From NCBI GenBank assembly GCA_050250375.1, contig JBFWOS010000002.1, positions 282,980 to 346,979 on the forward strand: 64,000 nucleotides of DNA, in the 5' to 3' direction. The position numbers were made by a program, and so were the translations under genes. Below the pieces are notes generated by a model, which saw only the letters and a list, made by a program, of their open reading frames with translations, did no database searches and had not been told where the DNA came from. Positions 1-64,000 of the stretch are shown piece after piece. The first letter of the stretch is position 1, and each line of letters opens with the position of its first letter. The DNA is from Candidatus Omnitrophota bacterium (GTDB lineage Bacteria > Omnitrophota > Gorgyraeia > Zapsychrales > Zapsychraceae).

Positions 1-53
1 AGATCATCTGTCTACGGAACAGAAGGTTAGAGGTTCAAATCCTCTCGGGCGCG
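1..53 (+). tRNA. tRNA-Arg(ACG), 3' portion. The window starts inside the gene; no CCA is encoded.
   Basis: Anticodon arm tctgt/ctACGga/acaga with anticodon ACG. 5-nt variable loop aggtt. T-arm agagg/ttcaaat/cctct. 7-nt acceptor 3' strand cgggcgc plus discriminator g. The architecture parallels canonical tRNA-Arg(ACG). Confidence 0.65.
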
Positions 54-90
54 GTTTCTTCTTTTAACGGTTAATTGGCCTTTAAGACTC

Positions 91-1257
91 ATGACTCCCA
101 AACCAGTCCACTCATCCAAGACTTCTTCCCAGCCTATTAAAATTAACGGCGCTATTGAAGGTTTTTACCAGCAGCTGATCGAACAGGCCGCCGACGGAAT
201 ATTTACCGTGAGCCTTAAAGGGGAGATCCTGTATGCCAACAAGGCCGCCTGCGACATCGTCAAACTGCCGCCGCGAAAAATCATCGGCAATCATTTCATG
301 CTGTTTCTCGACAGACGCTCACGTCCGAAGTCCAAGGAATATATCCTGCAGGTGAAAAAAGGGGTAACTCCGATGCGGGATGAATTGGTGATCAAAGACA
401 GCAAAGGGAAAAAGAAGCCGATTGAATTCACCGCGTCGCCCATATATCAGGGAAAGGAAGTCGTCCAGATTCACATCTCCATCCGGGATATATCCCGCCG
501 GAAGAATCTGGAGGAATACGCCCGCGAATCGGTCAAGTCCGGGGCGATCCAGAATTTCATTTCCGGGACCACCCACGAAATCCAGTCACCTCTCAAAGGT
601 CTGCTGAGCCAGACCCAGAGCCTGATCGACAAATACAAAGACCGTGATTTTGAGTATATCGGTTTTAAGGAATTCACCGAAATTTTTGAAACCCTCGTGC
701 ACATGCGGGACAAGGCGCAGTACTGCTGCGACACGACCGACCGCCTGATCAACATGAGCCGGGGCCGCGCGGAGCACGGCCAGAAATCGAGCGATGTGAA
801 TAAAGTGGTCAGGGATTCGGTCCAGAGCCTGAAAGACAGCCTCGTCAAGTCCGGGGTCAATGTCCGTTTGCATCTTTCTTCCCATCTGCCGCCGGCCGCC
901 ATCGGCGAGGTGGAGCTGGGGCAGGTGATCGTCAAGATCATCACCAATTCCATCCAGTCCCTGACACGCGACGGCCATATAGATTTCAAGACCGCTTTTT
1001 CGAAGAAGGAAAACAAGATCCGGATTGACTGCGTTGATGACGGCATCGGTATCCCCAAGGAAAATCTGCCCAAGGTCTTTGACCCGTTCTTTACCACCCG
1101 GGAAAAAGGGGAACAGCAGAGCGCGGGGCTTGGGCTGGCCATCGCCCATTCCATTATGAAATCCTGCCAGGGCAATATTGTGATCAGCAGCCACCAGAAC
1201 CAGGGAACACGGGTGAAATTGGTCCTGCCGGTTTTCAAGAAAACAGCTAAAAAATGA
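91..1257 (+). CDS. sensor histidine kinase (PAS-like N-terminal region, HisKA, HATPase_c)
   Basis: H-box THEIQSPLKGLL. N-box and G-boxes DDGIGIP...GLGLAIAHSIM. 388 aa. No cognate response regulator is adjacent. Confidence 0.85.
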   Translation: MTPKPVHSSKTSSQPIKINGAIEGFYQQLIEQAADGIFTVSLKGEILYANKAACDIVKLPPRKIIGNHFMLFLDRRSRPKSKEYILQVKKGVTPMRDELVIKDSKGKKKPIEFTASPIYQGKEVVQIHISIRDISRRKNLEEYARESVKSGAIQNFISGTTHEIQSPLKGLLSQTQSLIDKYKDRDFEYIGFKEFTEIFETLVHMRDKAQYCCDTTDRLINMSRGRAEHGQKSSDVNKVVRDSVQSLKDSLVKSGVNVRLHLSSHLPPAAIGEVELGQVIVKIITNSIQSLTRDGHIDFKTAFSKKENKIRIDCVDDGIGIPKENLPKVFDPFFTTREKGEQQSAGLGLAIAHSIMKSCQGNIVISSHQNQGTRVKLVLPVFKKTAKK

Positions 1258-1730
1258 GTGTCCCTGAATTATTAACGGATGAGAATTACATGCGCCAGGC
1301 CATCGGCCAGGCAAAGCAGGCGTATGAACGGGATGAGGTGCCGGTGGGCGCCGTAATCGTCTTCGAAAACCAGATCATCGCCAAGGCGTATAACCAGGTG
1401 GAGACGCTGAAAGACCCGACCGCGCACGCGGAAATGATCGCCGTGACCCAGGCGGTCAACACACTCAAAACGAAATGGCTCAACAAATGCACGATGTACG
1501 TAACGCTGGAACCCTGCGCCATGTGCGCCGGGGCGCTTGTTCTTTCCAGGATCAGCACGCTGGTGATTGCCGCCGAAGACCCCAAGACCGGCGCGTGCGG
1601 ATCGGTGATGGATATTGTCCGGCATAATGATTTGAATCACCGCATCGAAGTCCGTCCCGGGATCCTCCGGGAAGAAAGCTCCGCGCTCCTCAAAGATTTT
1701 TTCCGAAAAAAACGCCACACGCTGAATTGA
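1254..1730 (+). CDS. tadA: tRNA-specific adenosine deaminase TadA
   Basis: CMP/dCMP deaminase zinc motifs HAEMIAV and PCAMCAGAL. 158 aa. The start overlaps the kinase stop. Confidence 0.85.
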   Translation: MSVPELLTDENYMRQAIGQAKQAYERDEVPVGAVIVFENQIIAKAYNQVETLKDPTAHAEMIAVTQAVNTLKTKWLNKCTMYVTLEPCAMCAGALVLSRISTLVIAAEDPKTGACGSVMDIVRHNDLNHRIEVRPGILREESSALLKDFFRKKRHTLN

Positions 1731-1777
1731 AAAAGGGGACACCGTTTTCCAATATAAAAACGGCGTCACCTTTTTCT

Positions 1778-1797
1778 CAAAACACCACGCGCGTGGT
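1778..1797. promoter_or_regulatory. 20-mer CAAAACACCACGCGCGTGGT containing a 16-bp perfect palindrome (CACCACGCGCGTGGTG). A second identical copy lies at 55154..55173.
   Basis: Exact 20-nt identity between two intergenic sites 53 kb apart. Both lie between a gene end and the start of the next transcription unit. Could be an operator or a hairpin terminator. Confidence 0.45.
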
Positions 1798-1863
1798 GAA
1801 ACGGGCGGCGGGATTATCGACATTCATCTTGCCGATTGTCCCGGTGCCGTGTAAAATAGGGGC

Positions 1864-2271
1864 ATGAAAATTTTTTACGGCATCCTGGTCTGTCTGACCC
1901 TCGCTGTTCCGGCCCGCGCCGCGGACATTTACAGGGTTGAAAAAGTCATCAATGGCCATACATTGTTGTTGTCCAACCACAAGACGGTCCGGTTGATCGG
2001 GATTGAAGCGTCATCTGACGCGGCCACGGAATTTGTCCGGCAAATGGTGGAAGGCAAAGGGGTAAAGCTCGAGTTTGACAAGACCAGGGAAGATGCCGAC
2101 GGGATATGGCTGGCGTACGTCCTTATGATCGAGACGTTCCTCAACGCGACTTTGGTTCATGCCGGGTATGCTGTCCCTGTATCAATGCCGCCGAATACGG
2201 TTCATGATGAACTGTTCAACAGTCTGTATGAAGACGCCGTGAAAAATCATCGAGGCTTATGGAAAAATTGA
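1864..2271 (+). CDS. secreted SNase-like (thermonuclease family) protein, possibly catalytically degenerate
   Basis: Signal peptide MKIFYGILVCLTLAVPARA. Staphylococcal-nuclease-like layout (VINGHTLLL...VRLIGIEA...GLW). The canonical Ca-binding DGDT motif reads NGHT. Confidence 0.5.
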   Translation: MKIFYGILVCLTLAVPARAADIYRVEKVINGHTLLLSNHKTVRLIGIEASSDAATEFVRQMVEGKGVKLEFDKTREDADGIWLAYVLMIETFLNATLVHAGYAVPVSMPPNTVHDELFNSLYEDAVKNHRGLWKN

Positions 2272-3935
2272 AAATGGATAAAGAATCCTGGTCCGTGCGG
2301 ATCAGGGGATGGAAGGAAACGCTGGGCCAGCCGTTCGACCCGGTGAACCTCGGATGTTTCCGGATTTGTTTCGGCCTGCTGATGGTCCTGTACATCTATT
2401 TATACCGGACACCCGCCATCGTCAAGACCATTTACCTGACAGCGGATTTTCACTTTACCTATTCTTTATTTGACTGGCTGGGACTGCCGTTTCCCACCGC
2501 CGCGATCATGTCCGTTCTTACGAAAGTGATTGCCGTTTCCGCCCTGTTTATCGCGCTGGGACTGCTGACCCGGGTCTCAGCCGGAGTGTTTTTTTTAACA
2601 TTCGGTTACATGTTTCTCATCGAGAAGACGCATTATAATAACCACTATTATCTGATTTTGCTTTTTTCGTTCTTTTTTATCATCACCGGAAGCAACCGGT
2701 TTTTTTCCCTGGACCGGCTGATATTCGGAAAAAACAGAAGGGACTATCTGCCGTACTGGCATTTGTTCCTGTTCCAGATCCAGATAGCCCTGGTTTATTT
2801 TTTCGGCGGCCTGGCCAAACTAAACACGGACTGGATCAGCGGCCGGGTGACCCAGAACATATTCGATGGCGCCAGCGACGGGTTCTTCTTTGTAACGGCC
2901 ACGGCCGGCCTGGTGATTGACTTTTGTGTGGCGTTCATGCTGATCTACAAGCCGTTAAGGAAGACGGGGATTCTTCTGTCGATCCTGTTCCATGTGTTTG
3001 TTAAATATTACCTGAACGTCGGTGTTTTTCCTTTTTTGATGATCGCCTGCGCGCTGTTGTATCTGGAACCCGGGGCCATCCGGAATTTTCTCGGACTGTT
3101 CCGGGAAGAAAAAGACCGGACCGTTTATGAATTGCCGGGAGAGGCCCGGAGGGATCCGGTTGCGCGGCCCGTGTGGATATTTATCTGTGTTTATATCGGG
3201 ATTCAGGTTTTAGTGCCCCTGCGGTCTATGCTGTACCCGGGACATGTCCAATGGAACCTTAAAGGCGACCGGTTTGCCTGGAGGATGTTTTCCCAGGATA
3301 ATCTGGGCCACATTGATTTTTTCGTGACGGACGTGATTACCGGCGACACGGTGGAAGTCCCGCGTCTTAAGGGGATCACGATTGACGCCTACAGCCAGAT
3401 GGCGTTTCATCCGGATATGATTCTGCAGTACGCCCGCTACCTGCACGATTTATATCAGAGGAAAGGGGTCTATGACCCGATCATCACGGCGAATTCCTTT
3501 GTTTCGTTAAACGGCCGGCCGTTTTCACTGTTTATTCATTCCGATCTTAATCTGGCGCATCCGGATATCCATCCGGACACCAAAGATCTAACCGGTCCTG
3601 CGCCGTTTAAAAAGCAGGATACCCTGATCGATCCGAAAAATGTGGGGCGGTTTTTTTCACCGGCTTATCAAATGGCGGTCATTGATGAAGAAACCTTGAT
3701 CCCCGGGGACCATCCGACGGTAATCCTTATGCAGGGGTTGATCGACCGGCTGATCAGGAACCCGGTCATCAGTCCTTACCAGATCTCGAATTTGGTGGTG
3801 GATCTGAAACAGATTTTATACACGGAATACGGGCACCACTTTACAGCCAAACAAATCCTGGAAAGAATATTTGAAAAGACCGGCCCGTTAGATACCGTTC
3901 CTTCCATTAATCAACTCCTCAAATATTTTATTTGA
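2259..3935 (+). CDS. HTTM-domain (vitamin K-dependent gamma-carboxylase-like) integral membrane protein
   Basis: N-terminal LGCFRICFGLLMVLYIYL pattern typical of HTTM domains. More than 8 predicted TM helices, followed by a ~250 aa soluble C-terminal domain. Confidence 0.5.
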   Translation: MEKLKMDKESWSVRIRGWKETLGQPFDPVNLGCFRICFGLLMVLYIYLYRTPAIVKTIYLTADFHFTYSLFDWLGLPFPTAAIMSVLTKVIAVSALFIALGLLTRVSAGVFFLTFGYMFLIEKTHYNNHYYLILLFSFFFIITGSNRFFSLDRLIFGKNRRDYLPYWHLFLFQIQIALVYFFGGLAKLNTDWISGRVTQNIFDGASDGFFFVTATAGLVIDFCVAFMLIYKPLRKTGILLSILFHVFVKYYLNVGVFPFLMIACALLYLEPGAIRNFLGLFREEKDRTVYELPGEARRDPVARPVWIFICVYIGIQVLVPLRSMLYPGHVQWNLKGDRFAWRMFSQDNLGHIDFFVTDVITGDTVEVPRLKGITIDAYSQMAFHPDMILQYARYLHDLYQRKGVYDPIITANSFVSLNGRPFSLFIHSDLNLAHPDIHPDTKDLTGPAPFKKQDTLIDPKNVGRFFSPAYQMAVIDEETLIPGDHPTVILMQGLIDRLIRNPVISPYQISNLVVDLKQILYTEYGHHFTAKQILERIFEKTGPLDTVPSINQLLKYFI

Positions 3936-3942
3936 TCAGCTC

Positions 3943-5361
3943 ATGAACATTTCAGAGAAAATAAAAAAACGAGCTTTAATCCTTATTTTTATTTTATCCG
4001 GTGTGGCGGTCTTATTTATGCCGGCCGCCGGCGCGCAGGAGTTTAAACCCCTGCCCGCGATCCTTCCGGAAGACCGTGTCCTGATCATCGCCCCGCATCC
4101 GGATGATGAGACCATCGCCGCCGCCGGGGTGATCCAGAATGCCGTGAAGAATAAATCCCAACTCAGGATTGTCTGGATGACCAACGGCGACAGCAATGAA
4201 TATGCTTTTTTGCTTTATAACAAACAGCCTGTCCTGAAACGAGAGGCCGTGATCAAGATGGGCAAACTCAGACGGAAAGAAGCGATTGAGGCCATGCGTG
4301 TTCTGGGGGTGAGGGAGGACCGGCTGACGTTTCTGGGATATCCGGATTACGGGACGATGACGATCTTTAAGGAATACTGGGGAGAATCAGGCCCCCTTAA
4401 GAGTGTGCTGACCCGGGTCAGAAACGTGCCTTATTCGGACAGCCCGTCCTACCGGAAATCTTATGTCGGGGACAATATTCTCGAGGATTTGACCAACCTT
4501 CTCAGAAATTTTAAGCCCACCAAGATATTTGTGACGCTGTCATCTGATTTTAACGTCGACCACCAGGCGGCCTTTCTTTTCCTGCAGGTAGCGGCCTGGG
4601 CAACACAGCCGGATATCGGCACCCCTGAGATTTATTCTTATTTGATCCATTCCCCGCGCTGGCCGTCGCCCAAAGGGTATAATCCGGAACTGTCCCTTGA
4701 ACCGCCGTCGAGTTTTAAATCGGCCAATCTGCAGTGGTACAGTCTGGACCTGAAGCAGGAACAGATCGAGCTGAAAAGGCAGGCCGTCCTGAAATATGAA
4801 TCTCAAATGTATAACCCCGGTTATCTCCTGGCGTTTGCCCGGAAAAATGAGATGTTCGCCCAGTACCCGGTCATCAAGTTGAATGACAGCCTCGGCAATG
4901 TGATTGATTGGGAATCGATCGGAAAAGAGGCGCGCCTGGAATCCCGCATCTTTGATGAAGATTATACCGGCGGGAAAACCATTGACGGCGTACTGTACGC
5001 GAAAACGAAACAGTCCCTGCATGTCAAAATAAAATCTCCGACCTACAAAAGCCGTTTGTTCGGGGTGAATCTTTTTTTGTACGGTTACAGGAAGGACCGG
5101 AGTTTCAGTGAAATGCCCAAGCTGAGATTTCATTTCCTGCGCCCGAATAAAATCGTCATTTATGATAAACGCCATCCGGTCATGATGGAGGAAGTCCGCT
5201 ATGAATACAAGGGGCAGGAGATCGAATTCAGCATCCCGCTGGAGCTGCTGGATCATCCGGATTTTATCATGACCAGTGTTTCTTCATGGCTGCGGGGGAT
5301 TCCCCAGGAAACAACGGCCTGGCGCATCCTGGAATTACCGGACGCGCGGGAGGGACACTAA
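3943..5361 (+). CDS. secreted PIG-L/LmbE family N-acetylglucosaminyl deacetylase with a C-terminal extension
   Basis: Signal peptide. PIG-L signature LIIAPHPDDETIAAAG. 472 aa. Confidence 0.7.
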   Translation: MNISEKIKKRALILIFILSGVAVLFMPAAGAQEFKPLPAILPEDRVLIIAPHPDDETIAAAGVIQNAVKNKSQLRIVWMTNGDSNEYAFLLYNKQPVLKREAVIKMGKLRRKEAIEAMRVLGVREDRLTFLGYPDYGTMTIFKEYWGESGPLKSVLTRVRNVPYSDSPSYRKSYVGDNILEDLTNLLRNFKPTKIFVTLSSDFNVDHQAAFLFLQVAAWATQPDIGTPEIYSYLIHSPRWPSPKGYNPELSLEPPSSFKSANLQWYSLDLKQEQIELKRQAVLKYESQMYNPGYLLAFARKNEMFAQYPVIKLNDSLGNVIDWESIGKEARLESRIFDEDYTGGKTIDGVLYAKTKQSLHVKIKSPTYKSRLFGVNLFLYGYRKDRSFSEMPKLRFHFLRPNKIVIYDKRHPVMMEEVRYEYKGQEIEFSIPLELLDHPDFIMTSVSSWLRGIPQETTAWRILELPDAREGH

Positions 5362-6014
5362 TGGACGTCAGCATCCGGGCTTATGACGAGAAAGACCGGG
5401 ACGGGGTGCGCCGGATCGCCTGCGCGACGGCCTTTCTGGGAGAACCCTGCCAAAAGGTTGTATCAAACGCCGAAGTGGTTGCCGACGCGTTAAGCCTTTA
5501 TTACACGCGTTACGAACCGGAGTCGTGTCTGGTCGCGGAATCCGGCGGAAAAGTCGTCGGATACCTGATCGGGACGAAAGATTCCCGGCGGATGAGCAGA
5601 TTTAACGGGAAAATCGCGGCCGTCATTACCGGAAAAGTCATCCGTTACGGCCTGCTGTTTGACCGGAAAAATATCCAGTTTATCTGGTTTAATTTTCTCA
5701 GTATTCTGAAAGGGGAATTCCGCAAGCCGGACCACTCTAAAGAATATCCCGCGGTGATCCATATTAATGTTGATCATCCTTACCGCTCACAGGGGATCGG
5801 CGGACGTTTGATGGCGGCGTTTCTGGATGAACTGCGGGCCAAAAAGATCCCGGGTGTCCGGATATCGACCAACACGGAAACCGGCAAACAATTTTTTCTA
5901 AAACAGGGATTCCATTTTCTATACAGCCAGGAGCAGACCCAGCTCCGGTACTTAACCAAACAGAACTTCACCAATTTTGTTTACGGGTTGAAACTGGGCG
6001 GTACGAACAAATAG
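5361..6014 (+). CDS. GNAT family N-acetyltransferase
   Basis: ATG at 5361 in a TAATG stop/start overlap. GNAT motif A RSQGIGGRLMAAFLDELR. The ORF-track start at 5286 is probably an upstream extension. Confidence 0.65.
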   Translation: MDVSIRAYDEKDRDGVRRIACATAFLGEPCQKVVSNAEVVADALSLYYTRYEPESCLVAESGGKVVGYLIGTKDSRRMSRFNGKIAAVITGKVIRYGLLFDRKNIQFIWFNFLSILKGEFRKPDHSKEYPAVIHINVDHPYRSQGIGGRLMAAFLDELRAKKIPGVRISTNTETGKQFFLKQGFHFLYSQEQTQLRYLTKQNFTNFVYGLKLGGTNK

Positions 6015-6322
6015 AATATTTCCGGATATCCATGTATCAACCGTAATAAATTTGCTTTATATGCTTGTACAGGTTACACTTACTGATCAGTTTCAAAATT
6101 TATTAAGCTATACAATTTTTGAAAAAGTGATAATATATGGCAGGTTATTGGCGCATAGAAATAAAGAACGGGTGAGAAGCGTTTATAAAAATGTTGGTAA
6201 AACATAAATTATTTATTGATAGATGTTTATGATAATTAATTTTAACCTTTTTGTCTTTTCTTCTGTGGTAAGCCTTCAAGGTCCCCTCTTTGCCCCTGTT
6301 AACCAAGATTAAATCAACATAA
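6015..6322 (+). promoter_or_regulatory. AT-rich 308-bp leader/promoter region upstream of the EPS locus
   Basis: Sharp GC drop. TATAAT-like hexamers. The only large non-coding gap before 17 co-directional EPS genes. Confidence 0.3.
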
Positions 6323-7564
6323 ATGAGGTTATCTATGAATGTCCGTATCGCTGTTTGGAGTATATTAATTAGTAGTTTGATGTCAGTTTTAAGCGTGACA
6401 GACGTCTTTGCCCAGACATTTTATAGGGAAGAGAATATTCGCAGGGTCCTTCAAGGCTATCAGGATCTCAAAGGCATTCGTATTGGCCAGGCGGCCAGCT
6501 TAAAGGCCACTATTTCACAGGAAGGACTGTATGACGACAATATCTTTTTATCCGCAGAAGACAAGAAGCATGATTTTATCAGCATTACCAGTCCTCAATT
6601 TCTTCTGGATGTGCCGGTAGGAAAGGATGCCCGCCATCATCTGCAAGTGTTATATAAGGCGGATGCCGCGGCTTATTCAAATTATAAAAATCAGAATTAT
6701 GTTAACCAGGGCGTAGTGGCGTTGGCGGACATGTCCCTGCCATTCGGATATCTCAATGTGCAAAATGCTTTTCGGGATACGGTCGACAGGGCCTCAACCG
6801 AGTTTACAAATCAGGTGCGACGAAATGAAAATCTGTCCCGGATTATCTTTGGTGTCAAAAAGAACAAATTCACCTATGAAACCGGGTATATCCATTTTAT
6901 ATCCGATTATCGGGATAATGATCTCGAGGTTTTGAACCATCAGGAAGATATTTTTACGGGGACGGTCTATTACCAGATTTTCCCAAAGGCCAGAGCGCTT
7001 CTTGAATATAATCATGGTCTCATCAATTATTCCAACGACGAGACTCGTGACGGAGATTATGACCAGTTCCGTACCGGCGTTAAATTTGACCTCACTGGAA
7101 AGACCGACGGCATCGTCAAAGTGGGTTACCAGCAACGGGAGTATGATTCCGCGGGACGAAGCGGTTTTAACGGATTTGTCACCGAAGCCGGGATCAACAC
7201 TGTATTCTCCGAGCGCACATCGTTATCACTTAATTATGACAGCACAGCCGTGGAATCGATTGATTCGACGAATAATTATTACAATATGAATTTAATTGAA
7301 GCCAATTTGACCCAGAATCTCAGAGGTAATTTTGATCTGGTGCTGACGTCCCGGTTTGAACGGCGTGATTACCCCGAAGCAGATCCAACGGCCAATGTTA
7401 AACGCCGTGACACCGTTCTGACCGAGGGAATTACACTTAAGTACAAGATCAATAAATTAGGGGAGATAAATCTGGGCTATCGATATACGAATGACAAGTC
7501 CAATATCGACAGCAATGAATACAAGGATAATTTAATCTCCCTGCGGTTTGATTTATTAATTTAA
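6323..7564 (+). CDS. outer-membrane beta-barrel protein, putative EPS-associated porin
   Basis: Signal peptide. Alternating amphipathic strands. C-terminal aromatic residue (…LRFDLLI). First gene of the EPS locus. Confidence 0.45.
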   Translation: MRLSMNVRIAVWSILISSLMSVLSVTDVFAQTFYREENIRRVLQGYQDLKGIRIGQAASLKATISQEGLYDDNIFLSAEDKKHDFISITSPQFLLDVPVGKDARHHLQVLYKADAAAYSNYKNQNYVNQGVVALADMSLPFGYLNVQNAFRDTVDRASTEFTNQVRRNENLSRIIFGVKKNKFTYETGYIHFISDYRDNDLEVLNHQEDIFTGTVYYQIFPKARALLEYNHGLINYSNDETRDGDYDQFRTGVKFDLTGKTDGIVKVGYQQREYDSAGRSGFNGFVTEAGINTVFSERTSLSLNYDSTAVESIDSTNNYYNMNLIEANLTQNLRGNFDLVLTSRFERRDYPEADPTANVKRRDTVLTEGITLKYKINKLGEINLGYRYTNDKSNIDSNEYKDNLISLRFDLLI

Positions 7565-7584
7565 GATAAGAGGTTTTAAAAAAT

Positions 7585-8214
7585 ATGAAAAAATGGATAC
7601 CGGTAGTATTAATTTCAGTGTTTTTGATGACATGGTCCGCAGACGGATTTGCGGCTTCCCCGGCAACACAGCCGACGAGTGAAGTTTTGGAAAAGAAATC
7701 TGCGGAAACGTCCGAATATCTGATCGGGTCCGAAAATGTCCTTCTGATTGATGTCTATTACGGCAAAGGGGAAAAAATATCCCAGAGAGTGCGGGTCTCA
7801 TCTCGTGGATTTATCACATTCCCATTGGTCGGGGAAATCGAAATTGGAGGCCTGACGGTGTCAGGTCTACAGGAAAAATTGACGGATATTCTTGGCAAAG
7901 ATTACCTGGTTAATCCCCAGGTTACGATTTTTATTGAAGAGTACAGTACCGTTTCGATCATGGGCGAGGTCAAAAAACCCGGGGTTTACCCGATCAAAGG
8001 GCGGCTTTCGGTCATAGAATTAATTTCACTGGCCGAAGGGTTTACATCCATCGCGGCGCCTAATAAGGTTAAAGTGATCCGTACCAACTCCAACGGAATC
8101 AGGGAAGAGTTGCAGGTTCGTATTAACGATATTATTAACAAAGAAAGCGGAGATAAGGATAACGTAGTCTTACGCGCGGGGGATATGGTTATTGTCCCGG
8201 AAAGTATGTTTTAG
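7585..8214 (+). CDS. polysaccharide export protein, Wza-like (Poly_export + SLBB)
   Basis: Signal peptide. Poly_export/SLBB-like region (PLVGEIEIGGLTVSGLQEKL, GEVKKPGVYPI). Confidence 0.8.
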   Translation: MKKWIPVVLISVFLMTWSADGFAASPATQPTSEVLEKKSAETSEYLIGSENVLLIDVYYGKGEKISQRVRVSSRGFITFPLVGEIEIGGLTVSGLQEKLTDILGKDYLVNPQVTIFIEEYSTVSIMGEVKKPGVYPIKGRLSVIELISLAEGFTSIAAPNKVKVIRTNSNGIREELQVRINDIINKESGDKDNVVLRAGDMVIVPESMF

Positions 8215-8224
8215 GGAGTTTCAT

Positions 8225-9931
8225 ATGGCCGATGGGAATATGGATAGAACACGAGAGGGCAAAGAAATCATAGAGATTGATTTGCAGGATATTATTCGAA
8301 AATTGTTTAAACATAGGGCGACGCTTATTAATACGGTTTTTATTGCAGCGGCTGCTTCGCTGGTTTATTCATTCACGACCATACCGGTTTACCGGGCGAC
8401 CAGCCGGGTCATGGTGGAGCGCCGGGCTCCTAAAATTGTCAAGGTCGATGACATGATTATTCCAGATCAAACCGACCAAACCAATTTTTTCAACTCACAG
8501 GTAGAAATTCTAAAGAGTCAGACTCTGGCTAATTTGGTCTTCCAGGAACTCGGCACCTACGAACCGGCCTCCAGGCGCGGCAAATCGGCGGATCAGCTTA
8601 AACCGATTACTAAATCCGAACGGCTTGAGGCCTTGCTTGAACAGATCATCATTTTTCCGGTCCGGATGACTCAGATCATTGATGTCAGCGCGGATGATCC
8701 TGATCCCCAACTAGCTGCCCGAATCGCGAATACGTGGACACAAGCATATATCTTTTTATCATCGGTTGACCAGCTCATCCAACGGCGCAGTGAACTGGAG
8801 ATAGATATGTACCAGCGTTCAAAATATCTTAAAGGAAAGAATCCGGTCATTTTGGGGTTGCAGAGTGAAATTGAGGCGATCGACGAAAAAATTCAAAGTG
8901 AACGCTCGCGGCTGACTTTGGTGAGTAATCAGTCCCCGGAGAATACGACCTGGGGCGGTAATACATCCAATGTTAAAATTATTGACATGGCAACCGTTCC
9001 CGTAAATCCGGTTCGGCCGCGCAAGGCGTTCAATCTGGCCTTGGCAATTGTTTTTGGGATATTTTTCGGCGGAGCGCTGGCCTTTTTGTTTGAATCGCTG
9101 GACCATACGATCAAAACCGCGTTTGATCTGGAACAGACCATCAAAATGTCCTGTCTGGTCGCAATTCCGGCGTTTAATAACAAAAATGCACCCAAAGATT
9201 TGATCCCTGAATTCATATCCGAGAAAATCCGCAGTTCACTGGTCGCAGAATCTTTTAGGCATTTGCGGACTAACATCGTCTACAGTAATCCAGATTTTCC
9301 ATCGCGGACCATTATGGTTACCAGTTCTTCCACGCTGGAAGGCAAGACCACGACGGCCATTAACCTGGCGTGCGTGTTCGCGCAGGCCGGGGAGCGTACC
9401 ATTGTGATTGACACCGATATGCGCAGTCCGCGTCTTCAGGCGGTATTCAGGACAGAACGCATCGAAGGGTTGTCCGATGTCCTGATTTCAGAGAAGGGAG
9501 ATGTCCGGCCATTTATTCAGAAAACCGATATTCCAAACCTGGATATCATAACTTGCGGAAAGATTCCGCCGAATCCTTCGGAACTTCTGGTGTCCAAGAA
9601 AATGGAGGATGTCATTACTAAGCTGTCAAAGGATTATGATCGGGTGATTCTAGATACACCGCCGGTATTAGCAGTCACGGACGCCGTGATCCTTTCGACA
9701 AAAGTACAGGCGATTATTTTTGTTGCCCGTTCCGGGTTCACCCATCGTCAAGCTGTGCTTAGCAGCATCAAGACTCTCAAGTCCGTTAACGCGCGGATTT
9801 TAGCCGTTGTGTTAAACATGGTGGATTTTTATGGCCATGGAGATCACTATGGTTATTCACTTTACGACCCGAATACCCGTGCGAAGATAGCAGCAAAAAC
9901 TAAAGCCAAAGGTTTTTTCAAAAACTTTTGA
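8225..9931 (+). CDS. polysaccharide co-polymerase (Wzz domain) fused to a BY-family tyrosine kinase, Wzc/EpsB-like
   Basis: Two TM helices flank a periplasmic coiled-coil region. Walker A SSSTLEGKTTTAINLA. Walker B VILDTPPV. Tyr-rich C terminus (DFYGHGDHYGYSLYD). ATG at 8225 with an RBS. Confidence 0.8.
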   Translation: MADGNMDRTREGKEIIEIDLQDIIRKLFKHRATLINTVFIAAAASLVYSFTTIPVYRATSRVMVERRAPKIVKVDDMIIPDQTDQTNFFNSQVEILKSQTLANLVFQELGTYEPASRRGKSADQLKPITKSERLEALLEQIIIFPVRMTQIIDVSADDPDPQLAARIANTWTQAYIFLSSVDQLIQRRSELEIDMYQRSKYLKGKNPVILGLQSEIEAIDEKIQSERSRLTLVSNQSPENTTWGGNTSNVKIIDMATVPVNPVRPRKAFNLALAIVFGIFFGGALAFLFESLDHTIKTAFDLEQTIKMSCLVAIPAFNNKNAPKDLIPEFISEKIRSSLVAESFRHLRTNIVYSNPDFPSRTIMVTSSSTLEGKTTTAINLACVFAQAGERTIVIDTDMRSPRLQAVFRTERIEGLSDVLISEKGDVRPFIQKTDIPNLDIITCGKIPPNPSELLVSKKMEDVITKLSKDYDRVILDTPPVLAVTDAVILSTKVQAIIFVARSGFTHRQAVLSSIKTLKSVNARILAVVLNMVDFYGHGDHYGYSLYDPNTRAKIAAKTKAKGFFKNF

Positions 9932-10006
9932 GTGTCGGATGACGAGAAAATATTTAGAACGTAGCGGTGCCACTGCCGGCAAGTGATTTATTTTGTGAGT
10001 TATTAA

Positions 10007-11320
10007 ATGAACATGGATTATGTTAAAATCGAAAATTTATTAACGCCGACAAAAATCAATTTTTTGTGGATGATGCTGGCCAATGGCATTTATGCGTTGT
10101 GTCAATGGGGGATGCTGATTGTACTGGCCAAGCTCGGGAGCCCCGAAATTGTTGGGCAGTTTGCCCTGGGGATAGCCATCACGGCACCGGTGATCATGAT
10201 AGCGAACATGCAGCTTCGCGGCGTTCAGGCCACGGATGCCCGCAAGGAATATTTTCTCGCCGATTATATGGCCGTGAGAATTGCCTCAACGGCCGTTGCT
10301 CTTCTGGTAATCCTCCTGATCCTTTATCTTGGTCATTTTAGCCGGGAGGTTTTTTTTGTCACGGTTATTCTCACCCTGGCCAAAGCCGTAGAATCGCTCA
10401 GTGATGTCTTTTACGGATTTTTCCAACAGCATGAAAAAATGGGTTTTCTGGCCGTATCCATGATTATAAAAGGGATATCCTCCGTCGGTGTTTTAGCCTT
10501 TATTTTTTATATATCTTCCAGCTTACGGTGGGCCCTGACCGGCTTGTTCTGTGTCTGGCTAGCGGTGCTCGTATGTTATGATGTCAGCCGCGTTAGACCT
10601 CTGGTCAAAATGACGGAAGGAGCGACTCACGGCGATTTGCTCCGCTCCATCGTTACAGCATTTTCTAATCGCCGGAAATTTCTCGCGCGAATGATTCTCA
10701 TGGCTTTCCCATTGGGGATTGTGATGGGGATTATATCCCTAAATTCCAATATTCCCCGTTACGCGATTGAAAAATTTCTCGGAGCGAGGGACCTCGGCAT
10801 TTTTGCGGCATTGGTATACACGACGGTTGCGGTCAACATGTTTATTCTGGCCCTGGGACAGGCGGTGGCGCCAAAAATGTCCCGGTGTTTTGCCACGAGG
10901 GATATTCCGGGTTTCAAATCTATTCTGAATAAAATGATCGTGATCAACCTTGTGATTGGCCTTGCCGGTGTTTTAGTGATTTCTGCCGGTGGAAAATGGA
11001 TCTTGTCATTATTGTACACAGCTGAATACGCTGATTATTCAAATTTGTTTATCCTCCTAATGGTGTGTGCGACCGTCATGGGGATTGCATCAGCCTACGG
11101 GTTTGCGATGACCGCCGCGCGGCAGTTTAAACTGCAAGTGCCGCTGTTTTTAGTTGTACTTTTTTCCACAGCACTCATTTCTTACATATTTATTCCGCAG
11201 TTCAAGCTGAACGGCGCTGCGTTAGCCCTTCTTGTGTCCGCTGGTATACAGATTGGCGGAAGTGCGCTGATCGTTCAGCGTGAAATTAACCGAGCAGTCC
11301 GGGAAGGGATGTCCCTATGA
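10007..11320 (+). CDS. oligosaccharide flippase Wzx (MOP superfamily)
   Basis: About 12 TM helices. N-terminal pattern typical of polysaccharide biosynthesis protein family flippases. Confidence 0.65.
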   Translation: MNMDYVKIENLLTPTKINFLWMMLANGIYALCQWGMLIVLAKLGSPEIVGQFALGIAITAPVIMIANMQLRGVQATDARKEYFLADYMAVRIASTAVALLVILLILYLGHFSREVFFVTVILTLAKAVESLSDVFYGFFQQHEKMGFLAVSMIIKGISSVGVLAFIFYISSSLRWALTGLFCVWLAVLVCYDVSRVRPLVKMTEGATHGDLLRSIVTAFSNRRKFLARMILMAFPLGIVMGIISLNSNIPRYAIEKFLGARDLGIFAALVYTTVAVNMFILALGQAVAPKMSRCFATRDIPGFKSILNKMIVINLVIGLAGVLVISAGGKWILSLLYTAEYADYSNLFILLMVCATVMGIASAYGFAMTAARQFKLQVPLFLVVLFSTALISYIFIPQFKLNGAALALLVSAGIQIGGSALIVQREINRAVREGMSL

Positions 11321-12468
11321 CTATTCCTGATCAGAAAAAAACTATTCGCGTTTTACATGTCGTCGGCGGCATGGATACCGGAGGAGTCGAAACCTGGCTG
11401 ATGCATGTCATGCGCCGGATTGATAGAAGCCTTTACCAATTTGATTTTTTAACACATACCAACAAGCCTTGTTTCTATGATGAAGAAATCAGATCTCTTG
11501 GCGGACAGATTATTCCCTGCCCGCATGCCGCGCGTCCGTGGGAATACGCGAGGTGTTTCCATCGCATCATCAAGGAGCATGGGCCGTATGATGCCGTCCA
11601 CAGCCATGTCCACCATTTTAGCGGGTTTCCGATGATGCTGGCCAAACAGGCCGGTGTGCCGGTCCGTATTTCCCACAGCCATAATGATACTTCCTTAATT
11701 GAAAGCCGGGCCGGATTCGGACGAAAGTGTTATTTGCACACGGCCCTATGGCTGATCCGCCGTTATTCCACCAATGGGCTGGCTTGCAGCGGTGTGGCCG
11801 CCGCAAATTTATTTGGTAAGGACTGGTCCCGTGATTCCAGCCGCCGGATTTTATATTACGGGATCAATCTGGATTCCTTCATGGCGACGGTCCATCGGGC
11901 GGATGTGCGCAGCGAACTGGGTGTGCCGTCAGATGCTTTTGTGGTCGGTCATGTCGGCCGGTTCGCGGAACAGAAAAATCATGATTTTTTGTTGGACGTT
12001 TTTGCCGACTTTTTAAAAAACGAGAAGAACGCCCGTTTACTTCTGGTGGGAAAGGGAATATTAGAAGCAGAGGTTGCGCAAAAAGCTGAACGCCTGGATC
12101 TGATGGACAAGATCATTTTTGCCGGTGTGCGGCCGGATGTTCCGCGTCTTATGTTAGGGGCTATGGATGTATTTGTGTTCCCTTCGCGTTACGAAGGGCT
12201 CGGGCTTGTCATCGTTGAAGCCCAAGCCGCCGGTCTGCCGGTTGTCATGTCTGATGCCATTCCAGAGGAGGCCATAGTTATCCGACCCTTGGTCAAAATG
12301 TTGACTCTGAAGGATGATGTTTCCATCTGGGTTCAAGCCATTGCGGATAGTAGGAGTCTTAATCGGCCGGTCAACGAGTCATACCAAAGCGTTCGGGATT
12401 CAAAGTTTAATGTCATACGGGGTGTGGAAGAATTGTGCGGCATATATGCCGGAAAAACTCAACCATGA
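11317..12468 (+). CDS. glycosyltransferase family 4
   Basis: GT4 E-X7-E region EGLGLVIVEAQAAGLPVVMSD. Confidence 0.8.
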   Translation: MTIPDQKKTIRVLHVVGGMDTGGVETWLMHVMRRIDRSLYQFDFLTHTNKPCFYDEEIRSLGGQIIPCPHAARPWEYARCFHRIIKEHGPYDAVHSHVHHFSGFPMMLAKQAGVPVRISHSHNDTSLIESRAGFGRKCYLHTALWLIRRYSTNGLACSGVAAANLFGKDWSRDSSRRILYYGINLDSFMATVHRADVRSELGVPSDAFVVGHVGRFAEQKNHDFLLDVFADFLKNEKNARLLLVGKGILEAEVAQKAERLDLMDKIIFAGVRPDVPRLMLGAMDVFVFPSRYEGLGLVIVEAQAAGLPVVMSDAIPEEAIVIRPLVKMLTLKDDVSIWVQAIADSRSLNRPVNESYQSVRDSKFNVIRGVEELCGIYAGKTQP

Positions 12469-12511
12469 AAGGGCAGCTGTTTTATACGGATTTAAACGTT
12501 GGACATAACTA

Positions 12512-13678
12512 ATGAACAAATACGATTATACAAATTACCTGTTTTTATATTTCCCTTACCATGTCCTGTTTGCATTTCTGGTCGGCTTGTCTCTTTTTTT
12601 TGATTTTCACAAGACCAGCCGCTCATTGCAGCAAGGGCTGTTTTTTCTATTGATCATCCTGCTGTCGGTTTTCTGCGGCACCCGGGTGGGGTGGAGTGAT
12701 CAGGACGGTTATATGTGGATTTTTGATATGGTACCGCCACTACCCGGGTTTTTGACCGGGCAAACGTATGTGCCGTTTCGGATTGAGTATCTTTATCTTC
12801 TTCTTAATTCTTTTGTGAAATGTTTTTCGCAAAACCCGATGGTTCTTTTCTTGACGGTCGCCAGTGGTGTGGTGACGATGAACCTGTGGGCTTATAGAAA
12901 ATATTCGCCGTATTTTTTTTTAACGGTGCTGGCCTATTATTCCAATTATTATTTTGTAGGAACAATGACCGCCATGAGGCAGGGGATCGCCACAGGCATC
13001 GTTTTATGCGCGGTCTCCCTTTTGACAGGTAAAAAAGATTTAGCGTTTATTGTCTTTGTTATGGTCGCGGCTATGTTTCATTTCTCGGCGATCTTTGCAT
13101 TATTCGGATATGTAGTTTACCGTCTGAATTTTTCTTCGCGTGTTTTGTACTGTTTGGTACTGGGTTCATTGGCGCTTGGTATTTTTTCTCCGGTTTCGCA
13201 CTGGCTGTTCAGCCATTTTCTGTCTTTCAGCAACTTGAATCCACAGATTGAGACGGGATTAAGTTATCTGGAAAATGAGTCCCAAGGTTTTGCTCTCGGT
13301 GTACTGCGGCCGACGTCACTGAAGCAATTGATGATCTGTTTGCTGGCGATCAGATACCGGGAGACTTTAGGTAAACAGATGAAATATTTTGAGGTCTTAT
13401 TCCTTTTTTATTGCGGGGCTACCATCTGGAGGTTTCTCTTTAACGATGTGGCTGTTTTAGCGGCGCGCGTCGCCGGATTGCTCAGTTTGGGAGAACCTGT
13501 ACTCATCGTTTCATTTTTGCTGTTGTTTAAGCACGATCAGCGCAGGTGGATTGCGCTGGGTATTATTTTACTGGCGGCCGGTTCGCTGTATTTAAATTTT
13601 ATCACCTTTAATTATCCTCCTTATGTTTCGGCTTTATTCGGAGGGATGTACTGGAAAGAAGGATTTTTTGGAATTTAA
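12512..13678 (+). CDS. EpsG/Wzy-like polysaccharide polymerase (integral membrane protein)
   Basis: About 10 TM helices. EpsG-like R-x-G-x-D-x-x-Y motif (GTRVGWSDQDGY). Sits between GT genes. Confidence 0.45.
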   Translation: MNKYDYTNYLFLYFPYHVLFAFLVGLSLFFDFHKTSRSLQQGLFFLLIILLSVFCGTRVGWSDQDGYMWIFDMVPPLPGFLTGQTYVPFRIEYLYLLLNSFVKCFSQNPMVLFLTVASGVVTMNLWAYRKYSPYFFLTVLAYYSNYYFVGTMTAMRQGIATGIVLCAVSLLTGKKDLAFIVFVMVAAMFHFSAIFALFGYVVYRLNFSSRVLYCLVLGSLALGIFSPVSHWLFSHFLSFSNLNPQIETGLSYLENESQGFALGVLRPTSLKQLMICLLAIRYRETLGKQMKYFEVLFLFYCGATIWRFLFNDVAVLAARVAGLLSLGEPVLIVSFLLLFKHDQRRWIALGIILLAAGSLYLNFITFNYPPYVSALFGGMYWKEGFFGI

Positions 13679-13696
13679 CGGAGGTATCCCGAAATT

Positions 13697-14896
13697 ATGA
13701 AAGTTTTATTTGTGCATAGTGTGCGTTTTGTCCGCACTCCTGATGGAAGAGTGTTTGCTGAAGGCCAGTTTTCCTATGAAGGATGGACTCGTTATTTAAA
13801 ATATTTTGATGAATTGACTGTGGCGGGACGTATGTCCGAGCGTACAACGGTACCGGAAAAGTGGAATCTGTCTTCCGGCCCGCGAGTAACATTCATCGGG
13901 ACTCCGGATGACCATGGCCAGCGGCTGAAACAATTACAGCAAGGCGAAGCCCGGTCTATCCTTAAGAAAGCTGTTGCAAATTGTGATGCGGTCATCGTCC
14001 GCCAATCGCAGTTGGGCTGGGTGGCAGCCCAGCAGGCTCGGCGGGCTGGGGTTCCTTGGGCGGTTGAAGTGGTATGTAACAGCTGGGACTCGTATTGGAA
14101 TTATGGGGCGTTGGCCGCGAAGTTGTACGCTCCTGTGGCTGAATGGAAATCCCGCTATTGGATCAAACGGGCGGGGTTTGCGATTTACGTAACCCAGGAA
14201 TATTTACAAAGACGTTATCCATGCCGGGGATTTTCCTGCGGTGTTTCAGATGTTGAGGTTGGATCCGAAACGGATGTTCCCAATGGGGTGGAAAAAAAGA
14301 TAACGCGCTGGAAGACCCGCGATAAAGATGGAGCAAAACCTTTCATCGTTGGTCTCATCGGAGATTTGTTCCATCGCGGCAAGGGACTTCATGTGGCCAT
14401 GAGGGCTATGCGTCGTTTACGAGATCAAGGGATTCTGGTTCATTTGCGTGTCCTAGGGAGCGGCCCCCAGGATGGATGGCTCAGCGAAGCCAGGCAAATC
14501 GGTGTGGAGGATTTACTTTTTTTGAACGGCAGCCTGCCCAGCGGCGGCCCGGTGAAACAATGGCTGGATGATTTGGATATTTATATTCAGCCCAGCTTCA
14601 CAGAGGGGTTACCCCGGGCGCTGATAGAAGCCATGAGCCGGGGTCTGCCCGCATTGGGATCAAAGGTAGCCGGTATCCCGGAATTGCTGGCCTCAGAATG
14701 TCTACATAGGCCGGGAGATGACAAAACGCTGGCCCAACAATTAGCCCGGATGGTACAAGATTCATCCTGGCGGTTACAGCAGGCACAAAGAAATTGGGAC
14801 GAGGCACAAAATTTTTGTGGGAACCGTCTGCAGGCCCGGAGAGACGCCTTTTGGAACCAATTTAGTGAATATGTTATGAAGATAAGGAAAAATTAA
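13697..14896 (+). CDS. glycosyltransferase family 4
   Basis: TEGLPRALIEAMSRGLPALGSKVAGIPE (GT4 C-terminal domain). Confidence 0.8.
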   Translation: MKVLFVHSVRFVRTPDGRVFAEGQFSYEGWTRYLKYFDELTVAGRMSERTTVPEKWNLSSGPRVTFIGTPDDHGQRLKQLQQGEARSILKKAVANCDAVIVRQSQLGWVAAQQARRAGVPWAVEVVCNSWDSYWNYGALAAKLYAPVAEWKSRYWIKRAGFAIYVTQEYLQRRYPCRGFSCGVSDVEVGSETDVPNGVEKKITRWKTRDKDGAKPFIVGLIGDLFHRGKGLHVAMRAMRRLRDQGILVHLRVLGSGPQDGWLSEARQIGVEDLLFLNGSLPSGGPVKQWLDDLDIYIQPSFTEGLPRALIEAMSRGLPALGSKVAGIPELLASECLHRPGDDKTLAQQLARMVQDSSWRLQQAQRNWDEAQNFCGNRLQARRDAFWNQFSEYVMKIRKN

Positions 14897-16845
14897 TGTG
14901 CGGTTTTGCCGGATATTTAACTGAACATAAACTGGACAACGCCTCAGACATCCTGGTGAAGATGGGTAAGACCATCACCCATCGCGGACCGGATGACCAA
15001 GGTGTATGGCTGGATGCTGATGCAGGGCTTGGATTAGCCCATCAGAGATTATCGATTGTGGATTTGTCGCTGGCAGGACATCAACCGATGGTCTCCGTCA
15101 GTAACCGTTATGTGATTGTCTTTAACGGAGAAATTTACAATCATCTCCAATTGAGGGAAGAGTTGTCTAAAATAAAGGCGGATATATCCTGGCGCGGGCA
15201 TTCTGATACTGAAACTTTGTTGGCCGGTTTTGATGTCTGGGGGATCGAAACGACTGTTAAGAAATCAACCGGTATGTTTGCCTTTGCCGTTTGGGACCGT
15301 CGTGACCGTCAGTTGATTTTGGGGCGGGACCGGGTCGGCGAGAAGCCGTTGTATTACGGATGGCAAGGTTCTACCTTTCTCTTTGGTTCAGAGTTGAAAG
15401 CGTTTAAAGCCCATCCTGATTTTCGCCGAGAAATCGACCGTAATGCCCTGGCCCTGATGATGAGGCATAGTTGTATTCCCGCGCCGTATTCCATTTATCA
15501 AGGTATTCATAAATTATTACCCGGGACACTGCTGAAGGTTTCCTTACAGGATCGTGCAAGTCAGCCACGACCGTATTGGGATATTCATCGGACCGTGGCG
15601 AATGGCTTGGCGGAACCGTTCCAGGGGACCCCCGAGGAAGCTGTAGAAGATTTGGACAAAATATTACGCCAGGCCGTTTCTGATCAGATGGTCGCCGACG
15701 TGCCTCTGGGGGCTTTTCTTTCCGGCGGAGTCGATTCATCCGCAGTGGTTGCGTTGATGCAGGCGCAATCGAAACGTCCGGTGCGCACATTCACGATCGG
15801 TTTAAGCGAAGAACAGTATAACGAAGCGGTGTATGCCAAAGAGGTCGCCCGGCATCTTGGAACAGATCACACCGAACTTTATGTTTCCGCCCAGCAGGCC
15901 AGGGATGTTATTCCACATCTGGCAGAAATGTACGATGAGCCATTTTCCGACGCATCGCAGATTCCCACATTTTTGGTGAGCCGAATGGCACGCCAGCATG
16001 TTACCGTGTCATTGTCCGGTGATGCGGGCGATGAGCTGTTCGGAGGTTACAACCGGTACGTGCTCGGTCAGCGGTTTTGGGGAAAGTTATCGTTCCTGCC
16101 GAAAAGTTTACGAAGGATGATGGCCCGCATGATTACCCACGTTGCGCCTGACCAATGGGACCGGTATCTGTCACGAGTTCAAAAAATTTTGCCTTTGGGA
16201 TTAGCTCAGGCCAACATTGGAGACAAGTTGCATAAAGGCGCAGGAGCGATGGCCGCGCAAACACCGGCCGAACTTTACCGTCACCTGGTGACTCACTGGC
16301 CGCAGCCCGATAAATTAGTTCTGGGCGCGACTGAACCGCCAACCATGTTGACAGGTATAGCGTCTGTTCCAAAAACGGATCATTTTGTGCATCAGATGAT
16401 GGCTCTGGACGCGCTCACCTATTTACCGGACGATATTCTTTGCAAGGTAGACCGGGCCGCGATGAGTGTTTCCCTGGAAACACGGGTTCCGCTATTGGAC
16501 CACCGGGTGATTGAATTTGCCTGGCGATTGCCGTTGGAATATAAAGTACGTGACGGTGTTGGAAAATGGATTCTGCGGCAAGTGCTTTACAAGTATGTAC
16601 CACCCGAACTAATTGAACGGCCTAAAATGGGCTTTGGGATTCCCATTGATGATTGGTTGCGCGGACCATTACGCGATTGGGCCGAAAACCTTCTTAGTGA
16701 ATCGCGTCTGCGAGGGGAAGGTTATCTCAACCCGGAACCTATCCGTCAAAAATGGGCAGAGCATTTGTCTGGGAAAAAAAACTGGCAACATCATTTATGG
16801 GATGTGTTGATGGTCCAGATGTGGCTTGAAAACGAGGGAAGATGA
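14896..16845 (+). CDS. asparagine synthetase (glutamine-hydrolysing) family amidotransferase, WbpS/exosortase-associated type
   Basis: N-terminal Ntn Cys (MCGFAGY). PP-loop SGGVDSS. 649 aa. Embedded in the EPS locus. Confidence 0.8.
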   Translation: MCGFAGYLTEHKLDNASDILVKMGKTITHRGPDDQGVWLDADAGLGLAHQRLSIVDLSLAGHQPMVSVSNRYVIVFNGEIYNHLQLREELSKIKADISWRGHSDTETLLAGFDVWGIETTVKKSTGMFAFAVWDRRDRQLILGRDRVGEKPLYYGWQGSTFLFGSELKAFKAHPDFRREIDRNALALMMRHSCIPAPYSIYQGIHKLLPGTLLKVSLQDRASQPRPYWDIHRTVANGLAEPFQGTPEEAVEDLDKILRQAVSDQMVADVPLGAFLSGGVDSSAVVALMQAQSKRPVRTFTIGLSEEQYNEAVYAKEVARHLGTDHTELYVSAQQARDVIPHLAEMYDEPFSDASQIPTFLVSRMARQHVTVSLSGDAGDELFGGYNRYVLGQRFWGKLSFLPKSLRRMMARMITHVAPDQWDRYLSRVQKILPLGLAQANIGDKLHKGAGAMAAQTPAELYRHLVTHWPQPDKLVLGATEPPTMLTGIASVPKTDHFVHQMMALDALTYLPDDILCKVDRAAMSVSLETRVPLLDHRVIEFAWRLPLEYKVRDGVGKWILRQVLYKYVPPELIERPKMGFGIPIDDWLRGPLRDWAENLLSESRLRGEGYLNPEPIRQKWAEHLSGKKNWQHHLWDVLMVQMWLENEGR

Positions 16846-18011
16846 AAATATTAGTTTTGGCGGGATATGCTGATTCATTAATCAAATTTCGTGGTCCCTT
16901 GCTGGAAACGATGGTCAGGGGAGGACATAAGGTGATCGCCTGTGCGTCCGGACATCCCGTTGAGATTGTAGAACGGCTGGAGAAAATGGGAATTATTTAT
17001 CGGGAAATTCCTCTTCAACGGACAGGAATGAATCCAGTCCGGGACATATACACCGTATTTTTTTTATATCGATTGTTGAAGAGAGAACGCCCGGATATTG
17101 TTTTTGCTTACACGATAAAACCGGTGGTTTATGGTTCTCTGGCCGCACGCTGGGCCGGGATACGGAAATGTTATGCGATGGTAACCGGGTTGGGAAATAC
17201 ATTTGATCATTCGGCCGGAAAAAAAAGATGGTTGCATAAACTGGTTTGTTTTTTATACCGTTTCAGTCTCAAAAAGAATAAAACAGTTTTTTTCCAGAAC
17301 CCGGATGACCGGAATTTTTTTCTGGCATTGAATCTGATAGGGAAAAATACAACGGCAGCGCTGGTGAACGGGTCCGGGCTTGACTTAGAACATTATACCG
17401 TTGCACCAGTGGCTGAAAATCCGGTGGTGTTTTTACTGATCGCCCGGATCATCCATGAAAAGGGGATTGTCCAATACTTTGAAGCGGCCCAACAGTTAAA
17501 AAAACGGTACAGCAACATGATTTTTCGATTGCTCGGAAGGTTTGACACCAATCCTTCTGCCATCAGTCAGGAAACTGTTATGGAATGGCACAAACAGGGA
17601 ATCATTGAGTTTTTGGGATCCGCAGATGACGTCCGGCCGCAGATTGCCGCTGCCAGTGTTTATGTCTTGCCATCCTATTACGGAGAAGGGACTCCCCGAA
17701 CGGTCCTGGAGGCGATGGCGATGGGCCGGCCGGTGATCACAACCGATGCCCCGGGATGTCGGGAGACGATCAGAAAGATAAACAATTCTCCGTGGGATAT
17801 GGAAGAAAAAAAGGGAAGATTTATGATCGGAGCCAATGGTATTTTGGTTCCGGTTAAAGATGTTGAAGCCTTGGCCGCGGCCATGCAGTTTTTTATGGAT
17901 CATCCGCAGGAAATCAGGAGGATGGGACAGGAAAGCCGCCGCTACGCGCAGGAACGTTATGATGTTATTAAGGTCAACGACGTCTTGATGAAAGGCATGG
18001 AGCTACGGTAA
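16842..18011 (+). CDS. glycosyltransferase family 4
   Basis: GEGTPRTVLEAMAMGRPVITTDAPGCRE. Confidence 0.75.
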   Translation: MKILVLAGYADSLIKFRGPLLETMVRGGHKVIACASGHPVEIVERLEKMGIIYREIPLQRTGMNPVRDIYTVFFLYRLLKRERPDIVFAYTIKPVVYGSLAARWAGIRKCYAMVTGLGNTFDHSAGKKRWLHKLVCFLYRFSLKKNKTVFFQNPDDRNFFLALNLIGKNTTAALVNGSGLDLEHYTVAPVAENPVVFLLIARIIHEKGIVQYFEAAQQLKKRYSNMIFRLLGRFDTNPSAISQETVMEWHKQGIIEFLGSADDVRPQIAAASVYVLPSYYGEGTPRTVLEAMAMGRPVITTDAPGCRETIRKINNSPWDMEEKKGRFMIGANGILVPVKDVEALAAAMQFFMDHPQEIRRMGQESRRYAQERYDVIKVNDVLMKGMELR

Positions 18012-18382
18012 TGGCTGAACTGATTTTTAAGCGCAGACAATTTGATGCGGCAACCGCACAAAAATTGCCCTATATGAACGAACAGTTCGAGCAATACCGG
18101 TATCTTCAGCAACTTATATCATTGATTGAAGCCAAAGAAAACAGTCTGGCCGCGTTAAGAGAATTGGCTAGAATTTTAAAGAAGAACGGAGTCGCTTATT
18201 TATTATTCTTGTTCCGGGCGTCACGCGAAAAAACGCCGGTTGGTTTCTTATTAAAATGGTATTTAAAGATAGTCCGGACATTTGTCCATCAAATGGAAGA
18301 AGGTTACTGGGTGAGTCCGAATAATTTAAGGGATAAAACATTCACAGAGTTTCTTTATATTAAATACGGAAAGAATAATTAA
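18011..18382 (+). CDS. hypothetical protein
   Basis: 123-aa ORF translationally coupled between two EPS genes. No recognisable motif. Confidence 0.4.
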   Translation: MAELIFKRRQFDAATAQKLPYMNEQFEQYRYLQQLISLIEAKENSLAALRELARILKKNGVAYLLFLFRASREKTPVGFLLKWYLKIVRTFVHQMEEGYWVSPNNLRDKTFTEFLYIKYGKNN

Positions 18383-18384
18383 GT

Positions 18385-20211
18385 ATGTTGTCTAAAATAA
18401 TATGGTTGAAGCATCATTGTCCGGGTATATGGGCTGTCATTGAGAAAATAAATAATGGATTCCTCTTTCTGTTGTGGGGTAAAAGGATCACGGCTGTCCG
18501 TGAAAAGCTGACCCAGTGGCAAGCTTTAGCGGATGGACGTATCCGTTTATTAAATAGACATGATACCGATAGTCTGGTTGAATTTCTAAAACAGGTCACC
18601 AAAGAAGAATTGACTTTTTTCAAGCCGCATGGATTTGACAAGGCGAGTATTGAAACTGTCTTGAATAGCTTAGGGTACATGCCGATTGGTTTTTTTATTG
18701 AAGATAAGTTGGCCGGTTATTTTATGATGCGCCTATTTTGTTCGAAAAAGGCCTTTATTGGCCGGTATTTGTCCGGCGATATGAGACGAAAGGGGTTGGG
18801 AGGGCGCATGGCGCAGGTCTTGTACGGTATGGGAGAAGATTTGAATTTTGAGGTCTTTTCGACGATCAGCCGGGATAATAATTCTTCGCTGCGGTCACAT
18901 GAAAACATGGGAATGATGACCATTGTTAAAGAGTTGCCCAATAATTATCTGCTGGTAAAGTTCACGAATGGGAATGGTCAGCCATCGCAATCTTTTAAGG
19001 GAGTGACCGGCAAGAAAACAGTGGATGTAGTCCTCAGTTATGGCTGGAACCGTGTCGCCTATAATATGCTTCGGGCCCTGGCCTTAAATAACCTGCGAGT
19101 AGCTGTCGGAGACAGTTCCCGCTTCGCCATGGCCAAGGCATCGCGTTATTGCGCGGGTTCATTTCGATATCGATCGTTTTACCGGAACCCTCAGGATTTC
19201 ATCAGTGACCTGGAGAGGGCATTTAGCCGGTTTAAGCCACAGGTATATTTGCCATCTCACGAAGAGACCTTTATCGTCGCGCGTTATATTGACCGGTTGC
19301 GAAAGACCGGAGTTAAGATTCCCATTGCGGATTTTAATACCATCAAAACTCTTCACCGCAAAGATCTTTTGATGCCGGAAACTCATAAATTAGGAATACC
19401 AACTCCGAAGACGTTTAAGTTAGAACATCTTGACCAACTAAAACATTTTTGGGCCGAAGCGGGGAAAGATAACTGTGTAGTGGTCAAGTTATTAAATACA
19501 AACAGTTCAAAGGGAGTATTTTATGCCCGTTCGCTAGAGGAATTGAAATCAATCTGCCAATGTGTTATCAAAGGACAGACTCGGGAGAATTATCCGATTA
19601 TTCAGGAATATGTGGAAGGGGCCGGATACGGGGTATCCATGCTTTTCAATCAGGGTGTGTTAAAGGCAAAATTCACGCATAAACGTTTAAGGGAAAAAAT
19701 TTATACGGGGGGAACAAGTACTGTGCGCATAAGTACGGAAAATATTGAATTGGAAAATTATGCTGAGCGATTGTTGAGCAGTATGAATTGGCATGGAGTC
19801 GCTATGGTGGAATTTAAGTACAATGAAACCGAAAAACGAGGGTGGCTTATAGAAGTTAATCCCCGTTACTGGGGATCATTAGCGTTGGCGATCCAGTCGG
19901 GAGTAAATTTTCCGCTCCTTGCGTATAAAATGGCGCAGAATGGGGATGTGGCTCCAGTCAAAGATTATAAGAAAGGTGTGGTTACCCGCTGGATCCTCGG
20001 TGATGTCTTGGCCGCCCTGGATTGTATTAAATATAAAAAGAAAATGTCTGATATGAAGAAATTTACGACAAAAAGGATTAAGTACGATGATTTTTATTTT
20101 GACGATCCGTTACCCTTCTTTGCCCAGGGAGGGTATTATGCCGCTAAATTCCTTAAGGGGTTTAAGATGAATCCCCTGAAAAACGCGATTTTGGATATTG
20201 ACCGGATATGA
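18385..20211 (+). CDS. bifunctional GNAT acetyltransferase / ATP-grasp ligase fusion protein
   Basis: N-terminal GNAT motif (RRKGLGGRMAQVLYG). C-terminal ATP-grasp region with IIQEYVEGAGYGVSMLF and VAMVEFKY...WLIEVNPRYWGSL. Confidence 0.65.
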   Translation: MLSKIIWLKHHCPGIWAVIEKINNGFLFLLWGKRITAVREKLTQWQALADGRIRLLNRHDTDSLVEFLKQVTKEELTFFKPHGFDKASIETVLNSLGYMPIGFFIEDKLAGYFMMRLFCSKKAFIGRYLSGDMRRKGLGGRMAQVLYGMGEDLNFEVFSTISRDNNSSLRSHENMGMMTIVKELPNNYLLVKFTNGNGQPSQSFKGVTGKKTVDVVLSYGWNRVAYNMLRALALNNLRVAVGDSSRFAMAKASRYCAGSFRYRSFYRNPQDFISDLERAFSRFKPQVYLPSHEETFIVARYIDRLRKTGVKIPIADFNTIKTLHRKDLLMPETHKLGIPTPKTFKLEHLDQLKHFWAEAGKDNCVVVKLLNTNSSKGVFYARSLEELKSICQCVIKGQTRENYPIIQEYVEGAGYGVSMLFNQGVLKAKFTHKRLREKIYTGGTSTVRISTENIELENYAERLLSSMNWHGVAMVEFKYNETEKRGWLIEVNPRYWGSLALAIQSGVNFPLLAYKMAQNGDVAPVKDYKKGVVTRWILGDVLAALDCIKYKKKMSDMKKFTTKRIKYDDFYFDDPLPFFAQGGYYAAKFLKGFKMNPLKNAILDIDRI

Positions 20212-20795
20212 AAATTGTATTATTTGATTTTGACCGGACACTGACGAATCGGGACACCTTGCGTCCGGTAGCGAAATATTTTTCCGGGGAAGACCGTAAA
20301 TATTTTTCCTTGGTGATTTTGTATTTTATCCTGGTGTTGTCCCGTTTTCGGATCATCAATGATAAGACGATGAAAGAATTTTTCTTAAGTGTTTTCATAA
20401 AAGGAAAAGAACTTTCCTGGGTAAATACAGCGGTAAGAAAATATTTCGGAAATAATCTGGAATCTTTAATTAACCGTCCGGTGTTTGAAGCCTTGGAGAA
20501 TTATCGAAAAAACAGTGCCAAGATTTATATTGTATCAGCCAATTTTGATTTTCTTTTAGAGCCACTCATTGAATTATGGGGGATTACCGGAGTTATATGC
20601 ACGCAGACGGAAAAGTTAAACGGCGTTTTTACCGGAAAAATAACAGGTGAAACATGCAAAGGGAAAGAAAAAGCGGCAAGACTAAGGACGATGTTTGCCC
20701 CGCAGGATTTCTCCGGTATGACGGCCTATGGTGATGAAGGCGACCGCGAAATGCTGGATATGGTTGGAGAGGCGAAGTTGATTAAGAATAGTTAA
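20208..20795 (+). CDS. HAD-IB superfamily hydrolase
   Basis: Motif I FDFDRTLT. C-terminal GDEGDREML. Confidence 0.65.
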   Translation: MKIVLFDFDRTLTNRDTLRPVAKYFSGEDRKYFSLVILYFILVLSRFRIINDKTMKEFFLSVFIKGKELSWVNTAVRKYFGNNLESLINRPVFEALENYRKNSAKIYIVSANFDFLLEPLIELWGITGVICTQTEKLNGVFTGKITGETCKGKEKAARLRTMFAPQDFSGMTAYGDEGDREMLDMVGEAKLIKNS

Positions 20796-20820
20796 ATATT
20801 AATATAAGTGAGGGTATTTT

Positions 20821-21480
20821 TTGAGATTTAGAAAATTCATTATTTTTTTTGCTGTTTGTGTTTTTATCGCAGGCATTTTGATTGCTTCAAAGGATTATTA
20901 TCTACCTTTGTTCGGATCATTTTTGGTTATAAAGGACGACCTAAAACCGGCGGATGCGGTCATTGTCCTGGGAGGCGAAGAGGAACGGATATATTACGCG
21001 GTGAAACTGTATAAACAGAAACTCGTGAAATATATCGTGATTACCGGTGGAGGCGTGACCGGCCGTGAAATCAGCATCGCCGGCTGGTTAAAAATTAGGG
21101 CGCTCAAATCGGGTGTCCCTGAAAAAAATATTTTACTTGAAACAAAGGCTGAGCACACGTACCAGCATCCAATTTTTGTTAAGCCGATTTTAGTGGAACA
21201 TGGGTTTACATCGGCGATCGTGGTGAGTTCTCCCTATCACATGCGCCGATCGGTGATGCTGTTTAACCGGGCATTCCGAATGAGCGGAATCAACCTGACT
21301 TACATTCCTGTTGCCGACAGCTGGTTTAAGTCTGATCGCTGGTGGAAAAGTTCGGATGGCCGGAGAATTGTATTTTCAGAATACATAAAGCTCGCGGTGG
21401 ACATGTGGGGCGTCAAGGTGAGCGATCGGGCCTGTGCCTTGTTAAAGGAGAAAAAGTGGTCCATACTTGTTACCCGTTGA
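20821..21480 (+). CDS. DUF218 (SanA/YdcF/ElyC family) protein
   Basis: ADAVIVLGGEE...IVITGG and SSPYHMRRS patterns. TTG start with an N-terminal membrane anchor. Confidence 0.55.
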   Translation: MRFRKFIIFFAVCVFIAGILIASKDYYLPLFGSFLVIKDDLKPADAVIVLGGEEERIYYAVKLYKQKLVKYIVITGGGVTGREISIAGWLKIRALKSGVPEKNILLETKAEHTYQHPIFVKPILVEHGFTSAIVVSSPYHMRRSVMLFNRAFRMSGINLTYIPVADSWFKSDRWWKSSDGRRIVFSEYIKLAVDMWGVKVSDRACALLKEKKWSILVTR

Positions 21481-21507
21481 AGAATCTTAACGGAAAGACT
21501 TAACCTT

Positions 21508-22161
21508 ATGAAAAGACTTTTTGATTTAATTTTCTCATTTTTTGGGCTGGTAGTTCTCGCTCCCTTACTGGCTGTTGTCGCGGTAATCATAAAACTGACA
21601 TCGGAAGGGCCGATCCTTTTTTCGCAAAAACGCGTCGGACTTTATGAGAAGATATTCCTGATCTATAAGTTCAGGACCATGGTGGATAAAGCCGACACGA
21701 AAGGGACTTCAGTTACGACCGGGAATGACCCGCGCATTACGCCCATCGGGCGAATATTACGAAAGACAAAACTGGATGAATTACCCCAGTTATTTAACGT
21801 TATGAGAGGGGATATGAGTTTCATCGGCCCTCGGCCGGATGTGCCGGAGATTACGGCGAAATATACACCGCAGATGAAGAAAATTTTTTCCGTTCGTCCG
21901 GGCATAACCAGTGTAGCGACTCTGCATTTCCGGCAGGAAGAAGAAATCCTGGCGAAAATTAAGGATCCGGATCGGTTTTATGATGAGAGAGTTGTGCCTT
22001 TAAAAGTGGCTTTGGCCATGGAGCATGTCGAACGCAATTCATTTTTATTTGATTTATTGATTCTTATGCAGACTGTGTGGGTCCTGCTGCCTTTGGGGAA
22101 AATTTGGCCGGTCAAGGAATTGCCGGCGGTTAAACAATTTAGAGAGGAATATTCGTTATGA
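21508..22161 (+). CDS. small bacterial sugar transferase, PglC/WecP-like initiating phosphoglycosyltransferase
   Basis: Re-entrant N-terminal helix. Bac_transf motifs KFRTM and DELPQLFNVMRGDMSFIGPRP. Confidence 0.85.
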   Translation: MKRLFDLIFSFFGLVVLAPLLAVVAVIIKLTSEGPILFSQKRVGLYEKIFLIYKFRTMVDKADTKGTSVTTGNDPRITPIGRILRKTKLDELPQLFNVMRGDMSFIGPRPDVPEITAKYTPQMKKIFSVRPGITSVATLHFRQEEEILAKIKDPDRFYDERVVPLKVALAMEHVERNSFLFDLLILMQTVWVLLPLGKIWPVKELPAVKQFREEYSL

Positions 22162-23339
22162 AGAAGCCGACGTTCGCGCCTTGGCCGTCGTTTGACGCCG
22201 AGATTATTGACGCAGTTAAAAGCGTATTAGTATCCGGGAAAGTAAGCCAATGGACCGGAACAAATGTTTACGCGTTTGAAAAAGAATACGCGCAATATTT
22301 GGGAGTGAAACATGCGATTGCGATGGCCAATGGTACGGTTACGCTGGATGCCGCCTTAAAAGTTTTAGGCATTGGTCCGGGTGACGAGGTAGTTGTATCG
22401 AGCCGTTCCTTTGTTGCGTCGGCCAGTTGTGTCGCATATGCCGGGGCTCTGCCGGTCTTTGCTGATATTGACGGCTCTAGTGGAAATATGACGAAGGAAA
22501 CGATCGAGGCCGTTCTCACAAAGAAAACAAAGGCGGTCATCGTTGTTCATTTAGCCGGATGGCCTTGTGATATGGATCCGATCGTGCAATTGTGTCAGTC
22601 TCGAAAATTATGTCTGATCGAAGATTGTGCACAGGCGCATGGAGCCCTATATAAGGGAAGGCCGGTCGGGACATTCGGAGATTTTGCCTCTTTTTCTTTT
22701 TGCCAGGATAAGATATTTACGACCGGCGGGGAGGGAGGGCTTTTGGTTACCAATGATCCGAGACGATGGAAAAAGGCCTGGAGTTTAAAGGATCATGGGC
22801 GCGACTATGATGTGGTCTTTAACCAGACGAGCGGAACGAGCTTCAAGTGGATGGTCAACAGCTTCGGGACAAATAACCGTATGACTGAGATCCAGGCGGC
22901 GATCGGGAGGATTATGTTGAAGCGGCTGGATGAAATGGTGGGTAAACGCCGCCAGCATGCAGTTTTTTTTGATGCTGCTTTTAAAAAAATGGAGGGGCTT
23001 GTGGTCCCGGTTGTGCCGTCTGAAATAAAACATTCTTATTACAAATATTATGTCTATGTTGATCCGAAAAAATTAAAAGCCGGTGAATCCAGAGATACGA
23101 TCCTGCAAGAATTATCTGCCTTGGGTGTTCCCTGCGGGAGCGGGGCATGTCCGGAAATTTATCGGGAAAAGGCGTTCCGCGACCAGCGTAAAAAAATGAG
23201 TTTGTCGGCGCAGAAACATCTTTCGGTGAGTAAGAAATTGGGAGAGACGTCGATTATGTTGCAGGTGCATCCGACATTATCATCAGATAGTATCCATTAT
23301 GTGATTGATTCCATGAAAAGTGTATTTAAGAAGGATTAG
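22158..23339 (+). CDS. DegT/DnrJ/EryC1/StrS family PLP-dependent sugar aminotransferase
   Basis: Fold-type I aminotransferase pattern. Probable PLP-binding Lys in SFCQDK. Confidence 0.8.
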   Translation: MKKPTFAPWPSFDAEIIDAVKSVLVSGKVSQWTGTNVYAFEKEYAQYLGVKHAIAMANGTVTLDAALKVLGIGPGDEVVVSSRSFVASASCVAYAGALPVFADIDGSSGNMTKETIEAVLTKKTKAVIVVHLAGWPCDMDPIVQLCQSRKLCLIEDCAQAHGALYKGRPVGTFGDFASFSFCQDKIFTTGGEGGLLVTNDPRRWKKAWSLKDHGRDYDVVFNQTSGTSFKWMVNSFGTNNRMTEIQAAIGRIMLKRLDEMVGKRRQHAVFFDAAFKKMEGLVVPVVPSEIKHSYYKYYVYVDPKKLKAGESRDTILQELSALGVPCGSGACPEIYREKAFRDQRKKMSLSAQKHLSVSKKLGETSIMLQVHPTLSSDSIHYVIDSMKSVFKKD

Positions 23340-23341
23340 CT

Positions 23342-25195
23342 ATGAGACCACTACGACAATTAAAATTTTTACTGAAATACCGGCGGTTAGTGACTATCTT
23401 CGTCCACGCGATCTTGTTTATAATGGCCTACGTTTTTGCGTATTTGTTAAGGTTTGAATTCGATATTCCGGAATACCAAATGGTCAATTTTTACGAGGCG
23501 TTACCGATGGTGATAGCGATTCAATTGATGATTTTTGGATTTTTGGGATTGTTTCATGAACTCTGGCATTATATATCCATCGAAGATGTGGTACAACTCA
23601 TTAAAGCGAACGTGACCGCGTCAATTCTCTTTTTAGCGCTGACCAAACTGCTGGGCTGGAATTCCTTCCCGCGCTCCATTATTATTCTGGATTTTATCCT
23701 TGCTTTGGGGTTTTCCTCAGGTTTACGGCTGTCATTAAAGATGTTTAAAGATTATTTGCAGAGAAATAAATACTCTTCCGTCCGTGCCCACCGTATTCTT
23801 ATCGTTGGGGCAGGCGAAGCCGGGGTCATGCTGCTCAAAGAGATCACTCGCAATAACCCGGGTATGGGGGGCGAGGTCGTCGGGTTTATCGATGACGATC
23901 CGTTGAAGCAAAAATCAAACATCCAGGGAGTAAGAATTATGGGGACCCGCTGTGAAATTCCCCAGGTCGTCACCAAACACAAAGTCGATGAGATCATCCT
24001 GGCCATTCCATCGGCGGATGGTGGGACCGTACGAGGAATTCTCGCTCATTGTGAAAAGACTAAAACCAAGATCCAGGTTATTCCGGGGATCAAACAGATT
24101 TTGAGCGGGGAGAAGCAATTGAAGCCCCGTGATGTCCATCCGGATGACCTTCTCGGTCGAGAAACCGTCACAATCAATACCGAAGAAGTACGCCAATATA
24201 TTAAGAACCGTGTGGTCTTAGTCACGGGGGCTGGCGGTTCGATTGGGTCTGAGATCTGCCGGCAGGTCGCGTCTTTTGTCCCAAAAGAATTAATCCTTCT
24301 TGATCACTATGAAAACTCATTGTATTTTCTTTTGCTGGAACTCAAAAATACATATCCACATCTTTTAACAACCCCGATCATCGGTGATGTCAGGGATGTT
24401 GGACTTTTGAAACAGGTTTTTAGCCGGGCCAGACCGCAGGTGGTTTTTCACGCCGCCGCGCATAAACATGTGCCCCTTATGGAAATTAATCCGGCTGCTG
24501 CGGTAAAAAATAATATCTTCGGCACACGGAACATGATTTATGCCAGCAATCACTACGGGGTGGAACGTTTTGTATTCATATCAACGGATAAAGCGGTTAA
24601 TCCGATCAATACCATGGGAATGTCGAAGCGCGTCGCGGAGATGATCCTCCAAGCCCGGGCGCAAAAAAGTAAGACCAAATTTATGGCGGTACGGTTCGGT
24701 AATGTCCTGGGTTCTGCAGGTTCGGTGGTGCCACTCTTTAAGCAGCAGATCGAGAAAGGCGGTCCGGTTACGTTGACTGACCCTGCAGTAAAACGCTATT
24801 TTATGAGCATTAAAGAGGCCTGTATGCTCGTCCTGCAGGCAGGGGCATTGGGAAAAGGCGGGGAAATTTTTATCCTCGATATGGGTGAGCAGATCAAAGT
24901 CTTGGACCTTGCGCATAACCTGATTACATTATCAGGTCTGGTCCCGGAAAAAGATATTGAGATTCAATATGTCGGCCTTCGCCCCGGTGAAAAACTTGAA
25001 GAGGAGCTACTGTTGGACAAAGAAAAAGACGCGATGACGCAACATAACAAAATCTTTGTTAACTATTGCGGAGTGACATTTAACCGCCAGGTCCTTGGGC
25101 GCAATCTTCGCCGGTTGCATCGTAAGACTCAGGAAATTAATGAAGAAGAAATTAACCGGTTGTTGATGGAAATTATAGCAGCTGGGAATATATGA
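23342..25195 (+). CDS. membrane-anchored UDP-GlcNAc 4,6-dehydratase (PglF/CapD/WbpM family)
   Basis: Four N-terminal TM helices. Two Rossmann segments (VGAGEAG; VLVTGAGGSIGSE). 617 aa. Confidence 0.8.
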   Translation: MRPLRQLKFLLKYRRLVTIFVHAILFIMAYVFAYLLRFEFDIPEYQMVNFYEALPMVIAIQLMIFGFLGLFHELWHYISIEDVVQLIKANVTASILFLALTKLLGWNSFPRSIIILDFILALGFSSGLRLSLKMFKDYLQRNKYSSVRAHRILIVGAGEAGVMLLKEITRNNPGMGGEVVGFIDDDPLKQKSNIQGVRIMGTRCEIPQVVTKHKVDEIILAIPSADGGTVRGILAHCEKTKTKIQVIPGIKQILSGEKQLKPRDVHPDDLLGRETVTINTEEVRQYIKNRVVLVTGAGGSIGSEICRQVASFVPKELILLDHYENSLYFLLLELKNTYPHLLTTPIIGDVRDVGLLKQVFSRARPQVVFHAAAHKHVPLMEINPAAAVKNNIFGTRNMIYASNHYGVERFVFISTDKAVNPINTMGMSKRVAEMILQARAQKSKTKFMAVRFGNVLGSAGSVVPLFKQQIEKGGPVTLTDPAVKRYFMSIKEACMLVLQAGALGKGGEIFILDMGEQIKVLDLAHNLITLSGLVPEKDIEIQYVGLRPGEKLEEELLLDKEKDAMTQHNKIFVNYCGVTFNRQVLGRNLRRLHRKTQEINEEEINRLLMEIIAAGNI

Positions 25196-25225
25196 AATTG
25201 AGAACCCGGGAAAGGACCAGTTAAA

Positions 25226-26221
25226 ATGAGAGTAGCCGTTTTTAACACCAAGTCGTACGACAAGCAGTTTCTGGAAGAGGCCAACGCCGGCCGGCATGAA
25301 TTTGTTTTTTTTGAAGCCCACATAAACCGGACCACCTGCCCGCTGGCTTACGGGTTTGAAGCCGTCTGCGTGTTCGTCAATGATATCATTGACCGGGAGG
25401 TCCTGGAGCTGCTGGCCGCCAACGGGACCACGCTGATCGCCCTGCGCTGCTCCGGCTATAATAATGTCGACCTTCCGGCGGCCGCCCGGCTGGGGATCAA
25501 GGTCGCCCGGGTGCCCGCGTATTCCCCGCACGGCGTCGCGGAACACGCGGTGGCCATGATGATGTCGCTGAACCGCAAGATTTACCGGGCGTATAACCGC
25601 ATCCGCGAGGGGAATTTTTCGCTGGACGGTCTGCTTGGGTTCGAGATGAACGGCAAGACCGTCGGGATCATCGGGACCGGAAAGATCGGTTACCTCACCG
25701 CGGCGCTCTTAAAAGGTTTCGGCATGAACCTGCTGGGGTACGACGTCCGCAAAAATCCGGAAGCGGAAGCCATCGGGATGACATACGTGAGTCTGGATGA
25801 ACTCTACCGGCAAAGTGATATCATCAGCCTGCATATCCCTCTGCTGAAAGACACTTATCACATCATCAACGAGCGGTCGGTCGCCCTGATGAAAGACAGG
25901 GTGATGCTGATCAATACCAGCCGGGGCGGGCTGATTGATACCCAGAGCGTGATCGACGGATTGAAGTCCGGGAAGATCGGATATCTGGGCCTGGATGTTT
26001 ACGAAGAGGAAGGGGACCTGTTTTTTGAAGACCTTTCCGGCCATGTGATCCAGGACGACGTCTTCGCGCGGTTATTGATTTTTCCCAACGTGGTGATCAC
26101 CGGGCACCAGGCCTTTTTCACCGCCACTGCCCTGAAAAATATCGCTGAAACGACCATTAGCAACATCACCGCCCACGCGGAAAACCGGATCGATCCGGCC
26201 AATCTGGTCGTTTTGAAATAA
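25226..26221 (+). CDS. D-isomer-specific 2-hydroxyacid dehydrogenase (D-lactate dehydrogenase-like)
   Basis: NAD-binding GIIGTGKIGY. Conserved catalytic region. Confidence 0.75.
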   Translation: MRVAVFNTKSYDKQFLEEANAGRHEFVFFEAHINRTTCPLAYGFEAVCVFVNDIIDREVLELLAANGTTLIALRCSGYNNVDLPAAARLGIKVARVPAYSPHGVAEHAVAMMMSLNRKIYRAYNRIREGNFSLDGLLGFEMNGKTVGIIGTGKIGYLTAALLKGFGMNLLGYDVRKNPEAEAIGMTYVSLDELYRQSDIISLHIPLLKDTYHIINERSVALMKDRVMLINTSRGGLIDTQSVIDGLKSGKIGYLGLDVYEEEGDLFFEDLSGHVIQDDVFARLLIFPNVVITGHQAFFTATALKNIAETTISNITAHAENRIDPANLVVLK

Positions 26222-26315
26222 TTTATCCCAGTTATCTGAATTTTTTTAACGGTTGGTCCAAATTCTTTAACACCAAAAACTTCGTGCTTTACACCGTGGT
26301 AAAAGTCTGGTATAA

Positions 26316-26606
26316 ATGATTCTCATTAAATCCCCCTTATTTTCTAAAAGGGGCGGTTTTGTGTATTATTTGTATATATTAAAAAGCGAGAATTATCCGA
26401 AAACATACGTTGGGAGTACGGAGAATTTAAGCAGAAGGTTCGCAGAGCATAACAGACGGAAAGTAAAGTCCTCCAAAGCTTTTGCTCCGTATGGATTGAT
26501 ATATTCCGAAGAATTTTGTTCATTGAAACAAGCAAGACAAAGAGAAAAATATTTTAAGTCGACCTCAGGCAGAAGAGAGATAAAAAAGAAATTCTTTTCC
26601 TGTTAA
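26316..26606 (+). CDS. GIY-YIG nuclease family protein (YhbQ/UPF0213-like)
   Basis: VYYLYILKS...YVGSTENLSRRFAEHN matches the GIY-YIG core. About 95 aa. Confidence 0.65.
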   Translation: MILIKSPLFSKRGGFVYYLYILKSENYPKTYVGSTENLSRRFAEHNRRKVKSSKAFAPYGLIYSEEFCSLKQARQREKYFKSTSGRREIKKKFFSC

Positions 26607-26629
26607 AATATTTTTTGGAAAGTTATTTG

Positions 26630-27085
26630 TGCAATAGGAGAGTCCTCCAAATTTGGAGAGACTTCTCCAAAGTTTTTTCTGGAGAAAGTTAAAGGAGAGT
26701 CCACCTCACCGGTCATATTGAAGATATTTGACCGGTGGGTGAGACTTTCACGCTAAGAATTCGATTATCGAAGATTAATGAGGAGAGTCCGCCTCGCCAA
26801 AATCAAAGATTTTGGCGGGCGAGACTTCTCCAAAATTTTTTCTTCGAAAAAATTTTGGAGAGGTGGCAGAGTGGTCGATTGCAGCTGCCTGCTAAGCAGT
26901 TGTCCTGGAAACGGGACCCAGGGTTCGAACCCCTGCCTCTCCGCCATTTTCTGACAATACTCGGGTCCTCCAAATTTGTTTACAAATTTGGAGAGATCTC
27001 ACAAAATTCATAGAATTTTGTGGACGAGACCTCGCCCTCCAAAATTGTGAAACAATTTTGGAGAGACGGGTCCGCCATTTTACTT
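26630..27085. repeat. array of at least 7 short quasi-palindromic hairpin units that surrounds the tRNA-Ser gene
   Basis: Units are bracketed by GGAGAGTCC...GAGAC boxes. Cores include the perfect 14-bp palindrome CTCCAAATTTGGAG, a 15-bp-stem hairpin ctccaaaattttttc/ttc/gaaaaaattttggag, a 12-bp-stem ctccaaatttgt/tt/acaaatttggag and ctccaaaattgt/gaa/acaattttggag. Confidence 0.6.
26857..26946 (+). tRNA. tRNA-Ser(GCT), type II with long variable arm; CCA encoded
   Basis: Acceptor GGAGAGG/CCTCTCC. Anticodon loop CTGCTAA. 17-nt variable arm. T-arm CAGGG/TTCGAAC/CCCTG. Discriminator G followed by CCA. Confidence 0.8.
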
Positions 27086-27216
27086 CCTCAAAGCCCGCGT
27101 TGAATGCCTGATCCCGGATCTCAAATCCACGTACGATCCAATGTGAATTATCTATTTACATAATCCCCATCGCCGATTAATATAGAAAAGAATTTAATCG
27201 CCTCAACAAATCCACT

Positions 27217-28362
27217 ATGAAAAAAAACTGGATCAAATTTAATCGCAATGAATTTTCGGGAAGTATTGGTGATTTAGGAACCGATTTTCCTTTGATCACG
27301 GGGATGGTCCTCGCCGCTAATCTGGATGTCGTCAGCGTTTTTGTGATGTTCGGACTGATGCAGGTCCTGACCGGACTGATTTACGGTTTACCGATGCCGC
27401 TGCAGCCGTTAAAGGCCATGGCCGTTTTGGTTATTACCCAGAATATCCAGGCGCCGGTTTTATATGGAGCGGGTCTAGCCATTGGAGTTGTCATGCTCAT
27501 TTTAAGTATGTCGGGCCTTCTTGACTGGCTGGCGAAAATGATCCCGGCCTGTGTGGTTCGGGGAATTCAGTTCGGTCTGGGGTTGTCGCTGGCTTCGCTG
27601 GCGCTTAAGAAATACGTGCCGAGTATGGGCGGGGAAGGATATGTCCTGGCCGGCATTTGTTTTGTGATCATGGTCATTTTGTTGGGAAACCGGCGTTTTC
27701 CGCCCGGAGTTTTTGTGATCGGATTAGGTCTGCTGTACGCGGTTTTTTTTAAGGTGGATTTTCATGCGCTCGCCCAATCCGTGGGATTCAGCCGTCCGCA
27801 TTTTGTTGTTCCAACAGCGGGGGATATACTGACCGGATTTTTTATTTTAAGTCTTCCTCAATTACCTTTGTCCATTTCAAATTCTGTCATTGCGACCAAT
27901 AAAACAGTCCAGGATCTTTTTCCGGAACGAAAATTGTCGGTCAAGAAAATCGGGTTAACATATTCCGTCATCAACCTGATCCTGCCTTTTTTCAGAGGGA
28001 TTCCTGTCTGCCACGGCTGCGGGGGGTTAGCCGGCCATTATGCCTTGGGGGCGCGCACGGGAGGGTCGGTCATTATTTACGGATCCGTTTTTATCCTGAT
28101 CGGACTTTTGTTCAGCCAGGCGTTTCATCAAATCATTGATTTTTTTCCTCAGCCGGTGCTGGGGGTGGTGCTGATGTTTGAGGCCTTGACCCTGTTGCTT
28201 TTTATCCGGGATCAGACACAAAGCAAACGGGATACCGCGATCGCCCTGCTGGTGGCCCTGATCGCGATGACCCTGCCCCAGGGTTATATTGTCGGGCTGA
28301 TTGTCGGGACAATTTTATATTACGCTCACAAGAATTTTTATCGGGATGCCCCTTCCGTCTAA
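27217..28362 (+). CDS. MOT1-family (sulfate-permease-like) putative molybdate transporter
   Basis: MOT1 signature motifs PMPLQPLKAMAVL and PVCHGCGGLAGHYALGARTG. About 10 TM helices. Confidence 0.55.
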   Translation: MKKNWIKFNRNEFSGSIGDLGTDFPLITGMVLAANLDVVSVFVMFGLMQVLTGLIYGLPMPLQPLKAMAVLVITQNIQAPVLYGAGLAIGVVMLILSMSGLLDWLAKMIPACVVRGIQFGLGLSLASLALKKYVPSMGGEGYVLAGICFVIMVILLGNRRFPPGVFVIGLGLLYAVFFKVDFHALAQSVGFSRPHFVVPTAGDILTGFFILSLPQLPLSISNSVIATNKTVQDLFPERKLSVKKIGLTYSVINLILPFFRGIPVCHGCGGLAGHYALGARTGGSVIIYGSVFILIGLLFSQAFHQIIDFFPQPVLGVVLMFEALTLLLFIRDQTQSKRDTAIALLVALIAMTLPQGYIVGLIVGTILYYAHKNFYRDAPSV

Positions 28363-28400
28363 CTCAACAAAACCCAAACGGAAAAGAAGATAGACCAAGG

Positions 28401-29438
28401 CTATTTATTTTTTTTCAGCCGCTCCAGCCGCCAAATAATTCGCAGAACATACCCTCCCGGTTTTGTAAAAATAAAACGTTGCCAGACCATGTGGAAAAAA
28501 GATATGATCCGTTCCGGCCAGTAAGCCGAAACAGAGGCGGGAGGATTGGGTGAAGCGATAAATTTCTTAAGGGTGTCGGAAAACTTCTTGAAAAATATTT
28601 GATGGATATCCAGCCGGTTCGGGTCGGTGAGATTACTCATGGAAATGATCATCGGGTTGGTGTTGATCTCCCAGGTCTGGACACGTCCTTCGAGGATTCC
28701 AAAATCGATCCGTCCATACTGGATGCCGGCGGTTTTAAAGATGGTCAGCAGCTGATCCTGGTACGGATTGTTTTCCAGAAAATTTATTTCTTCAGAATGG
28801 AACGACGGCGTGAGATCTTTCTTTGAATATTTCAGGACCCAGTCATTCCCGAACAGGATATGACGGGGGATGATGACGCCGTCCATGATGAACGATGAAT
28901 ATTTGCGGAAGATCCCGTCGGAATCGGCCACGTCGCAATATTCCGTCACGAGCCATTCATCCATGTTTTCCCGTTCCGATTGGAGTCGGGCCACGGCCGC
29001 GCGCAGGTCCTGCGGCGAGCGGAGCAGTCCGGTCTGCGGCCCGCGGTGATCGTCGGCCCGACGCAGAAACACCGGAAAGCGGGCGCGGGAGAGGTCTTCA
29101 TCCATCCTGTAAACATTAAACGAATTTAATCCTTGATCATGCAGTTTCCGCAGCAGCGGGTAGCGGCTTAATGTCGTGTTGGGGTTGTTCAGGATTTTGT
29201 ATTGATCGGGCAAGCCGCCCAGTTTCCGGTAGATATCGAGCACGGAATCACGAAACGGAAGCCCCTTGAGCAGTTCAAGGTCACTGAAAATATAAAGCCC
29301 TTTGGGAAATGTCTTTTTCCGGACCAGGGACTGATAAGGGACCGGAAGTATGTTCCAGAAATGGACCCTTCCCCAAAGCGCGAGGTAATGGTTGATCGGA
29401 TTACGGTTCTTTCGGGTGAATAGATAATAGATCTGCAT
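28401..29438 (-). CDS. ATP-grasp-like domain protein of unknown substrate
   Basis: VTEYCDV...FIMDGVIIP and RIDFGILEGRVQTWEINTNP resemble ATP-grasp adenine-binding and Mg-binding segments. Confidence 0.35.
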   Translation of the reverse strand: MQIYYLFTRKNRNPINHYLALWGRVHFWNILPVPYQSLVRKKTFPKGLYIFSDLELLKGLPFRDSVLDIYRKLGGLPDQYKILNNPNTTLSRYPLLRKLHDQGLNSFNVYRMDEDLSRARFPVFLRRADDHRGPQTGLLRSPQDLRAAVARLQSERENMDEWLVTEYCDVADSDGIFRKYSSFIMDGVIIPRHILFGNDWVLKYSKKDLTPSFHSEEINFLENNPYQDQLLTIFKTAGIQYGRIDFGILEGRVQTWEINTNPMIISMSNLTDPNRLDIHQIFFKKFSDTLKKFIASPNPPASVSAYWPERIISFFHMVWQRFIFTKPGGYVLRIIWRLERLKKNK

Positions 29439-29440
29439 GG

Positions 29441-29893
29441 TTAGACCGTTTTGGGCCCGAACGTCTGGTTCGGTGTCCCCGGATAAAGGGAATAGTGGGT
29501 GTGTTTGGCCAGCCAGGCGCTTTGCGCCTCATCCCTGATCAGCAGGATCGTGACGCGTCCCAGGCGGGGGAAGGATGTTCCGTCCCGGTGGTATCCGGTT
29601 GACGTCCAGGGGGCCAGGACACAGGCAAATTTCTTGTCAGGGCTGAATTCACAGTGGAACTGGTCGGTCAGAAAATTAAAATCGGTAATGTTGGGCCAGA
29701 TCATTTTCCACTGCCGCTCAATCAGGTCATCCAGGCCTTCCAGGATTTCCGCCCGGCTGCCGAAGCAGTAAATATCTTCATAAAACATGGTCCGGCCCGC
29801 CGCGAAGTCTTTATTACGGACATGCAGGGCGAATTTCGTCAGCCATTTCCTGATTTCATCTATATATGTGTCCATCGTGAGCAAGGCGACCAT
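29441..29893 (-). CDS. SnoaL/NTF2-like fold hypothetical protein
   Basis: 150 aa. YxxxxDxxxLxxL...W spacing like SnoaL-like/DUF4440 proteins. Weak. Confidence 0.3.
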   Translation of the reverse strand: MVALLTMDTYIDEIRKWLTKFALHVRNKDFAAGRTMFYEDIYCFGSRAEILEGLDDLIERQWKMIWPNITDFNFLTDQFHCEFSPDKKFACVLAPWTSTGYHRDGTSFPRLGRVTILLIRDEAQSAWLAKHTHYSLYPGTPNQTFGPKTV

Positions 29894-29965
29894 TTTTTAA
29901 TTGCCATGGCTGAAAAGGTTAGGTAAGATAAGTTCAATCATTGATCACCGATTTCCTTATTATTC

Positions 29966-32089
29966 ATGAAATGGACTAAACCGCAAACAATTTTTTTAAT
30001 ATCAGCCCTGTTGATCATCAGTCTGGGCATTTTGATCTATTCCAATTCCCTCCACAACGGTTTTCATTTTGACGATATGTTTTTCATCGTGGACAAACCC
30101 AATATCCGGGACGTCCATAATATCCCGGCCATTTGGCACGCGCATTCGCATCCGGCGCGGTTTGTCGCTTTTTTTACCTTTGCCCTGAATTATCACTGGC
30201 ACCAGTACCGGGTCTTCGGGTACCATGTGTTTAATTTGAGCATCCATCTGATCAATGCCCTTTTGGTCTGGTGGATGGTCCATTTATTATTCTTGACCGG
30301 ACGGATGAAAGAGGACCCTCTCAATAAATTGAAAGGCTGGATCGCCTTGTTCGCGGCCTTGATCTTTGTGGCGCACCCGCTGCAGACCCAGGCGGTGACA
30401 TATCTTTCACAAAGGTTTGCCTCATTGTCCACGCTGTTTTATCTGGCCGGGGTGTGTTTTTATTTGAAGGCCAGGCTGGCCCGGACCAGGATCAGTGTTT
30501 TCTATTTTCTTGCGGCGGCGTTGTCGGCCGTTCTGGGGATGTACACCAAACAGATTGTTTTTACATTGCCGGTCATCCTGATCCTGATCGAATTGGTTTT
30601 TGTCCGCCCCCGGAAGATTCACTGGCCGGTCATCCTTGGCGTCGCCGGGTTCCTGCTGGTCGTCCCCGGGATTTTTTCATATAACCTGACGATCCTGAAT
30701 ATTCACCATATGTCCGAATCGCATGAGGGGGACAAACTCACGCCGCTGGTCTATTTTTTGACCCAGATGCCGGTATTGATCACGTATCTTCGGCTGCTCC
30801 TGGTGCCCATCGGGCAAAACCTGGATTATGATTTTCCGGCGTACACCAGCTTTTTGGTGCCGCAGGTCTTTGTCCCTTTTATTTTGCTGGCCGTTCTGTT
30901 TGGTTGGTCGATCGTTCTGCTGAAACGAAACAGGCTGATGGCGTTCGGCATCCTGTGGTTTTTTGTGACGATCAGCGTGGAGTCGTCATTCATCACGATT
31001 AAAAATGTGATCTTTGAGCACCGGATGTACCTGCCGATGGCCGGTGTTTCCGTATTTCTTTCCGTCATGCTTTTCAGGGCGGTTCGGAATGCCAGAACCG
31101 CCATTGTCTTGTTGTGCGTGATCGTCTCGGTATTGGGCCTGTTGACCTACCAGCGTAATTTTATCTGGAAGGACGGGATCACGCTGTGGACCGATGTGCT
31201 CAAGAAGTCTCCGCACAAGTCGCGGCCGCATATCAGCCTGGCGATCGCGTATATCCAGGACGAACGCTTTGATGAGGCACTGGACCATCTAAACATCGCC
31301 ATCGCCTTGGCCCCGGAAGACTTTAAGGCTTATAATAACCGCGGACTGATTTTGACCAAAAAAGGATATTATAGGGAAGCGATTGAAGAATACAACCGGG
31401 CGATTGCCTTGAATCCGGACAATCCGGTCAGTTACAACAACCGCGGTGACGCTTACCGGGAAATCGGCCTCAATCAGCGGGCGTATGAGGATTATGGCCG
31501 GGCCATCCGTCTGAACCCTTATTACGCCCAGGCGTATATCAACCGCGGCGTGTTTTACGGAAAGAATGAACAATATGACCTGGCCCTGGCTGATTTCGTT
31601 ACGGCCATCAAGATCAACCCGACCCTGCCGGAATCGTACAACAACCGCGGGATCGTTTATCAGCAGAAGAAAATGTATGACCTGGCTGAATCGGATTTTA
31701 ACCAGGCGCTTAAGATCAAACCGGGTTATGCTGATGCGTTATATAACCGGGGCAATGTTTACAAGGACCTCGGCCAATTTGTTGAAGCGCTGAATGACTA
31801 TAATAATGCGTTAAAAATTAGAATTAATTATCCGCAGGTGTATAATAACCGAGGTATTATTTACGGCAATAACGGAAAAAACAACCAGGCGCTGGAAGAT
31901 TTCAACAAGGCGATCGAGTATGACCCGAATTATTCCGCCGCCTATTTTAACCGCTCCATCGTGCATTTGAAGCGGGGGGCTTATCAGGACGCCCTGGCCG
32001 ACACATTAAAGGCCAGGGAACTGGGAAAATCCGTGGATGAATTGTATGTCCGGCGGATCAAATCACTTATTAAACCACAAACAGAGTAG
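29966..32089 (+). CDS. multi-pass membrane protein with C-terminal TPR repeats (TMTC/PMT-like GT-C architecture)
   Basis: About 11 TM helices over 400 aa. At least 8 TPR repeats (AYNNRGLIL..., AYINRGVFY..., SYNNRGIVY...). Confidence 0.5.
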   Translation: MKWTKPQTIFLISALLIISLGILIYSNSLHNGFHFDDMFFIVDKPNIRDVHNIPAIWHAHSHPARFVAFFTFALNYHWHQYRVFGYHVFNLSIHLINALLVWWMVHLLFLTGRMKEDPLNKLKGWIALFAALIFVAHPLQTQAVTYLSQRFASLSTLFYLAGVCFYLKARLARTRISVFYFLAAALSAVLGMYTKQIVFTLPVILILIELVFVRPRKIHWPVILGVAGFLLVVPGIFSYNLTILNIHHMSESHEGDKLTPLVYFLTQMPVLITYLRLLLVPIGQNLDYDFPAYTSFLVPQVFVPFILLAVLFGWSIVLLKRNRLMAFGILWFFVTISVESSFITIKNVIFEHRMYLPMAGVSVFLSVMLFRAVRNARTAIVLLCVIVSVLGLLTYQRNFIWKDGITLWTDVLKKSPHKSRPHISLAIAYIQDERFDEALDHLNIAIALAPEDFKAYNNRGLILTKKGYYREAIEEYNRAIALNPDNPVSYNNRGDAYREIGLNQRAYEDYGRAIRLNPYYAQAYINRGVFYGKNEQYDLALADFVTAIKINPTLPESYNNRGIVYQQKKMYDLAESDFNQALKIKPGYADALYNRGNVYKDLGQFVEALNDYNNALKIRINYPQVYNNRGIIYGNNGKNNQALEDFNKAIEYDPNYSAAYFNRSIVHLKRGAYQDALADTLKARELGKSVDELYVRRIKSLIKPQTE

Positions 32090-32097
32090 ACCACACC

Positions 32098-34299
32098 ATG
32101 CATGAAAATCATCTGAAGAAAATCTCCCAGGAATTAAAAATTGCACACGACAAAGTCGAAGCGACGGCCCGGCTTTTAGACGACGGAGCTACTGTCCCGT
32201 TTCTGTCCCGTTACCGCAAGGAGGTCACCGGAAACCTTGATGAAGTCGCGATCACCGGTATCCGTGACCGTTTGGCTCAGTTAAGGGAAATGGACAAACG
32301 CCGGGCGACCATCCTGACTTCCATCCAGCAGCAGGGGAAATTAACGGATGAGTTGAAGAAAAAGATTGAACAGGCCGAGACCATCGCCGTGCTGGAAGAT
32401 ATTTATCTGCCGTATAAACCCAAACGCCGAACCAAGGCTACCGTGGCCAAGGAAAAAGGTCTTGAGCCTCTGGCCAAATTGATCTTTGATCAGCTCGGTA
32501 TGGATACCAAAGAACTCGAAGAGGAAGCGGCTAAATTTGTCACCAAAGGCAAAGTGATCGAGGTCAAAGCTGACCCGGCAGAGTCTAAAGATAAAAAAGA
32601 TGATGCCAAAGATAAGGTCGTCAATGATACGGAAGAGGCCCTGGCCGGCGCGCGTGATATTATCGCCGAGTGGATCAGTGAAGACGCCAAGGCCCGCGCG
32701 CAGCTGCGCGCGGTTTACCAGGAAGAAGCGAGGATTTCCTCCCGGCTGGTGCGCGGGAAAGAACAGGAAGGGGTCAAGTTCAGGGATTATTTTGACTGGG
32801 AAGAGCGGGCCAGCACCACCCCGTCCCACCGCATGCTCGCGGTCCGGCGGGGAGAAAAGGAAAAATTCCTGATGGTCCGGATGACGGTTTCGGCGGACAA
32901 GGCGGTGGCACTGCTGGATTCGCTGTTTGTTAAAGGCAACGGCGCGGATTCCCGCCAGGTCAAGATGGCGACGGCCGACAGTTTTAAAAGGCTGCTGGAC
33001 CCGTCGCTGGAAACAGAACTTCGCCTGGAATTGAAGAAGAAGGCGGATGAAGCGGCGATCCAGATTTTTGCCAGCAACCTGAGGGAACTCTTGATGGCAG
33101 CCCCGCTCGGGGACAAAAATGTCATGGCCGTCGATCCCGGCCAGCGCACGGGCTGTAAAGTTGTGTGCCTGGACAAACAGGGAAAACTGCTGATCAACGA
33201 CACGATTTATCTGGTCGGCACGGAAAAACAGAAAGAACAGGCCGCCGGGACGATCGTTAATCTCTGCAAAAAATATAATACGGAAATCATCGCGGTGGGA
33301 AACGGGACCGCCTCGCGTGAGACCGAACAGTTCTTAAAAAGCCTTGAGCTCCCGAACAAAATCCCGGTGGTGATGGTCTCGGAAAGCGGCGCGTCGATTT
33401 ATTCGGCTTCGGATGTTGCCCGGGAAGAATTTCCGGATTATGACGTAACCGTGCGTGGCGCGGTGTCGATCGGACGCCGGCTGATGGACCCGCTGGCGGA
33501 ACTGGTCAAGATCGACCCGAAGAACATCGGGGTCGGACAGTACCAGCATGATGTCGATCAAAACCTGCTCAAGAAATGCCTGGATGACGTGGTGATCAGC
33601 TCGGTCAACCAGGTCGGGGTTGAGGTGAATACGGCGAGCAAACAATTATTGATGTATGTGTCCGGGCTCGGGCCGGCCAGGGCCCAGACGATCATCGACC
33701 ACCGCAACGCCAACGGTCCGTTCCAGTCGCGGGAAGAATTCAGGTCGATCACCGGACTGGGCGCCAAGGCATTTGAACAGGCTGCCGGTTTCCTGCGGAT
33801 CCGCAACGCTCCCAACCCGCTGGATTCAAGCGGAGTCCATCCGGAGACATATCCGATTGTTGACCGCATGGCCAGGGATCTGGGCTGTCAGCTGAAAGAT
33901 TTGATGACCAACGACGGGCTGCGCAACAAAATTGACCTGAATAAATACGCGACGGAAACGGTCGGCCTGCCGACCTTACGGGATATCAAGGAAGAACTCG
34001 CCAAGCCCGGCCGGGATCCGCGTGAACCGTTCCAGTTGTTTTCTTTTAAGGAAGGGGTTGAGACGATCAATGATTTAAGGGAAGGGATGAAACTTTCCGG
34101 GGTTGTCACCAACATCACGGCCTTCGGCGCGTTTGTGGATATCGGCGTTCACCATGACGGATTGATCCACATCAGCGAATTGTCCGACCGGTTTGTCCGC
34201 GATCCGCATGAAGTCGTCAAGGTCCATCAGAAGATCAACGTGACGGTCCTGCAAATCGACATGGAACGCATGCGCATCGCTTTATCGGCGAAGAAGTAG
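32098..34299 (+). CDS. tex: transcription accessory protein Tex (YqgF/RNase H-like, HhH, S1 domains)
   Basis: Conserved Tex N-terminus (LDDGATVPFLSRYRKE). YqgF-like segment. C-terminal S1 domain (GVVTNITAFGAFVDIG). Confidence 0.85.
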   Translation: MHENHLKKISQELKIAHDKVEATARLLDDGATVPFLSRYRKEVTGNLDEVAITGIRDRLAQLREMDKRRATILTSIQQQGKLTDELKKKIEQAETIAVLEDIYLPYKPKRRTKATVAKEKGLEPLAKLIFDQLGMDTKELEEEAAKFVTKGKVIEVKADPAESKDKKDDAKDKVVNDTEEALAGARDIIAEWISEDAKARAQLRAVYQEEARISSRLVRGKEQEGVKFRDYFDWEERASTTPSHRMLAVRRGEKEKFLMVRMTVSADKAVALLDSLFVKGNGADSRQVKMATADSFKRLLDPSLETELRLELKKKADEAAIQIFASNLRELLMAAPLGDKNVMAVDPGQRTGCKVVCLDKQGKLLINDTIYLVGTEKQKEQAAGTIVNLCKKYNTEIIAVGNGTASRETEQFLKSLELPNKIPVVMVSESGASIYSASDVAREEFPDYDVTVRGAVSIGRRLMDPLAELVKIDPKNIGVGQYQHDVDQNLLKKCLDDVVISSVNQVGVEVNTASKQLLMYVSGLGPARAQTIIDHRNANGPFQSREEFRSITGLGAKAFEQAAGFLRIRNAPNPLDSSGVHPETYPIVDRMARDLGCQLKDLMTNDGLRNKIDLNKYATETVGLPTLRDIKEELAKPGRDPREPFQLFSFKEGVETINDLREGMKLSGVVTNITAFGAFVDIGVHHDGLIHISELSDRFVRDPHEVVKVHQKINVTVLQIDMERMRIALSAKK

Positions 34300-34656
34300 T
34301 CGGATTTTGTCGAGCAGCTGTTCAATCTCAAAAGGTTTGATGAGGTAATCGTCCGGTTTCAGAAGACGGGGGTTGCCGCCGGTCGGGGTTTTCATCAGGG
34401 CCTGGGCGGTGCACATCAGGACCGGGATTTTTTGGGTGGATTCGGCGGATTTCCATCGGTGCACGATCACATCACCGTTTTCCCCCGGGAGCCGGTAATC
34501 AATGATGATCAGATCAGGTTTCTGGCGGGCGACCGCTTCGAGCGCCGCTTCTCCGGATACGACGCTTAAGACATTGAAACCCCGTTTGGCCAGGACATCC
34601 GCTGTCAGTCTGACCACCTCGGCTTCATCATCTACGATCAGGATTGTTTTTTTCAT
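34282..34656 (-). CDS. single-domain response regulator (CheY-like receiver)
   Basis: ILIVDDE...DLIIIDYRLPGENG with a conserved Lys. Convergent with tex and overlaps its 3' end. Confidence 0.75.
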   Translation of the reverse strand: MKKTILIVDDEAEVVRLTADVLAKRGFNVLSVVSGEAALEAVARQKPDLIIIDYRLPGENGDVIVHRWKSAESTQKIPVLMCTAQALMKTPTGGNPRLLKPDDYLIKPFEIEQLLDKIRLLLRR

Positions 34657-34732
34657 GGAATGAACTCCGGATTATTTTACTGCGTCCTGGCGTTAAACCC
34701 AATAAGAAAATCCAATGGTTTGAAAAGGAAAA

Positions 34733-36373
34733 GTGTTGTTCCCGTTTAATATCATAAAGAGAAGCTATGAGCATAAAGTCGACGCAACCGGTTTAGCCGT
34801 GTTTCGGATCGTTTACGGAGTGACCCTGTTTCTCCAGATTTTATATTTGAGTTATTTTCAGAAACTGATATTTGTATATCATACATCTTCCCATCGGATC
34901 GTGCTCATCCTTTGGCTCTTTGTTTCATTTTTACTGATCATCGGATGGAAGACAAGAATGGCGGCTATAATTAACTATCTTTACTCCATCCTGGTCCTCA
35001 ATAGTTTATACGGTGATAACCGGTATGTTTACGATTACGATAAGATTATGATCGCGGCTAATTTTCTTCTGATGTTTCTGCCTGTTTCCCGGGTGCTGTC
35101 TGTTGATCATTGGATCAAAGGACGAAGGCCTGACAGCCGGGAGGATACGGATACCAGCATTTCAATTTTATTTTATTACATCCCCATGTTTTTATGTTTG
35201 GGTATTCCATACATTGACTCGGTTTATCACAAATTATTATCCATGAATTGGTTGACCGGAGTCGGGATCTGGATCCCCATGTCCATGCCGCAGATGACAT
35301 GGCCGCCTTTCTGGGACTTCTCTCTGGTCTTGAATAACCGGCTTATTTCCGACATCATGAATTATCTGACGATGCTGTTTGAATTGACATTTATTTTTAC
35401 GTTTTGGTTCAGGCGGATGCGGCTGATTTTATTTGTGATCGGTATAGGTTTTCACATCGGCATCCTGCTTATATTTCCGATCCCGGTCTTTGCGCTGGGT
35501 TGTGCTTCATTCTATATTCTTCTTCTGCCTCAGGAATGGTGGAGAAAGCTGGTTCCGGGACATAAAATCACGAATTCTACTGGATCGGGCGAAGCCAAAA
35601 ACAAAAACACGAAAGTTTCCTTACCCAAGGATTCCCGAAAAATATATCTGATCGCATCATTTTTTATTCTAAGCACCTGCATGCAATTGGGATATTTCTT
35701 TGATTATGTATTTGATTATAATTATGGCGGAAAACCGGTTTTGATCAACTATAAACATGATTTTACGAAGAAACAATGGAAGATGATCGACGGCCTGATC
35801 ACGATAAATAAATATTTGCTGCCTGTTTACAAGTCTTTTTTCGGGATCGGTCCCCATGATGTCATGCTGGATAATCAATGTGAAGACTACGACCTGATCT
35901 GGGCCGTTGTATATACGGACCGGGAGGGCAGGGAGCAATGGTTGCCGATTATTAACAAGGACGGACACCCGGGCTTTTACGCGATGGATCGGGGCTGGTC
36001 CAAATGGACCCATTATGTGCGACGATGCCATATGCTGAGCAGTAATAGGGGGGTTATCGCGTATAAAAACCGCAGAAAGAACTACTCCGTAAAAAGTTTA
36101 AAGCTGGAATCTTCTTCCCGGGATGTTAAACCCGTTTTAGTCAGGTTTATCGAGTTTTGGTGTTCTAAGAACGACGTCCAATGTGAAACCGGCCAGTTTA
36201 CACTTAAAGAGCGGGGTGTGATCGCCAGTCGTTCCTGGCAACATAATATTCTTAAGAAGCAAAAGAATTTTTCCTGGGCCGATATCGGAGACATTCACGT
36301 TACGGCGGATAACATTGTGGTGGACATTTATAAGGAACACTTTGGCGAACACCTGGAATTTCAAAGAGATTAA
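34733..36373 (+). CDS. HTTM-domain integral membrane protein (second paralog)
   Basis: N-terminal TGLAVFRIVYGVTLFLQILYL pattern. Multi-TM. About 250-aa C-terminal soluble domain. Confidence 0.5.
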   Translation: MLFPFNIIKRSYEHKVDATGLAVFRIVYGVTLFLQILYLSYFQKLIFVYHTSSHRIVLILWLFVSFLLIIGWKTRMAAIINYLYSILVLNSLYGDNRYVYDYDKIMIAANFLLMFLPVSRVLSVDHWIKGRRPDSREDTDTSISILFYYIPMFLCLGIPYIDSVYHKLLSMNWLTGVGIWIPMSMPQMTWPPFWDFSLVLNNRLISDIMNYLTMLFELTFIFTFWFRRMRLILFVIGIGFHIGILLIFPIPVFALGCASFYILLLPQEWWRKLVPGHKITNSTGSGEAKNKNTKVSLPKDSRKIYLIASFFILSTCMQLGYFFDYVFDYNYGGKPVLINYKHDFTKKQWKMIDGLITINKYLLPVYKSFFGIGPHDVMLDNQCEDYDLIWAVVYTDREGREQWLPIINKDGHPGFYAMDRGWSKWTHYVRRCHMLSSNRGVIAYKNRRKNYSVKSLKLESSSRDVKPVLVRFIEFWCSKNDVQCETGQFTLKERGVIASRSWQHNILKKQKNFSWADIGDIHVTADNIVVDIYKEHFGEHLEFQRD

Positions 36374-36449
36374 TCAGTGGCCATCAGCCCGGGTGGTCCC
36401 CTATCCTTTGTTTCCGGTTTTAAGGGCGGATACCGGCAGGTCTTAACGA

Positions 36450-37415
36450 TTAACGATCCGGTTTCCGGGAAAGGATTATTGAATTAATATCGTCAGCCAG
36501 TTTTTCAGAAATGACTTTTGCTCCAAGGATATTGGTGTGCTGGAAGTCATAAAAATTGTTTTGATTGTTTGTCATTGGATGGCTGAAGTAATTTAGATAT
36601 GGAAGGTTGTTTTCCCTGGCGATTTCTTCATACGCCGACAGGATTTCGTCTTTGTTGGTAAATAATTCCCTGCCTTCGACGTACATGGGGGCCGTGACGA
36701 GAATAAGTTTAATATTGTTTTCACGGCACGTTCGGATCAGCATTTTTAAATTTTCAAGTCCTTCGGTAGATAAAGCCCCGGTAATCCCGTCTTTATGCAT
36801 GTTTTTAAATTGCTGAATATCAAGATTCCAAAACGAATAGACCGGAAGATAACCATTTATCCGCGTGTCCGAAGGATTGGGGGCGAACAAATCATCCACG
36901 ATATTTAAAGACCTTCTTATCCTGAAATAAGAAAACCCGTACAGCGGGAGCAGTTTGGCCTTTACAAAGATGTCTTTATTTTCTGTTTGCCGTAATGCGG
37001 AATACAACTCAATTTCATTCAGGAACGGGACAAATTGGAGAGGATTCGAAGGCGTTGACAATTCGAGCGTACTTCGCCCGAGGACCTGGATCAGGACTTT
37101 GGGGTGTTTGTTGTACTTTAGCAATAATCTAAGCCGGGCCAGCTGAATATCAATCAGATTTCCATTAACCGAAAGGTTGAAACAGGACAGCTGTGTGACA
37201 GCGCTGATGACCCGGCAATCATAAGCAGTTAACGCCCTGGAATCACCTGAAATAACCAGATCCGCATTGATCGTTCCATGAACGACTTTATTCCATATTC
37301 CGATCTCTTCATTATCAAATCGCCGGAAGGCTGAAAGGAAGCCGTAGTGGATCATGAAAGCAATCCCGCTAAACACGGCCATAAACAAGATGACTTTAAT
37401 AATATTGTTTTTCAT
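36450..37415 (-). CDS. membrane-anchored SGNH/GDSL-like hydrolase, DltD/AlgJ-type partner of the MBOAT
   Basis: N-terminal TM helix. Block I VISGDSRA. C-terminal DFQHTN (block V D-x-x-H). Directly downstream of the MBOAT. Confidence 0.5.
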   Translation of the reverse strand: MKNNIIKVILFMAVFSGIAFMIHYGFLSAFRRFDNEEIGIWNKVVHGTINADLVISGDSRALTAYDCRVISAVTQLSCFNLSVNGNLIDIQLARLRLLLKYNKHPKVLIQVLGRSTLELSTPSNPLQFVPFLNEIELYSALRQTENKDIFVKAKLLPLYGFSYFRIRRSLNIVDDLFAPNPSDTRINGYLPVYSFWNLDIQQFKNMHKDGITGALSTEGLENLKMLIRTCRENNIKLILVTAPMYVEGRELFTNKDEILSAYEEIARENNLPYLNYFSHPMTNNQNNFYDFQHTNILGAKVISEKLADDINSIILSRKPDR

Positions 37416-37422
37416 TTTGACC

Positions 37423-38847
37423 TTAAAACTGAAAATAAATAAATTGGGTGGTATCGAAGATCCCCCAGAATATGCTTAATAACAACAGAACATAATAGGC
37501 CGGCCAACGGAACCAAACGGGCCATTTCGATATCAATTTTCTCAGGCCGGTCCTTTCCTGGATTATTTGGACCGTTATTAATAACGCAATCAAGAATAGA
37601 TTGGTTATGATCGTACGGTTATTGACATGATAGAGTGGAATTTCAAAAAGGTTCTTTATCAGTAAACCCGCATCAGAGATTGAATTGGCCCTAAAAAAGA
37701 TCCAGGCAAAACACACCAGATTGAATGTGACCAGAATGCGGATTCCTTTCCCTAAACGTAATTCGGGTTTCAGAGAGTATTTATTTAGGAAATAGTCTTG
37801 AATATATTTTTTGAACCGGGAACTGAGCATATAAATGCCATGCAGAAAACCCTAGACAAAGAATGTCCAGTTCGCTCCGTGCCAGATTCCGCTCAACAAG
37901 AAGACGACCAGTATATTCCGGGCCCAAAGAAGAACCGGAACACGATTTCCGCCCAGCGGAAAATACAGGTATTCTTTAAACCAGGTGGATAAAGATATAT
38001 GCCAGCGTTTCCAGAACTCCGGGATTGACTGAGCCAGGTACGGTCTTTTGAAATTTTCCATGAGTTCATAACCCATCACCTGGGCACTCCCGATTGCGAT
38101 GTCGGAGTATCCGGAGAAATCACAATAGATCTGAAAGGCAAAAAAATAAGTCGCGATCAGAATGTAATAACCATGACCTCCCGCGGGGTTGTTGTAAACA
38201 TAATTAACAAAATAGGCCAGCCGGTCGGCGATTACTATTTTTTTAAATAATCCCCATAAAATGAGTTTGAGGCCATCTGTCACGCGCTGGTAATCGACAT
38301 GATTTTTTTTATAAAGCTGGGGCAGGAGATGGGTGGATCGTTCAATGGGGCCGGCAACCAGTTGCGGGAAAAAGGCGATATAAAGGGCAAAAAGGCCAAG
38401 ATGTTTTTCAGCCGGCCTCTTTCCGGAATAGACATCAATGGTGTAACTCAATGATTGAAACGTGTAGAAAGATATTCCGACCGGCAGAAGAACCTTAAAC
38501 GACGGGACATTATAAAAAATATTGAAATGGCTGAAAAGTTCCCGGAATGAAGCATTAAAGAAATTGTAGTATTTGAAGGCAAATAAGACGCCTAAATTGC
38601 AGATAATGCTGAGAGTAAGGAGATGTTTTGCGTGCGTCCTGTTTTTTGCTTCGGCCATGGATAGGCCGATGTAATAATCAATCAGCGTGGATAAGATGAT
38701 CAGGACGACATACTCCGGCTTCCAGCACATGTAAAAATAATAACTGCTCAGCAGCAGCCACGGCCAGCGGAAGCGAAAAGGAAGGACAAAATAGACGAAC
38801 GCCACAACCGGAAAGAAGAGCAGGAATTCAAATGAATTAAATAACAT
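37423..38847 (-). pseudogene. MBOAT family O-acyltransferase (AlgI/DltB-like) interrupted by one in-frame TAG (37852..37854) at the conserved Trp
   Basis: ORFs 37852..38847 and 37423..37830 are in the same frame. Read-through gives ...[22 protein letters not shown]...SGIWHGANWTFFV*GFLHGIYM. The intact paralog at the window's right edge has [11 protein letters not shown]. Confidence 0.6.
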
Positions 38848-39075
38848 AATCCGTTAATAAGGTTCGGAGCAATAGACTTCCGGGTTTTAAATAACAGGGC
38901 ATGCGGGTTTAATTGTTCTGGAATGAGTCATGGACACAATATTAACAAAAAATGATGCCAATGACAATATCAATATCCGTGTTTAAACGAATATAAATCT
39001 ATACAATTCCAGGATAAACTGATATCGTACTTATTAAAAATCATATCCTTGACGCTGGTTTTCAGTGAAGATTGA

Positions 39076-40626
39076 ATGGTAAACTTCGCAGACAAAATGA
39101 AGAATCGGGAAAAGATAATTCTAGGAATACTGGCCCTGGGCAGTCTTCTGATCCGTTTAATGCTGGTCAGTAAGGGGCCTTTCAGTCACGAATCGTTAAA
39201 TCTGGCTTTAAAAGCCGAAATAACCCTCGCGACTCACCAGCTTCAATTTATATACGGCACCGGATATCCTTTGATGATGCTGATCACCTCGGGATTTATT
39301 CTATTCGCAAAACTGTTTAATATTCAAGATCCGGTCCTGGCCTCAAATCTGCTGAGCGTAATTGGCAGCGCTTTCACTATTCCGGTGTTCTACATTCTTG
39401 TTAGGAAGATGTTCGATCAAACCACGGCCTTATTGAGTGCGGTCATGCTGTCGGTTTGTCCGATTTTCCTGGCGGTTTCTGTTTACGGATACGGCCATTC
39501 ATATGAACTTATTTTTTTATTCAGCGGTATGCTTTTTATTTTTCGGTTTCGAGATACACGCCGGACTTTAGATTTGATCCTAAGCGCCGTATGGCTTGGA
39601 TTGATGGGTGCGACCCGAATCCAGGATCTGATGCTGGCCATGCCGGCCGTATATTTTTTATTATTCGTCAGTGTCCGGCTTCCGAACGAGTTGTCGCACG
39701 ACCGGGAAAAGATCAGGATGGGAATAAAGAACCTTTTTATTTTTAGCGGAATCATCGTTCTGGTTATAGTCCTGTTTCACTGCCCGTACCTGCTGGGGAA
39801 AAATCGTCAGGCATATATCGAACAGTATTTGTCGTTTAAAAACGCCTCTTTTTCGGCCGAACATCAACAAAATTTTTTTCATTCGTTTCCATTTTATAAA
39901 CAATGGTTTATCCAGAGTTTTTCAGTGATCGGGGTTGTTGCTTTTTTACTGGGAATTCTCACGGTATTGTTTATCAACTGGCGAACGGGTGTTTTTTGCA
40001 TTTTATGGCTTATGGTGCCATTATTATTTTTCCTTAAGATCGACACGACCATACCCCGTTTGTTTGTGATCTTGCTTCCTCCGATGATTATGCTGATTTG
40101 TAATCTTTTCGCCCGGTATTTGAAAAAAGAAACGATATTGATGCGGGGCCTGAGTGCCGGAACGTTTCTGGTCGTCCTTTATTTGATGTTTATGGAAATT
40201 TATCCTGTGCTTAAATACCGGCACGAACACGCGCTGCTTCCGGAGTACGTCCAATGGGTCAAAAAGAATACCCCGGTGAATACACAGATGATACTTATGG
40301 ATGATTATTTGTTTTTTAAACATTATGGCCGGTTTGAGGTGTTGCCTCGGCCTGTGCCGGCGGGTGAAAAAACCAAGAAGCAAATGGAAGAATTTAAAAC
40401 AAAGATCGACCGGATGCTTGCTGCCAAAGTTCCCGTTTATACAACGGGAACGGGATTATACAGTTACAATCCCGGGAATGAATTTTCCAATTTTATGAAA
40501 ACGAATTATACCGTTGAGGAAGTCGGATCTTATTTGTACGAGGATTATCACAGCGGGGAACTGGTTAACGCCGTCTTTAAAAACCATCTGATACGCATTT
40601 CTTTTAAAACAGATCAAATGAACTGA
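39076..40626 (+). CDS. multi-pass membrane protein, putative GT-C (ArnT/PMT-like) glycosyltransferase
   Basis: About 11 TM helices in 400 aa, then a soluble C-terminal domain. No sharp motif. Confidence 0.3.
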   Translation: MVNFADKMKNREKIILGILALGSLLIRLMLVSKGPFSHESLNLALKAEITLATHQLQFIYGTGYPLMMLITSGFILFAKLFNIQDPVLASNLLSVIGSAFTIPVFYILVRKMFDQTTALLSAVMLSVCPIFLAVSVYGYGHSYELIFLFSGMLFIFRFRDTRRTLDLILSAVWLGLMGATRIQDLMLAMPAVYFLLFVSVRLPNELSHDREKIRMGIKNLFIFSGIIVLVIVLFHCPYLLGKNRQAYIEQYLSFKNASFSAEHQQNFFHSFPFYKQWFIQSFSVIGVVAFLLGILTVLFINWRTGVFCILWLMVPLLFFLKIDTTIPRLFVILLPPMIMLICNLFARYLKKETILMRGLSAGTFLVVLYLMFMEIYPVLKYRHEHALLPEYVQWVKKNTPVNTQMILMDDYLFFKHYGRFEVLPRPVPAGEKTKKQMEEFKTKIDRMLAAKVPVYTTGTGLYSYNPGNEFSNFMKTNYTVEEVGSYLYEDYHSGELVNAVFKNHLIRISFKTDQMN

Positions 40627-40696
40627 AGAATTCTCCCATCAGAAGGAATGATTAACAAAATCACTTCGTTTAATTTATACCGGACTGGACGTTGGA

Positions 40697-41926
40697 TTAT
40701 TCGGCCTTGACCTGAGGCGTCTGTTTTTTAGGGAGAAGGTCTTTTTCAGTCAAATACTGATAAATATATTCCGCCATCCGTTGATTTCCTAGGGCTGTGA
40801 AATGGTATTCAGGCGCGAACAAAGGAACAAAGGACGCGGCGTTCCGTTTGTCGTATAAAAATGGATCGGTTATATCAATGTAATTCCATTTTTTATTCTC
40901 GAAAACTTTAAGAAACGGCTGATAATTTTTCAACTGATGTTTCTGCAGCCGCATGAGGTCCCCGGTACTCGGGATGATCACAATGACGGGAATCGCGCCG
41001 TCTTCCAGGATGCTTTTATAAAATGTTTCGAGAATTGCCACAGATACCTGGAAGATTTCGGAATCGGGGTCGTACATCGATTCTTGAGTGAAGATGTTAT
41101 CTTTGGGATTTATATATTGGGCGAAGAGGAGTTTTATCAGCCGAACGACGGCCATCTTGTCGGCAAAGTGCGGAACAGTCTGGTTTTGGAAATAAAAATC
41201 TTCTTGTCCCAATTTTCTGAGAAGCTGGCGTTCCTGGGTCAGAAATTGATGATAATCTTCGACGGCAGGAAGCGGATTTCCGATCAATTGAAGCCGACCT
41301 CCGGTCAATTTGTATCGCGGTTTTGTTAGTACAAAATCCGATTGTGGCAGAAAAAACGGCCGGTACACGGATCCGTGCCGGGTTGGATCTTCCGACATAA
41401 ATCCGATCAGAACAACCTGCGGATGAAATTTTCGGCCTTCCTGCAGGTAACGCAACAGCGCCTGGTCTACCCCGTAACCGCTCACCCCGAAGTTAAGGGT
41501 TTCCAGCCTCGGGTCCAGGGCATTCAGATATTCCTGCCAGGTTTCGTTATTATGGACTTCATCCCCGTGCGTAAAAGAGTCTCCGAAGGAAAGGATTCGA
41601 ATCTTATTTTCTTCAGGCGTTAAGGGATAATTATGGTCCGCGCGGATTCCCTGCGAATTGGCGCGGTAAAGTTCGGTTGACCCGTTCGGTTTGACCGACC
41701 AGCCAAGTCCCGGATGGTGAGTAATATATTTTTCTTCCTGATGTAGAATCTTGAGGACAATTTTCTTTTGAGGCGAAGTCAATGTCAGCCGGACTTGAGG
41801 GGCATAGACCAGATTCTTCCGGGACGCAAGAAAAAACAATCCCAGGCTGGATACGGCTTCCACCAGGAACACGAAGATGGCAACCGTTAAGGTCATAAAC
41901 AAGAATTTTTTAGACATGGGGAACAT
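40697..41926 (-). CDS. membrane-anchored SGNH/GDSL-like hydrolase
   Basis: Signal anchor. Block I RILSFGDSFTHGDEV. Block III-like GVSGYGVDQ. Confidence 0.5.
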   Translation of the reverse strand: MFPMSKKFLFMTLTVAIFVFLVEAVSSLGLFFLASRKNLVYAPQVRLTLTSPQKKIVLKILHQEEKYITHHPGLGWSVKPNGSTELYRANSQGIRADHNYPLTPEENKIRILSFGDSFTHGDEVHNNETWQEYLNALDPRLETLNFGVSGYGVDQALLRYLQEGRKFHPQVVLIGFMSEDPTRHGSVYRPFFLPQSDFVLTKPRYKLTGGRLQLIGNPLPAVEDYHQFLTQERQLLRKLGQEDFYFQNQTVPHFADKMAVVRLIKLLFAQYINPKDNIFTQESMYDPDSEIFQVSVAILETFYKSILEDGAIPVIVIIPSTGDLMRLQKHQLKNYQPFLKVFENKKWNYIDITDPFLYDKRNAASFVPLFAPEYHFTALGNQRMAEYIYQYLTEKDLLPKKQTPQVKAE

Positions 41927-41946
41927 TTGTATGTTTAAATAAAAGA

Positions 41947-44532
41947 CTAGTCAGAAACAAAAATCAAGGACAGATAAAGACCCGCCGCAATCAGGATAAA
42001 CCAGCTGAATCCGAACATCATGGACATGTAGATGCTGACGGCGCTTCCTACCGTGCTCATATACCCGTTGAGGCCCCACGCCCATGGCACCAGATCATTG
42101 TTTTCCGCCGCGAGTTTTTTCAGTCCCTGCGGAAACATCATGCCCAGGCACATCCCCAGCGGCAATAGAATTAAGAAAGTGATGCCCAGTTTCAGGGCAA
42201 AACTGATTCCGAGAAAATGATTGAGGACGAAAGGCATCAGGAAAAAATAACCGACCAGTAATAAACTGCACATGACCGCTGATTTACGGATACTCAGAAT
42301 TCCTTTTTCAAACAGGCCATTGGACATATACGAACCGATTCCCGTTGAGGCCAACAGGCTGGCCAGGATCAGCGTGAAAGAATATATGGGATTGCCCAGA
42401 AAAAGAATAAATTTATTCATCATGGCGATTTCAATCAGGATAAACCCGACCCCCAAGATGGAGAAATAATATAGATAGGGAAGGGCGCTTTTGATCATTG
42501 TGATTTGCCGGGTCAGGATCAGCGGCAGGATAATCAGGACGAACGCCGCCAGGATTAAGAAAACGATGAACCAGAAAGTGTACAGGTTCAGCGAATACTG
42601 CTTGGTCGATTCCCGCTGGGCGATTTTATCCAGATTCATCCAGAAATCTTTGGAGAAAATGATCATCGGGTAAAACATGTTTTCGATGAACGGTTTGTCA
42701 TCGGAAGAAATGGTCAAATCGATTTTATTCAGCCGGCTCAGGTCTTTCATGGTCTGGTCGGTATTTCGCGAGCGGATTACGTCCGTGTATATGGTGTAAT
42801 CGGGATGGATATAATCTGGCGTGTAGATAATCTCCAGATCATGGCTCAGGGCGTTCTGAACGACGGTTTTCAGTTCTTGGGATGAGAATGGAGAATTCTT
42901 AAAGAAGATGATCTGGTTGTTTAAGGAGCTGTAAATGCCCTTGCTAAACAATTGCGTATAGATATCTGATTTGCGTTCCAAAATAAGAATATGTTCCGCA
43001 AAATTTTTGTGTCCGAGTTCTTCAAAGGCCTTTTTCATGACCGCCGCCAGCCGGAGTTTATTGGAATTGACAATACTGATCGTGCCGTTCGGTTTTAAAT
43101 GATTCATGACGCTTTTCATCGCTTCGGTGGTATATAGAAACCGCCCTGTATAGCCGGATGTACCCAGATAATTGGAAAATGACGCCCCGGCCCAGGAATA
43201 CACGATCGCATCATACGTTTGGGCGTTTGATTCCAGAAAGTTCCGTCCTTCCTGGATATGGATGTGGATATTGTCTTTGGCGAAAAATTGTTTTAAATGA
43301 AATTCCGGCAGACTGACGGCGGTGTTGACAATCAGCGGATTTAATTCAACCCCGGTGATATCCGTTTGTCCCCGGGAAAAGCTGTTGGCCTGGATCATGT
43401 CAATGCCGGCACCGACAAACATAATCAGCATATTCTGGGGAGTATTCAGCAAATAAGGCAATGAAACAGGAGTGAACGTATCGTGAATGTTGATGTTAAA
43501 CGGATTGTCCGCATCATAGGCGAACAAATGGGCATTTCCGCTGCCGCCATCAATGCTGAACATATGCCGGGTATGGTCTTCATTTCTCTTTTTATGCCGG
43601 ATCAACGACAGACGGGAATATTCGTTCCAGCTGTGCCAGAGTTCTTCCACGTCATCTTCCATTTTATAATCAAGGACCGACAAATGCGGGTTATGGTTAA
43701 ATTCAAGAAAGGATGTTTTTTTATTTAAATAAATCGTAAACGCGGACATCACCAGAATCAGGATGGTCAGGTATCTTGAATATTTTGCCTTTGGGGCATC
43801 TTTGAGGATGATCAGGGGCAGGAGGGCAGACAAAAAACACATCACCAGCGGGATTGAACTGAACTGGACATATTTGATCATGACATTGCCGAGTATGCAT
43901 CCCGTCGAGGCGCCCAGCAAATCAAACAGGTATATCTTGGGTGCTTGTTGTGAATGCATTTTGTACAAATAGGACATGGCCGCCCCCAGAAAGAAAAAAC
44001 AGATCGAGATGAAAAGTCCGTAATAAAGTGAGTTCAGGATAATATCAACCAGGATAAAATCCAGCAACTGCGAAAAGCCAACGGTGCTGGTGGTCGTGCT
44101 GAAAAAATTGCTTTTTTGCCCCCCGAAGTATCTTGAAATCTTGACGCCGTACAGGGCGTAGAAGAGCAGGGACAGGTTAAACGCATGGAACAGGCCGGCC
44201 AGATAGACCGGGGACATGCGGTTTTGTTTTTTATTGAAATAGATAAATGTAAACACTCCGGCGGAACTTAACCCCAGGAAGGCGAACGATATCGCGTAGA
44301 AAGGCAGTTGGACCAGAAAACGCAGCAAGGAGGACAGATAAATCTGCAAAGACAGAATAAAAAAACTTAAACTGAATATGAGAATATACACGGACCGTCC
44401 CGAATGTGATTTCATATTGAGAAATTCTAACAGAAAGCGGATATTGAAACAACTGATTTTACCCTTTGGTCGAGAGTCAGCCATTTGGTTTTTTATCATC
44501 GTCCGGATCAATTGCAGATATGGTATTGACAA
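41947..44532 (-). CDS. large membrane protein with a central spermidine-synthase-like (SpeE-fold) domain
   Basis: 861 aa with about 14 TM helices. Central LIMFVGAGIDMIQ...GVELNPLIV...QEGRNFLESNAQTYDAIVYS matches the aminopropyl/methyltransferase fold. Confidence 0.4.
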   Translation of the reverse strand: MSIPYLQLIRTMIKNQMADSRPKGKISCFNIRFLLEFLNMKSHSGRSVYILIFSLSFFILSLQIYLSSLLRFLVQLPFYAISFAFLGLSSAGVFTFIYFNKKQNRMSPVYLAGLFHAFNLSLLFYALYGVKISRYFGGQKSNFFSTTTSTVGFSQLLDFILVDIILNSLYYGLFISICFFFLGAAMSYLYKMHSQQAPKIYLFDLLGASTGCILGNVMIKYVQFSSIPLVMCFLSALLPLIILKDAPKAKYSRYLTILILVMSAFTIYLNKKTSFLEFNHNPHLSVLDYKMEDDVEELWHSWNEYSRLSLIRHKKRNEDHTRHMFSIDGGSGNAHLFAYDADNPFNINIHDTFTPVSLPYLLNTPQNMLIMFVGAGIDMIQANSFSRGQTDITGVELNPLIVNTAVSLPEFHLKQFFAKDNIHIHIQEGRNFLESNAQTYDAIVYSWAGASFSNYLGTSGYTGRFLYTTEAMKSVMNHLKPNGTISIVNSNKLRLAAVMKKAFEELGHKNFAEHILILERKSDIYTQLFSKGIYSSLNNQIIFFKNSPFSSQELKTVVQNALSHDLEIIYTPDYIHPDYTIYTDVIRSRNTDQTMKDLSRLNKIDLTISSDDKPFIENMFYPMIIFSKDFWMNLDKIAQRESTKQYSLNLYTFWFIVFLILAAFVLIILPLILTRQITMIKSALPYLYYFSILGVGFILIEIAMMNKFILFLGNPIYSFTLILASLLASTGIGSYMSNGLFEKGILSIRKSAVMCSLLLVGYFFLMPFVLNHFLGISFALKLGITFLILLPLGMCLGMMFPQGLKKLAAENNDLVPWAWGLNGYMSTVGSAVSIYMSMMFGFSWFILIAAGLYLSLIFVSD

Positions 44533-44584
44533 GGAAAAGGCCGGATTGTAACATAAGTTTTGAATTAAATCCCGAAGGAATCGT

Positions 44585-45496
44585 ATGCCGTTAAAAATCG
44601 CTATTTCCGGTTCGACCGGTCTGGTCGGGACCGCGGTTTCCGGTCATTTTAAAGCCCAGAATGCCGAGATCATCCCGGTTGTCCGGTCTGTCAGCCAGGC
44701 CTCTTCGGCCGCCAAAACAATTGTCATGGACATCAAACACCAGACGATTGACACCAAAGGGCTGGAAGGCCTGGACGCGGTCATCCATCTGGCCGGCGCG
44801 AATATTGCCGGTCAACGCTGGGATGACGCATACAAAACCGAGATTTTATTGAGCCGGGTGGAGAGCACCAAACTGATTTCAAACGCCCTGGCCAGGGTCG
44901 AGGAGCCGCCCAAGGTATTTATCTGCGCGTCGGCGATCGGCTGGTACGGTAACGGCGGAGCAGACAAGGAGTTTGTTGAGTCGGATCTGCCGGCCATGGA
45001 TTTTTTAGGTGATGTCTGCCATCAGTGGGAGACGGCCACCCAAACCGCCCGGGAACGGGGGATACGGGTCGTCACCCTGCGTATCGGCGCGGTACTCAGC
45101 AGAAAAGGCGGGGCGGTCGAAAAGATGTGGGTACCGTTCAGCCTGGGTTTAGGCGGAAGGCTCGGTGACGGAAAACAGATGTTCAGCTGGATCGCGCTGG
45201 ATGAGATTCCATTAATCATTGATTTTATTATCCGTAACGAACTGATCCTGGGGCCGGTCAATGTGACGGCGCCTAACCCGGTCACCAACGCGGAATTTAC
45301 CAGGGTGTTCGGCAAGGTGATCAAACGTCCGGTGATTTTTCCGGTTCCGGCGTTCGGGGCGCGGCTGATGTTCGGGGAGATGGCGGACGCGCTTCTTCTC
45401 AACGGGGCCAGGGTCGTTCCGAAGAAATTGACGGACGCCGGTTACAAATTTAAATATGATCAAGTGGAAGCCGCGTTAAGGGCCAGCCTGAAATAA
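44585..45496 (+). CDS. TIGR01777/YfcH family NAD-dependent epimerase (SDR39U1, DUF1731 C-terminal domain)
   Basis: IAISGSTGLVGTAV Rossmann. Length and C-terminal pattern fit the YfcH family. Confidence 0.65.
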   Translation: MPLKIAISGSTGLVGTAVSGHFKAQNAEIIPVVRSVSQASSAAKTIVMDIKHQTIDTKGLEGLDAVIHLAGANIAGQRWDDAYKTEILLSRVESTKLISNALARVEEPPKVFICASAIGWYGNGGADKEFVESDLPAMDFLGDVCHQWETATQTARERGIRVVTLRIGAVLSRKGGAVEKMWVPFSLGLGGRLGDGKQMFSWIALDEIPLIIDFIIRNELILGPVNVTAPNPVTNAEFTRVFGKVIKRPVIFPVPAFGARLMFGEMADALLLNGARVVPKKLTDAGYKFKYDQVEAALRASLK

Positions 45497-45517
45497 TTTA
45501 TAGTTCCCCCATTTTTT

Positions 45518-45832
45518 GTGTTCAGGTATATAATGATCGATGACGTAACAACCCATGTGCATGTTTTGACGGTCCGGCTGCATATCCCGCAGGCCCGGTC
45601 CTTAAAAGACAAACGGATGGTCGTCAAGAGCCTCAAGGCGCAGATCCGTAACAAATTTAATGTGTCCATCGCTGAACTGGATGCGCTGGACAAGTGGCAG
45701 GTCGCCATCCTCGGGGTTGCGATGATCGGCAATGAAAACCGGCTTTTGCATTCAACAGCCCAGAATATAATCTCGTTTATCGAACGGTTCGGCCTCGCCG
45801 ATCTTTGTGAAACCAACATACAGGAATACTGA
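45518..45832 (+). CDS. DUF503 (YlxP-like) protein
   Basis: 104 aa. VRLHIPQARSLKDKRMVVKSLKAQIRNKFNVS fits DUF503. Confidence 0.55.
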   Translation: MFRYIMIDDVTTHVHVLTVRLHIPQARSLKDKRMVVKSLKAQIRNKFNVSIAELDALDKWQVAILGVAMIGNENRLLHSTAQNIISFIERFGLADLCETNIQEY

Positions 45833-45834
45833 GC

Positions 45835-47508
45835 ATGTCTTATTTAGTTTTAGCCCGCAAACACCGCCCCCAGACATTCAAGGATGTCATCGGACAGGAA
45901 CATATAACGGATTTGTTGGTGAAGGGGATTGGGTCCGGCCGGATCGCGCATGCCTATCTGTTCAGCGGTCCGCGCGGGATCGGCAAGACCACCTGCGCGC
46001 GCATCCTGGCCATGTGCCTGAACTGTGAAGGCGGACCGCTGTCGACCCCTCCGCCGGACAGCCCGATTTGCCGGGAGATCGCCGAAGGGCGCAGCTTTGA
46101 TGTGCTCGAGATCGATGGTGCCTCCAACCGCGGGATTGATGAGGTCAGGGCCTTACGGGAAAACGTCAAGTTCGCCCCGGCCCAGGGCCGTTACAAGATT
46201 TATATTGTGGACGAGGTCCACATGCTGACCACCGAGGCGTTCAACGCGCTGTTAAAGACGCTGGAAGAGCCGCCTGAACACGCCAAATTTATTTTTGCCA
46301 CCACCGAACCGAACAAAGTCCCCCCGACGATTATCTCCCGCTGCCAGCGGTTTGATTTCAAACGCATCCCGGTCAACATGATTGTTGCCGGCCTGAAAGA
46401 AGTCAGCCGCAAGGAAAAATATAATATTGACGAGAACGCCTTGTTTTCAATCGCCAAGGCCGCGCAGGGCAGCCTGCGCGACGCGTTGAGTATTCTCGAT
46501 CAGCTGAGCGCGCTGGGCAATGACGGGATCAGGGAAGAGGATGTCTATTCGATGCTCGGGCTGGTGGAGGTCCAGTGGCTGTTTGATCTGGTGGATGAGG
46601 TTGCCGCGAAGAACTGCGCCAACGCGTTAAGGATTTTGGATGAGATCATCAACAAGGGAAAAGACGTCAAACAGCTGGTCAAGGACCTCACGGAACATTT
46701 CCGGAATCTGCTGGTGATTAACATCGGCGGGAAGACGTTGGGGAAACTCGTGGATTATCCGGTGAATGTCAAAGAAATGATCCTGGAACAGTCGCAGCGT
46801 TTTACATTGCAGGAGATCCTGGAAGCGATCGACACGCTGATCGAGACCCAGGAGACATCCAGGATAACAGAATCTGTCCGCATGCCGCTTGAGGTCGCGC
46901 TGGCCAAATTGACTTACAGCGGATCGGCGGCGGTAACACCGGCGCGTAAAAATGACGCGCCTGTCCAGAACAAACCGTCCGTCAGGCCGGAAACCAGGAC
47001 AGAGCCCAAGCCGCATGTCAATCCGGCCCAGGTTTTAAAGAGCAACAAAGGCAGTATGGATTTCAGCATCAAACCCTCCCTGGGCGTTCCGGACGAGCCG
47101 GCAGCCGCTGAAGAGGCGTTGACCGAACCGGCCCCGGCGGTGTTAAACACGCTTTCGCCGGAGAAGGATTTGGACCATATCCAGAAAGTCTGGGACATTC
47201 TGACATCGGCGGTGAGTAAAGAAAAGATGTCGGTGGCCACCTATCTGCAGGAAGGCATGCCGTCCAGGATCAGCGGGGATGTTTTGTTCATCGGTTTTCC
47301 GCCGCACTGCGGATTCCAAAAGGAAGTCCTGGAAGGCAAAGACAATACCCTGCTGATTGAACGGATTTTCAGCGACCGGCTCAAAGCAAAGGTCGTCGTC
47401 CGTTTTGAATTTATTGAAGTGATCAAAGAGGCCGCGGTCGACCCGAAGGTTCAATCGGCGCTCGACGCGTTCAACGGGAAGGTCGTTAACCGCTGGCATA
47501 ATGAATAG
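45835..47508 (+). CDS. dnaX: DNA polymerase III subunits gamma/tau
   Basis: ARKHRPQTFKDVIGQEH. Walker A GPRGIGKTT. Zinc module CLNC. DEVHML. SRC sensor. Confidence 0.9.
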   Translation: MSYLVLARKHRPQTFKDVIGQEHITDLLVKGIGSGRIAHAYLFSGPRGIGKTTCARILAMCLNCEGGPLSTPPPDSPICREIAEGRSFDVLEIDGASNRGIDEVRALRENVKFAPAQGRYKIYIVDEVHMLTTEAFNALLKTLEEPPEHAKFIFATTEPNKVPPTIISRCQRFDFKRIPVNMIVAGLKEVSRKEKYNIDENALFSIAKAAQGSLRDALSILDQLSALGNDGIREEDVYSMLGLVEVQWLFDLVDEVAAKNCANALRILDEIINKGKDVKQLVKDLTEHFRNLLVINIGGKTLGKLVDYPVNVKEMILEQSQRFTLQEILEAIDTLIETQETSRITESVRMPLEVALAKLTYSGSAAVTPARKNDAPVQNKPSVRPETRTEPKPHVNPAQVLKSNKGSMDFSIKPSLGVPDEPAAAEEALTEPAPAVLNTLSPEKDLDHIQKVWDILTSAVSKEKMSVATYLQEGMPSRISGDVLFIGFPPHCGFQKEVLEGKDNTLLIERIFSDRLKAKVVVRFEFIEVIKEAAVDPKVQSALDAFNGKVVNRWHNE

Positions 47509-47616
47509 AGTAAAGAATGAAGAAGAAAGTAGGAAGCAGGAGAAGAGAGAGAAATTTTTTTTTGATGAAACGGGTCATCACACAGATCACTCATCACGGA
47601 TCACGGATCACTAATT

Positions 47617-48216
47617 ATGTCCTATCCTAAACTATTGGAAAATTTAATCACCCAGCTGGCCAAGCTCCCCGGAGTCGGGCGTCGCAGCGCCGAGCGCATG
47701 GCCTTCTGGTTCCTTGACCAGGATAAAGAAGCGGTCGAGCAGTTCGCACATGACATGCTTCAATTGAAAGAAGGCCTGAAATGCTGTTCCCGCTGCAATC
47801 ATCTGAGCGACCATGAGACCTGTTCCATCTGCCTGGATCCGTCCCGCGACCGGAAGACTGTCTGCGTGGTGGAAGATCCCAAAGACGTGATCGCGATCGA
47901 AAAATCCGGTTCTTTCCGAGGGGTTTATCATGTCCTGCTGGGAACGATATCTCCCAGCGACGGACGCGGTCCGGAAGATTTAAAGATCCAGCATCTGATG
48001 GACCGCCTGGCCGCCGAAGGGATCATGGAGGTGGTCATCGCCACCGACCCGGACAATGACGGCGAGATGACCGCGCTGTATTTGCTCAAGCAGCTCAAGC
48101 CGACCGGTGTTCGCATCAGCCGGATCGGGTTTGGAATCCCGGTCGGAGGTTCCCTGGAGTTTGCCGATATTTCAACGTTAAGTATGTCCCTGTCCGCGCG
48201 GCGGGTGTTTGAATAG
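47617..48216 (+). CDS. recR: recombination protein RecR
   Basis: HhH KLPGVGRRSAERMAFW. C4 zinc finger CSRCNHL...CSIC. Toprim domain. Confidence 0.9.
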   Translation: MSYPKLLENLITQLAKLPGVGRRSAERMAFWFLDQDKEAVEQFAHDMLQLKEGLKCCSRCNHLSDHETCSICLDPSRDRKTVCVVEDPKDVIAIEKSGSFRGVYHVLLGTISPSDGRGPEDLKIQHLMDRLAAEGIMEVVIATDPDNDGEMTALYLLKQLKPTGVRISRIGFGIPVGGSLEFADISTLSMSLSARRVFE

Positions 48217-48225
48217 GAGGTCATC

Positions 48226-48678
48226 ATGCCAAAAATATTTATGATCGTTCTATGGTTAACCTTGGTGTGCACGGTTTCTTTGGCGGAAGAAAATCCGGTA
48301 ACGGCTTCGCAACAGACCGGTCCGGAAAAGGCGGCGGTTTCACCGACGCTGACGGAGAAACAGCAGGAATTGTATAAAGAGATGCAGATCTGGTACGGCA
48401 AATCCCTGGAGATGAGTGAAAAGGGGAAAGAATGGATCAGGGAAGACATCCAGAACATCGGTGACTGGGAATACCAGATCGTCACGCTCAGCCCCGATGA
48501 TGAAGAAAAGCTGGCTGAACAGCTCAATAAACTGGGCAAAGGACGCTGGGAAGTGTTCTGGGTCCAGGAAAAGATGCACGGGGTCCGTTTTTATCTGAAA
48601 CGGCCGGTGCGGACTTACCTGAAACATATCCCGGTCAGTGATCTGCTGCAGGTCATCCCCAAGGGCGAAGGGGAATAG
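48226..48678 (+). CDS. hypothetical secreted protein
   Basis: Signal peptide MPKIFMIVLWLTLVCTVSLA. Charged, helical. Confidence 0.4.
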   Translation: MPKIFMIVLWLTLVCTVSLAEENPVTASQQTGPEKAAVSPTLTEKQQELYKEMQIWYGKSLEMSEKGKEWIREDIQNIGDWEYQIVTLSPDDEEKLAEQLNKLGKGRWEVFWVQEKMHGVRFYLKRPVRTYLKHIPVSDLLQVIPKGEGE

Positions 48679-48682
48679 ACGG

Positions 48683-50725
48683 ATGGAACAGCTGCGCGTC
48701 GGATCACGCAACAGCCGTCTGGCGATTGTACAGGTTGATGAAATTGAACGGCTGTTGAAGGAACAGGCCTTCACGGGACAGTTTATCCGCACGACCTACC
48801 TGTCCAGCGGCGACCGCGATAAAGTAACGGCCTTGACGGACAATACCAAAGACGATTTTTTTTCCGATACCATCGACCAGGCCCTTCTTGACAACGAAAT
48901 TGACATAGCAGTCCACAGCGCCAAAGATCTCCCTAAAAATTTAGATTCAAGACTCAGCATCTACGCTTTGACCAAGGGCCCGGATGATACCGACGCCTTT
49001 GTGGGCCGGACTCCCATTGAGCAGTTACCGGACGGCAGCCGTATCGGTTCAAGCAGCCTGCTCAGACAGGAAGGTATCCGGCAATTGAATAAAAATTTTC
49101 AGATCGTGTCTGTCCGCGGCACGATTGACGAACGGATCAAACTGGTTGACGACGGGAAAGTGGACGGGGTCATCGTGGCGACGGTCGCGCTCAAACGGCT
49201 GGGCCTTGAAGGGCTGATTAAAAATATTATGCCCTGGGAAGGGTCCGCGCTGCAGGGGCAGCTGGCGGTGGTCGGACGCAGGGGAGACCGGCATTTAAAG
49301 AAAATATTTGAACCGCTGGATGTACGACGGACATACGGCCGGGTCACGCTGGTCGGGGCCGGCCCGGGCGATCCGGATTTGATCACGCTTAAAGGCGTGG
49401 ACCTCTTAAAACAGGCTGACTGCGTGTTGTACGATTATCTGGTCCATAAATCCGTCCTTGATCACGCCCCGGCGGCGGAAAAAATTTATGTCGGCAAACG
49501 CAAGGGGGAACATACCCTCAGGCAGGCAGACCTCTCACGGCTGATCCGTCTGAAAGCGTTTGAAGGAAAGTCGGTTGTCCGTCTCAAAGGCGGCGACCCG
49601 CTCATTTTCGGTCGCGGGGCGGAAGAACTGGACTATTTAAGAAGTTACCATATTGATGTTGATGTTGTGCCCGGAGTCAGTTCCGCCACGGCGGTCCCGT
49701 CCCGACTGGGGATCCCGTTAACGGCCCGCGGGTTTTCATCGTCGGTTGCTTTTTTGAGCGGCCACCAGGCCGAAGGACATGAGGGCGAAGACGAAGATAT
49801 CCGGGTTCCGGAGAATATCGACACGATGGTCTTTTTAATGGGCCTGACCAGGCTGGACAAAATTATCACCGCCCTGAAACAGGCGGGAAAAGATTCAGAT
49901 ACGCCGGTTGCGGTTATTTCACGGGGCACCCGTTGCGACCAGACGGTCGTCACCGGGACCATCGCCACGATCCAACAAAATGTTGAGGCCTGTACGCTCC
50001 ATCCGCCCGCGCTCATTGTCGTCGGACGGACCGTTGATTTCTACAAAGAGGATCTGAACCGGGAGGTCATTGTTTATACCGGAACCAACCCGGAAAAATA
50101 TCAGTCGCTGGGAAAGATACTCCACCTGCCGATGATTGAAATCACCCCGGCGCCGCTGGATGAAACGCAGTTGAACAAACTGACCCGGGATCTGGGCTGT
50201 TACGACATGATCCTGCTCACCAGCCGGTTTGCCGTCCGTTATTTTGTGGACCGCGTCAAAGGCGACAAAAAAGTCCGGGAAGAGTTATTAAAAAAAGATA
50301 TCATCGTGATCGGCAAGGATACGGCGACCGCCCTGATGGACTGCGGTCTTTGTCCGCGGCATATTGCCCGCGACGAAACATCCCGGGGGGTCCTGAATTT
50401 ATTTAAAGAACAATATGAACTGAAAGGCAAGTCGATTCTTTTTCCCCGGTCAAATTTGTCCAATCCGTTTTTAAAGGAACAGCTGGAGACCCTCGGAGCG
50501 CGGGTGGATGAGGTCGCGGTTTATGTCAACACACAGACCGCAAAGGCCCCGCTTCCCGCCGGTCCGGTCGACCGGATTATTTTTACAAGCCCTTCGACCG
50601 TGCACAGTTTCCTGGAGAAATACCACTCGATTCCCGCGGGCTGGCTGATCTGGTGCAAGGGGCCGGTGACCCAGAAGGCCCTGCTGGATAAAGGTTACGA
50701 AAGTGAGTTGATGATTTATGGCTGA
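48683..50725 (+). CDS. three-part tetrapyrrole enzyme fusion: truncated HemC (domains 1-2), CobA (uroporphyrinogen-III C-methyltransferase), HemD
   Basis: N-terminal RVGSRNSRLAIVQ...SSLLRQ...ALKRLGL. Then VTLVGAGPGDPDLITLKGVDLLKQADCVLYD. Then about 230 aa HemD-like. ATG at 48683. Confidence 0.7.
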   Translation: MEQLRVGSRNSRLAIVQVDEIERLLKEQAFTGQFIRTTYLSSGDRDKVTALTDNTKDDFFSDTIDQALLDNEIDIAVHSAKDLPKNLDSRLSIYALTKGPDDTDAFVGRTPIEQLPDGSRIGSSSLLRQEGIRQLNKNFQIVSVRGTIDERIKLVDDGKVDGVIVATVALKRLGLEGLIKNIMPWEGSALQGQLAVVGRRGDRHLKKIFEPLDVRRTYGRVTLVGAGPGDPDLITLKGVDLLKQADCVLYDYLVHKSVLDHAPAAEKIYVGKRKGEHTLRQADLSRLIRLKAFEGKSVVRLKGGDPLIFGRGAEELDYLRSYHIDVDVVPGVSSATAVPSRLGIPLTARGFSSSVAFLSGHQAEGHEGEDEDIRVPENIDTMVFLMGLTRLDKIITALKQAGKDSDTPVAVISRGTRCDQTVVTGTIATIQQNVEACTLHPPALIVVGRTVDFYKEDLNREVIVYTGTNPEKYQSLGKILHLPMIEITPAPLDETQLNKLTRDLGCYDMILLTSRFAVRYFVDRVKGDKKVREELLKKDIIVIGKDTATALMDCGLCPRHIARDETSRGVLNLFKEQYELKGKSILFPRSNLSNPFLKEQLETLGARVDEVAVYVNTQTAKAPLPAGPVDRIIFTSPSTVHSFLEKYHSIPAGWLIWCKGPVTQKALLDKGYESELMIYG

Positions 50726-52013
50726 TATTACTCCGGGACGTCAAAAAAATTCCGACCGGCTGTTTGCCGGCGCGCTGGATGTGATGGTCGGCGGGGTGAA
50801 TTCCCCGGTCCGGTCGTTTAAAGGGGTCGGCGGGCGTCCGCTGGTCATGAAGTACGGCCTGCGGTCAAAATTGTACGACCAGGATAACAACGAATACACG
50901 GATTACTGCCTGTCCTGGGGCGCGCTGATCGCCGGGCACGCCCACCGTAACGTTGTTCTTGGGGCCAAGAAGACCATTGAACGCGGGACGAGTTTCGGGG
51001 CGACGACCAGGGAAGAGATCGAGACGGCCAGGCTCGTGACCGGATTTGTCCCGTCCATTGAAAAGGTCCGCTTTGTCAATTCGGGGACCGAAGCGACGAT
51101 GAGCGCGATCCGGCTCGCCCGCGGCTTTACCGGTAAATCTATGCTGATCAAATTTGACGGCTGTTATCACGGGCATTTTGATGACCTTCTCACCAAGGCC
51201 GGATCCGGCGTGGCCATGCTGAAGGAATCATCCTCCGCCGGTATTCCGCCTTCCCATATCGAAAATACGGTCAGCCTGCCTTACAATGATTCAAACGCCT
51301 TGCGGGAAACCATAAAAAAATATAAAGATCAGCTGGCTTGTGTAATCCTTGAACCCGTGGCCGGGAACATGGGGGTCATCCGGGCCGAAAAAGAATTTCT
51401 TGAAACCCTCAGGGACCTGACGGCGGAACATAACATCGTCCTGATCTTTGATGAAATCATGACGGGGTTCAGGACAAACACCGGCTGCGCCCAGGCGGAT
51501 TACGGCATCACGCCGGATTTGACCTGCCTGGGAAAGATCATCGGCGGCGGTTTTCCGGTCGGCGCGTACGGAGGAAGGCGGGAGATTATGGACAATCTGG
51601 CCCCGCTGGGCGGCGTTTACCAGGCCGGTACGTTCTCCGGAAATCCGGTGGTGATGAAGGCCGGTTCCTGCACATTGAAACTGCTGAACAAAGATTTTTA
51701 CCGCGGCCTGAATGAACGCTGCTCCGCGTTCGCGCAGGACATGAACGGGTATTTCAAGAGCCGAAATATTGAGGCCCATCTGTCTCACTATTTTTCGATG
51801 ATGAGCCTTCGCTTTTCGGCAAAAAATGTTTATAATTATCAGGACGCGCTGAACGCGCAGGGGCATGAGCGTTACGCTCGGTTATTTCATCATTTATTGA
51901 AACGGGGGATTTATTGGCCGCCGGCGGACCTGGAGGCTTTTTTTGTCAGCCAGACCCATTCAAAGCGGGACCTGGATGACCTGGCGTGCGCGTTGAAAGA
52001 TTTTTTTAAATAA
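50718..52013 (+). CDS. hemL: glutamate-1-semialdehyde 2,1-aminomutase
   Basis: GVNSPVRSFKGVGG. LIFDEIMTGFR with PLP Lys. 431 aa. Confidence 0.9.
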   Translation: MADITPGRQKNSDRLFAGALDVMVGGVNSPVRSFKGVGGRPLVMKYGLRSKLYDQDNNEYTDYCLSWGALIAGHAHRNVVLGAKKTIERGTSFGATTREEIETARLVTGFVPSIEKVRFVNSGTEATMSAIRLARGFTGKSMLIKFDGCYHGHFDDLLTKAGSGVAMLKESSSAGIPPSHIENTVSLPYNDSNALRETIKKYKDQLACVILEPVAGNMGVIRAEKEFLETLRDLTAEHNIVLIFDEIMTGFRTNTGCAQADYGITPDLTCLGKIIGGGFPVGAYGGRREIMDNLAPLGGVYQAGTFSGNPVVMKAGSCTLKLLNKDFYRGLNERCSAFAQDMNGYFKSRNIEAHLSHYFSMMSLRFSAKNVYNYQDALNAQGHERYARLFHHLLKRGIYWPPADLEAFFVSQTHSKRDLDDLACALKDFFK

Positions 52014-52051
52014 ATGAGAATTCTCGCTTATTAAAAGGAAAGGAATAAACG

Positions 52052-52441
52052 ATGAGAAAAATATTTAACTTTATCATTGGAGCAAGTTTTTTGGCAACGG
52101 TTGCCGCGAGTCAGGGGTGTGTCTTATTGGCCGGGGCTGCGGTGGGGGCCGGCGGTTACGCTTACGTAACCGGCGCCTTGTCCAAGAACCTGGACGCCAA
52201 GGTCGACAAGGTTCACGCGGCCTCGCTCAAAGGCCTTCAAGACCTTGGAGCGTTTGTCGTGTCGGAAGACCAGTCCATGCAGAAATCCGAGATCCACGCG
52301 GAAAGCGAAGACGGCAAAAATATTAATATTGATATCGAGGCCCTGACCGAGCAGGCATCCAAGATCAAGATCCGGGTCGGCACCATCGGCAACGAATCGG
52401 ATTCACTCAGGGTCCTTAAAGCCATTATGAGCCATCTCTAA
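52052..52441 (+). CDS. hypothetical small secreted protein or lipoprotein
   Basis: Hydrophobic N-terminus with ASQGC. Gly-zipper-like AGAAVGAGGYAY. Confidence 0.35.
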   Translation: MRKIFNFIIGASFLATVAASQGCVLLAGAAVGAGGYAYVTGALSKNLDAKVDKVHAASLKGLQDLGAFVVSEDQSMQKSEIHAESEDGKNINIDIEALTEQASKIKIRVGTIGNESDSLRVLKAIMSHL

Positions 52442-52467
52442 TCAAACCGCGTTACGGAAATTATAAG

Positions 52468-53238
52468 ATGAAAAACAGCTTGAGATTGAGTGCCTTTCTG
52501 GGGGTGGTCCTCGTTTTTGGAGGGCCACTCTTTTTCTTTGATGCGGCCCGGGCCGATACAGTGGCGTTTCTTGTTGATTACAGTTTGTGGGCGGATGTCC
52601 TCGCAAAACATGTTAACGCCCAGGGTCGGTTTGATTATGAAGGCCTGATGAAAGATCCTGCCCGGTTTAATCAGTTTATCTCCCAGATTGAAAATGCCAA
52701 CCTCAGCCAGCTCGGCCCGGATGAAAAAAAGGCGTTCTGGATCAATGCCTATAACGCCTTGACGGTCAAAGTGATCGTGGACAATTATCCGGTCAAGAGC
52801 ATCCTGCGGATTAATTTCGGGCTGGTCTGGAAGATCGGCCGGGCTGCGGCCGGCGGGAAAAAAAGCCTGGGAGATATCGAACACAAGGTCCTGCGGCCGC
52901 TGGGCGATCCGCGGATCCATTTCGCGATCAATTGCGCCTCGATCGGTTGTCCGAAATTGTCGGACAAGCCATACTATCCCCGGACCCTGGATGAACAGCT
53001 GGACCAGGCGGCCCGGCAGTTTATCAATGATCCGGAAAAAGTCATCATTGACCGCCAAAAAAATATACTGTTCCATTCAGCGATCTTTAAATGGTTTGAA
53101 AAGGATTTTCTTAAAGCCGCGCCCGACTTGAGCGGGTATATCCGGCACTATTTAAATGACACCGATAAGGCTTATCTGGATTCCAGCCGGCCGGAACTCC
53201 GGGAGCTGGATTATGACTGGGGTTTGAACAGACAGTGA
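52468..53238 (+). CDS. DUF547 family protein
   Basis: Signal peptide. WINAYNALTVKVIVDNYPVKSI is characteristic of DUF547. Confidence 0.55.
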   Translation: MKNSLRLSAFLGVVLVFGGPLFFFDAARADTVAFLVDYSLWADVLAKHVNAQGRFDYEGLMKDPARFNQFISQIENANLSQLGPDEKKAFWINAYNALTVKVIVDNYPVKSILRINFGLVWKIGRAAAGGKKSLGDIEHKVLRPLGDPRIHFAINCASIGCPKLSDKPYYPRTLDEQLDQAARQFINDPEKVIIDRQKNILFHSAIFKWFEKDFLKAAPDLSGYIRHYLNDTDKAYLDSSRPELRELDYDWGLNRQ

Positions 53239-53897
53239 AGCAATCCCGCGCTCTGATTGTTTTTGCCCGTGAACCCCGGCAGGGCCGCGTCAAAACCAGA
53301 CTTCTGAAAGTTCTGGACCCCGGCCTGGTGACTTCCCTTTACAAAGCCTTTGTCATGGATGTCCTCGCGCAGACCGCCGGTTTAAAAGACTGCGCCCGGT
53401 TTCTTTATTACGCGGACGGGGAAACCGAGCCGGTTTTTTTGAACCAGTTTAAGTCCGATTTTGAGCTTGTCGGCCAGCAGGGGAAAGACCTGGGGGAACG
53501 GATGCAGCGGTCAGCCTCTGATTGTTTTCAAAAGGGTTTTCAGAAAGTGGTGATCATCGGGAGCGATTGTCTGGAGATTACGTCCGGGGACCTCGAACAA
53601 GCCTTTGACAGGCTGGAAGGAAGTGATTTTTGTTTCGGTCCATCCAGCGACGGAGGATATTATCTGGCCGGGATGAAGAAATTCCGGCCCGAGATCTTCA
53701 CCGGAGTTGAATGGGGCACTTCCGCGGTCTTAAGCAAGACACTTGAAATTATCGGAAAAATAGAGCATAATGTTGCATTATTAGACGAAAAAGAAGATAT
53801 GGATACCATTGAATCTTTGAAGCGTTTCTCCGGACGGATGGAGACTGTACCCGGCGCGAAAGAGACCAAGAAGATATTGAGGACAATCAAATTATAA
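53235..53897 (+). CDS. DUF2064 (TIGR04282) GT-A-like glycosyltransferase
   Basis: ALIVFAREPRQGRVKTRL and DGGYYLAGM patterns. Confidence 0.55.
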   Translation: MKQSRALIVFAREPRQGRVKTRLLKVLDPGLVTSLYKAFVMDVLAQTAGLKDCARFLYYADGETEPVFLNQFKSDFELVGQQGKDLGERMQRSASDCFQKGFQKVVIIGSDCLEITSGDLEQAFDRLEGSDFCFGPSSDGGYYLAGMKKFRPEIFTGVEWGTSAVLSKTLEIIGKIEHNVALLDEKEDMDTIESLKRFSGRMETVPGAKETKKILRTIKL

Positions 53898-53911
53898 ACC
53901 AGACTTCACCC

Positions 53912-54994
53912 ATGCCCAAAGTCGCCCACATCGCCTATTCGATCACCCAGTCTGATCTGAAAGACCTGATCGCCGCCCTCATTTATAAACAAAAGGAGAA
54001 GGGTGTCCAGGCGGATATTATCCATATTGTTCAGGAGAGGGATATTTCCAGGGTCCTCAAGGTCCGCGGGGTTGACGTTTATACGTACACCAAAGCGCCC
54101 GGGACGGATTTCCGGCTGATGTTCAAACTGGCGAAGTTTTTACGCACGCACCGTTATGAGGTGGTCCATACCCACAGCCTGGAAATTGCCGTACTGGCCG
54201 GAGCGGCTGCCCGGTTGAGCAACGCGAAATCGATTTATTCCTGTCACTGGATGAGCCACCGCCCGATTCCCGCCCTGGCCCGCCGGTTTAACAATCACAT
54301 CGTCACGGCCTGCGAATACATCCAGAAGAAATTGCTGAGTGAAAAGGTTCTGAATGACCCCAAGGTCAAGATTATTTATGACGGTATTGACGAGCAATTG
54401 TATATGAAGGATTTCGGTAAGGAATCCTCCCTGGAAAACCGCCGCAAGCTCGGCCTTCAGGAAGACAGCTTTATCATCGGAAATATCGGCCCTTTGGTCA
54501 AGGAAGAGGACCAGGCAACGCTGATCAAGGCGTTCAGGAAATTAAGGGCCAAGGGACTGAATGCCGAACTGGTCTTTGCCGGCGAAGGCCCGCTCTTGGG
54601 GGACCTCAGCAAGCTCGGGGAAAATTACCAGCTCCTTGACCGTATCAAATTTATCCCGGGGATCCTGTCCCGGGCGGAATATCTGCAGATGTTTGACGTG
54701 CTGGTGCACAGCGCGCATAAAGAGGCCTATCCGTTCAACCTGCTTGAATCCATGGCCGCCGGCACGCCGGTCATCGCCACCAAGATCGGGGCCAACGCGG
54801 AAGTCATTGATGAACGCAAGACCGGATACCTTGTGCCGTGCGGATTCCCCGAACGCATTGACTCGGCGATCATGCGCCTCAACGCCATCAAGACACTCTC
54901 CCGGGAAATGGGCGAGCACTCCCAAAAACATGTCCTCAATGATTTCAGCATCGAACGCATGGCGGCCAAATATCAGGAATTGTACACGTCCTAA
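53912..54994 (+). CDS. glycosyltransferase family 4
   Basis: YPFNLLESMAAGTPVIATKIGANAEVI. Confidence 0.75.
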   Translation: MPKVAHIAYSITQSDLKDLIAALIYKQKEKGVQADIIHIVQERDISRVLKVRGVDVYTYTKAPGTDFRLMFKLAKFLRTHRYEVVHTHSLEIAVLAGAAARLSNAKSIYSCHWMSHRPIPALARRFNNHIVTACEYIQKKLLSEKVLNDPKVKIIYDGIDEQLYMKDFGKESSLENRRKLGLQEDSFIIGNIGPLVKEEDQATLIKAFRKLRAKGLNAELVFAGEGPLLGDLSKLGENYQLLDRIKFIPGILSRAEYLQMFDVLVHSAHKEAYPFNLLESMAAGTPVIATKIGANAEVIDERKTGYLVPCGFPERIDSAIMRLNAIKTLSREMGEHSQKHVLNDFSIERMAAKYQELYTS

Positions 54995-55016
54995 CCTATT
55001 GATTTGAATTTCCAAG

Positions 55017-55135
55017 ATACAAGTAACAAGATACAAAAAAATTACCAACAACAAATTTCAAACTAAAAGAAAGAATATTTATGTTTGGATTTTGAAGATT
55101 GTTGTTTTTTTGGTTTTTGTTACTTGTTTCTTTCA
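55017..55135. repeat. AT-rich imperfect inverted repeat (about 45-bp arms, 22-bp spacer) in the intergenic region upstream of the secretin operon
   Basis: Left arm caagtaacaagatacaaaaaaattaccaacaacaaatttcaaa. Right arm reverse complement caagtaacaaaaaccaaaaaaacaacaatcttcaaaa. Confidence 0.4.
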
Positions 55136-55153
55136 TCTAAAAATGTTCTCTGC

Positions 55154-55173
55154 CAAAACACCACGCGCGTGGT
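55154..55173. promoter_or_regulatory. second copy of the 20-mer CAAAACACCACGCGCGTGGT
   Basis: Exact 20/20 match to 1778..1797. Intergenic, 150 bp upstream of the secretin operon. Confidence 0.45.
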
Positions 55174-55328
55174 ATTTTGGCCTATTCCTTGAACATCCCC
55201 CATAAGTGTGTCCTGGTGTGTCCGGTTATGCGATATTGACTAATGGGCATTATTATTGAATAATAAAGGCCATTAATATTAATTATAATAATGATTAGTA
55301 CTATATTAAAAAAGCCGGATGTTGACCG

Positions 55329-55913
55329 ATGAGTCTACAGCTGACCAAATTTTTTCGAAAATCCCCTTCCCGGGAGGAATGGCCGGCCATGAACGGCCGC
55401 CAGGCGGATATCCGCCAATATGCCGAACAAACGAGGGCATTCAGGAAGGTCAACCGCGTTCTCTGGGTCCTTATTGCCCTGGGTGGGCTGGCGGTCATCA
55501 TTTACGGACGGCATTTGTACCGGACGGATTTTCAGTCCAATATGAAAAAGCTGGATTCAATTAACCGTGTCCGGTTTGAGCCAAACCGCCCGGAGATTGA
55601 TCAAACGGTGGTGGTCCGTCCGGCATTTGACCTAAATTTTCTCAACCGGCGCAATATTTTTACGCGGTACCGTTCAGACGAAAAAAAAGAAACCAGGGTA
55701 TCGACCAAAGACGTTCATAAATTCAAAAGTTCCATCCGGGTGGTGGGGATTACTTTTGACAAGGATTATGAAGTCCTGATTGAAGACCTGGACAAGAAAG
55801 AAACCGTCCTGCTGACGAAGGGGAATTCCATCGCCGGGGCGAAATTGATCGACATCAGTGAGAAAAAATTAATCTTTGAACTCGACAATAACCAGATCGA
55901 AATAGAACCGTAA
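55329..55913 (+). CDS. membrane-anchored hypothetical protein, possibly a secretin-associated pilot/PilP-like component
   Basis: Single N-terminal TM helix. Immediately upstream of the secretin with a 5-bp gap. Confidence 0.3.
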   Translation: MSLQLTKFFRKSPSREEWPAMNGRQADIRQYAEQTRAFRKVNRVLWVLIALGGLAVIIYGRHLYRTDFQSNMKKLDSINRVRFEPNRPEIDQTVVVRPAFDLNFLNRRNIFTRYRSDEKKETRVSTKDVHKFKSSIRVVGITFDKDYEVLIEDLDKKETVLLTKGNSIAGAKLIDISEKKLIFELDNNQIEIEP

Positions 55914-55918
55914 ACCCG

Positions 55919-57424
55919 ATGAACAGCTTGTTGCGACACCTTATGTGTTTTTTCCTCTGTTTGGTCCTGGGCCTTTCCTCCGGGTCAGCCAACGCGCAGA
56001 CCGGACCGGTTGCGCCGGCCCAGGCGACTGAAACGAACGGCGTCATCAGCCTGCTTGATTTCAAGAACATGGAAATGACCGATGTCCTGAAATACCTTTC
56101 CCAGAAAAGCCAGTATAATTTTGTGCCCAGCCAGAGCGTCAAGTCCCGGGTGACGATTTACCTGAAAGATGTCGAGGTGCTGGAAGCGATGGAGATTATC
56201 GCCCGGTCGCAGAACCTGGCGTATGTCATTGACGGGAAGGTCATCCATGTCATGACGGCCAAAGAATATGAGCAGGAATTCGGTTATCCGTACGGGAAGC
56301 CGGTCGTGACCGAATATATGCAAATGGCGCATATTAACCCGGGGCGGGCGGTGGAAATTATTGAAAAAATGAAAGGGCCGATGGGGATCGTTTACGTTGA
56401 TTTATATTCCAAGAGCCTGATGATCAAAGATGAACCGGCCCGGATTGAAGAAATGAAAAAAGCCATCGCGATGATCGACCGGCCTTTGATTACAAAAGAG
56501 ATCCGGCTGAAATATATTCCGGTCAAGGACATCGCGGAAAAAATAAAGGATCTGACGACCCCGTCGATCGGTTCGGTAAAATATGATGAGCCATCCAACA
56601 GCATGGTGATCATGGACAACGCCGATGTCATCGACCGGATCAAGTCTGTTGTGCGGACCTTTGACCAGCGCCAGTCCGAGGTCTCGATTGAGGCGAAAAT
56701 TATCCAGGTCACTTTAAGTGACGATACCAAACTGGGGGTCAACTGGCAGGCGGTGATCAAGGAATTCCATGATATGAAGGTGGAGAGTGATTTTGAAGCG
56801 ATGCCCACCGGCAACCTCGGCCGGCTGAGCGTCGGGACGATTGAAAAAGACAATTATTCCGCGGTTGTCAATGCCCTGGAGAGTGTGGGGAATACCAAGA
56901 TCCTGTCCAATCCGCATATTACGACCCTGAATAACAAGGAAGCCAAGATCCTGGTCGGATCATCCGAGCCGTATGTCACGGCGACGACCACCACCCCGTC
57001 TTCAGGCCCGGCCATCACCGCGGAAAATGTCACCTTTATCGATGTGGGGGTGAAACTCTATGCCACGCCGACCATCCATGACGACGGGTACATCACCATG
57101 GCCATCCGGCCCGAGGTCAGTTCGGTGACCCGGACCGTGACGACATCCAATAATAACTCGATCCCGGTCGTGGAAACATCGGAAGCGGAGACGACGGTCA
57201 TGATCAGGGACGGAGAGACGATCGTGATCGGCGGGCTGATCCGGGAAGACCGCATCGACACCGTCCAGCAGGTCCCGGTGCTGGGAGACATCCCTGTTGT
57301 CGGATCTGCGTTCAGAAATAAAGACCACACCAACCGCACCACCGAGATCGTGATTTTTCTGACACCCCGCATCATCAACGGCACCTCGCAGGAATACCGG
57401 GATTACCGGAGCATACTGGAATAA
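55919..57424 (+). CDS. secretin (PilQ/GspD family outer-membrane channel)
   Basis: Signal peptide. N0-like domain. C-terminal secretin signature VPVLGDIPVVGSAFRN...TEIVIFLTPRII. Confidence 0.8.
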   Translation: MNSLLRHLMCFFLCLVLGLSSGSANAQTGPVAPAQATETNGVISLLDFKNMEMTDVLKYLSQKSQYNFVPSQSVKSRVTIYLKDVEVLEAMEIIARSQNLAYVIDGKVIHVMTAKEYEQEFGYPYGKPVVTEYMQMAHINPGRAVEIIEKMKGPMGIVYVDLYSKSLMIKDEPARIEEMKKAIAMIDRPLITKEIRLKYIPVKDIAEKIKDLTTPSIGSVKYDEPSNSMVIMDNADVIDRIKSVVRTFDQRQSEVSIEAKIIQVTLSDDTKLGVNWQAVIKEFHDMKVESDFEAMPTGNLGRLSVGTIEKDNYSAVVNALESVGNTKILSNPHITTLNNKEAKILVGSSEPYVTATTTTPSSGPAITAENVTFIDVGVKLYATPTIHDDGYITMAIRPEVSSVTRTVTTSNNNSIPVVETSEAETTVMIRDGETIVIGGLIREDRIDTVQQVPVLGDIPVVGSAFRNKDHTNRTTEIVIFLTPRIINGTSQEYRDYRSILE

Positions 57425-57492
57425 CTTTCGGAATTGCAAGTTATCTGTATAATAGATATCTGAACAGTCAAACAGGAACGGAGAACCAATCC

Positions 57493-59571
57493 ATGCATTT
57501 ACGGTTAATCTTAACCAGTTTCATATTTTTTATGATCGTTGTTAAATCCGGTGATGCGGAAATTATCAAGATCCCCATTCCGGACCAGATTCAGTCGTTT
57601 ATGGATGAACGGCATTATAACCCGGCTGAGATTGACACGCTTTCCCTTCCGCCGAATACAAACAGGGAAGAAACTTATTTCATCGATGGAACGAACGGGA
57701 ATGACGAGTGGAACGGCCTGTTTCCGCGACACACCCATGGGAATAACGGACCGTTTAAAACAATTTCACGAGCGTCGGGGCGTTATGATGCGCATAAGAC
57801 GGGTGAACGGATATTGATAAAATCCGGATATTATAGGGAGGGGTTTGGGATCGGAAATTTAACCGGCCCACTCGATGAATTACATTATAATTCCTGGGGG
57901 CCTTATGGAGACGGCGAGGTTGTGATTGATGTCAGCCAGACTCCGGGGCTTGATGAATTTACGCAGTTCAACAATCAGGTGTGGAAGGCTGCGGTTAACA
58001 AGAAATGGCCGGGGTTTCCCGTCAGCAGTGTCTATTGGGCGGTGATGGACTGGGACCACCGGTCCTGCCGGCAGGCGATCGGATATAAAGGGAGCGACAA
58101 CGGGGGCACTAAAAACAGAGCCACGTCTCTGGTCGATAGCACCAAAGATTTTAAACAATATAAAAAAGAAGCCGGGTCCGGCCTGACGGATTTTATCGGA
58201 GCTTACATCTGGAATATTACAGACGGGTCCTGGGGTGTGGTTAGTTCAGTCACCACAACAAAAAACAAGAATGACACGTTGAATATTAAGAACGGATTGT
58301 CCGGCGGTAAAAATAATCTTTTTAACCCCGGAGATTCATATGCGGTTTATCAGCTTGACCGTGACGGGAAATTCGCCAATGTCGCAGATTCATTTTATAT
58401 TGTTTCCACTAAAGGAGAACCCCGCACCAGAAACTTAATCGCTAACAGTGGGGATTGGGACAATGCCTATGTTCCGATTTATTTGGAATCAAATCGGAAT
58501 TATTTTTATGGATTAACTATTGTTGGAGCTCCTTCCATTGGAATTATGACGGTGGGATTTGGAGGGCAACATACAATTTTTGAAAAATGCAGATTTTTGT
58601 TTACCGGAAAACATGCGACATCAGCTTTTGGAAACAATATTAAATCCATAAAATGGATTAAAAATTTCTTTTACGCGAACGTCATGATGAATTGGCCCAG
58701 GGGGAACACCTGGGGCGGAAACGGAGGGTGGCCGAATAATATCGGGGGAGGAGGTTCTCCCGAAACGGTGGCTTTAATTGAAGGAAATATAATTCTGAAC
58801 GGCGGCGGGGAAGGGCTGAATTCCGCCAGCGTCATAAAAGATAATATTGTCGTTGATAATTACAGTATGAATATTTACGCTGGGGACGGTCCGGTGATTG
58901 AGTCAGGGTATGAAATTTCTCATAATGATGTCATTTATACGGGGTACAGACCAGAAGATGCGCTGGAACGGTTTTATCTGGATGCGTCGTATAATGGCTT
59001 TCAACGGAATTATGTCAAGATGCATCCGAACGGAATTACTATCGCTTCGGAAAGAAGCGGAGGAGGGCATGCTCCTAAGGGGTTCAGGATCAAAAGTAAC
59101 AATATCATCGGATGCTGGAATGGAATTTCCGGTTATTTTGAGGTGCCCACGGCCGGATTTCAGAATTCTGTGATTGAGAATAATATAATCGTTGCCATGA
59201 CATCTCAGGATAGCCCGCCTTTATTGTATACAGAAAGTGCAGGGCTACAACTCCGGGCCAGAAAAGGGATAGATTTTAATACAGTCGTACGGAATAACCG
59301 GATTATAGGGGCAAACAATATGGACGGACATCACCAAATCATTTTAATTTACGGAAAAGATTATCCGGGTATTTCTGTCGATCATAATATTTATTCGTTT
59401 CCGGGAAATGATTCGTTCATGACGGATAGCGGGAAAAAGACGTTTGCCCAATGGAAGGCCTTGACCGGATATGACAAGAATTCTAAATTGACAGATGATC
59501 CGGGACTGGCAGGAAGGGACTGGACCGATTCTTCTAAAATCTTTAAACAGCATCTCCAGGTACGAGAGTAA
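57493..59571 (+). CDS. secreted right-handed parallel beta-helix repeat protein (polysaccharide lyase/hydrolase-like)
   Basis: Signal peptide. Repeated NNIIV/NNRIIG/GNIILNGGGEG beta-helix rungs. Confidence 0.45.
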   Translation: MHLRLILTSFIFFMIVVKSGDAEIIKIPIPDQIQSFMDERHYNPAEIDTLSLPPNTNREETYFIDGTNGNDEWNGLFPRHTHGNNGPFKTISRASGRYDAHKTGERILIKSGYYREGFGIGNLTGPLDELHYNSWGPYGDGEVVIDVSQTPGLDEFTQFNNQVWKAAVNKKWPGFPVSSVYWAVMDWDHRSCRQAIGYKGSDNGGTKNRATSLVDSTKDFKQYKKEAGSGLTDFIGAYIWNITDGSWGVVSSVTTTKNKNDTLNIKNGLSGGKNNLFNPGDSYAVYQLDRDGKFANVADSFYIVSTKGEPRTRNLIANSGDWDNAYVPIYLESNRNYFYGLTIVGAPSIGIMTVGFGGQHTIFEKCRFLFTGKHATSAFGNNIKSIKWIKNFFYANVMMNWPRGNTWGGNGGWPNNIGGGGSPETVALIEGNIILNGGGEGLNSASVIKDNIVVDNYSMNIYAGDGPVIESGYEISHNDVIYTGYRPEDALERFYLDASYNGFQRNYVKMHPNGITIASERSGGGHAPKGFRIKSNNIIGCWNGISGYFEVPTAGFQNSVIENNIIVAMTSQDSPPLLYTESAGLQLRARKGIDFNTVVRNNRIIGANNMDGHHQIILIYGKDYPGISVDHNIYSFPGNDSFMTDSGKKTFAQWKALTGYDKNSKLTDDPGLAGRDWTDSSKIFKQHLQVRE

Positions 59572-59611
59572 TCAAGAATAAATATTTTTGTTACGCAAAC
59601 CGGGATAAAAT

Positions 59612-59648
59612 AAAAAACCCTTACTCATAAGAGTAAGGGTTTTTTATT
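59612..59648. terminator. bidirectional rho-independent terminator between convergent genes
   Basis: aaaaaaccCTTACTCataaGAGTAAGGgttttttat: a 9-bp stem with a 4-nt loop, flanked by A-run and T-run. Confidence 0.75.
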
Positions 59649-59667
59649 GAATTGGAGTAGAAAAAAC

Positions 59668-60279
59668 TTATGCTAATTTTCGTCGGCGTAAACCTAAAGC
59701 ACCCATCATGCCGGAAACGAATAATAATGAAGTGGCCGGTTCAGGAACCACGGCTTCGCGTGTGACGATTTTGAATTTCACACCGTCATTCCAGTAATGG
59801 CAGTCAGGATCAAATCCGAAACCGATCCGACCGTCGTTTAATGAATAATTCTTTAAGGTAGCCAGCTGATCAGCCGTAAAGTTATACACATAATTTTCAG
59901 CCGGGCCGGGATAATCGTTCAGATCGGTAAAGGTATCAAGCAGGATATCGTCACCTGGCCAGCTGGCGAAATTATCACCGCCGCCCTGATTGTCTTCAAA
60001 TGTGGTGACTCCCAATGTTGCGGAATCCAATAAATGGATGTAGAGGATATCTTGTTCTACGGTCCAGTTATTGATATTTTTGATGGAAAGGGTTGCGCTG
60101 ACGATCTGCTGGTTGGCCGGAAGAAGCCAGTTAACGCCCCAAGTATAATATTTATAATGATCCAGGTCATACAAATCAGCCGGTGATGGTGTGAATGTAT
60201 AGATGGCTGCAAAGGCTTTATTCACAGCCACACCGGTCAGGATAACGGTTAATAGAATAATCACTAAGTTTTTTCGCAT
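59668..60279 (-). CDS. PEP-CTERM sorting-domain protein (exosortase substrate)
   Basis: Signal peptide. C-terminal VPEPATSLLFVSGMMGALGLRRRKLA (PEP motif, TM helix, basic cluster). Confidence 0.75.
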   Translation of the reverse strand: MRKNLVIILLTVILTGVAVNKAFAAIYTFTPSPADLYDLDHYKYYTWGVNWLLPANQQIVSATLSIKNINNWTVEQDILYIHLLDSATLGVTTFEDNQGGGDNFASWPGDDILLDTFTDLNDYPGPAENYVYNFTADQLATLKNYSLNDGRIGFGFDPDCHYWNDGVKFKIVTREAVVPEPATSLLFVSGMMGALGLRRRKLA

Positions 60280-60652
60280 AGGTCAAACCTCCAATATTTA
60301 GTATACTTTTAAATAAGCAATTTTTATGCCAACAACAAAATATAATTTAAATTGTTTAATTACAATATGTTATGGTAATTTATATATTTCTTCCATTTTA
60401 AAATGTTTAAAAAATACCCGATTTTGTCAAAGTTTTTCAACATCTAATTATATATTCGTTTATTAATTAATTCATAATCTGTGGATAACTGAGTTTATTT
60501 TTTGGTGTTTTATCATAAAAAGATGGGAAATGTGGTTATACGTAAAACCATTTTGAAAAATCAGATATTTCTGTTTGACTTATCTTGTTGTATCCCTGAT
60601 ATATTTGTGGCATACTTAGGTCTAAATTTGACTTGTAAGGAAAGTTGTTGTT

Positions 60653-62521
60653 ATGTGCGGAATTTTTGGGTTATTGCATCACCATTCGGATCAGCCTCCG
60701 GATACCGGTTTGTTAAATGTCTCGGCTAAAAAATTAAGCCATCGCGGCCCCGATAACCAGACTGTATTTACGGACAAAGGCGTCGGGTTTGTTCATACGC
60801 GGTTATCGCTGCTTGACCTGTCGGAACGAAGTAACCAGCCTTTTTTCAGCCGTACCAGATCCCATTGCCTGGTGTATAACGGCGAGATTTACAATTTTGT
60901 GGAAATTCGTGAAGAGTTGGAAAAAAAGGGGATTACGTTTCGTACGACCAGTGACACGGAAGTCGTGCTTGAGGCGATGCTGCATTACGGTTACAAAGAG
61001 GCCGTAAAACGCTTTGACGGAATGTTCTCGTTGGCCCTGTACGATTTCGCGGCTGAAACCCTGACCCTTGTCCGTGACCGGTTCGGGATCAAACCGTTAT
61101 TTTATTACGACCAGGATGACCGGTTTATCTTCGCTTCCGAATTATCGGCCCTGGTGCCGTGGATCAAACCTGAAGCAAATATACCGTCGATCATTTTCTT
61201 TATACAGGGGTTCGGCGGCCCGACCAAAGGACCGACTTTCTTACAGCATGTCCGCATTTCCGAGCCCGGAGAGATCATCACCGTTCAAAAAGGAAGGCGG
61301 GCCAGTTTTAAAACAGCGGTCACGATCACGGACCTGTATGACAAAGAGTACACACAGTCCCTGAGTACCCTGAGTCCCGGGCAGATTATTGACAAGGCCG
61401 ATGAACTTTTGTTTTCGTCCGTCAAAAAACAACTGGTGGCGGACGTTCCTGTCGGGGCGTTCTGCAGCGGAGGGGTTGATTCTTCGGTCGTCATGGCCAT
61501 GGCCAGCCGGCTCCATGGTGACCTGGCCATCTTTCACGCCAATGTTTTGGGAAAATACAGTGAACTGGACGCGGCGAAGATGCTGGCCGCGCATCTGAAA
61601 CTGGATCTGAAATTTATCGATACATCCGATCAGGATTTTATTACACTGATCCCTGAAATCATTCACCATTACAGTCATCCCTATGTTTATCATCCGAATT
61701 CAATCCCGTTTTATAAAGTGTCCCAGCTGGTCCGGCAAAACCGGATCAAGGCGGTTTTATCAGGGGAAGGGTCCGATGAATGTTTTATCGGGTATCCCTG
61801 GCTGATTCCCAACACCAAAGAAAATTTCAAAGGGATTTTCCGGCAGTCCCTGCTGTATTCGATCAAACAACTGGCCGACCGGCTGAGGGGGAAGATCCTG
61901 GCCGAGAAGAAAAATGATGATTCCGACAATATCCTCAATTTTCTGGAAGTCCGTTTGGGAGACATTAATATTCAGAATATGTTGTCGGAAAACAATACTC
62001 GGGAATTTGACAAAAAAGATATGATTACATTAAATCAGCTTCATTATCACCTGCGCACATTGCTGCATCGTAACGATTGCCTGGGGATGTCCTCCAGCAT
62101 TGAGTCCCGGTTTCCGTTTCTGGATCTCGGGGTGGTCAAATTTGCCGTCAACCTGCCGTATCAATACAAGGTCAGGTTTTCGCCGTCTTACCGGCATGAT
62201 ACGCATGAGTTCCTGGTGGATAAATGGATTCTCAGGTCCGTGGCCGCCCGTTATTTACCCAAAGGCCTCGCTTATCGCCGGAAAATAGGATTTCCGACCA
62301 ATGCCCAGTCCCGCATGAAAATCCCGCTGGAATTCTTTGAGAAGGCCTTTGTCTGCAGTCTATTTGACTTGTCGAAAAAAGAGTTTTCGGATTTCTACAC
62401 TCACGCCAGCCAGAATGTCAAACTCAAACTCATGCAGACAGAGATCTGGGCGCAGTTATTTATTCACCAAGTACCCATTGAAAAATTAAAAGACGATTTA
62501 ACAAAAAAAATAACGTACTAA
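60653..62521 (+). CDS. asparagine synthetase family amidotransferase (second paralog)
   Basis: MCGIFGLL Ntn Cys. SGGVDSS PP-loop. 622 aa. Divergent from the PEP-CTERM gene across an AT-rich 370-bp region. Confidence 0.75.
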   Translation: MCGIFGLLHHHSDQPPDTGLLNVSAKKLSHRGPDNQTVFTDKGVGFVHTRLSLLDLSERSNQPFFSRTRSHCLVYNGEIYNFVEIREELEKKGITFRTTSDTEVVLEAMLHYGYKEAVKRFDGMFSLALYDFAAETLTLVRDRFGIKPLFYYDQDDRFIFASELSALVPWIKPEANIPSIIFFIQGFGGPTKGPTFLQHVRISEPGEIITVQKGRRASFKTAVTITDLYDKEYTQSLSTLSPGQIIDKADELLFSSVKKQLVADVPVGAFCSGGVDSSVVMAMASRLHGDLAIFHANVLGKYSELDAAKMLAAHLKLDLKFIDTSDQDFITLIPEIIHHYSHPYVYHPNSIPFYKVSQLVRQNRIKAVLSGEGSDECFIGYPWLIPNTKENFKGIFRQSLLYSIKQLADRLRGKILAEKKNDDSDNILNFLEVRLGDINIQNMLSENNTREFDKKDMITLNQLHYHLRTLLHRNDCLGMSSSIESRFPFLDLGVVKFAVNLPYQYKVRFSPSYRHDTHEFLVDKWILRSVAARYLPKGLAYRRKIGFPTNAQSRMKIPLEFFEKAFVCSLFDLSKKEFSDFYTHASQNVKLKLMQTEIWAQLFIHQVPIEKLKDDLTKKITY

Positions 62522-62554
62522 TCGTATAAATAGCATCAGAACTCCGCAAGTCCA

Positions 62555-62571
62555 AAACGACACTATTTTTT
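62555..62571. repeat. 17-bp repeat AAACGACACTATTTTTT, left boundary of the toxin cassette
   Basis: Direct copy at 63685..63701. Inverted near-copy at 63497..63517. Confidence 0.55.
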
Positions 62572-63186
62572 CGCCGGTGGGATACAGAATCGAGCATATA
62601 CCATTACCGCGCGAGGCAGTATGACCCTAGTATCGGCAGGTTTTTGCAGAGGGATCCGTTGGACTACATTGATGGAATGAATCTTTATACTTATGTTCAT
62701 AACAACCCAACTAATTTTACAGACCCAACAGGTGAAGCATGGTGGATACCAATTATTGAAGGTGCTTTATTTGCATATGATACTTATGGATTAATTTCAA
62801 CCTTTAGTGATCCGTGTGCAAGCGGTGCAGAAAAGGCTGCTGTTGGAGCAGCATGGACTGCTGGGGCTTTATCTTTTGGAGATGGGACTACTTTAGCGGC
62901 ACGAAGAGCAGCACAAGAAGCCGCTGAAAGAGCCTCTAGTCAATTTAGTAAGAAAATTACAAAACAAATAAGTGAAAGGGGCTGGACAAAAGAATCAATT
63001 CACTCTACGATATTAAATCCTACTCAAAGAAAGACTGCTATAAATAAAGCTACCGGCAATAAAGCAACTGCATTTTTTAGTAAAGATGGCTCATATGTTG
63101 TGAAAGATGATGTTACTGGTGACATAATACAAATTAGTGACAAAACTGACCCATTTTGGGTTCCAGATAGTAGCATTGGGAGATAA
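62572..63186 (+). CDS. orphan Rhs/YD-repeat core-tip fragment fused to a polymorphic toxin C-terminal domain; no full rhs gene upstream
   Basis: The frame is open from 62530. ...YHYRARQYDPSIGRFLQRDPLDYIDGMNLYTYVHNNPTNFTDPTGE is the hyper-conserved Rhs core end (DPxG cleavage region). About 140 aa of unrelated sequence follows. Low GC. Confidence 0.6.
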   Translation, partial: RRWDTESSIYHYRARQYDPSIGRFLQRDPLDYIDGMNLYTYVHNNPTNFTDPTGEAWWIPIIEGALFAYDTYGLISTFSDPCASGAEKAAVGAAWTAGALSFGDGTTLAARRAAQEAAERASSQFSKKITKQISERGWTKESIHSTILNPTQRKTAINKATGNKATAFFSKDGSYVVKDDVTGDIIQISDKTDPFWVPDSSIGR

Positions 63187-63191
63187 AAGTT

Positions 63192-63494
63192 ATGAAAAAT
63201 TTTAACAAGGTAGAGTTAGAATTTAAGGAGGTGGGAACGATAAGAGGGGGTATTTTATTCTTGCCATTGGATAAGGCTATCAAGATTGTCAATCGTGCTG
63301 AGCAAGAAGGAATTGGAATACTAGGTATAGATGCGTTTTATTTAAAAAGTGATAAAACACAACCTTCAATGGATGATTCAAAGGAGTTTAAATTTGAGGA
63401 CAACACAGATTATGATGAAGTAAGAACATTTCTTAAAAATAAGAGCGAGAATAAAGAGCTTTGGTTTGAGGTGGTTTTTGATGAGAAGGAATAA
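63192..63494 (+). CDS. putative cognate immunity protein
   Basis: 100-aa acidic ORF 5 bp downstream of the toxin domain, with the same low GC. Position and size are typical of Rhs/CDI immunity genes. Confidence 0.4.
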   Translation: MKNFNKVELEFKEVGTIRGGILFLPLDKAIKIVNRAEQEGIGILGIDAFYLKSDKTQPSMDDSKEFKFEDNTDYDEVRTFLKNKSENKELWFEVVFDEKE

Positions 63495-63496
63495 GA

Positions 63497-63517
63497 AAAT
63501 AATAGTGTCGTTTCTCG
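63497..63517. repeat. inverted near-copy of the cassette boundary repeat (AAAATAATAGTGTCGTTTCTC)
   Basis: The reverse complement matches GAGAAACGACACTATT(T/A)TTTT at 63682..63702. Confidence 0.45.
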
Positions 63518-63684
63518 CAAAGTACTTAAATCTGGGTATTTATAAATAATTCAATTAAGTGATGACATATCGAAACGGCTTCAAGACCAGATCATGGAGT
63601 TATTACCCAAAAAACGAAAAAGAGGGAGTCCTCGAAATCGTGATTTGAATTTAGTATAAATAATTGTATAATCAAGACTTCTGA

Positions 63685-63701
63685 GAAACGACACTATTTT
63701 T
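63685..63701. repeat. 17-bp repeat AAACGACACTATTTTTT, right boundary of the toxin cassette
   Basis: Identical to 62555..62571. Overlaps the stop codon of the MBOAT gene on the minus strand. Confidence 0.55.
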
Positions 63702-64000
63702 TATATCCATTTATGAATGAGCGGATGTTTGTTGAGACTGAACATTTTTGTGAGACGCTGCCTGTACGGTTGTAAAACTAACGAGAATACCAGATAAAGC
63801 CCATGGAGGGCTCCCCAAATGATAAAAGTCCAGCGGGCGCCATGCCAAAGCCCGCTGACTAGAAAGATGATCAGCAAATTACAATACCACCGGATTTTTC
63901 CTAAACGATTTCCTCCCAAAGGAATGTACATATAGTCTCGGAACCATGTGGACAAGGATATGTGCCAACGGCGCCAGAATTCTGCAATGGACTGCGAAAA
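63701..64000 (-). CDS. MBOAT family O-acyltransferase (AlgI/DltB-like), C-terminal part; gene continues past the window edge
   Basis: Read-through beyond the ORF-track TTG start gives [32 protein letters not shown]...[19 protein letters not shown]. Confidence 0.7.

Follow-up and report, generated by a model that had tools for sequence, protein, structure and literature searches.

A Wzx/Wzy-type locus of a Candidatus Omnitrophota bacterium that probably makes and exports a heteropolysaccharide and encodes a putative ATP-grasp/HAD phosphatase tailoring pair

We analyzed a 64,000-nt stretch of DNA (the window) that lies on a 1.0-Mb contig in the MAG of an uncultured Candidatus Omnitrophota bacterium. 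Sixteen plus-strand ORFs of at least 100 aa form an unbroken run from position 6323 to 25195 (~19 kb), confirming the co-directional block of the original prediction, in which 17 genes had been counted. Neighboring ORFs overlap by 1 to 23 nt or are separated by 2 to 75 nt, and 7 of the 15 junctions are 1- to 4-nt overlaps or 2-nt gaps. Pfam families above the gathering score were found in 15 of the 16 ORFs, and the matches cover the export, assembly and priming genes, in agreement with the proposed complete Wzx/Wzy pathway. The genes of the block are as follows:

6323..7564, + strand, outer-membrane beta-barrel protein of the BBP2_2 family, distantly EpsL-like (Pfam PF10082, 87.8 bits)
7585..8214, + strand, short periplasmic OPX protein, D1D2 type, 209 aa (Poly_export, 66 bits, and one SLBB domain)
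8192..9931, + strand, Wzc-like PCP-2a co-polymerase fused to a BY-kinase (Wzz, GNVR and AAA_31 domains)
10007..11320, + strand, Wzx flippase (PF01943, Polysacc_synt, 60.9 bits over residues 18-294)
11317..12468, + strand, GT4 glycosyltransferase a (Glycos_transf_1 and Glyco_transf_4)
12512..13678, + strand, Wzy-type polymerase of the EpsG family (PF14897, 132.4 bits over residues 43-371)
13697..14896, + strand, GT4 glycosyltransferase b (Glyco_trans_1_4, 78 bits)
14896..16845, + strand, AsnB-type glutamine amidotransferase, EPS-associated subtype (Asn_synthase, 415 bits, and GATase)
16842..18011, + strand, GT4 glycosyltransferase c (Glyco_trans_1_4, 89.6 bits)
18011..18382, + strand, putative truncated SAM-methyltransferase remnant, 123 aa (homology to the L089 methyltransferase)
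18385..20211, + strand, GNAT::ATP-grasp fusion (GNAT, approximately residues 45-195; ATP-grasp amide ligase, approximately residues 212-608)
20208..20795, + strand, HAD-IB phosphatase, translationally coupled to the ATP-grasp gene (PF12710, 80.6 bits)
20821..21480, + strand, DUF218 (ElyC/YdcF-like) protein (PF02698, 90.6 bits)
21508..22161, + strand, small monotopic phosphoglycosyl transferase (PGT), PglC-like (Bac_transf, 205 bits)
22158..23339, + strand, UDP-4-keto-6-deoxy-GlcNAc C4 aminotransferase, DegT family (PF01041, 333.6 bits)
23342..25195, + strand, PglF-like UDP-GlcNAc 4,6-dehydratase with an extra N-terminal region (Polysacc_synt_2, 394.6 bits, and CoA_binding_3)

Gene calling on the source contig and on a separate Logan assembly gave the same genes, and right or central parts of the block were found again in the contigs L085, L087 and L089 (52 to 85% protein identity). 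Therefore, the block is not a chance run of ORFs. From the spacing only, we infer a single operon-like locus; sigma-70 promoter and terminator scans of the block gave scores no higher than the shuffle expectation.

The first three genes encode the predicted export machinery. The OPX protein has a signal peptide and a PES motif, its SLBB domain stops at residue 204 of 209, and it lacks a C-terminal outer-membrane helix. It failed TIGR03027 (101 vs a cut-off of 180) and the EpsY model NF041843 (73 vs 320), and the barrel protein remained far below the cut-offs of TIGR03014 (60 vs 275 bits) and TIGR03016 (48 vs 91 bits). OPX proteins of at most 280 aa form a class that is coupled to a beta-barrel and occurs in 10 phyla (PMC9601211). 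Since the 209-aa protein ends with its SLBB domain and its gene adjoins that of the BBP2_2 barrel, it fits this composite class. We propose that the barrel protein is the outer-membrane-spanning half of a composite translocon, in which the polymer would be exported by the Wzc-type PCP/BY-kinase, the short D1D2 OPX protein and the adjacent barrel. The Wzc-like protein, whose start as annotated on the source contig lies at window position 8240, passed TIGR01007 (187.9 vs 108) and failed TIGR03018 (148 vs 231). It contains the Walker A motif GKTT and a tyrosine cluster in its C-terminal tail, YGHGDHYGYSLY. Together with the Pfam domains, these features agree with the co-polymerase/BY-kinase, exporter and outer-membrane barrel that had been predicted.

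The Wzx flippase and the EpsG/Wzy-like polymerase were also borne out by Pfam, but only three of the four GT4 enzymes expected were found. The flippase shares 63% identity with Wzx of L085, and the polymerase has a counterpart in L089 (66% identity); the top NCBIfam match of GT4 a was TIGR03088, at 96 vs a cut-off of 409. The three GT4 enzymes would extend a primed lipid-linked sugar, which suggests that about four sugars make up a repeat unit. Wzx would flip this unit, and the EpsG-type Wzy would polymerize the flipped units. The 123-aa ORF had no Pfam match at threshold, only a weak C-terminal match to Methyltransf_11. The syntenic locus L089 encodes a 252-aa SAM methyltransferase whose residues 84-168 match the ORF at 62% identity, and the ORF also aligns with residues 83-122 of the L006 methyltransferase. 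Because it matches only this part of the L089 protein, we infer that it is a truncated remnant, a dead methyltransferase fragment that has lost the SAM-binding N terminus.

For the priming genes, the closest solved relatives supported the predicted PglC-like, PglF-like and DegT set. They were PglC (8e37, 117 bits), the N,N'-diacetylbacillosaminyl-1-phosphate transferase, for the small PGT; the PglF structures 5bju-5bjy (~287 bits) for the dehydratase; and 7l7x (413 bits, E = 9e-123) for the aminotransferase. The latter is Pcryo_0638, a UDP-4-keto-6-deoxy-GlcNAc C4 aminotransferase (PMC8040287). Thus, the PglF-like enzyme would turn UDP-GlcNAc into UDP-4-keto-6-deoxy-GlcNAc, the Pcryo_0638-like enzyme would yield UDP-2-acetamido-4-amino-2,4,6-trideoxy-glucose, and the PglC-like PGT would put the finished sugar phosphate on undecaprenyl phosphate. 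Each repeat unit probably starts with a bacillosamine-type amino sugar. The DUF218 gene accompanies these genes elsewhere too: L085, L087 and L089 have it together with PGT, DegT and PglF genes, and in L092 its companions are a DegT and a PglF-like gene.

A PglD-type acetyltransferase gene was not found in the block. The original prediction had overlooked both this absence and the GNAT domain as a likely substitute. It had correctly named a GNAT-ATP-grasp fusion, of which the ATP-grasp half exceeded the Pfam threshold, while the GNAT half alone was below it (18.8 vs 20.7 bits) and was backed by other evidence. Indeed, a GNAT profile search of the PDB matched GNAT structures only, the AlphaFold model shows GNAT topology in the N-terminal part (and a pLDDT above 90 in the ATP-grasp part), and standalone GNAT homologues exist, one of which carries PF00583. 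The fusion is rare: only three full-length examples were among the matches listed, and most homologues are ~400 aa long. The GNAT family has an invariant PHGFD motif, and in L089, L090/L091 and L095 its standalone members are immediate neighbors of small PGT and DegT genes. L085 is without the GNAT domain and encodes a hexapeptide-repeat protein (the Hexapep match is faint). Since PglD is missing and this small family adjoins PGT and DegT genes elsewhere, we somewhat favor the GNAT domain as the 4-N-acyltransferase, which would N-acylate the 4-amino group to give a diNAcBac-like or otherwise 4-N-acylated primer. The family also adjoins other carboxylate-activating genes, namely ATPgrasp_ST (L092, L094), CapK-like (L090) and AMP-binding (L094) genes; therefore, the transferred group may not be acetyl, or the domain may follow a ligase.

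The ATP-grasp half matched Pfam ATPgrasp_Ter and ATP-grasp_3 and had no TupA-like match, and Foldseek returned generic ATP-grasp folds only. The HAD-IB protein passed TIGR01490 (116 vs 98), and its weaker NCBIfam matches include phosphoserine and histidinol-phosphate phosphatases. A HAD-IB gene lies at +1 of the ATP-grasp gene in all eight evaluable closest relatives, which belong to several phyla, and also in L085 and L087. This conservation points to an uncharacterized ligase/phosphatase tailoring module. Among more distant ATP-grasp relatives, a PHP phosphoesterase gene is adjacent in 16 loci (at +1 in 13), and a polysaccharide deacetylase gene (DUF3473 type) in 21; some of the PHP neighbors may not be ligase partners but CpsB-like tyrosine phosphatases. 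In L005, L006, L011, L085 and L087, the module has PGT and/or DegT genes in its vicinity. However, it is not tied to a DegT-made amine, since five of the eight closest loci lack a DegT gene within 10 kb. The ATP-grasp enzyme would attach a phosphorylated small acid or amine through an amide bond, and the HAD-IB phosphatase would then remove the phosphate. This pair deserves biochemical attention.

The AsnB-type protein passed TIGR01536 (477 vs 267) and failed TIGR03108 (572 vs 817). L089 has a 72% identical gene at the same position and lacks the ATP-grasp and HAD genes; comparison with L085 shows that AsnB and the ATP-grasp/HAD pair occur independently. AsnB would amidate a carboxylate, independently of the pair. 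The second AsnB paralog announced for the window was found at 60653-62521; it passed TIGR01536 (381 vs 267) and failed TIGR03108 (291 vs 817), and on these scores is a generic asparagine synthase. WbpS and WbtH are AsnB-type amidotransferases of O-antigen loci. No UDP-sugar 6-dehydrogenase, which would form a uronic acid as the carboxylate source for AsnB, was found in the window, which leaves the WbpS analogy without the gene that would make its substrate. Of the predicted amino-acid- or amide-decorated polymer, the AsnB and ATP-grasp genes are present, but the dehydrogenase of the WbpS route is not; such decoration is plausible.

Outside the block, the window also encodes:

59668-60279, - strand, PEP-CTERM protein (PF07589, 24.0 vs 20.7 bits; tail VPEP-TM-RRRK)
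39076-40626, PMT_2-family membrane glycosyltransferase, 14 kb from the block and unlinked to it

Where the ATP-grasp/HAD pair acts can be read in two ways. In Neisseria PglB2, an ATP-grasp domain replaces the acetyltransferase, which leads to glyceramido-acetamido-trideoxyhexose (GATDH), and by analogy the amino sugar of the primer is the most likely site, a tentative assignment. Alternatively, the pair might amidate a glycan carboxyl (uronic acid) with a phosphorylated amine, for which ethanolamine phosphate, serinol phosphate and phosphoserine are candidates, with subsequent removal of the phosphate, while AsnB would make a primary uronamide in a WbpS-like manner. This logic was experimentally shown for Campylobacter jejuni HS:2, where the TupA-like ATP-grasp amidoligase Cj1438C works with the HAD phosphatase Cj1435. 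It is in line with the phosphoserine and histidinol-phosphate phosphatase matches of the HAD-IB protein, with the recurrence of a phosphoesterase partner in two unrelated folds, and with the GT4 domains fused to the ATP-grasp homologues P0075 and P0085, which recall the Cj1438 glycosyltransferase fusion. However, a UDP-sugar 6-dehydrogenase gene, missing from the window, is present in only 5 of 80 related loci and in none of the closest ATP-grasp/HAD loci; the ligase here has no TupA-like match and is fused to a GNAT domain, which is associated with amino-sugar genes, rather than to a glycosyltransferase. We consider this second reading rather unlikely, and action on the primer amino sugar is tentatively preferred.

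As to the nature of the polymer, the locus had been assigned to the PEP-CTERM type, and the exosortase-system HMM check it called for was run. Every model scored below its curated cut-off (for example, TIGR03007, 40 vs 279; TIGR03013, 165 vs 393; TIGR02917, 97 vs 312); for most, the cut-off was 1.5 to 7 times the score. As predicted, the window holds a PEP-CTERM protein and no exosortase gene; none was found in the gene calls for contig positions 649,890-732,320 (~82 kb), nor was PrsK/PrsR, PrsT or another exosortase-system marker. Because the PEP-CTERM protein is genuine, an exosortase is probably encoded somewhere in the genome, and an XrtA/XrtB-associated EPS system whose polymer works with PEP-CTERM proteins has to be weighed. 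In its favor, the top named NCBIfam models were TIGR03027 (OPX), TIGR03014/TIGR03016 (outer-membrane protein), TIGR03108 (AsnB) and TIGR03088 (two GT4), and AsnB even scored higher on TIGR03108 than on the generic TIGR01536. But all these scores are below the curated cut-offs, the lone PEP-CTERM gene lies 34 kb from the block, on the opposite strand and among unrelated genes, the second AsnB is generic, and the short OPX plus barrel arrangement is also common outside exosortase systems (PMC9601211). With no marker in ~82 kb, the PEP-CTERM label is unsupported and such a system improbable; the locus resembles exosortase-associated EPS loci at the broad-family level only. Still less probable, to the point of being nearly dismissible, is an LPS O-antigen or protein-glycosylation glycan. 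Bacillosamine-type priming (PglF/PglE/PglC) is best known from protein glycosylation and some O-antigens, and related loci exchange glycosyltransferase, Wzy and tailoring modules in a serotype-like manner. However, no O-antigen ligase or oligosaccharyltransferase gene lies within the locus, the PMT_2-family enzyme is unlinked to it, and the OPX, barrel and BY-kinase PCP genes, hallmarks of capsule/EPS export, head the same gene run. We conclude that the best explanation for the whole, and a likely one, is a locus that makes and exports a heteropolysaccharide (capsule/EPS) by the Wzx/Wzy route. It is a fairly ordinary operon for making and exporting a capsule or slime polysaccharide.

Comparison with known systems places the locus among several of them. 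As with EpsY/EpsX of M. xanthus and VpsN/VpsM of V. cholerae, this Wzx/Wzy locus has a short OPX gene beside one for an outer-membrane beta-barrel, but the barrel is a BBP2_2 protein, and the OPX protein does not reach the EpsY equivalog score. With the XrtA/XrtB EPS loci of Haft's PEP-CTERM paradigm it shares an outer-membrane protein, a short OPX protein, a chain-length/BY-kinase, GT4 and AsnB-like genes in similar order, and a PEP-CTERM protein in the genome; in contrast to them, it misses all curated cut-offs and has no exosortase or regulator nearby. As in the WbpS/WbtH loci, the gene for an AsnB-type glutamine amidotransferase is surrounded by glycosyltransferase genes, but the accompanying UDP-HexNAc or UDP-Glc 6-dehydrogenase was not found in the locus or window. 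The dehydratase, C4 aminotransferase and small PGT correspond to the diNAcBac pathways of C. jejuni (PglF/PglE/PglD/PglC) and Psychrobacter cryohalolentis (Pcryo_0612/0638/0637). Unlike there, the left-handed beta-helix acetyltransferase of the PglD/Pcryo_0637 type is missing, with the GNAT domain as a candidate replacement, and the product would enter a Wzx/Wzy polymer with OPX export rather than an oligosaccharyltransferase route. Like Neisseria PglB2, which is fused to a PGT, the ATP-grasp domain sits in a bacillosamine-type pathway without the usual acetyltransferase, but it is fused to GNAT and coupled to HAD-IB. Finally, although its ATP-grasp domain is of the ATPgrasp_Ter/ATP-grasp_3 type rather than TupA-like and no glucuronate-forming gene was found, the locus, like C. 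jejuni HS:2 with Cj1438C/Cj1435, pairs an ATP-grasp ligase with a HAD phosphatase among surface-polysaccharide genes.

The polysaccharide locus comprises 16 ORFs of at least 100 aa, all on the plus strand and continuous from 6323 to 25195, with junctions that are either 1- to 23-nt overlaps or 2- to 75-nt gaps. Pfam families were detected above the gathering threshold in 15 of the 16. The inventory of the original prediction was thus largely right, but its 17 genes become 16 and its four GT4 glycosyltransferases become three.

Genes of the polysaccharide locus (window coordinates, strand, assignment, and its basis)
6323-7564, +, BBP2_2 outer-membrane barrel protein (Pfam)
7585-8214, +, outer-membrane polysaccharide export (OPX) protein with Poly_export and SLBB (Pfam)
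8192-9931, +, Wzc-like co-polymerase (PCP) with Wzz, GNVR, and P-loop kinase (Pfam)
10007-11320, +, Polysacc_synt/Wzx (Pfam, 60.9 bits)
11317-12468, +, GT4 (Pfam)
12512-13678, +, EpsG/Wzy (Pfam, 132.4 bits)
13697-14896, +, GT4 (Pfam)
14896-16845, +, AsnB with Asn_synthase and GATase (Pfam)
16842-18011, +, GT4 (Pfam)
18011-18382, +, probable methyltransferase remnant, 123 aa (homology to the L089 methyltransferase)
18385-20211, +, ATP-grasp, as GNAT::ATP-grasp fusion protein (Pfam)
20208-20795, +, HAD (Pfam)
20821-21480, +, DUF218 (Pfam)
21508-22161, +, Bac_transf, small phosphoglycosyl transferase (PGT) (Pfam, 205 bits)
22158-23339, +, DegT (Pfam)
23342-25195, +, Polysacc_synt_2, PglF-like (Pfam)

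The same genes were called on the 1,006,043-bp NCBI contig JBFXCX010000001.1 (GCA_050181705.1) and on an independent Logan assembly, and the modules of the locus were found again at 52 to 85% identity in three related contigs (L085, L087, and L089). Therefore, the block is no ORF artifact. The fusion protein is labeled by NCBI as originating from a Candidatus Omnitrophota MAG. The locus begins at 6323 after a 309-nt gap and ends at 25195, the next gene encoding a D-2-hydroxyacid dehydrogenase (25226-26221). Scans for sigma-70 promoters and terminators yielded counts no higher than the shuffle expectation, and an Rfam scan detected tRNAs as the sole matches and no riboswitch. Downstream of the locus, a small GIY-YIG ORF (approximately 26316 to 26606) is followed by a tRNA-Ser(GCT) gene (26857-26946), and a partial tRNA lies at window positions 1 to 53; such tRNA linkage may mark a recombination hotspot at which the variable polysaccharide locus sits.

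Comparison with L085, L087, and L089 revealed that the DUF218, PGT, DegT, and PglF-like genes form a conserved priming block, and that the middle varies in glycosyltransferases, Wzy type, AsnB, ATP-grasp/HAD, methyltransferase, deacetylase, and acyltransferase genes. Loci for surface polysaccharides usually show such a serotype-like mosaic. The 123-aa ORF at 18011-18382 is 62% identical to residues 84 to 168 of a full-length, 252-aa SAM methyltransferase whose gene occupies the equivalent place in the syntenic L089. It corresponds to an internal fragment devoid of the SAM-binding N terminus and, by this homology, is best read as a methyltransferase remnant. Counterparts of 121 to 123 aa are nevertheless retained in two further assemblies (L002 and L087); the ORF would be a remnant conserved in the manner of a pseudogene, or else a small protein put to a new use.

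Three codirectional genes directly precede the locus. They encode an HTTM (vitamin-K-dependent gamma-carboxylase-like) protein that has a VKGC lumenal domain (2259-3935, plus strand), a PIG-L family de-N-acetylase (3943-5361, plus strand), and a GNAT protein (start at 5286 or 5361, end at 6014, plus strand). Because distant relatives of the ATP-grasp protein pair with deacetylases, this deacetylase and acyltransferase pair could provide an N-acyl exchange step for the locus. A second HTTM protein is encoded at 34733-36373. Farther along, the 36450-40626 region harbors an MBOAT (DltB/AlgI-like) acyltransferase gene (37852-38847, minus strand) beside genes for a 135-aa protein and a 321-aa protein with weak GDSL/DUF1574 matches, and a PMT_2 membrane glycosyltransferase gene (39076-40626). 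Two more MBOAT genes lie past the window end (L003:13049-13969 and 19232-21750), one with an ALGX gene after it. Judged by family matches, this MBOAT/ALGX region thus holds several putative O-acylation modules resembling those for alginate or teichoic acids. In addition, a single 695-aa ORF at 48638-50725 combines HemC (porphobilinogen deaminase), TP_methylase (uroporphyrinogen-III methylase), and HemD (uroporphyrinogen-III synthase), fusing three consecutive tetrapyrrole steps.

The assembly and export machinery is complete for a Wzx/Wzy pathway. PGT, Wzx, and Wzy are encoded in the one locus, with Bac_transf, Polysacc_synt, and EpsG matches all above the Pfam gathering scores. A PCP-2a protein with BY-kinase and an OPX protein with Poly_export plus SLBB are encoded as well. 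The PCP scored 187.9 against a cut-off of 108 on the BY-kinase model TIGR01007, and it contains Wzz and GNVR domains, the Walker A motif GKTT, and a C-terminal tyrosine cluster (tail YGHGDHYGYSLY). The OPX protein (209 aa) has a Sec signal peptide and a single SLBB domain reaching residue 204; since this domain ends five residues before the C terminus, a Wza-like outer-membrane helix could not be accommodated. Its gene is directly preceded by the BBP2_2 barrel gene. A short OPX protein encoded beside a beta-barrel gene characterizes the composite D1D2 OPX/beta-barrel translocon class of Myxococcus xanthus EpsY/EpsX, of which 453 couples were counted (PMC9601211). By its gene content, the locus falls into this class (OPX of at most 280 aa, no C-terminal amphipathic helix, and a barrel gene within five genes). 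The dedicated OPX, barrel, and BY-kinase set, together with the lack of a ligase or oligosaccharyltransferase in the gene run, argues for a capsule or EPS as the probable product and against an O-antigen or a protein glycan. We conclude that this is a genuine, well-delimited, conventional Wzx/Wzy capsule/EPS locus from a poorly studied phylum.

The locus had also been described as an EPS locus of the PEP-CTERM type, and a search with the TIGRFAM exosortase-system models had been proposed. In this search, all nine models remained below their cut-offs.

Scores on exosortase-system models
TIGR03007, 40 bits (cut-off 279)
TIGR03013, 165 bits (cut-off 393)
TIGR03014, 60 bits (cut-off 275)
TIGR03016, 48 bits (cut-off 91)
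TIGR03018, 148 bits (cut-off 231)
TIGR03027, 101 bits (cut-off 180)
TIGR03088, 96 bits (cut-off 409)
TIGR03108, 572 bits (cut-off 817)
TIGR02917, TPR protein at 29966, 97 bits (cut-off 312)

Furthermore, no exosortase (EpsH/XrtA/XrtB) was detected among the scanned window ORFs of at least 100 aa, and none of the genes called between contig positions 649,890 and 732,320, a stretch that includes 10 kb beyond each window end and the surroundings of the second AsnB gene, is recorded with an exosortase Pfam family. The PEP-CTERM designation is therefore unsupported. The predicted PEP-CTERM protein is indeed encoded elsewhere in the window (59668-60279, minus strand; PF07589, 24.0 versus 20.7 bits) and is the one bona fide representative in the 64 kb. 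Its presence makes an exosortase likely somewhere in the genome, but nothing ties such an enzyme to the locus. The PEP-CTERM gene comes immediately after, and on the strand opposite to, a secretin group (the two together at 55329-60279). Here, a PilQ/GspD-like secretin, which reached none of the equivalog cut-offs, lies between a 194-aa and a 692-aa protein. Neither flanking protein matched a family at threshold, the 194-aa ORF having sub-threshold DUF matches only. The case cautions against taking the name of a best match in the exosortase TIGRFAM set as proof of membership in a PEP-CTERM system.

Homology supports well the predicted UDP-4-amino-4,6-dideoxy-HexNAc as the first sugar, since the best solved relative of each priming enzyme belongs to the bacillosamine pathway. 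The product of the last gene (23342-25195) is closest to Campylobacter jejuni PglF (5bju, 287 bits), and the 217-aa PGT to the diNAcBac-1-P transferase PglC (8e37, 117 bits). The DegT enzyme matched Pcryo_0638 (7l7x, 413 bits, E = 9e-123), which was shown to make UDP-2-acetamido-4-amino-2,4,6-trideoxy-D-glucose (PMC8040287). By homology, the dehydratase, the C4 aminotransferase, and the diNAcBac-1-P transferase are thus all present. A point not made in the original prediction is that PglD is missing: the Pfam scan detected no Hexapep/LbH protein in the locus, the kind to which a PglD-type hexapeptide-repeat N-acetyltransferase would belong. The originally predicted chemistry is reasonable but is better re-centered on a 4-N-acylated bacillosamine-type primer, with a GNAT domain as the probable replacement of PglD, and on an uncharacterized tailoring pair of ATP-grasp and phosphatase.

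This GNAT domain forms the N terminus of the fusion protein. Its 200 residues scored just under the Pfam threshold as a single sequence (PF00583, 18.8 versus 20.7 bits). A profile built from 15 standalone GNAT homologues retrieved 27 PDB entries at E values up to 1 (best, 3e-4), and all informatively named matches were N-acetyltransferases or GNAT-family proteins. The AlphaFold model has the topology beta-alpha-alpha-beta3-alpha-beta-alpha-beta2 at moderate pLDDT, and the acyl-CoA-binding motif RRKGLGG is present. The domain belongs to the GNAT superfamily. In a search of 5.8 billion clustered proteins, three full-length GNAT::ATP-grasp fusions were among the matches listed, and nearly all other listed homologues were ATP-grasp proteins of approximately 400 aa without the N-terminal domain. 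Standalone GNAT homologues of approximately 195 aa also exist, and their gene context points to the function. In L089 (63 to 66% identity), the order is methyltransferase, GNAT, DUF218, PGT, DegT, and PglF, and ATP-grasp and HAD genes are absent from the locus; in L090/L091 and L095, GNAT is followed by PGT and then DegT; and L085, which lacks the GNAT, has a hexapeptide-repeat protein (faint Hexapep match). This context suggests that the GNAT is probably the N-acyltransferase for the amine made by DegT. The transferred group may not be plain acetyl, since the GNAT gene is translationally coupled to a different ATP-grasp gene (ATPgrasp_ST) in L092 and L094, and adjoins genes for CapK-like or AMP-binding adenylating enzymes in L090 and L094. 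In L085 (related MAG GCA_964489065.1), the ATP-grasp is 73% identical and has as its fusion partner a different N-terminal domain of approximately 310 aa (protein P0006, L085:10001-12142), for which Pfam gave no match even at E values up to 1. An AbiE toxin-antitoxin and AAA insertion separates the tailoring from the priming genes of L085.

The second half of the fusion protein has the ATP-grasp fold (PF15632, 47 bits; PF02655, 39 bits; AlphaFold pLDDT of >90). A Foldseek search of the PDB with the fusion model retrieved biotin carboxylase/CPS-like structures at E = 1e-19 and 2pn1 with a TMt of 0.80, generic ATP-grasp matches that gave no functional lead, and the sequence search against the PDB revealed nothing significant. 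Relatives of the ATP-grasp were compared in their genomic context at 80 loci. Among the ten closest (L005 to L014, at least 42% tblastn identity), a HAD-IB gene directly follows in all eight in which the contig continues (from Planctomycetota, Gammaproteobacteria, Acidobacteriota, Ignavibacteria, and Bacteroidota), as it does in L085 and L087. Neighbors of these pairs are glycosyltransferase, methyltransferase, DegT, or PGT genes. More distant relatives have an adjacent PHP phosphoesterase gene in 16 loci (13 at the +1 position) or, alternatively, a Polysacc_deac_1+DUF3473 deacetylase gene in 21 loci. The HAD protein itself passed TIGR01490, with weaker matches to phosphoserine and histidinol-phosphate phosphatases. 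Distant ATP-grasp relatives from Desulfobacterota MAGs (L021, L022, L027, L030, L041, L049, and L067, around position 10001 in each) lie in a repeated cassette in the order 4HBT thioesterase, SDR, ATP-grasp, polysaccharide deacetylase (DUF3473), Sm_multidrug_ex, and radical-SAM/SPASM. In another set, B12-radical-SAM, ATP-grasp, and a 266-aa protein without assignment precede the deacetylase. These cassettes look like distinct, undescribed pathways.

What the ATP-grasp/HAD pair attaches was weighed between two substrates. In C. jejuni, the ATP-grasp enzyme Cj1438C amidates glucuronate with a phosphorylated amine, and the HAD phosphatase Cj1435 removes the phosphate; in Neisseria, PglB2 carries an ATP-grasp domain in place of the acetyltransferase and yields a 4-glyceramido sugar. 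A UDP-sugar 6-dehydrogenase was considered as the supplier of a carboxylated substrate for AsnB or the ATP-grasp, but the window encodes none, and the enzyme occurs in just 5 of the 80 loci, all of them outside the closest group. Acylation of an amino sugar by the pair is therefore slightly favored over amidation of a carboxylate, both being tentative assignments. The D-2-hydroxyacid dehydrogenase (25226-26221) was rejected as a conserved supplier of an acid for the ATP-grasp, because L087 has an ABC substrate-binding gene at this position and no homologue was found near the other ATP-grasp loci. A literature search on ATP-grasp enzymes of O-antigen clusters that bear amide-linked amino acids yielded nothing.

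The AsnB of the locus passed the generic asparagine-synthase model and reached 70% of the TIGR03108 cut-off (572 versus 817). It is kept at the same position in L089, which lacks ATP-grasp and HAD, and is missing from L085, which has both; this separate occurrence indicates that AsnB is an independent tailoring step. The second AsnB paralog predicted elsewhere in the window was located at 60653-62521 and is a generic asparagine synthase. Directly after it (62530-63494 region) come a gene with a colicin-E5-like tRNase domain and a 100-aa ORF, possibly an immunity protein. Together with a TEN_YD-shell (YD-shell) protein farther downstream on the contig (L003:16841-18039), this suggests a polymorphic toxin cassette.

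A broader and rather doubtful reading is that the locus exposes two as yet uncharacterized glycan-tailoring devices of wide distribution that share one 4-amino sugar. One would be the GNAT subfamily of approximately 195 aa, marked by an invariant PHGFD motif and a helix at the N terminus, acting in place of PglD as the N-acyltransferase of bacillosamine-type primers. The other would be an ATPgrasp_Ter-like ligase that has a phosphoesterase as its obligate partner (of the HAD-IB type in the closest relatives and of the PHP type in more distant ones) and would attach a phosphorylated acyl or amine substituent that is then dephosphorylated, possibly as a convergent counterpart of Cj1438C/Cj1435 across bacteria and archaea. 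If true, the rare GNAT::ATP-grasp fusion, as a Rosetta-stone link, would place both devices on the same 4-amino sugar, with N-acetyl-aminoacyl or hydroxyacyl bacillosamine as a possible product.

Omnitrophota are uncultured, and we know of no account of the polysaccharides at their surface. This lineage, at least, encodes a complete capsule/EPS pathway of the Gram-negative kind, with Wzx/Wzy, BY-kinase, and a composite OPX/beta-barrel translocon, and the locus yields a concrete prediction for the primer sugar. The conserved ATP-grasp/phosphatase pair and the GNAT family accompanying PGT and DegT are candidates for in vitro characterization, and such enzymes would be of use in glycoengineering of N-acylated bacillosamine derivatives.

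Compared with known systems, the locus resembles exosortase-associated EPS loci in broad families only, and its short OPX with adjacent barrel gene is like the EpsY/EpsX arrangement of M. xanthus. With the diNAcBac pathway (PglF/PglE/PglD/PglC), it shares the F-, E-, and C-type steps by homology, the GNAT domain being the proposed substitute for PglD. The replacement of an acetyltransferase by an ATP-grasp is a feature of Neisseria PglB2, to which the fusion protein is likened by description. The ATP-grasp plus HAD phosphatase logic is similar to that of Cj1438C/Cj1435. However, Cj1438C was described as a TupA-like ATP-grasp, whereas the Pfam scan of the fusion protein revealed ATPgrasp_Ter and ATP-grasp_3 instead of a TupA-like domain (PF14305). 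Thus, any likeness to Cj1438C is one of logic and not of family.

Follow-up and report, generated by a model that had tools for sequence, protein, structure and literature searches.

In a 64-kb stretch of DNA from an uncultured Candidatus Omnitrophota genome (hereafter the window, meaning that whole stretch), a single 608-residue protein joins a GNAT-like N-acetyltransferase domain, through a short linker, to an ATP-grasp ligase domain. Its most likely role is to modify, at the amino group, the sugar that begins a bacterial surface polysaccharide. Both domains are real and carry intact motifs, the fusion is conserved, the ATP-grasp domain is strictly linked to a HAD phosphatase, and both domain families are linked to a gene set encoding a DegT-type aminotransferase, a Bac_transf phosphoglycosyl transferase (PGT) and a PglF-like dehydratase (Table 1). 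Tentatively, and with a likelihood that we place somewhat short of even, we propose that the fusion is bifunctional and tailors the initiating amino sugar of a Wzx/Wzy-type polysaccharide, working in a full pathway of ATP-grasp ligase, HAD phosphatase, GNAT and PGT.

Table 1. Features of the fusion gene and its neighbourhood, in window coordinates.
Feature	Position	Strand	Evidence or remark
GT4 glycosyltransferase, directly upstream	16842..18011	+	in many related loci a homologue stands before the ATP-grasp or GNAT-like gene
Decayed class-I SAM methyltransferase remnant, 123 aa	18011..18382	+	compared with the intact methyltransferase of L001
Fusion ORF (GNAT-like N-acetyltransferase domain, linker, ATP-grasp ligase domain), 608 aa	18385..20211	+	uninterrupted ORF
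GNAT-fold domain, residues 1-197, small uncharacterised family	18385..18975	+	family alignment, Pfam at family level, PDB profile, AlphaFold/Foldseek
Inter-domain linker, residues 198-212, ~15 aa	18976..19020	+	sequence and length variable across three fused relatives
ATP-grasp carboxylate-amine ligase domain, residues 213-608	19021..20208	+	Pfam, NCBIfam, alignment, AlphaFold, Foldseek
HAD-IB phosphatase	20208..20795	+	PF12710 at 2.6e-22; TIGR01490 116 bits vs cutoff 98.3
DUF218 protein (ElyC/YdcF-like)	20821..21480	+	PF02698 at 1e-25
Small monotopic phosphoglycosyl transferase (Bac_transf, PglC-like)	21508..22161	+	PF02397 at 8e-61
DegT/PseC/ArnB-type sugar 4-aminotransferase	22158..23339	+	PF01041 at 2e-99
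PglF-like membrane-anchored UDP-GlcNAc 4,6-dehydratase	23342..25195	+	Polysacc_synt_2 at 3e-118, and CoA_binding_3
D-2-hydroxyacid dehydrogenase	25226..26221		subfamily ambiguous

The first-pass annotation had described a GNAT and a full ATP-grasp ligase in one protein within a polysaccharide locus, and it was right: the reading frame contains no internal stop, the motifs it had quoted are present (RRKGLGGRMAQVLYG at residues 134-148, QEYVEG at 407-412 and EVNPRYWG at 490-497), and both folds are supported. The protein is a 100% match to an NCBI entry from a Candidatus Omnitrophota MAG annotated as 'ATP-grasp domain-containing protein'. The fused form is rare, comprising four sequences of one clade, among them the window protein itself (P0001), P0002 and P0003, and it makes up one single cluster in an exhaustive search of 1.84 billion representatives. 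That separate genes had been fused by a sequencing or assembly frameshift, or that the N-terminal half is something other than a GNAT, could appeal to the GNAT score of the window protein, which falls under the Pfam gathering threshold, but three further sequences from independent samples show the same single ORF and the GNAT fold has strong structural and family-level support; the likelihood of such an artefact is practically negligible. Because P0002 (607 aa, 74% identity to the window fusion) and P0003 (610 aa, 73%), each from another sample, keep a single ORF around a variable linker, neither a stop nor a frameshift can be hiding two genes, and a mis-called fusion is ruled out; together with the family-level Pfam and Foldseek results, these single ORFs already refute the artefact. 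The linker is modelled by AlphaFold with low confidence (pLDDT <50 for residues 198-211). We found no characterised enzyme with the GNAT and ATP-grasp combination of the window protein, which agrees with the earlier remark that the architecture is unlike that of any such enzyme.

Judging by family-level evidence and a predicted structure, residues 1-197 are a genuine GNAT fold in spite of their sub-cutoff Pfam score. In the Pfam search, the ATP-grasp models exceeded their cutoffs, whereas Acetyltransf_1 gave 17.8-18.8 bits for the window protein, under its cutoff of 20.7. The assignment holds nevertheless, because matches at the level of the family, the PDB profile search and the fold search all support it: Acetyltransf_1 is matched at E<0.01 by 12 of 18 family members (best 3.7e-6), 28 of the 29 PDB matches of the family profile are GNATs or N-acetyltransferases, and the AlphaFold model (pLDDT 83) retrieves GNATs at all 50 of the top 50 Foldseek positions in the PDB (best match E=2e-8, target-normalised TM-score 0.74). 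The family is small (139 clusters at E<=1e-30 among the 1.84 billion representatives), with an invariant FxPHGFD motif at residues 79-85 of the window protein. The CoA-pyrophosphate motif (Q/R-x-x-G-x-G/A) reads R134-R-K-G137-L-G139, with G137 shared by at least 90% of family members. The core follows two N-terminal helices, making a single GNAT domain of ~150 aa plus helices as opposed to the double-GNAT Fem architecture (~330 aa), and Pfam gave no FemAB or Acetyltransf_6 match for it; the FemX-like swap that had been suggested thus finds no support in a protein with one GNAT domain and an R134-x-x-G137-x-G139 motif. The two domains were modelled separately. A plasmid collection yielded no matches to the GNAT-like family, and only distant relatives of the ATP-grasp domain, mostly haloarchaeal.

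The ATP-grasp half matches ATPgrasp_Ter (47.1 bits, cutoff 29.1) and ATP-grasp_3 (39.0 bits, cutoff 23.2). Its ATP and Mg residues are conserved (K368, Q407-E-Y-V-E-G, E476, N492 and R494), and the invariant columns K164, E272, N288 and R290 of alignment A2 correspond to K368, E476, N492 and R494 of the full protein, providing the ATP-binding lysine, the Mg-binding glutamate and asparagine and the catalytic arginine of the ATP-grasp superfamily. A basic loop, FTHKRLREK (430-438), is conserved throughout the family. The AlphaFold model of the domain (pLDDT 90.9) has biotin carboxylases and 2pn1 as its top fold matches; Foldseek and profile matches alike are ATP-grasp enzymes, the uncharacterised 2pn1 being the closest. 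The same kind of domain is also fused to a GT4 glycosyltransferase in P0075 and P0085 and to an unrelated 300-aa protein in P0006, and these fusions could mean that joining reflects loose co-assembly and not consecutive chemistry. The N-terminus of P0006 is the equivalent of a 299-aa ORF of L001 that matches Acetyltransf_6 weakly (E=0.005). Among the 120 ATP-grasp homologues listed, none matched PF02397. A plasmid homologue from B. nitratireducens (B. cereus group) was considered as a Pat/Pyl operon and rejected, as it sits in an unrelated PIG-L/GT4/phosphotransferase cluster.

The most informative partner of the fusion is the HAD-IB gene, which the first-pass annotation had missed and which overlaps the 3' end of the fusion ORF by 4 nt (ATGA). 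Its catalytic motifs are intact. A HAD gene lies directly downstream of the ATP-grasp gene in 19 of 19 close-clade loci and in L094 and L095, that is, in 21 of the 21 loci with a readable downstream gene, and it is absent from all loci whose ATP-grasp is below ~40% identical. The two therefore constitute a fixed module, strictly linked within this ATP-grasp clade. In L088, L094 and L095 the order is ATP-grasp, HAD, Bac_transf and DegT, with the PglF-like dehydratase next in L088 and L094; no acetyltransferase occurs in that block of the three loci, and the ATP-grasp-HAD pair therefore occupies the slot that needs an N-acylating enzyme, the same slot as is taken by the GNAT-like family. Nine of the 19 close-clade loci have the pair beside a GT2 glycosyltransferase, five of the nine also with a large membrane protein, and four of these five with NRPS/PKS-like genes as well (annotated by reading the sequences, not by Pfam). 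As DegT and PGT are both missing from the nine GT2-type loci, a UDP-4-amino sugar is not the acceptor in every case. A broader reading, which we regard as doubtful, is that ATP-grasp and HAD-IB form a widespread uncharacterised module, found in bacteria and some archaea, that puts hydroxy-acyl or hydroxy-aminoacyl groups on glycans, with the fusion adding a capping N-acetyltransferase. O-phosphoserine, O-phosphothreonine, O-phosphohomoserine or phosphoglycerate would be ligated and the phosphate then removed, and the fusion polypeptide with its phosphatase would turn a UDP-4-amino sugar into an N-(N-acetyl-hydroxyaminoacyl) sugar. Were the acid phosphoglycerate, this could also explain the making of glyceramido sugars such as the neisserial glyceramido-acetamido-trideoxyhexose (GATDH).

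In the window the fusion is followed by the HAD, DUF218, Bac_transf, DegT and PglF-like genes, in that order. The PglF-like protein carries a PseB/FnlA-type dehydratase domain; the best NCBIfam matches of the DegT protein are PseC, ArnB and LegC-type aminotransferases, all under their cutoffs, and it would by its family make the amine to be acylated. The gene set that characterises the Pyl system discussed below (4,6-dehydratase, 4-aminotransferase and small PGT) is present here and in L005, L088 and L094, and as far as DegT in L095. The DUF218 gene keeps its position between the acylation genes and the PGT in L001 and L005, and is also found in L007 and L088. The D-2-hydroxyacid dehydrogenase was considered as a dedicated supplier of the acid; this role is unsupported, as the related loci L001 and L005 lack the gene and its subfamily assignment is ambiguous. 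In the bifunctional pathway that we prefer, the PglF-like dehydratase and the DegT aminotransferase would convert UDP-GlcNAc to UDP-4-amino-4,6-dideoxy-HexNAc. The ATP-grasp domain would then use ATP to form the acyl-phosphate of a phosphorylated carboxylic acid and ligate it to the sugar 4-amino group, an O-phospho-hydroxy-amino acid (phosphoserine, for example) being the likeliest candidate for the acid and phosphoglycerate a less likely one. The translationally coupled phosphatase would strip the phosphate off the product, and the GNAT domain would transfer acetyl from acetyl-CoA to the remaining free amine, the alpha-amine of the attached amino acid. Finally, the small PGT, which is predicted to take the finished UDP-sugar, would pass the sugar-1-phosphate to undecaprenyl phosphate. 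Of this scheme we infer the acceptor, the identity of the acid, its phosphorylation and the order of the steps, with acid and acceptor assigned from gene context.

The GNAT-like family is tied to the initiating pathway of aminotransferase and phosphoglycosyl transferase, because Bac_transf is its commonest direct downstream neighbour (35 of 68 loci) and because it is fused to Bac_transf in P0138 and to DegT in P0183. About 65% of its members also adjoin a carboxylate-activating ligase of one of three unrelated types, namely ATPgrasp_ST (30 of 65 loci), CapK-like proteins (8 of 65), which we take to be relatives of acyl-CoA ligases, and the window-type ATP-grasp. Unfused GNAT-like and window-type ATP-grasp genes stand in the order of the fusion in L166, L167, L168 and L170, with Bac_transf following in L170. 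In L107, L134 and L150, tandem arrays of three to six ATPgrasp_ST genes have the GNAT-like gene last, an arrangement that fits stepwise amino-acid addition followed by N-terminal acetyl capping. Two acylation chemistries on one sugar are thus plausible, since a family tied to the DegT/Bac_transf pathway recurrently adjoins carboxylate-activating ligases; the earlier proposal of sequential N-acylation and amino-acid ligation on one sugar fits the comparative evidence in its two chemistries, while their sequential order is presumed.

These neighbourhoods also bear on another division of labour, in which the ATP-grasp domain would activate an unusual acid, for example as an acyl-CoA, and the GNAT domain would N-acylate the 4-amino sugar with that acid in place of acetyl-CoA, the HAD enzyme trimming a phosphate from the acyl group. 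GNAT-like genes occur with or without a ligase yet nearly always beside a PGT, as would suit a constant reaction with a variable acyl donor; the CapK-like neighbours, if they are indeed acyl-CoA ligase relatives, are compatible with it, and physical fusion would favour channelling. We consider it very improbable all the same, as the ATP-grasp-HAD module has no GNAT-like partner in most loci and the supply of an acyl donor does not readily account for three to six tandem ATP-grasp genes ahead of a single GNAT-like gene. ATP-grasp enzymes outside the succinyl-CoA/acetyl-CoA synthetase lineage are not known to form CoA thioesters, and the published precedent, Pyl, is reported to ligate its acid directly to a UDP-amino sugar.

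The GNAT domain of the window clusters with relatives from ligase-free loci (L001, L102, L127, L139 and L158), in which it presumably acetylates the sugar 4-amine directly. If it has kept that specificity, the two domains of the fusion would be rivals for a single amine and not consecutive catalysts. They would then be alternative acylases yielding two glycoforms, 4-N-acetyl and 4-N-acyl, or, in a weaker form of the idea, one of them would be a passenger that came with a recently inserted cassette and is now decaying. The fusion is a rare form of recent phylogenetic origin (one clade of four sequences, a single cluster), its closest GNAT relative, L001 (65% identity), has neither ATP-grasp nor HAD, and the adjoining methyltransferase has already decayed in a stretch of low GC. 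Even so, catalytic motifs are kept in both domains, the fusion is preserved over ~26% sequence divergence, and the order of GNAT-like, ATP-grasp and PGT genes arose independently as separate genes (L166, L167, L168 and L170), which makes parallel acylation decidedly unlikely.

The methyltransferase in question is the 123-aa ORF that had been described as unknown and coupled to the fusion from upstream. The ORF is there, its stop lying 2 nt before the fusion ATG, but it is a remnant. It shares 62% identity with residues 84-168 of an intact methyltransferase of 252 aa found at the same position in L001, and is without the N-terminal 83 aa, which hold the SAM-binding GxGxG motif, and an internal segment of ~57 aa; the missing parts have left no trace elsewhere in the 64-kb window, and the GC of the ORF is 0.376. 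We therefore rejected this truncated and internally deleted protein as a partner: its decay makes a functional partnership unlikely, and marks the stretch as one in flux. The counterpart of the ORF in L005 is cut by a contig end.

Many bacterial surface glycans contain amino sugars that are N-acylated with amino or hydroxy acids, sometimes with an acetyl cap, and most of the tailoring enzymes are unidentified. The sugar-tailoring chemistry proposed here would be a fresh variation on a known type and not a different kind of system. Three units open to testing emerge from our analysis: a small family of GNATs devoted to the aminotransferase/PGT initiating pathway, a clade of ATP-grasp enzymes always accompanied by a HAD phosphatase, and a natural fusion of the two domains. 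If the proposal is true, glycan structure and the substrates of small phosphoglycosyl transferases could be better predicted from sequence. With an uncultured Omnitrophota MAG as its source, the enzyme can have direct impact only through heterologous biochemistry.

Among known systems, the protein lysine acetyltransferases Pat and PatZ have a GNAT joined to a region that resembles ADP-forming acyl-CoA synthetases and includes an ATP-grasp. They are the only well-studied proteins we encountered with a GNAT and an ATP-grasp-type module in one chain, and their GNAT domains are among the best structural matches of the window GNAT (4u5y and 9it0); they differ in their opposite domain order, another ATP-grasp lineage, protein substrates, and no glycan context or HAD partner. 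Closer in pathway are PglD and the acetyltransferase domain of PglB, of left-handed beta-helix (LbH) fold, and PseH and WecD, of GNAT fold, which N-acetylate the 4-amino group of a nucleotide-linked 4-amino-4,6-dideoxy sugar. N-acetylation within a dehydratase/aminotransferase/PGT pathway would be the common element, and PglB is fused to its PGT as P0138 is in the GNAT-like family. The window domain, in contrast, has a GNAT and not an LbH fold, and it belongs to a separate family that carries the FxPHGFD motif and an N-terminal two-helix extension; PseH and WecD are absent from the top 50 structural matches. No LbH acetyltransferase was found in the 64-kb window or the fetched parts of L005, L008, L009, L088 and L094.

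For ATP-grasp chemistry on such sugars, the literature offers two precedents. Pyl of Bacillus cereus ATCC 14579, from the UDP-Yelosamine pathway (Hwang et al. 2014), is described as an ATP-grasp enzyme ligating 2-oxoglutarate to the 4-amino group of a UDP-4-amino sugar, and is encoded with a UDP-GlcNAc 4,6-dehydratase, a 4-aminotransferase and a small PGT (PMC11626204, PMC8987622). The likeness lies in gene set and proposed reaction type; in Pyl the acid is unphosphorylated, and neither a HAD partner nor a GNAT fusion is reported for it. In PglB2 of Neisseria meningitidis, a PGT is reported to carry an ATP-grasp domain that replaces the acetyltransferase domain and leads to GATDH (PMC11130364, PMC6959607). 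By that description an ATP-grasp stands in the acetyltransferase place of a bacillosamine-type pathway, as the ATP-grasp-HAD pair does in L088, L094 and L095, and the hydroxy-acyl product could arise from a phosphorylated precursor. In the window, by contrast, PGT and ATP-grasp are encoded apart, a GNAT is the fusion partner of the latter, and acetyltransferase domain and ATP-grasp are both present; no HAD partner is described for PglB2, whose companion is named 'ORF8'.

The two-step logic of amide formation and dephosphorylation is illustrated by C. jejuni NCTC 11168, in which Cj1438C, an ATP-dependent amidoligase working with a phosphorylated substrate, is followed by a HAD phosphatase, Cj1435, that dephosphorylates the product (PMC11800397). 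The window HAD and Cj1435 are homologous along their whole length (22% identity over 194 aa, E=5e-6, PF12710 in each case), and glycosyltransferase::ATP-grasp fusions occur in both ligase families. Orthology of the ligases was rejected, as BLASTP gives no significant alignment and Cj1438C belongs to PF14305 (TupA-like ATP-grasp, 1e-37), whereas the window protein matches other ATP-grasp models. Cj1438C acts on the glucuronate carboxylate of a growing chain, and a uronic-acid-forming gene is absent from the window. A rival reading modelled on this system would have the window ATP-grasp activate a uronic acid residue of the growing glycan at its C6 carboxylate and join to it a phosphorylated amine (ethanolamine-P, serinol-P, or phosphoserine via its amine), from which HAD would remove the phosphate; the GNAT would separately act like PglD in acetylating the 4-amino initiating sugar, with the fusion reflecting co-location only. 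Besides the HAD homology, the GT4::ATP-grasp fusions P0075 and P0085 mirror the glycosyltransferase and amidoligase layout of Cj1438, a GT4 gene is directly upstream in L010 and L088 and, in the window, just past the 123-aa remnant, DegT and PGT are missing from half of the ATP-grasp-HAD loci, the GNAT domain groups with ligase-free relatives, and the locus encodes an AsnB-like amidotransferase, a hint of carboxylate chemistry. We nevertheless judge it unlikely: tblastn with a UDPG_MGDP_dh protein found no UDP-sugar 6-dehydrogenase in the 64-kb window or the fetched parts of L005, L008, L009, L088 and L094 (a copy elsewhere in the genome is possible), no dedicated phospho-amine-forming enzyme was recognised, the ligases are of different families (PF14305 against ATPgrasp_Ter/ATP-grasp_3) with no pairwise similarity, and L088, L094 and L095 would be left without an enzyme to acylate the DegT product. 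If, as in the bifunctional pathway, a phosphorylated acid is ligated to the sugar amine and then dephosphorylated, the logic of the C. jejuni capsule would extend to another ATP-grasp lineage and to the amines of nucleotide sugars.

Our analysis found that the fusion of a GNAT-like domain to an ATP-grasp ligase is genuine but rare. The single 608-residue ORF that the first-pass annotation had claimed is read without interruption, and the three motifs quoted with it are all present (residues 134-148, 407-412 and 490-497). NCBI already lists an identical Candidatus Omnitrophota MAG protein, with 'ATP-grasp domain-containing protein' as its sole annotation. A search of 5.8 billion clustered proteins recovered the full architecture only in two relatives, P0002 (74% identity) and P0003 (73%), and when 1.84 billion representatives were searched exhaustively with a profile, the one protein among the best 150 matches to combine both domains was the cluster representative of the fusion itself. 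The linker between the domains differs in length and sequence across the three fused proteins. More than the rare fusion, the broader result is a conserved ATP-grasp + HAD module and a ligase-associated GNAT family.

Since the N-terminal half scores 17.8-18.8 bits against Acetyltransf_1, under the Pfam threshold of 20.7, we took seriously the possibility that it is not the GNAT that had been proposed. It belongs to a small family typified by standalone proteins of ~200 aa, with an invariant FxPHGFD and two N-terminal helices as signature. Although the window's protein stays under the threshold, 12 of 18 family members match Acetyltransf_1 at E<0.01, the family profile matches almost exclusively GNAT enzymes in the PDB, and the top Foldseek structures for the domain model (pLDDT 83) are GNATs in 50 of 50 cases. 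The CoA-binding motif, R-x-x-G-x-G, is also present. By family membership and modelled fold, the N-terminal half is a GNAT.

The full ATP-grasp proposed for the C-terminal half held up: ATPgrasp_Ter (2.6e-12) and ATP-grasp_3 (1.1e-9) both exceed their Pfam cutoffs, residues 205-608 give an AlphaFold model of high confidence (pLDDT 90.9), and the family alignment shows no variation in the ATP-binding Lys, the catalytic Arg or the residues that bind Mg. Structural matches to the model include biotin carboxylases and 2pn1, a structural-genomics protein. Among NCBIfam models, PRK06849 and PRK12767 ('carbamoyl-phosphate-synthase-like'), both uncharacterised, come top at scores far under their cutoffs, and no close relative with a characterised function was found. 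Other fusions of this ATP-grasp occur, to GT4 in the homologues P0075 and P0085 and, in P0006 (locus L007, 9001-11142), to an unrelated N-terminal protein of ~300 aa. This extension is 56% identical to a 299-aa protein encoded by a separate gene in the related locus L001 (6323-7219), itself a weak match (E=0.005) to the Fem-type Acetyltransf_6 model.

Directly downstream of the fusion lies a HAD-IB phosphatase gene with intact motifs (DxDxT, S/T, K and GDxxxD), which had gone unnoticed in the first reading. Among 80 genomic loci fetched with the ATP-grasp alignment, whose ORFs were searched using the window's own proteins, almost all of those with an ATP-grasp at least ~40% identical and a long enough contig have HAD as the next gene downstream, and HAD is missing from all the fetched loci with a less similar ATP-grasp. 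Because ORF clustering recovered HAD in all 19 close-clade loci, and two more close relatives (L094 and L095) repeat the arrangement, ATP-grasp and HAD form a fixed two-gene module. Eight loci, the window included, combine it with a DegT aminotransferase; seven of these also carry Bac_transf, a small PglC-like PGT, mostly with a PglF-like dehydratase. The order in L088, L094 and L095 is ATP-grasp, HAD, Bac_transf, DegT, with the dehydratase next in L088 and L094, and no acetyltransferase of any kind is found in this block in the three loci. In nine other loci the module sits beside GT2. A large membrane protein is present in five of them (from Ignavibacteria and a Woesearchaeota MAG), none of which has DegT or a PGT, and four of the five carry genes assigned as NRPS/PKS-like by sequence inspection. 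The order there is a ~500-aa membrane protein, ATP-grasp, HAD and GT2 (L013, L018, L019 and L022, from Ignavibacteria, and L021), preceded in the four Ignavibacteria loci by PKS/NRPS-like (~1,600-aa) and NRPS-like (~860-aa) proteins. In these five loci the acceptor may be a lipid or other glycoconjugate.

The GNAT-like family has associations of its own. Matches in the representative library include proteins in which a member is joined to Bac_transf (P0138), DegT (P0183) or a second GNAT (P0142); such natural 'Rosetta stone' fusions link the family to the initiating amino-sugar pathway. Gene neighbourhoods likewise point to that pathway: in 80 metagenomic loci fetched using the family alignment, the gene directly downstream is Bac_transf in 35 of 68, and the one directly upstream is an ATPgrasp_ST ligase (30/65), GT4 (17/65) or a CapK-like adenylating enzyme (8/65). 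In L107 (2781-5986), L134 and L150 (1-6000), three to six ATPgrasp_ST (PF14397) paralogues stand in tandem directly upstream of the GNAT-like gene and PGT, which suggests that a short peptide is built stepwise on the amino sugar, with the acetyl cap added last. In four loci a GNAT-like gene is unfused and precedes an ATP-grasp from the window's family (~30% identity over the full length, E ~1e-50); the order in L170 is GNAT-like, ATP-grasp, Bac_transf. In a neighbour-joining tree the window's GNAT domain groups with several ligase-free members and with that of L001. Another clade takes in most of the ST- and CapK-associated members, and those of L166, L168 and L170 group elsewhere. Pairing with a ligase of the window's family thus arose at least twice.

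Comparison with L001 bears on how the fusion may have been assembled. That locus, which comes from a close relative, runs AsnB, GT4, 211-aa GNAT, 299-aa protein, 252-aa methyltransferase, GNAT-like gene, DUF218, Bac_transf, DegT and PglF-like dehydratase, and ATP-grasp and HAD are absent from it. Missing from the window are the 211-aa GNAT, the 299-aa protein and methyltransferase residues 1-83, and behind the GNAT-like gene it carries an insertion of ATP-grasp and HAD, the former joined to that gene in one ORF. What the first-pass annotation called an unknown 123-aa ORF upstream is a leftover of the methyltransferase: identity to the L001 protein is 62% over residues 84-168, the C-terminal tail of that protein is also matched, and the SAM-binding motif (in the missing first 83 aa) and ~57 internal residues are gone. 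Its GC content, 0.376, is the lowest in the locus. Across 18000-22200 (this remnant, fusion, HAD, DUF218 and Bac_transf) GC is 0.38-0.45, compared with 0.505 in the AsnB-like gene, 0.558 in the 2-hydroxyacid dehydrogenase gene and 0.476 in the whole window, which fits cassette exchange in that stretch. The longest DUF218 ORF starts with TTG at 20821, 26 nt past the HAD stop. The best model for the AsnB-like protein is the XrtA/PEP-CTERM-system amidotransferase TIGR03108 (572 bits, under the cutoff of 817). With a tRNA gene on either side, the locus spans ~27 kb.

Features of the polysaccharide locus and its flanks in the window
Coordinates	Strand	Feature	Remark
1-53		Partial tRNA	Very start of the window
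6323-16845		BBP2-type beta-barrel porin, Wza-like, Wzc-like, Wzx-type flippase, EpsG-family, GT4s, AsnB-like	Upstream part of the locus
18011-18382		Decayed class-I methyltransferase remnant, 123 aa	Intact 252-aa gene at the same L001 position
18385..20211	+	Fusion ORF, 608 aa	Uninterrupted
20208..20795		HAD-IB hydrolase	Overlaps fusion 3' end by ATGA
25226-26221		D-isomer-specific 2-hydroxyacid dehydrogenase	Directly after PglF-like dehydratase
26857-26946		tRNA-Ser (GCT)	Just downstream of the locus

The observation made in the first pass is thus confirmed, and its interpretation is borne out only in part. The route best supported by gene context would have five steps. First, dehydratase and aminotransferase would produce UDP-4-amino-4,6-dideoxy-HexNAc. 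Second, the ATP-grasp would join an acid to the 4-amine of the sugar. Third, since HAD is strictly linked to the ATP-grasp, this acid would carry a phosphate that HAD takes off afterwards. Fourth, the GNAT would acetylate, and fifth, the PGT would pass the product to the lipid carrier. From context, phosphoglycerate seems to us a less likely acid than a phospho-hydroxy-amino acid (phosphoserine, phosphothreonine or phosphohomoserine), because the GNAT requires an amine and because the tandem ATP-grasp rows resemble stepwise aminoacylation with a terminal cap. The 2-hydroxyacid dehydrogenase, which VanH, glyoxylate-reductase and phosphoglycerate-dehydrogenase models match about equally and all under cutoffs, could be a source of hydroxy acid or phospho-acid; it has no counterpart in the related loci L001 and L005. 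Against the sequential route, the nearest relatives of the window's GNAT domain seem to modify the sugar amine by themselves, and amino-sugar genes are missing from half of the ATP-grasp-HAD loci. That the two domains carry out alternative acylations in parallel seems to us decidedly unlikely, and a relay in which activation and transfer are shared between ATP-grasp and GNAT very improbable.

Ligation followed by dephosphorylation has a parallel in Campylobacter jejuni, where the C-terminal domain of Cj1438 couples serinol phosphate or ethanolamine phosphate to glucuronate through an amide bond and Cj1435, a HAD phosphatase, afterwards strips the phosphate (PMC11800397). Using the sequences in the supplement of that paper, the window's HAD aligns with Cj1435 end to end (22% identity, E=5e-6, same Pfam family), whereas its ATP-grasp has no similarity to the Cj1438 domain, a TupA-like ATP-grasp; orthology is therefore ruled out and the pair is an analogue. 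Amidation of a uronic acid by the window's ATP-grasp, as for glucuronate in C. jejuni, is unlikely, and the case for a uronic acceptor is weakened because neither the window nor several related loci yielded a UDP-sugar 6-dehydrogenase. For acylating a UDP-4-amino sugar, as in the route we prefer, there are two functional precedents: Pyl of Bacillus cereus, whose gene sits just upstream of that for a small PGT (Q814Z7), is described as ligating 2-oxoglutarate to UDP-4-amino-FucNAc (PMC11626204, PMC8987622), and in Neisseria PglB2 an ATP-grasp domain is described as replacing the acetyltransferase domain of PglB, so that a glyceramido sugar is made (PMC11130364, PMC6959607). Set beside these systems, the fusion is a new version of a glycan-tailoring chemistry whose kind is already known.

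Follow-up and report, generated by a model that had tools for sequence, protein, structure and literature searches.

Characterized GIY-YIG homing endonucleases such as I-TevI and SegA–G carry a DNA-binding domain, and SegB in particular is much larger than the protein considered here and has a separate DNA-binding region. In the hairpin-based REP/RAYT and IS200/IS605 elements, a short guide next to the hairpin forms base pairs with the site that is targeted or cut. The att repeats left by integrases are typically longer than 6–11 nt. SegB of phage T4 is described as a free-standing GIY-YIG homing endonuclease encoded in the T4 tRNA gene cluster that recognizes the TψC motif of tRNA genes (PMC2330249), and a later report describes it as promoting segmental amplification of loci (2026, PMC13096335). 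The mini GIY-YIG proteins of UPF0213/COG2827 (E. coli YhbQ type) share the size and the single-domain architecture of the protein described below, although their similarity to it is marginal, and full-text literature searches found no paper linking them to tRNA genes. Among the titles and abstracts retrieved, which concerned fungal mitochondrial and phage homing endonucleases, none dealt with bacterial mini GIY-YIG genes at tRNA ends.

Here we describe a tRNA-Ser(GCT) gene set in an array of hairpins behind a mini GIY-YIG nuclease gene, found in a 64-kb stretch of Candidatus Omnitrophota DNA (hereafter the window). The locus resembles SegB in having a GIY-YIG gene among tRNA genes, a target apparently set by conserved tRNA gene sequence, and apparent spread together with neighboring tRNA DNA (PMC2330249); the segmental amplification attributed to SegB also recalls the stacked units seen here (PMC13096335). 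SegB is a phage protein, whereas the window type is an 81-aa, domain-only protein encoded on the chromosomes of Omnitrophota, Planctomycetota and Nitrospirota, and the abstract on SegB mentions neither a two-hairpin module nor duplication of tRNA ends (PMC2330249). By analogy, these comparisons point to the window cassette as a candidate chromosomal analogue of SegB.

The tRNA-Ser(GCT) gene (26857–26946; this and all features below are on the forward strand) is intact, with an encoded CCA. ARAGORN assigned it as tRNA-Ser(GCT) with a valid anticodon, the Rfam tRNA model RF00005 scored it at 56.8 bits (threshold 29), and it is 100% identical in two orthologous loci, L091 and L092. Its neighbors in the window are a dehydrogenase gene and a MOT1 transporter gene. 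Three tandem boxed units lie upstream of it, and variant units follow downstream, along with a second, 11-nt copy of the tRNA 3′ end. On both strands the stretch 26607–27100 (494 nt) folds much more strongly than shuffled sequences (z = −12.5 and −12.1); it contains about nine hairpins, not counting the tRNA. In an E-value-mode scan of 25500–28000 against Rfam 15 the tRNA alone exceeded its threshold, with all other matches far below gathering scores; an antisense match to Plastid-psbl-rps4 was merely the reverse strand of the tRNA. No further copies of the boxes or of their composite pattern were found elsewhere in the 64-kb window. Short-read assemblies break inside the palindromes of the array. 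We discarded Logan contig ends at ~26810 and 27005 as a sign of copies elsewhere, since breaks at palindromes are expected in de Bruijn assembly.

The GIY-YIG gene (26361–26606) ends 30 nt before the first box. Its 81-aa product belongs to the GIY-YIG superfamily (Pfam PF01541, E = 1e-13; 51.8 bits against a cut-off of 22.6) and comprises the catalytic domain only: the Pfam domain spans nearly the whole protein, and a separate DNA-binding domain is absent. The mechanically called ORF starts at an ATG at 26316, a codon inside the −10 box discussed below; the true start is probably the GTG at 26361, giving 81 aa as in the homologues, which measure 79–90 aa in one set and mostly 77–140 aa in another. 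Residues Y5, Y16, G18, R26, H30, N31, E62 and K66 were invariant in an alignment of 14 sequences and exceeded 90% conservation in one of 40. At 32–37%, the gene is poorer in G+C than its flanks (about 52%). The group I intron endonuclease model TIGR01453 matched the N-terminal domain only (29.9 against a cut-off of 56), and the best matches among solved structures, the UPF0213/COG2827 proteins BH0048 (1zg2) and EF2693 (1ywl), were marginal (E = 0.04 and 0.18). No phage homologue was found by tblastn against 50,697 phage records, and a role in a defense system was rejected, PADLOC matches being weak and partial only.

The sole promoter-like site lies 5′ of this gene (26288–26316) and consists of TTTACA (26288–26293), a 17-nt spacer and TATAAA (26311–26316). 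Conservation with the orthologous locus L091 starts here: the stretch from TTTACA to AAAGTCTGGTATAAATGATTCTCAT is kept, and the DNA farther left is unrelated. A consensus promoter scan missed the site, its −10 hexamer ending in A; read from the sequence, it may act as a promoter. The upstream units lie in sense between it and the tRNA.

The distal upstream unit, U1 (26637–26686), is the oldest of the array. It consists of box 1 (GGAGAGTCC, 26637–26645), a short hairpin (TCCAAATTTGGA, 26646–26657) and box 2 (GAGACTTCTCC, 26658–26668), with a residual second hairpin, TTCTCCA...TGGAGAA, at 26663–26686; its 32 nt at 26637–26668 are missing in L091, a unit-sized indel. U2 (26694–26749) has box 1 (GGAGAGTCC, 26694–26702), a 38-nt hairpin (26703–26740) and GAGACTTTC (26741–26749), and has lost TTCTCC and the second hairpin. 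At the same position L091 carries the same boxes with a different hairpin between them, and U2-like distal units without TTCTCC also occur in L025, L083 and L091. A small hairpin, TTCGATTATCGAA (26760–26772), occupies the spacer after U2. U3 is the canonical module, with an architecture matched in 66 unique modules elsewhere. Its first part (26782–26831) comprises box 1 (GGAGAGTCC, 26782–26790), the hairpin GCC-T-CGCCAAAATC/GATTTTGGCGGGC (26791–26820) and box 2 (GAGACTTCTCC, 26821–26831); in L091 the corresponding boxes read GAGCCC/GAGGC and the T bulge has become a C-G pair, both changes being compensatory. The second hairpin of U3 (26824–26864) is a 19-bp near-perfect palindrome (inverted repeat 95% complementary) that is 100% identical in L091, and its 3′ arm includes the first 7–8 nt of the tRNA (GGAGAGG). 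The CTTCTCC of box 2 can pair either with the tRNA end or with box 1. In the window the composite AGGAGAGTCC-NCC..GGN-GAGACTT has 3 matches against 0.00 expected, and GGAGAGTC, GACTTCTCC and CTCCAAA are confined to the array. The initial annotation had given all units the boxes GGAGAGTCC...GAGAC and A/T-rich stems. The boxes are exact in the three upstream units (starting at 26637, 26694 and 26782), whereas the hairpins after the tRNA carry a related variant, GGGTCC / GAGATCTC / GAGACCTC...GGGTCC; as for the stems, the description does not extend to U2 and U3, whose stems are G+C-rich at the foot.

Downstream, the 11-nt sequence TCCGCCATTTT combines the last 3 nt of the acceptor stem with G73, CCA and 4 nt of flanking DNA, and the window contains exactly two copies of it. 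These, at 26940–26950 and 27071–27081, start 131 nt apart and enclose hairpins alone, and the original flank follows the second. The duplication of the tRNA 3′ end, which had been suspected from this sequence, is a genuine orphan copy, the same architecture recurring at other loci. Between the repeats, a block at 26963–27025 contains GGGTCC, a hairpin (26969–26992), GAGATCTC (26993–27000), another hairpin (27001–27021) and GGAC, that is, two type-2-like hairpins with a common central GAGATCTC. This extra block is specific to the window: about 56 nt of it are missing in L091, which has a simple hairpin including GCCA instead. Boxes of the GAGATCTC/GGATCC kind were found again beside tRNA-Ser 3′ ends and GIY-YIG genes at other loci. 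The 3′-side, or type-2, module (27026–27081) consists of GAGACCTC (27026–27033), an imperfect hairpin (27034–27067), GGGTCC (27068–27073) and the orphan GCCA, and is kept in L091. Its consensus, tRNA...TCCGCCA-arm-loop-arm′-TGGC-GAGAYCTC-[GCC..GGC]-GGRTCC-GCCA, was recovered at 11 further loci, where the boxes covary between T-A and C-G.

Exact-pattern scans of public genomes and metagenomes yielded about 80 loci with a common module, GGAGAGYCC-hairpin-GAGRCTTCTCC-AT-rich palindrome-GGAGAGG, whose final box is formed by a tRNA-Ser gene end. Of the matches to the box pattern, 8 of 10 in genomes and about 70 of 73 in metagenomes were real modules. The array is thus clearly neither unique nor unconserved, an outcome the initial annotation had allowed for, and its proposal of a repeat family tied to the tRNA acceptor end is borne out. 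Nearly all copies lie 18–28 nt from a tRNA-Ser gene (anticodon TGA, CGA, GCT or GGA) or abut a truncated tRNA-Ser end, and none of the mapped loci has a module copy away from a tRNA end. The module is placed either upstream in sense (25 unique modules at the 5′ end) or abutting the tRNA 3′ end in mirror orientation (34 in antisense), and in L070 and L100 a single tRNA has one on each side. In all 34 modules of the 3′-end class the discriminator base, too, is paired within the palindrome, and in 25 of them the base beside box 1 corresponds to an orphan discriminator. Named hosts are Omnitrophota and Planctomycetota, with a variant in Nitrospirota. The spread is sporadic, with 8 matches among 185,579 species at exact-box stringency, and some tRNA-Ser genes on module-bearing contigs have no module. 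Viral contigs gave no match to the module pattern. Searches of Rfam and of the full-text literature found no family or paper describing the module, and the cassette family appears to be undescribed.

Pairing within the module is maintained across the family. Pair statistics were computed directly, without a covariance model, because hairpins of variable length could not be aligned reliably with MAFFT. Over 66 modules the covarying box positions were T-A in 53, C-G in 12, T·G in 1 and C·A in 0, all four combinations having been permitted by the search pattern. The variable arms of the second hairpin (37 distinct arm sequences in the 66 modules) were 97.9% Watson-Crick paired, against 48% when arms were permuted. 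The internal inverted copy follows the terminus of the tRNA, being CGGAGA-A-G for CTCTCCG ends and TGGCG-A-GA for TCCGCCA ends. Both strands fold equally well, and G·U pairs are rare and symmetric between strands (27 vs. 23); counts of G·U vs. A·C were therefore uninformative as a guide to the functional strand.

Of the 57 assessable modules, 33 (58%) had a GIY-YIG ORF no more than 450 nt from box 1, and the mapped ORFs, on either side of the module, were all co-directional with the tRNA, which supports the nuclease gene as part of the system, a link that the initial annotation had raised as one possibility. The remaining 42% of assessable modules had no GIY-YIG gene nearby, so the module could be the primary entity. 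Starting instead from protein homologues, 7/7 loci lay at tRNA-Gln, -Leu, -Arg, -His, -Ser (twice) or a tRNA fragment, with partial tRNA duplicates alongside. In both sets the gene is placed as in free-standing homing endonucleases, beside a conserved target and not inside an intron. A profile search recovered 4271 clusters of small GIY-YIG proteins, with named members in Omnitrophota, Planctomycetota, Nitrospirota and Bacteroidota.

Several loci record insertion and turnover. In L051 a module is followed by tRNA nucleotides 1–19, a GIY-YIG gene, a variant module and the full tRNA, and orphan tRNA 3′ fragments occur in L054 and L045. Two loci from one sample, L088 and L087, differ in a second GIY-YIG gene that is present in L088 only and flanked by duplicated tRNA-Leu 3′ parts. 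Direct repeats measure 6–11 nt, and orphan fragments of 9–25 nt are also present. Concerted evolution is evident, with modules at different isoacceptors 98–100% identical and the adjoining GIY-YIG ORFs 66–96%. Compared with the window, L091 differs by indels of unit size, by one hairpin that has been exchanged and by compensatory changes in the boxes; it also carries a GIY-YIG gene, and the differences are in module units only. The tRNA next to the MOT1 gene is kept in one relative (L091/L092), where the site is occupied, and synteny is lost in distant relatives. We found no clean pair of empty and occupied alleles for the tRNA-Ser module.

On balance we lean toward the view that the tRNA-Ser(GCT) gene has been colonized on both sides by selfish cassettes that target tRNA gene ends by nuclease cleavage and repair copying, the array being their accumulated junction modules. 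The case for it is made by orphan copies of tRNA ends, insertions nested in one another, concerted evolution inside genomes and indels of whole units relative to the orthologous locus. The autonomous form would encode the 81-aa, catalytic-domain-only nuclease. The two-hairpin module, which lies between the nuclease gene and the tRNA end, consists, read outward from the tRNA, of X, the terminal 6–7 nt of the tRNA gene; an AT-rich palindrome; an inverted X with an additional base; TCTC, which reads GAGA on the opposite strand; a variable hairpin; GGA, or TCC on the opposite strand; and an orphan direct X, followed by the original flank. The acceptor stem makes the two ends of a tRNA-Ser gene near mirror images, so one DNA module can sit in sense at the 5′ end and in antisense at the 3′ end. 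The nuclease would cut tRNA-Ser DNA close to the gene end, and repair would copy the cassette from an occupied tRNA-Ser gene; since the copied DNA would bring a fresh terminal heptamer, the tRNA would stay intact and the old heptamer would be left beyond the cassette as box 1. Further rounds, together with unequal exchange, would stack units, three upstream and two to three downstream, with the outermost and oldest decaying first. As the ORF always runs in the tRNA direction it probably rides on the tRNA transcript. A further probable effect of the hairpins is to shield the folding and processing of the tRNA from the ORF. Against selfish cassettes stand the lack of a DNA-binding domain in the protein, the failure to find an empty/occupied allele pair at tRNA-Ser, the uneven length of direct repeats and orphan fragments, and the regeneration of an intact tRNA target after insertion, which leaves self-immunity unaccounted for. 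The better conservation of the module than of the ORF fits continual gene conversion and selection on module function equally well.

The same observations bear on a reading in which the module serves above all as an RNA element within the tRNA-Ser precursor, its hairpins punctuating, stabilizing or gating the processing of a GIY-YIG mRNA/tRNA co-transcript by RNase P, RNase Z or RNase III, and the GIY-YIG genes merely parasitizing a structured host locus. Box 2 would then be an anti-acceptor that sequesters the acceptor strand in the long second hairpin, and box 1 an anti-anti-acceptor that frees it. The co-directional ORFs, the sole promoter-like site 5′ of the ORF and its retention in L091, the modules without a GIY-YIG gene (42%), and the stronger conservation of module than of ORF all speak for this, as do the compensatory changes that maintain both hairpins and the persistence of the three-way alternative pairing in the mirror arrangement; loci in sense orientation leave no space for a promoter between module and tRNA, so that the module must be in the leader. 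However, the DNA boxes are also conserved where the module is inverted relative to transcription, so that the RNAs are mutual complements, and the rarity and strand symmetry of G·U pairs and the equal folding of both strands are atypical of a selected RNA. The sporadic distribution, with tRNA-Ser genes on the same contigs lacking the module, the difference in copy number between close relatives and the absence of an Rfam match likewise weigh against it, and we regard a primary RNA role as a serious but rather unlikely explanation.

Single-strand transposition offers another comparison. Like REP/RAYT and IS200/IS605 elements, the modules are short, multi-copy hairpins with conserved feet and bulged bases, and non-autonomous copies outnumber enzyme genes; they could be miniature transposition substrates whose inverted heptamer guides them to the tRNA terminus, the nuclease being either the GIY-YIG protein or an HUH enzyme encoded elsewhere. 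The change of the internal inverted copy along with the terminal heptamer and the fixed insertion position relative to a short sequence would fit. Here, though, the enzyme is GIY-YIG rather than HUH/Y1, copies were found only at tRNA termini and the hairpins are near-perfect on both strands; no HUH/Y1 transposase occurs among the genes called around the window locus and around those related loci for which gene tables exist, and no GIY-YIG enzyme is known to catalyze strand transfer. We consider such substrates improbable. Also improbable is the idea that the module is itself a nucleic-acid guide, in which the inverted heptamer at the hairpin foot would pair with the end of the tRNA gene, or with the orphan copy of that end, and thereby position the domain-only 81-aa enzyme; if true, this would be a GIY-YIG counterpart of the IS200/IS605 hairpin-plus-guide logic and a new class of structure-guided mobile element specialized on tRNA gene termini. 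Integron attC sites share with the module conserved boxes around a variable palindromic center, conserved extrahelical bases and a premium on structure over sequence, but the module boxes have other sequences, are fixed at tRNA-Ser ends and come with neither an integron integrase nor gene cassettes. Islands and prophages in tRNA genes likewise bring a replacement end that keeps the tRNA intact and leave an orphan end copy at the far border, and the directly repeated TCCGCCATTTT had suggested a decayed scar of a tyrosine-integrase island integrated at the tRNA 3′ end. That suggestion has little left to recommend it: no integrase or island genes were found among called genes or by Pfam within about 4 kb of the array, the repeats are 6–11 nt and have 120 nt of hairpins between them here, inserts are 50–130 nt (about 400 nt with the ORF), and the same short architecture recurs at dozens of loci, including at tRNA 5′ ends. 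Just as hard to credit is a stack of intrinsic terminators or attenuators flanking the tRNA gene, terminators also having been proposed at the outset. The hairpins are strong and one weak terminator-like site exists (26652–26671), where shuffled sequences lead one to expect 1.8; no U-tract follows the main hairpins, the upstream units, in sense, separate the promoter-like site from a tRNA that is intact and presumably essential, and the conserved boxes and two-orientation tRNA-Ser specificity would go unexplained.

As a new motif that is easy to search for, the module can help to annotate tRNA-Ser loci in genomes of the PVC group. If its hairpins guide a nuclease or gate tRNA-Ser maturation, the mechanism would be of interest in itself and possibly for technology. 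Thousands of genes of the small GIY-YIG nuclease family in uncultured bacteria are without an assigned role, and part of them can now be placed at exact tRNA gene ends, together with orphan ends and hairpin modules. Should they be selfish genes of the homing type, the Seg endonucleases of phage would have a widespread counterpart on chromosomes, one that would also explain pseudo-tRNA fragments and palindromic clutter around tRNA genes.

ARAGORN recovered a single tRNA gene from the 64-kb window, a tRNA-Ser(GCT) on the + strand (26857–26946; Rfam score 56.8 bits), and the open reading frame upstream of it (26316–26606) matched the GIY-YIG catalytic domain (PF01541, E 1e-13). Because the ATG at 26316 falls within the TATAAA −10 box of a promoter-like site, TTTACA-N17-TATAAA (26288–26316), the true start of the gene is most likely the GTG at 26361, giving a product of 81 aa, and the 96-aa protein of the mechanical ORF is probably 15 aa too long; GIY-YIG homologues are 79–90 aa in length, with an N-terminal sequence of M-[FY]-Y-[VL]-Y-[IV]-L. 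The putative 5′ UTR (26316–26360) contains a CCCCC...GGGG hairpin. G+C content is 32–37% in the GIY-YIG gene and the hairpin array that flanks the tRNA, vs. ∼52% in the neighboring genes, which encode a D-2-hydroxyacid dehydrogenase and a MOT1-type transporter. A minus-strand Rfam match to Plastid-psbl-rps4 (26892–26943; 43.3 bits, under the threshold of 68) was rejected as a separate element; it is apparently no more than the tRNA-Ser T-arm and variable arm in antisense.

Folding of the 494 nt between the GIY-YIG gene and position 27100 gave z ∼ −12 relative to shuffled sequences on either strand. Within the window the words GGAGAGTC, GACTTCTCC and CTCCAAA are confined to the array, the composite box pattern matches three times where no match is expected, and exactly two copies of the 11-mer TCCGCCATTTT are present, one at 26940 and one at 27071. 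These results uphold the initial annotation, which had described a hairpin array around the tRNA beside a nuclease gene, and the 11-mer bears out its duplicated tRNA 3′ end. Its further description of shared boxes and A/T-rich stems in all units was too general: three units carry the boxes exactly, the remaining units lack exact boxes, and some stems are not A/T-rich.

The three upstream units (U1 to U3, distal to proximal) form a nested tandem series of type-1 junction modules, each ordered GGAGAGTCC (box 1), hairpin 1, GAGAC-TTCTCC (with box 2) and a second A/T-rich hairpin; the GGAGAG that closes each unit is the first box of the next, and the final GGAGAG is the tRNA 5′ end. Both hairpins are intact in U3 (26782–26864), where the first 7–8 nt of the tRNA serve, as an inverted repeat, as the 3′ arm of the second. 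Since box 2 (CTTCTCC) can pair with either box 1 or the tRNA end, the two hairpins overlap and are partly mutually exclusive. Decay is progressive in the other units: TTCTCC and the second hairpin are gone from U2, and in U1 the hairpins are reduced to a short first one. On the far side of the tRNA, two extra hairpins with a common GAGATCTC box (26963–27025) lie ahead of a type-2 variant of the module (27026–27077; GAGACCTC, a hairpin, GGGTCC and GCCA), and the duplicated tRNA end brackets this entire post-tRNA block. No Rfam family matched the window hairpins.

The same block is kept at the orthologous locus of a relative (L091/L092), whose MOT1 protein is 85% identical. The promoter-like site, an identical tRNA and an identical second hairpin are common to both, and the GIY-YIG genes share ∼70% nucleotide identity as judged by eye on the alignment. 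U1 is absent from L091 (a 32-nt indel), a different hairpin stands between the same boxes at the U2 position, U3 reads GAGCCC/GAGGC vs. GAGTCC/GAGAC in the window, a C-G pair replaces the bulged T of the window U3, and ∼56 nt of the post-tRNA block are missing. Because L091 shares the block yet differs by indels, a swapped hairpin and paired changes, the alignment indicates an array that is conserved in relatives yet subject to change in whole units and through compensatory or conversion events. The DNA left of the promoter-like site is unrelated. The synteny breakpoint coincides exactly with the left border of the GIY-YIG/array/tRNA block (window ∼26285; L091 ∼2140), the upstream gene encoding a 2-hydroxyacid dehydrogenase in the window vs. 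a HAMP-GGDEF-EAL protein in L091; downstream, the MOT1, 345-aa ORF, SnoaL-like and TPR genes are syntenic. The 345-aa ORF (28401–29438, minus strand) has no Pfam match, and its position is kept in L091 (347 aa).

An exact-pattern search of one genome per species (185,579 species) returned 10 matches, of which eight were genuine modules, in Omnitrophota and Planctomycetota assemblies, and all eight lay ∼20–26 nt from a tRNA-Ser gene. With a slightly looser pattern (two box positions unconstrained), a metagenome scan yielded 69 loci; nearly all matches were 18–28 nt from a tRNA-Ser (anticodons GCT, GGA, CGA, and TGA), and a few adjoined a truncated tRNA-Ser end that was itself 9–24 nt long. Viral contigs contained no match to the pattern. 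Copies elsewhere do cluster at tRNA genes, and the modules form a widespread family linked to tRNA-Ser ends. In one Omnitrophota genome (L014, ∼1300–1616) the module directly separates tRNA-Ser(TGA) from the 3′ end of an ORF, and no GIY-YIG gene is present; read by eye, the C-terminus of this ORF suggests a putative seryl-tRNA synthetase. Twenty-five unique modules are in the sense orientation 5′ of the tRNA, and 34 are on the opposite strand, abutting the tRNA 3′ end. With GGAGAGG/CCTCTCC as the acceptor stem, either gene end reads GGAGAGG from outside, and module orientation is constant relative to whichever end is touched. At two loci (L070 and L100) one tRNA carries modules at both ends, an arrangement that the window resembles, where type-1 units precede the tRNA and type-2 units follow it.

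Among 66 unique modules, the two free positions of the pattern covary perfectly (T-A 53, C-G 12, T.G 1, C.A 0), and the variable arms of the second hairpin, represented by 37 different sequences, are 97.9% Watson-Crick paired, vs. 48% for permuted arms. In the 3′-end class the palindrome reaches through the discriminator base in 34/34 modules, and the base beside box 1 is the discriminator complement in 25/34. Given this pairing, wobble pairs that are few and equally frequent on both strands, and strands that fold equally well, the hairpins are near-perfect DNA palindromes, compatible with either strand, RNA or DNA, as the functional form.

A mini GIY-YIG ORF was found by tblastn within 450 nt of box 1 in 33 of the 57 modules with sufficient flank. 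Mapped ORFs on either module side are all co-directional with the tRNA, the 5′-side order being gene, module, tRNA and the 3′-side order tRNA, mirrored module, gene. Alignments show invariant catalytic residues across the family; the closest solved structures are UPF0213 proteins, with marginal E-values, and the score against the group I intron endonuclease model falls short of its cut-off. The wider GIY-YIG family numbers 4430 clusters at E ≤ 1e-3, and a profile search gave 4271 at E ≤ 1e-8, the few named ones belonging to Omnitrophica, Planctomycetes, Nitrospirae, and Bacteroidetes. For an independent test, protein sequence alone was used to pick homologues, and their contigs were then retrieved: a tRNA gene or fragment lay within ∼330 nt in 7/7 loci. 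The neighbors are tRNA-Gln (L084, with a 5′ tRNA fragment, interrupted by hairpins, on the opposite side of the ORF), tRNA-Leu with pseudo-tRNA-Leu copies (L087/L088), tRNA-Arg with an inverted 3′ fragment (L089), tRNA-His (L090), tRNA-Ser in Nitrospirae (L096), tRNA-Ser with modules on both sides (L100), and a tRNA-like fragment with a variant module (L101). The L084 fragment (1400–1500, upstream of the GIY-YIG gene) is split by two inserted hairpins containing GAGTC/GTCTC/GAGAC motifs, and the intact tRNA-Gln begins 3 nt past the GIY-YIG stop codon. At L089 the gene lies between inverted copies of the 32 nt at the 3′ end of tRNA-Arg(TCT) (1369–1443 and 1747–1785), a geometry unlike the direct duplications at other loci. 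L101 (1630–2325) has an HNH endonuclease gene directly downstream of the mini GIY-YIG gene and type-2 module, a candidate second selfish nuclease for this site.

Several loci bear signs of insertion and turnover. Locus L051 runs from an older module through the first 19 nt of tRNA-Ser, a hairpin, the GIY-YIG gene and a variant module to a complete tRNA-Ser, the product to be expected when the D-loop region is entered by a cassette that brings a replacement 5′ part; L054 and L045 mirror this on the 3′ side and carry orphan fragments of ∼25 and ∼11 nt, respectively. L087 and L088, from one sample, have identical flanks; what sets them apart is a second GIY-YIG gene with duplicated 3′ parts of tRNA-Leu on either side, and the orphan copy has small palindromic insertions. 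Pseudo-tRNA-Leu arrays adjoin the one or two mini GIY-YIG genes there (L087 1150–1320 and 1750–1930; L088 1750–2210), their D- and T-arms interrupted by palindromic insertions of 15–19 nt (e.g., ATCCGCCTTCGGCGGAT). Modules at different serine isoacceptors, apparently of one lineage, are 98–100% identical including loops, the adjoining ORFs are 66–96% identical, and the module-ORF spacer is poorly conserved; this pattern of concerted evolution fits gene conversion that is strongest at the tRNA end. Between lineages, hairpin contents vary freely. Orphan tRNA ends are a further sign: besides the discriminator complement beside box 1 in the 3′-end class, the type-2 variant ends GGA-TCCGCCA, TCCGCCA being the final seven nucleotides of a CCA-encoding gene. 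The general order outward from the tRNA is terminal heptamer, palindrome, inverted heptamer plus an additional base, TCTC, hairpin, GGA, orphan heptamer and original flank.

The most economical reading, and one toward which we lean, is a selfish cassette specialized on tRNA gene termini, whose junction modules have accumulated in the window. The nuclease would break tRNA-Ser DNA close to the gene end, the cassette would be copied and the tRNA made whole in repair templated by an occupied tRNA-Ser gene, and the orphan copy would stay behind through annealing at the terminal heptamer; the architecture, orphan ends, identity gradient and nested insertions all suggest these steps. The main rival, which sees in the module chiefly an RNA element within the co-transcript, with box 2 as an anti-acceptor and box 1 as antagonist of box 2, draws on the strict co-orientation of ORF and tRNA but seems to us rather improbable as the principal function. 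It is compatible with the selfish cassette, and because of that co-orientation some RNA-level role of the module is likely. Stacked terminators around the tRNA and the scar of an integrase are both poorly supported, as is HUH-type hairpin transposition, against which the gene tables of related loci count.

The closest described system to the proposed selfish cassette is phage T4 SegB, described as a free-standing GIY-YIG homing endonuclease within the T4 tRNA cluster whose recognition site takes in the TψC motif (PMC2330249). A DNA-binding domain is a feature of the SegB-like family but is lacking from the present proteins, and because of this the mini GIY-YIG genes may be said to work like free-standing homing endonuclease genes and not to be members of that family. 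We found no literature on bacterial mini GIY-YIG genes at tRNA ends. In Logan short-read assemblies of the same organism, contigs break within the palindromes to either side of the tRNA (contig L002 ends at ∼26810 and L004 starts at ∼27005), and short-read metagenome-assembled genomes probably under-represent or fragment loci of this type. Free-standing homing-type nuclease genes are known; what is unusual here is the conserved, structured junction module together with specificity for the tRNA terminus.
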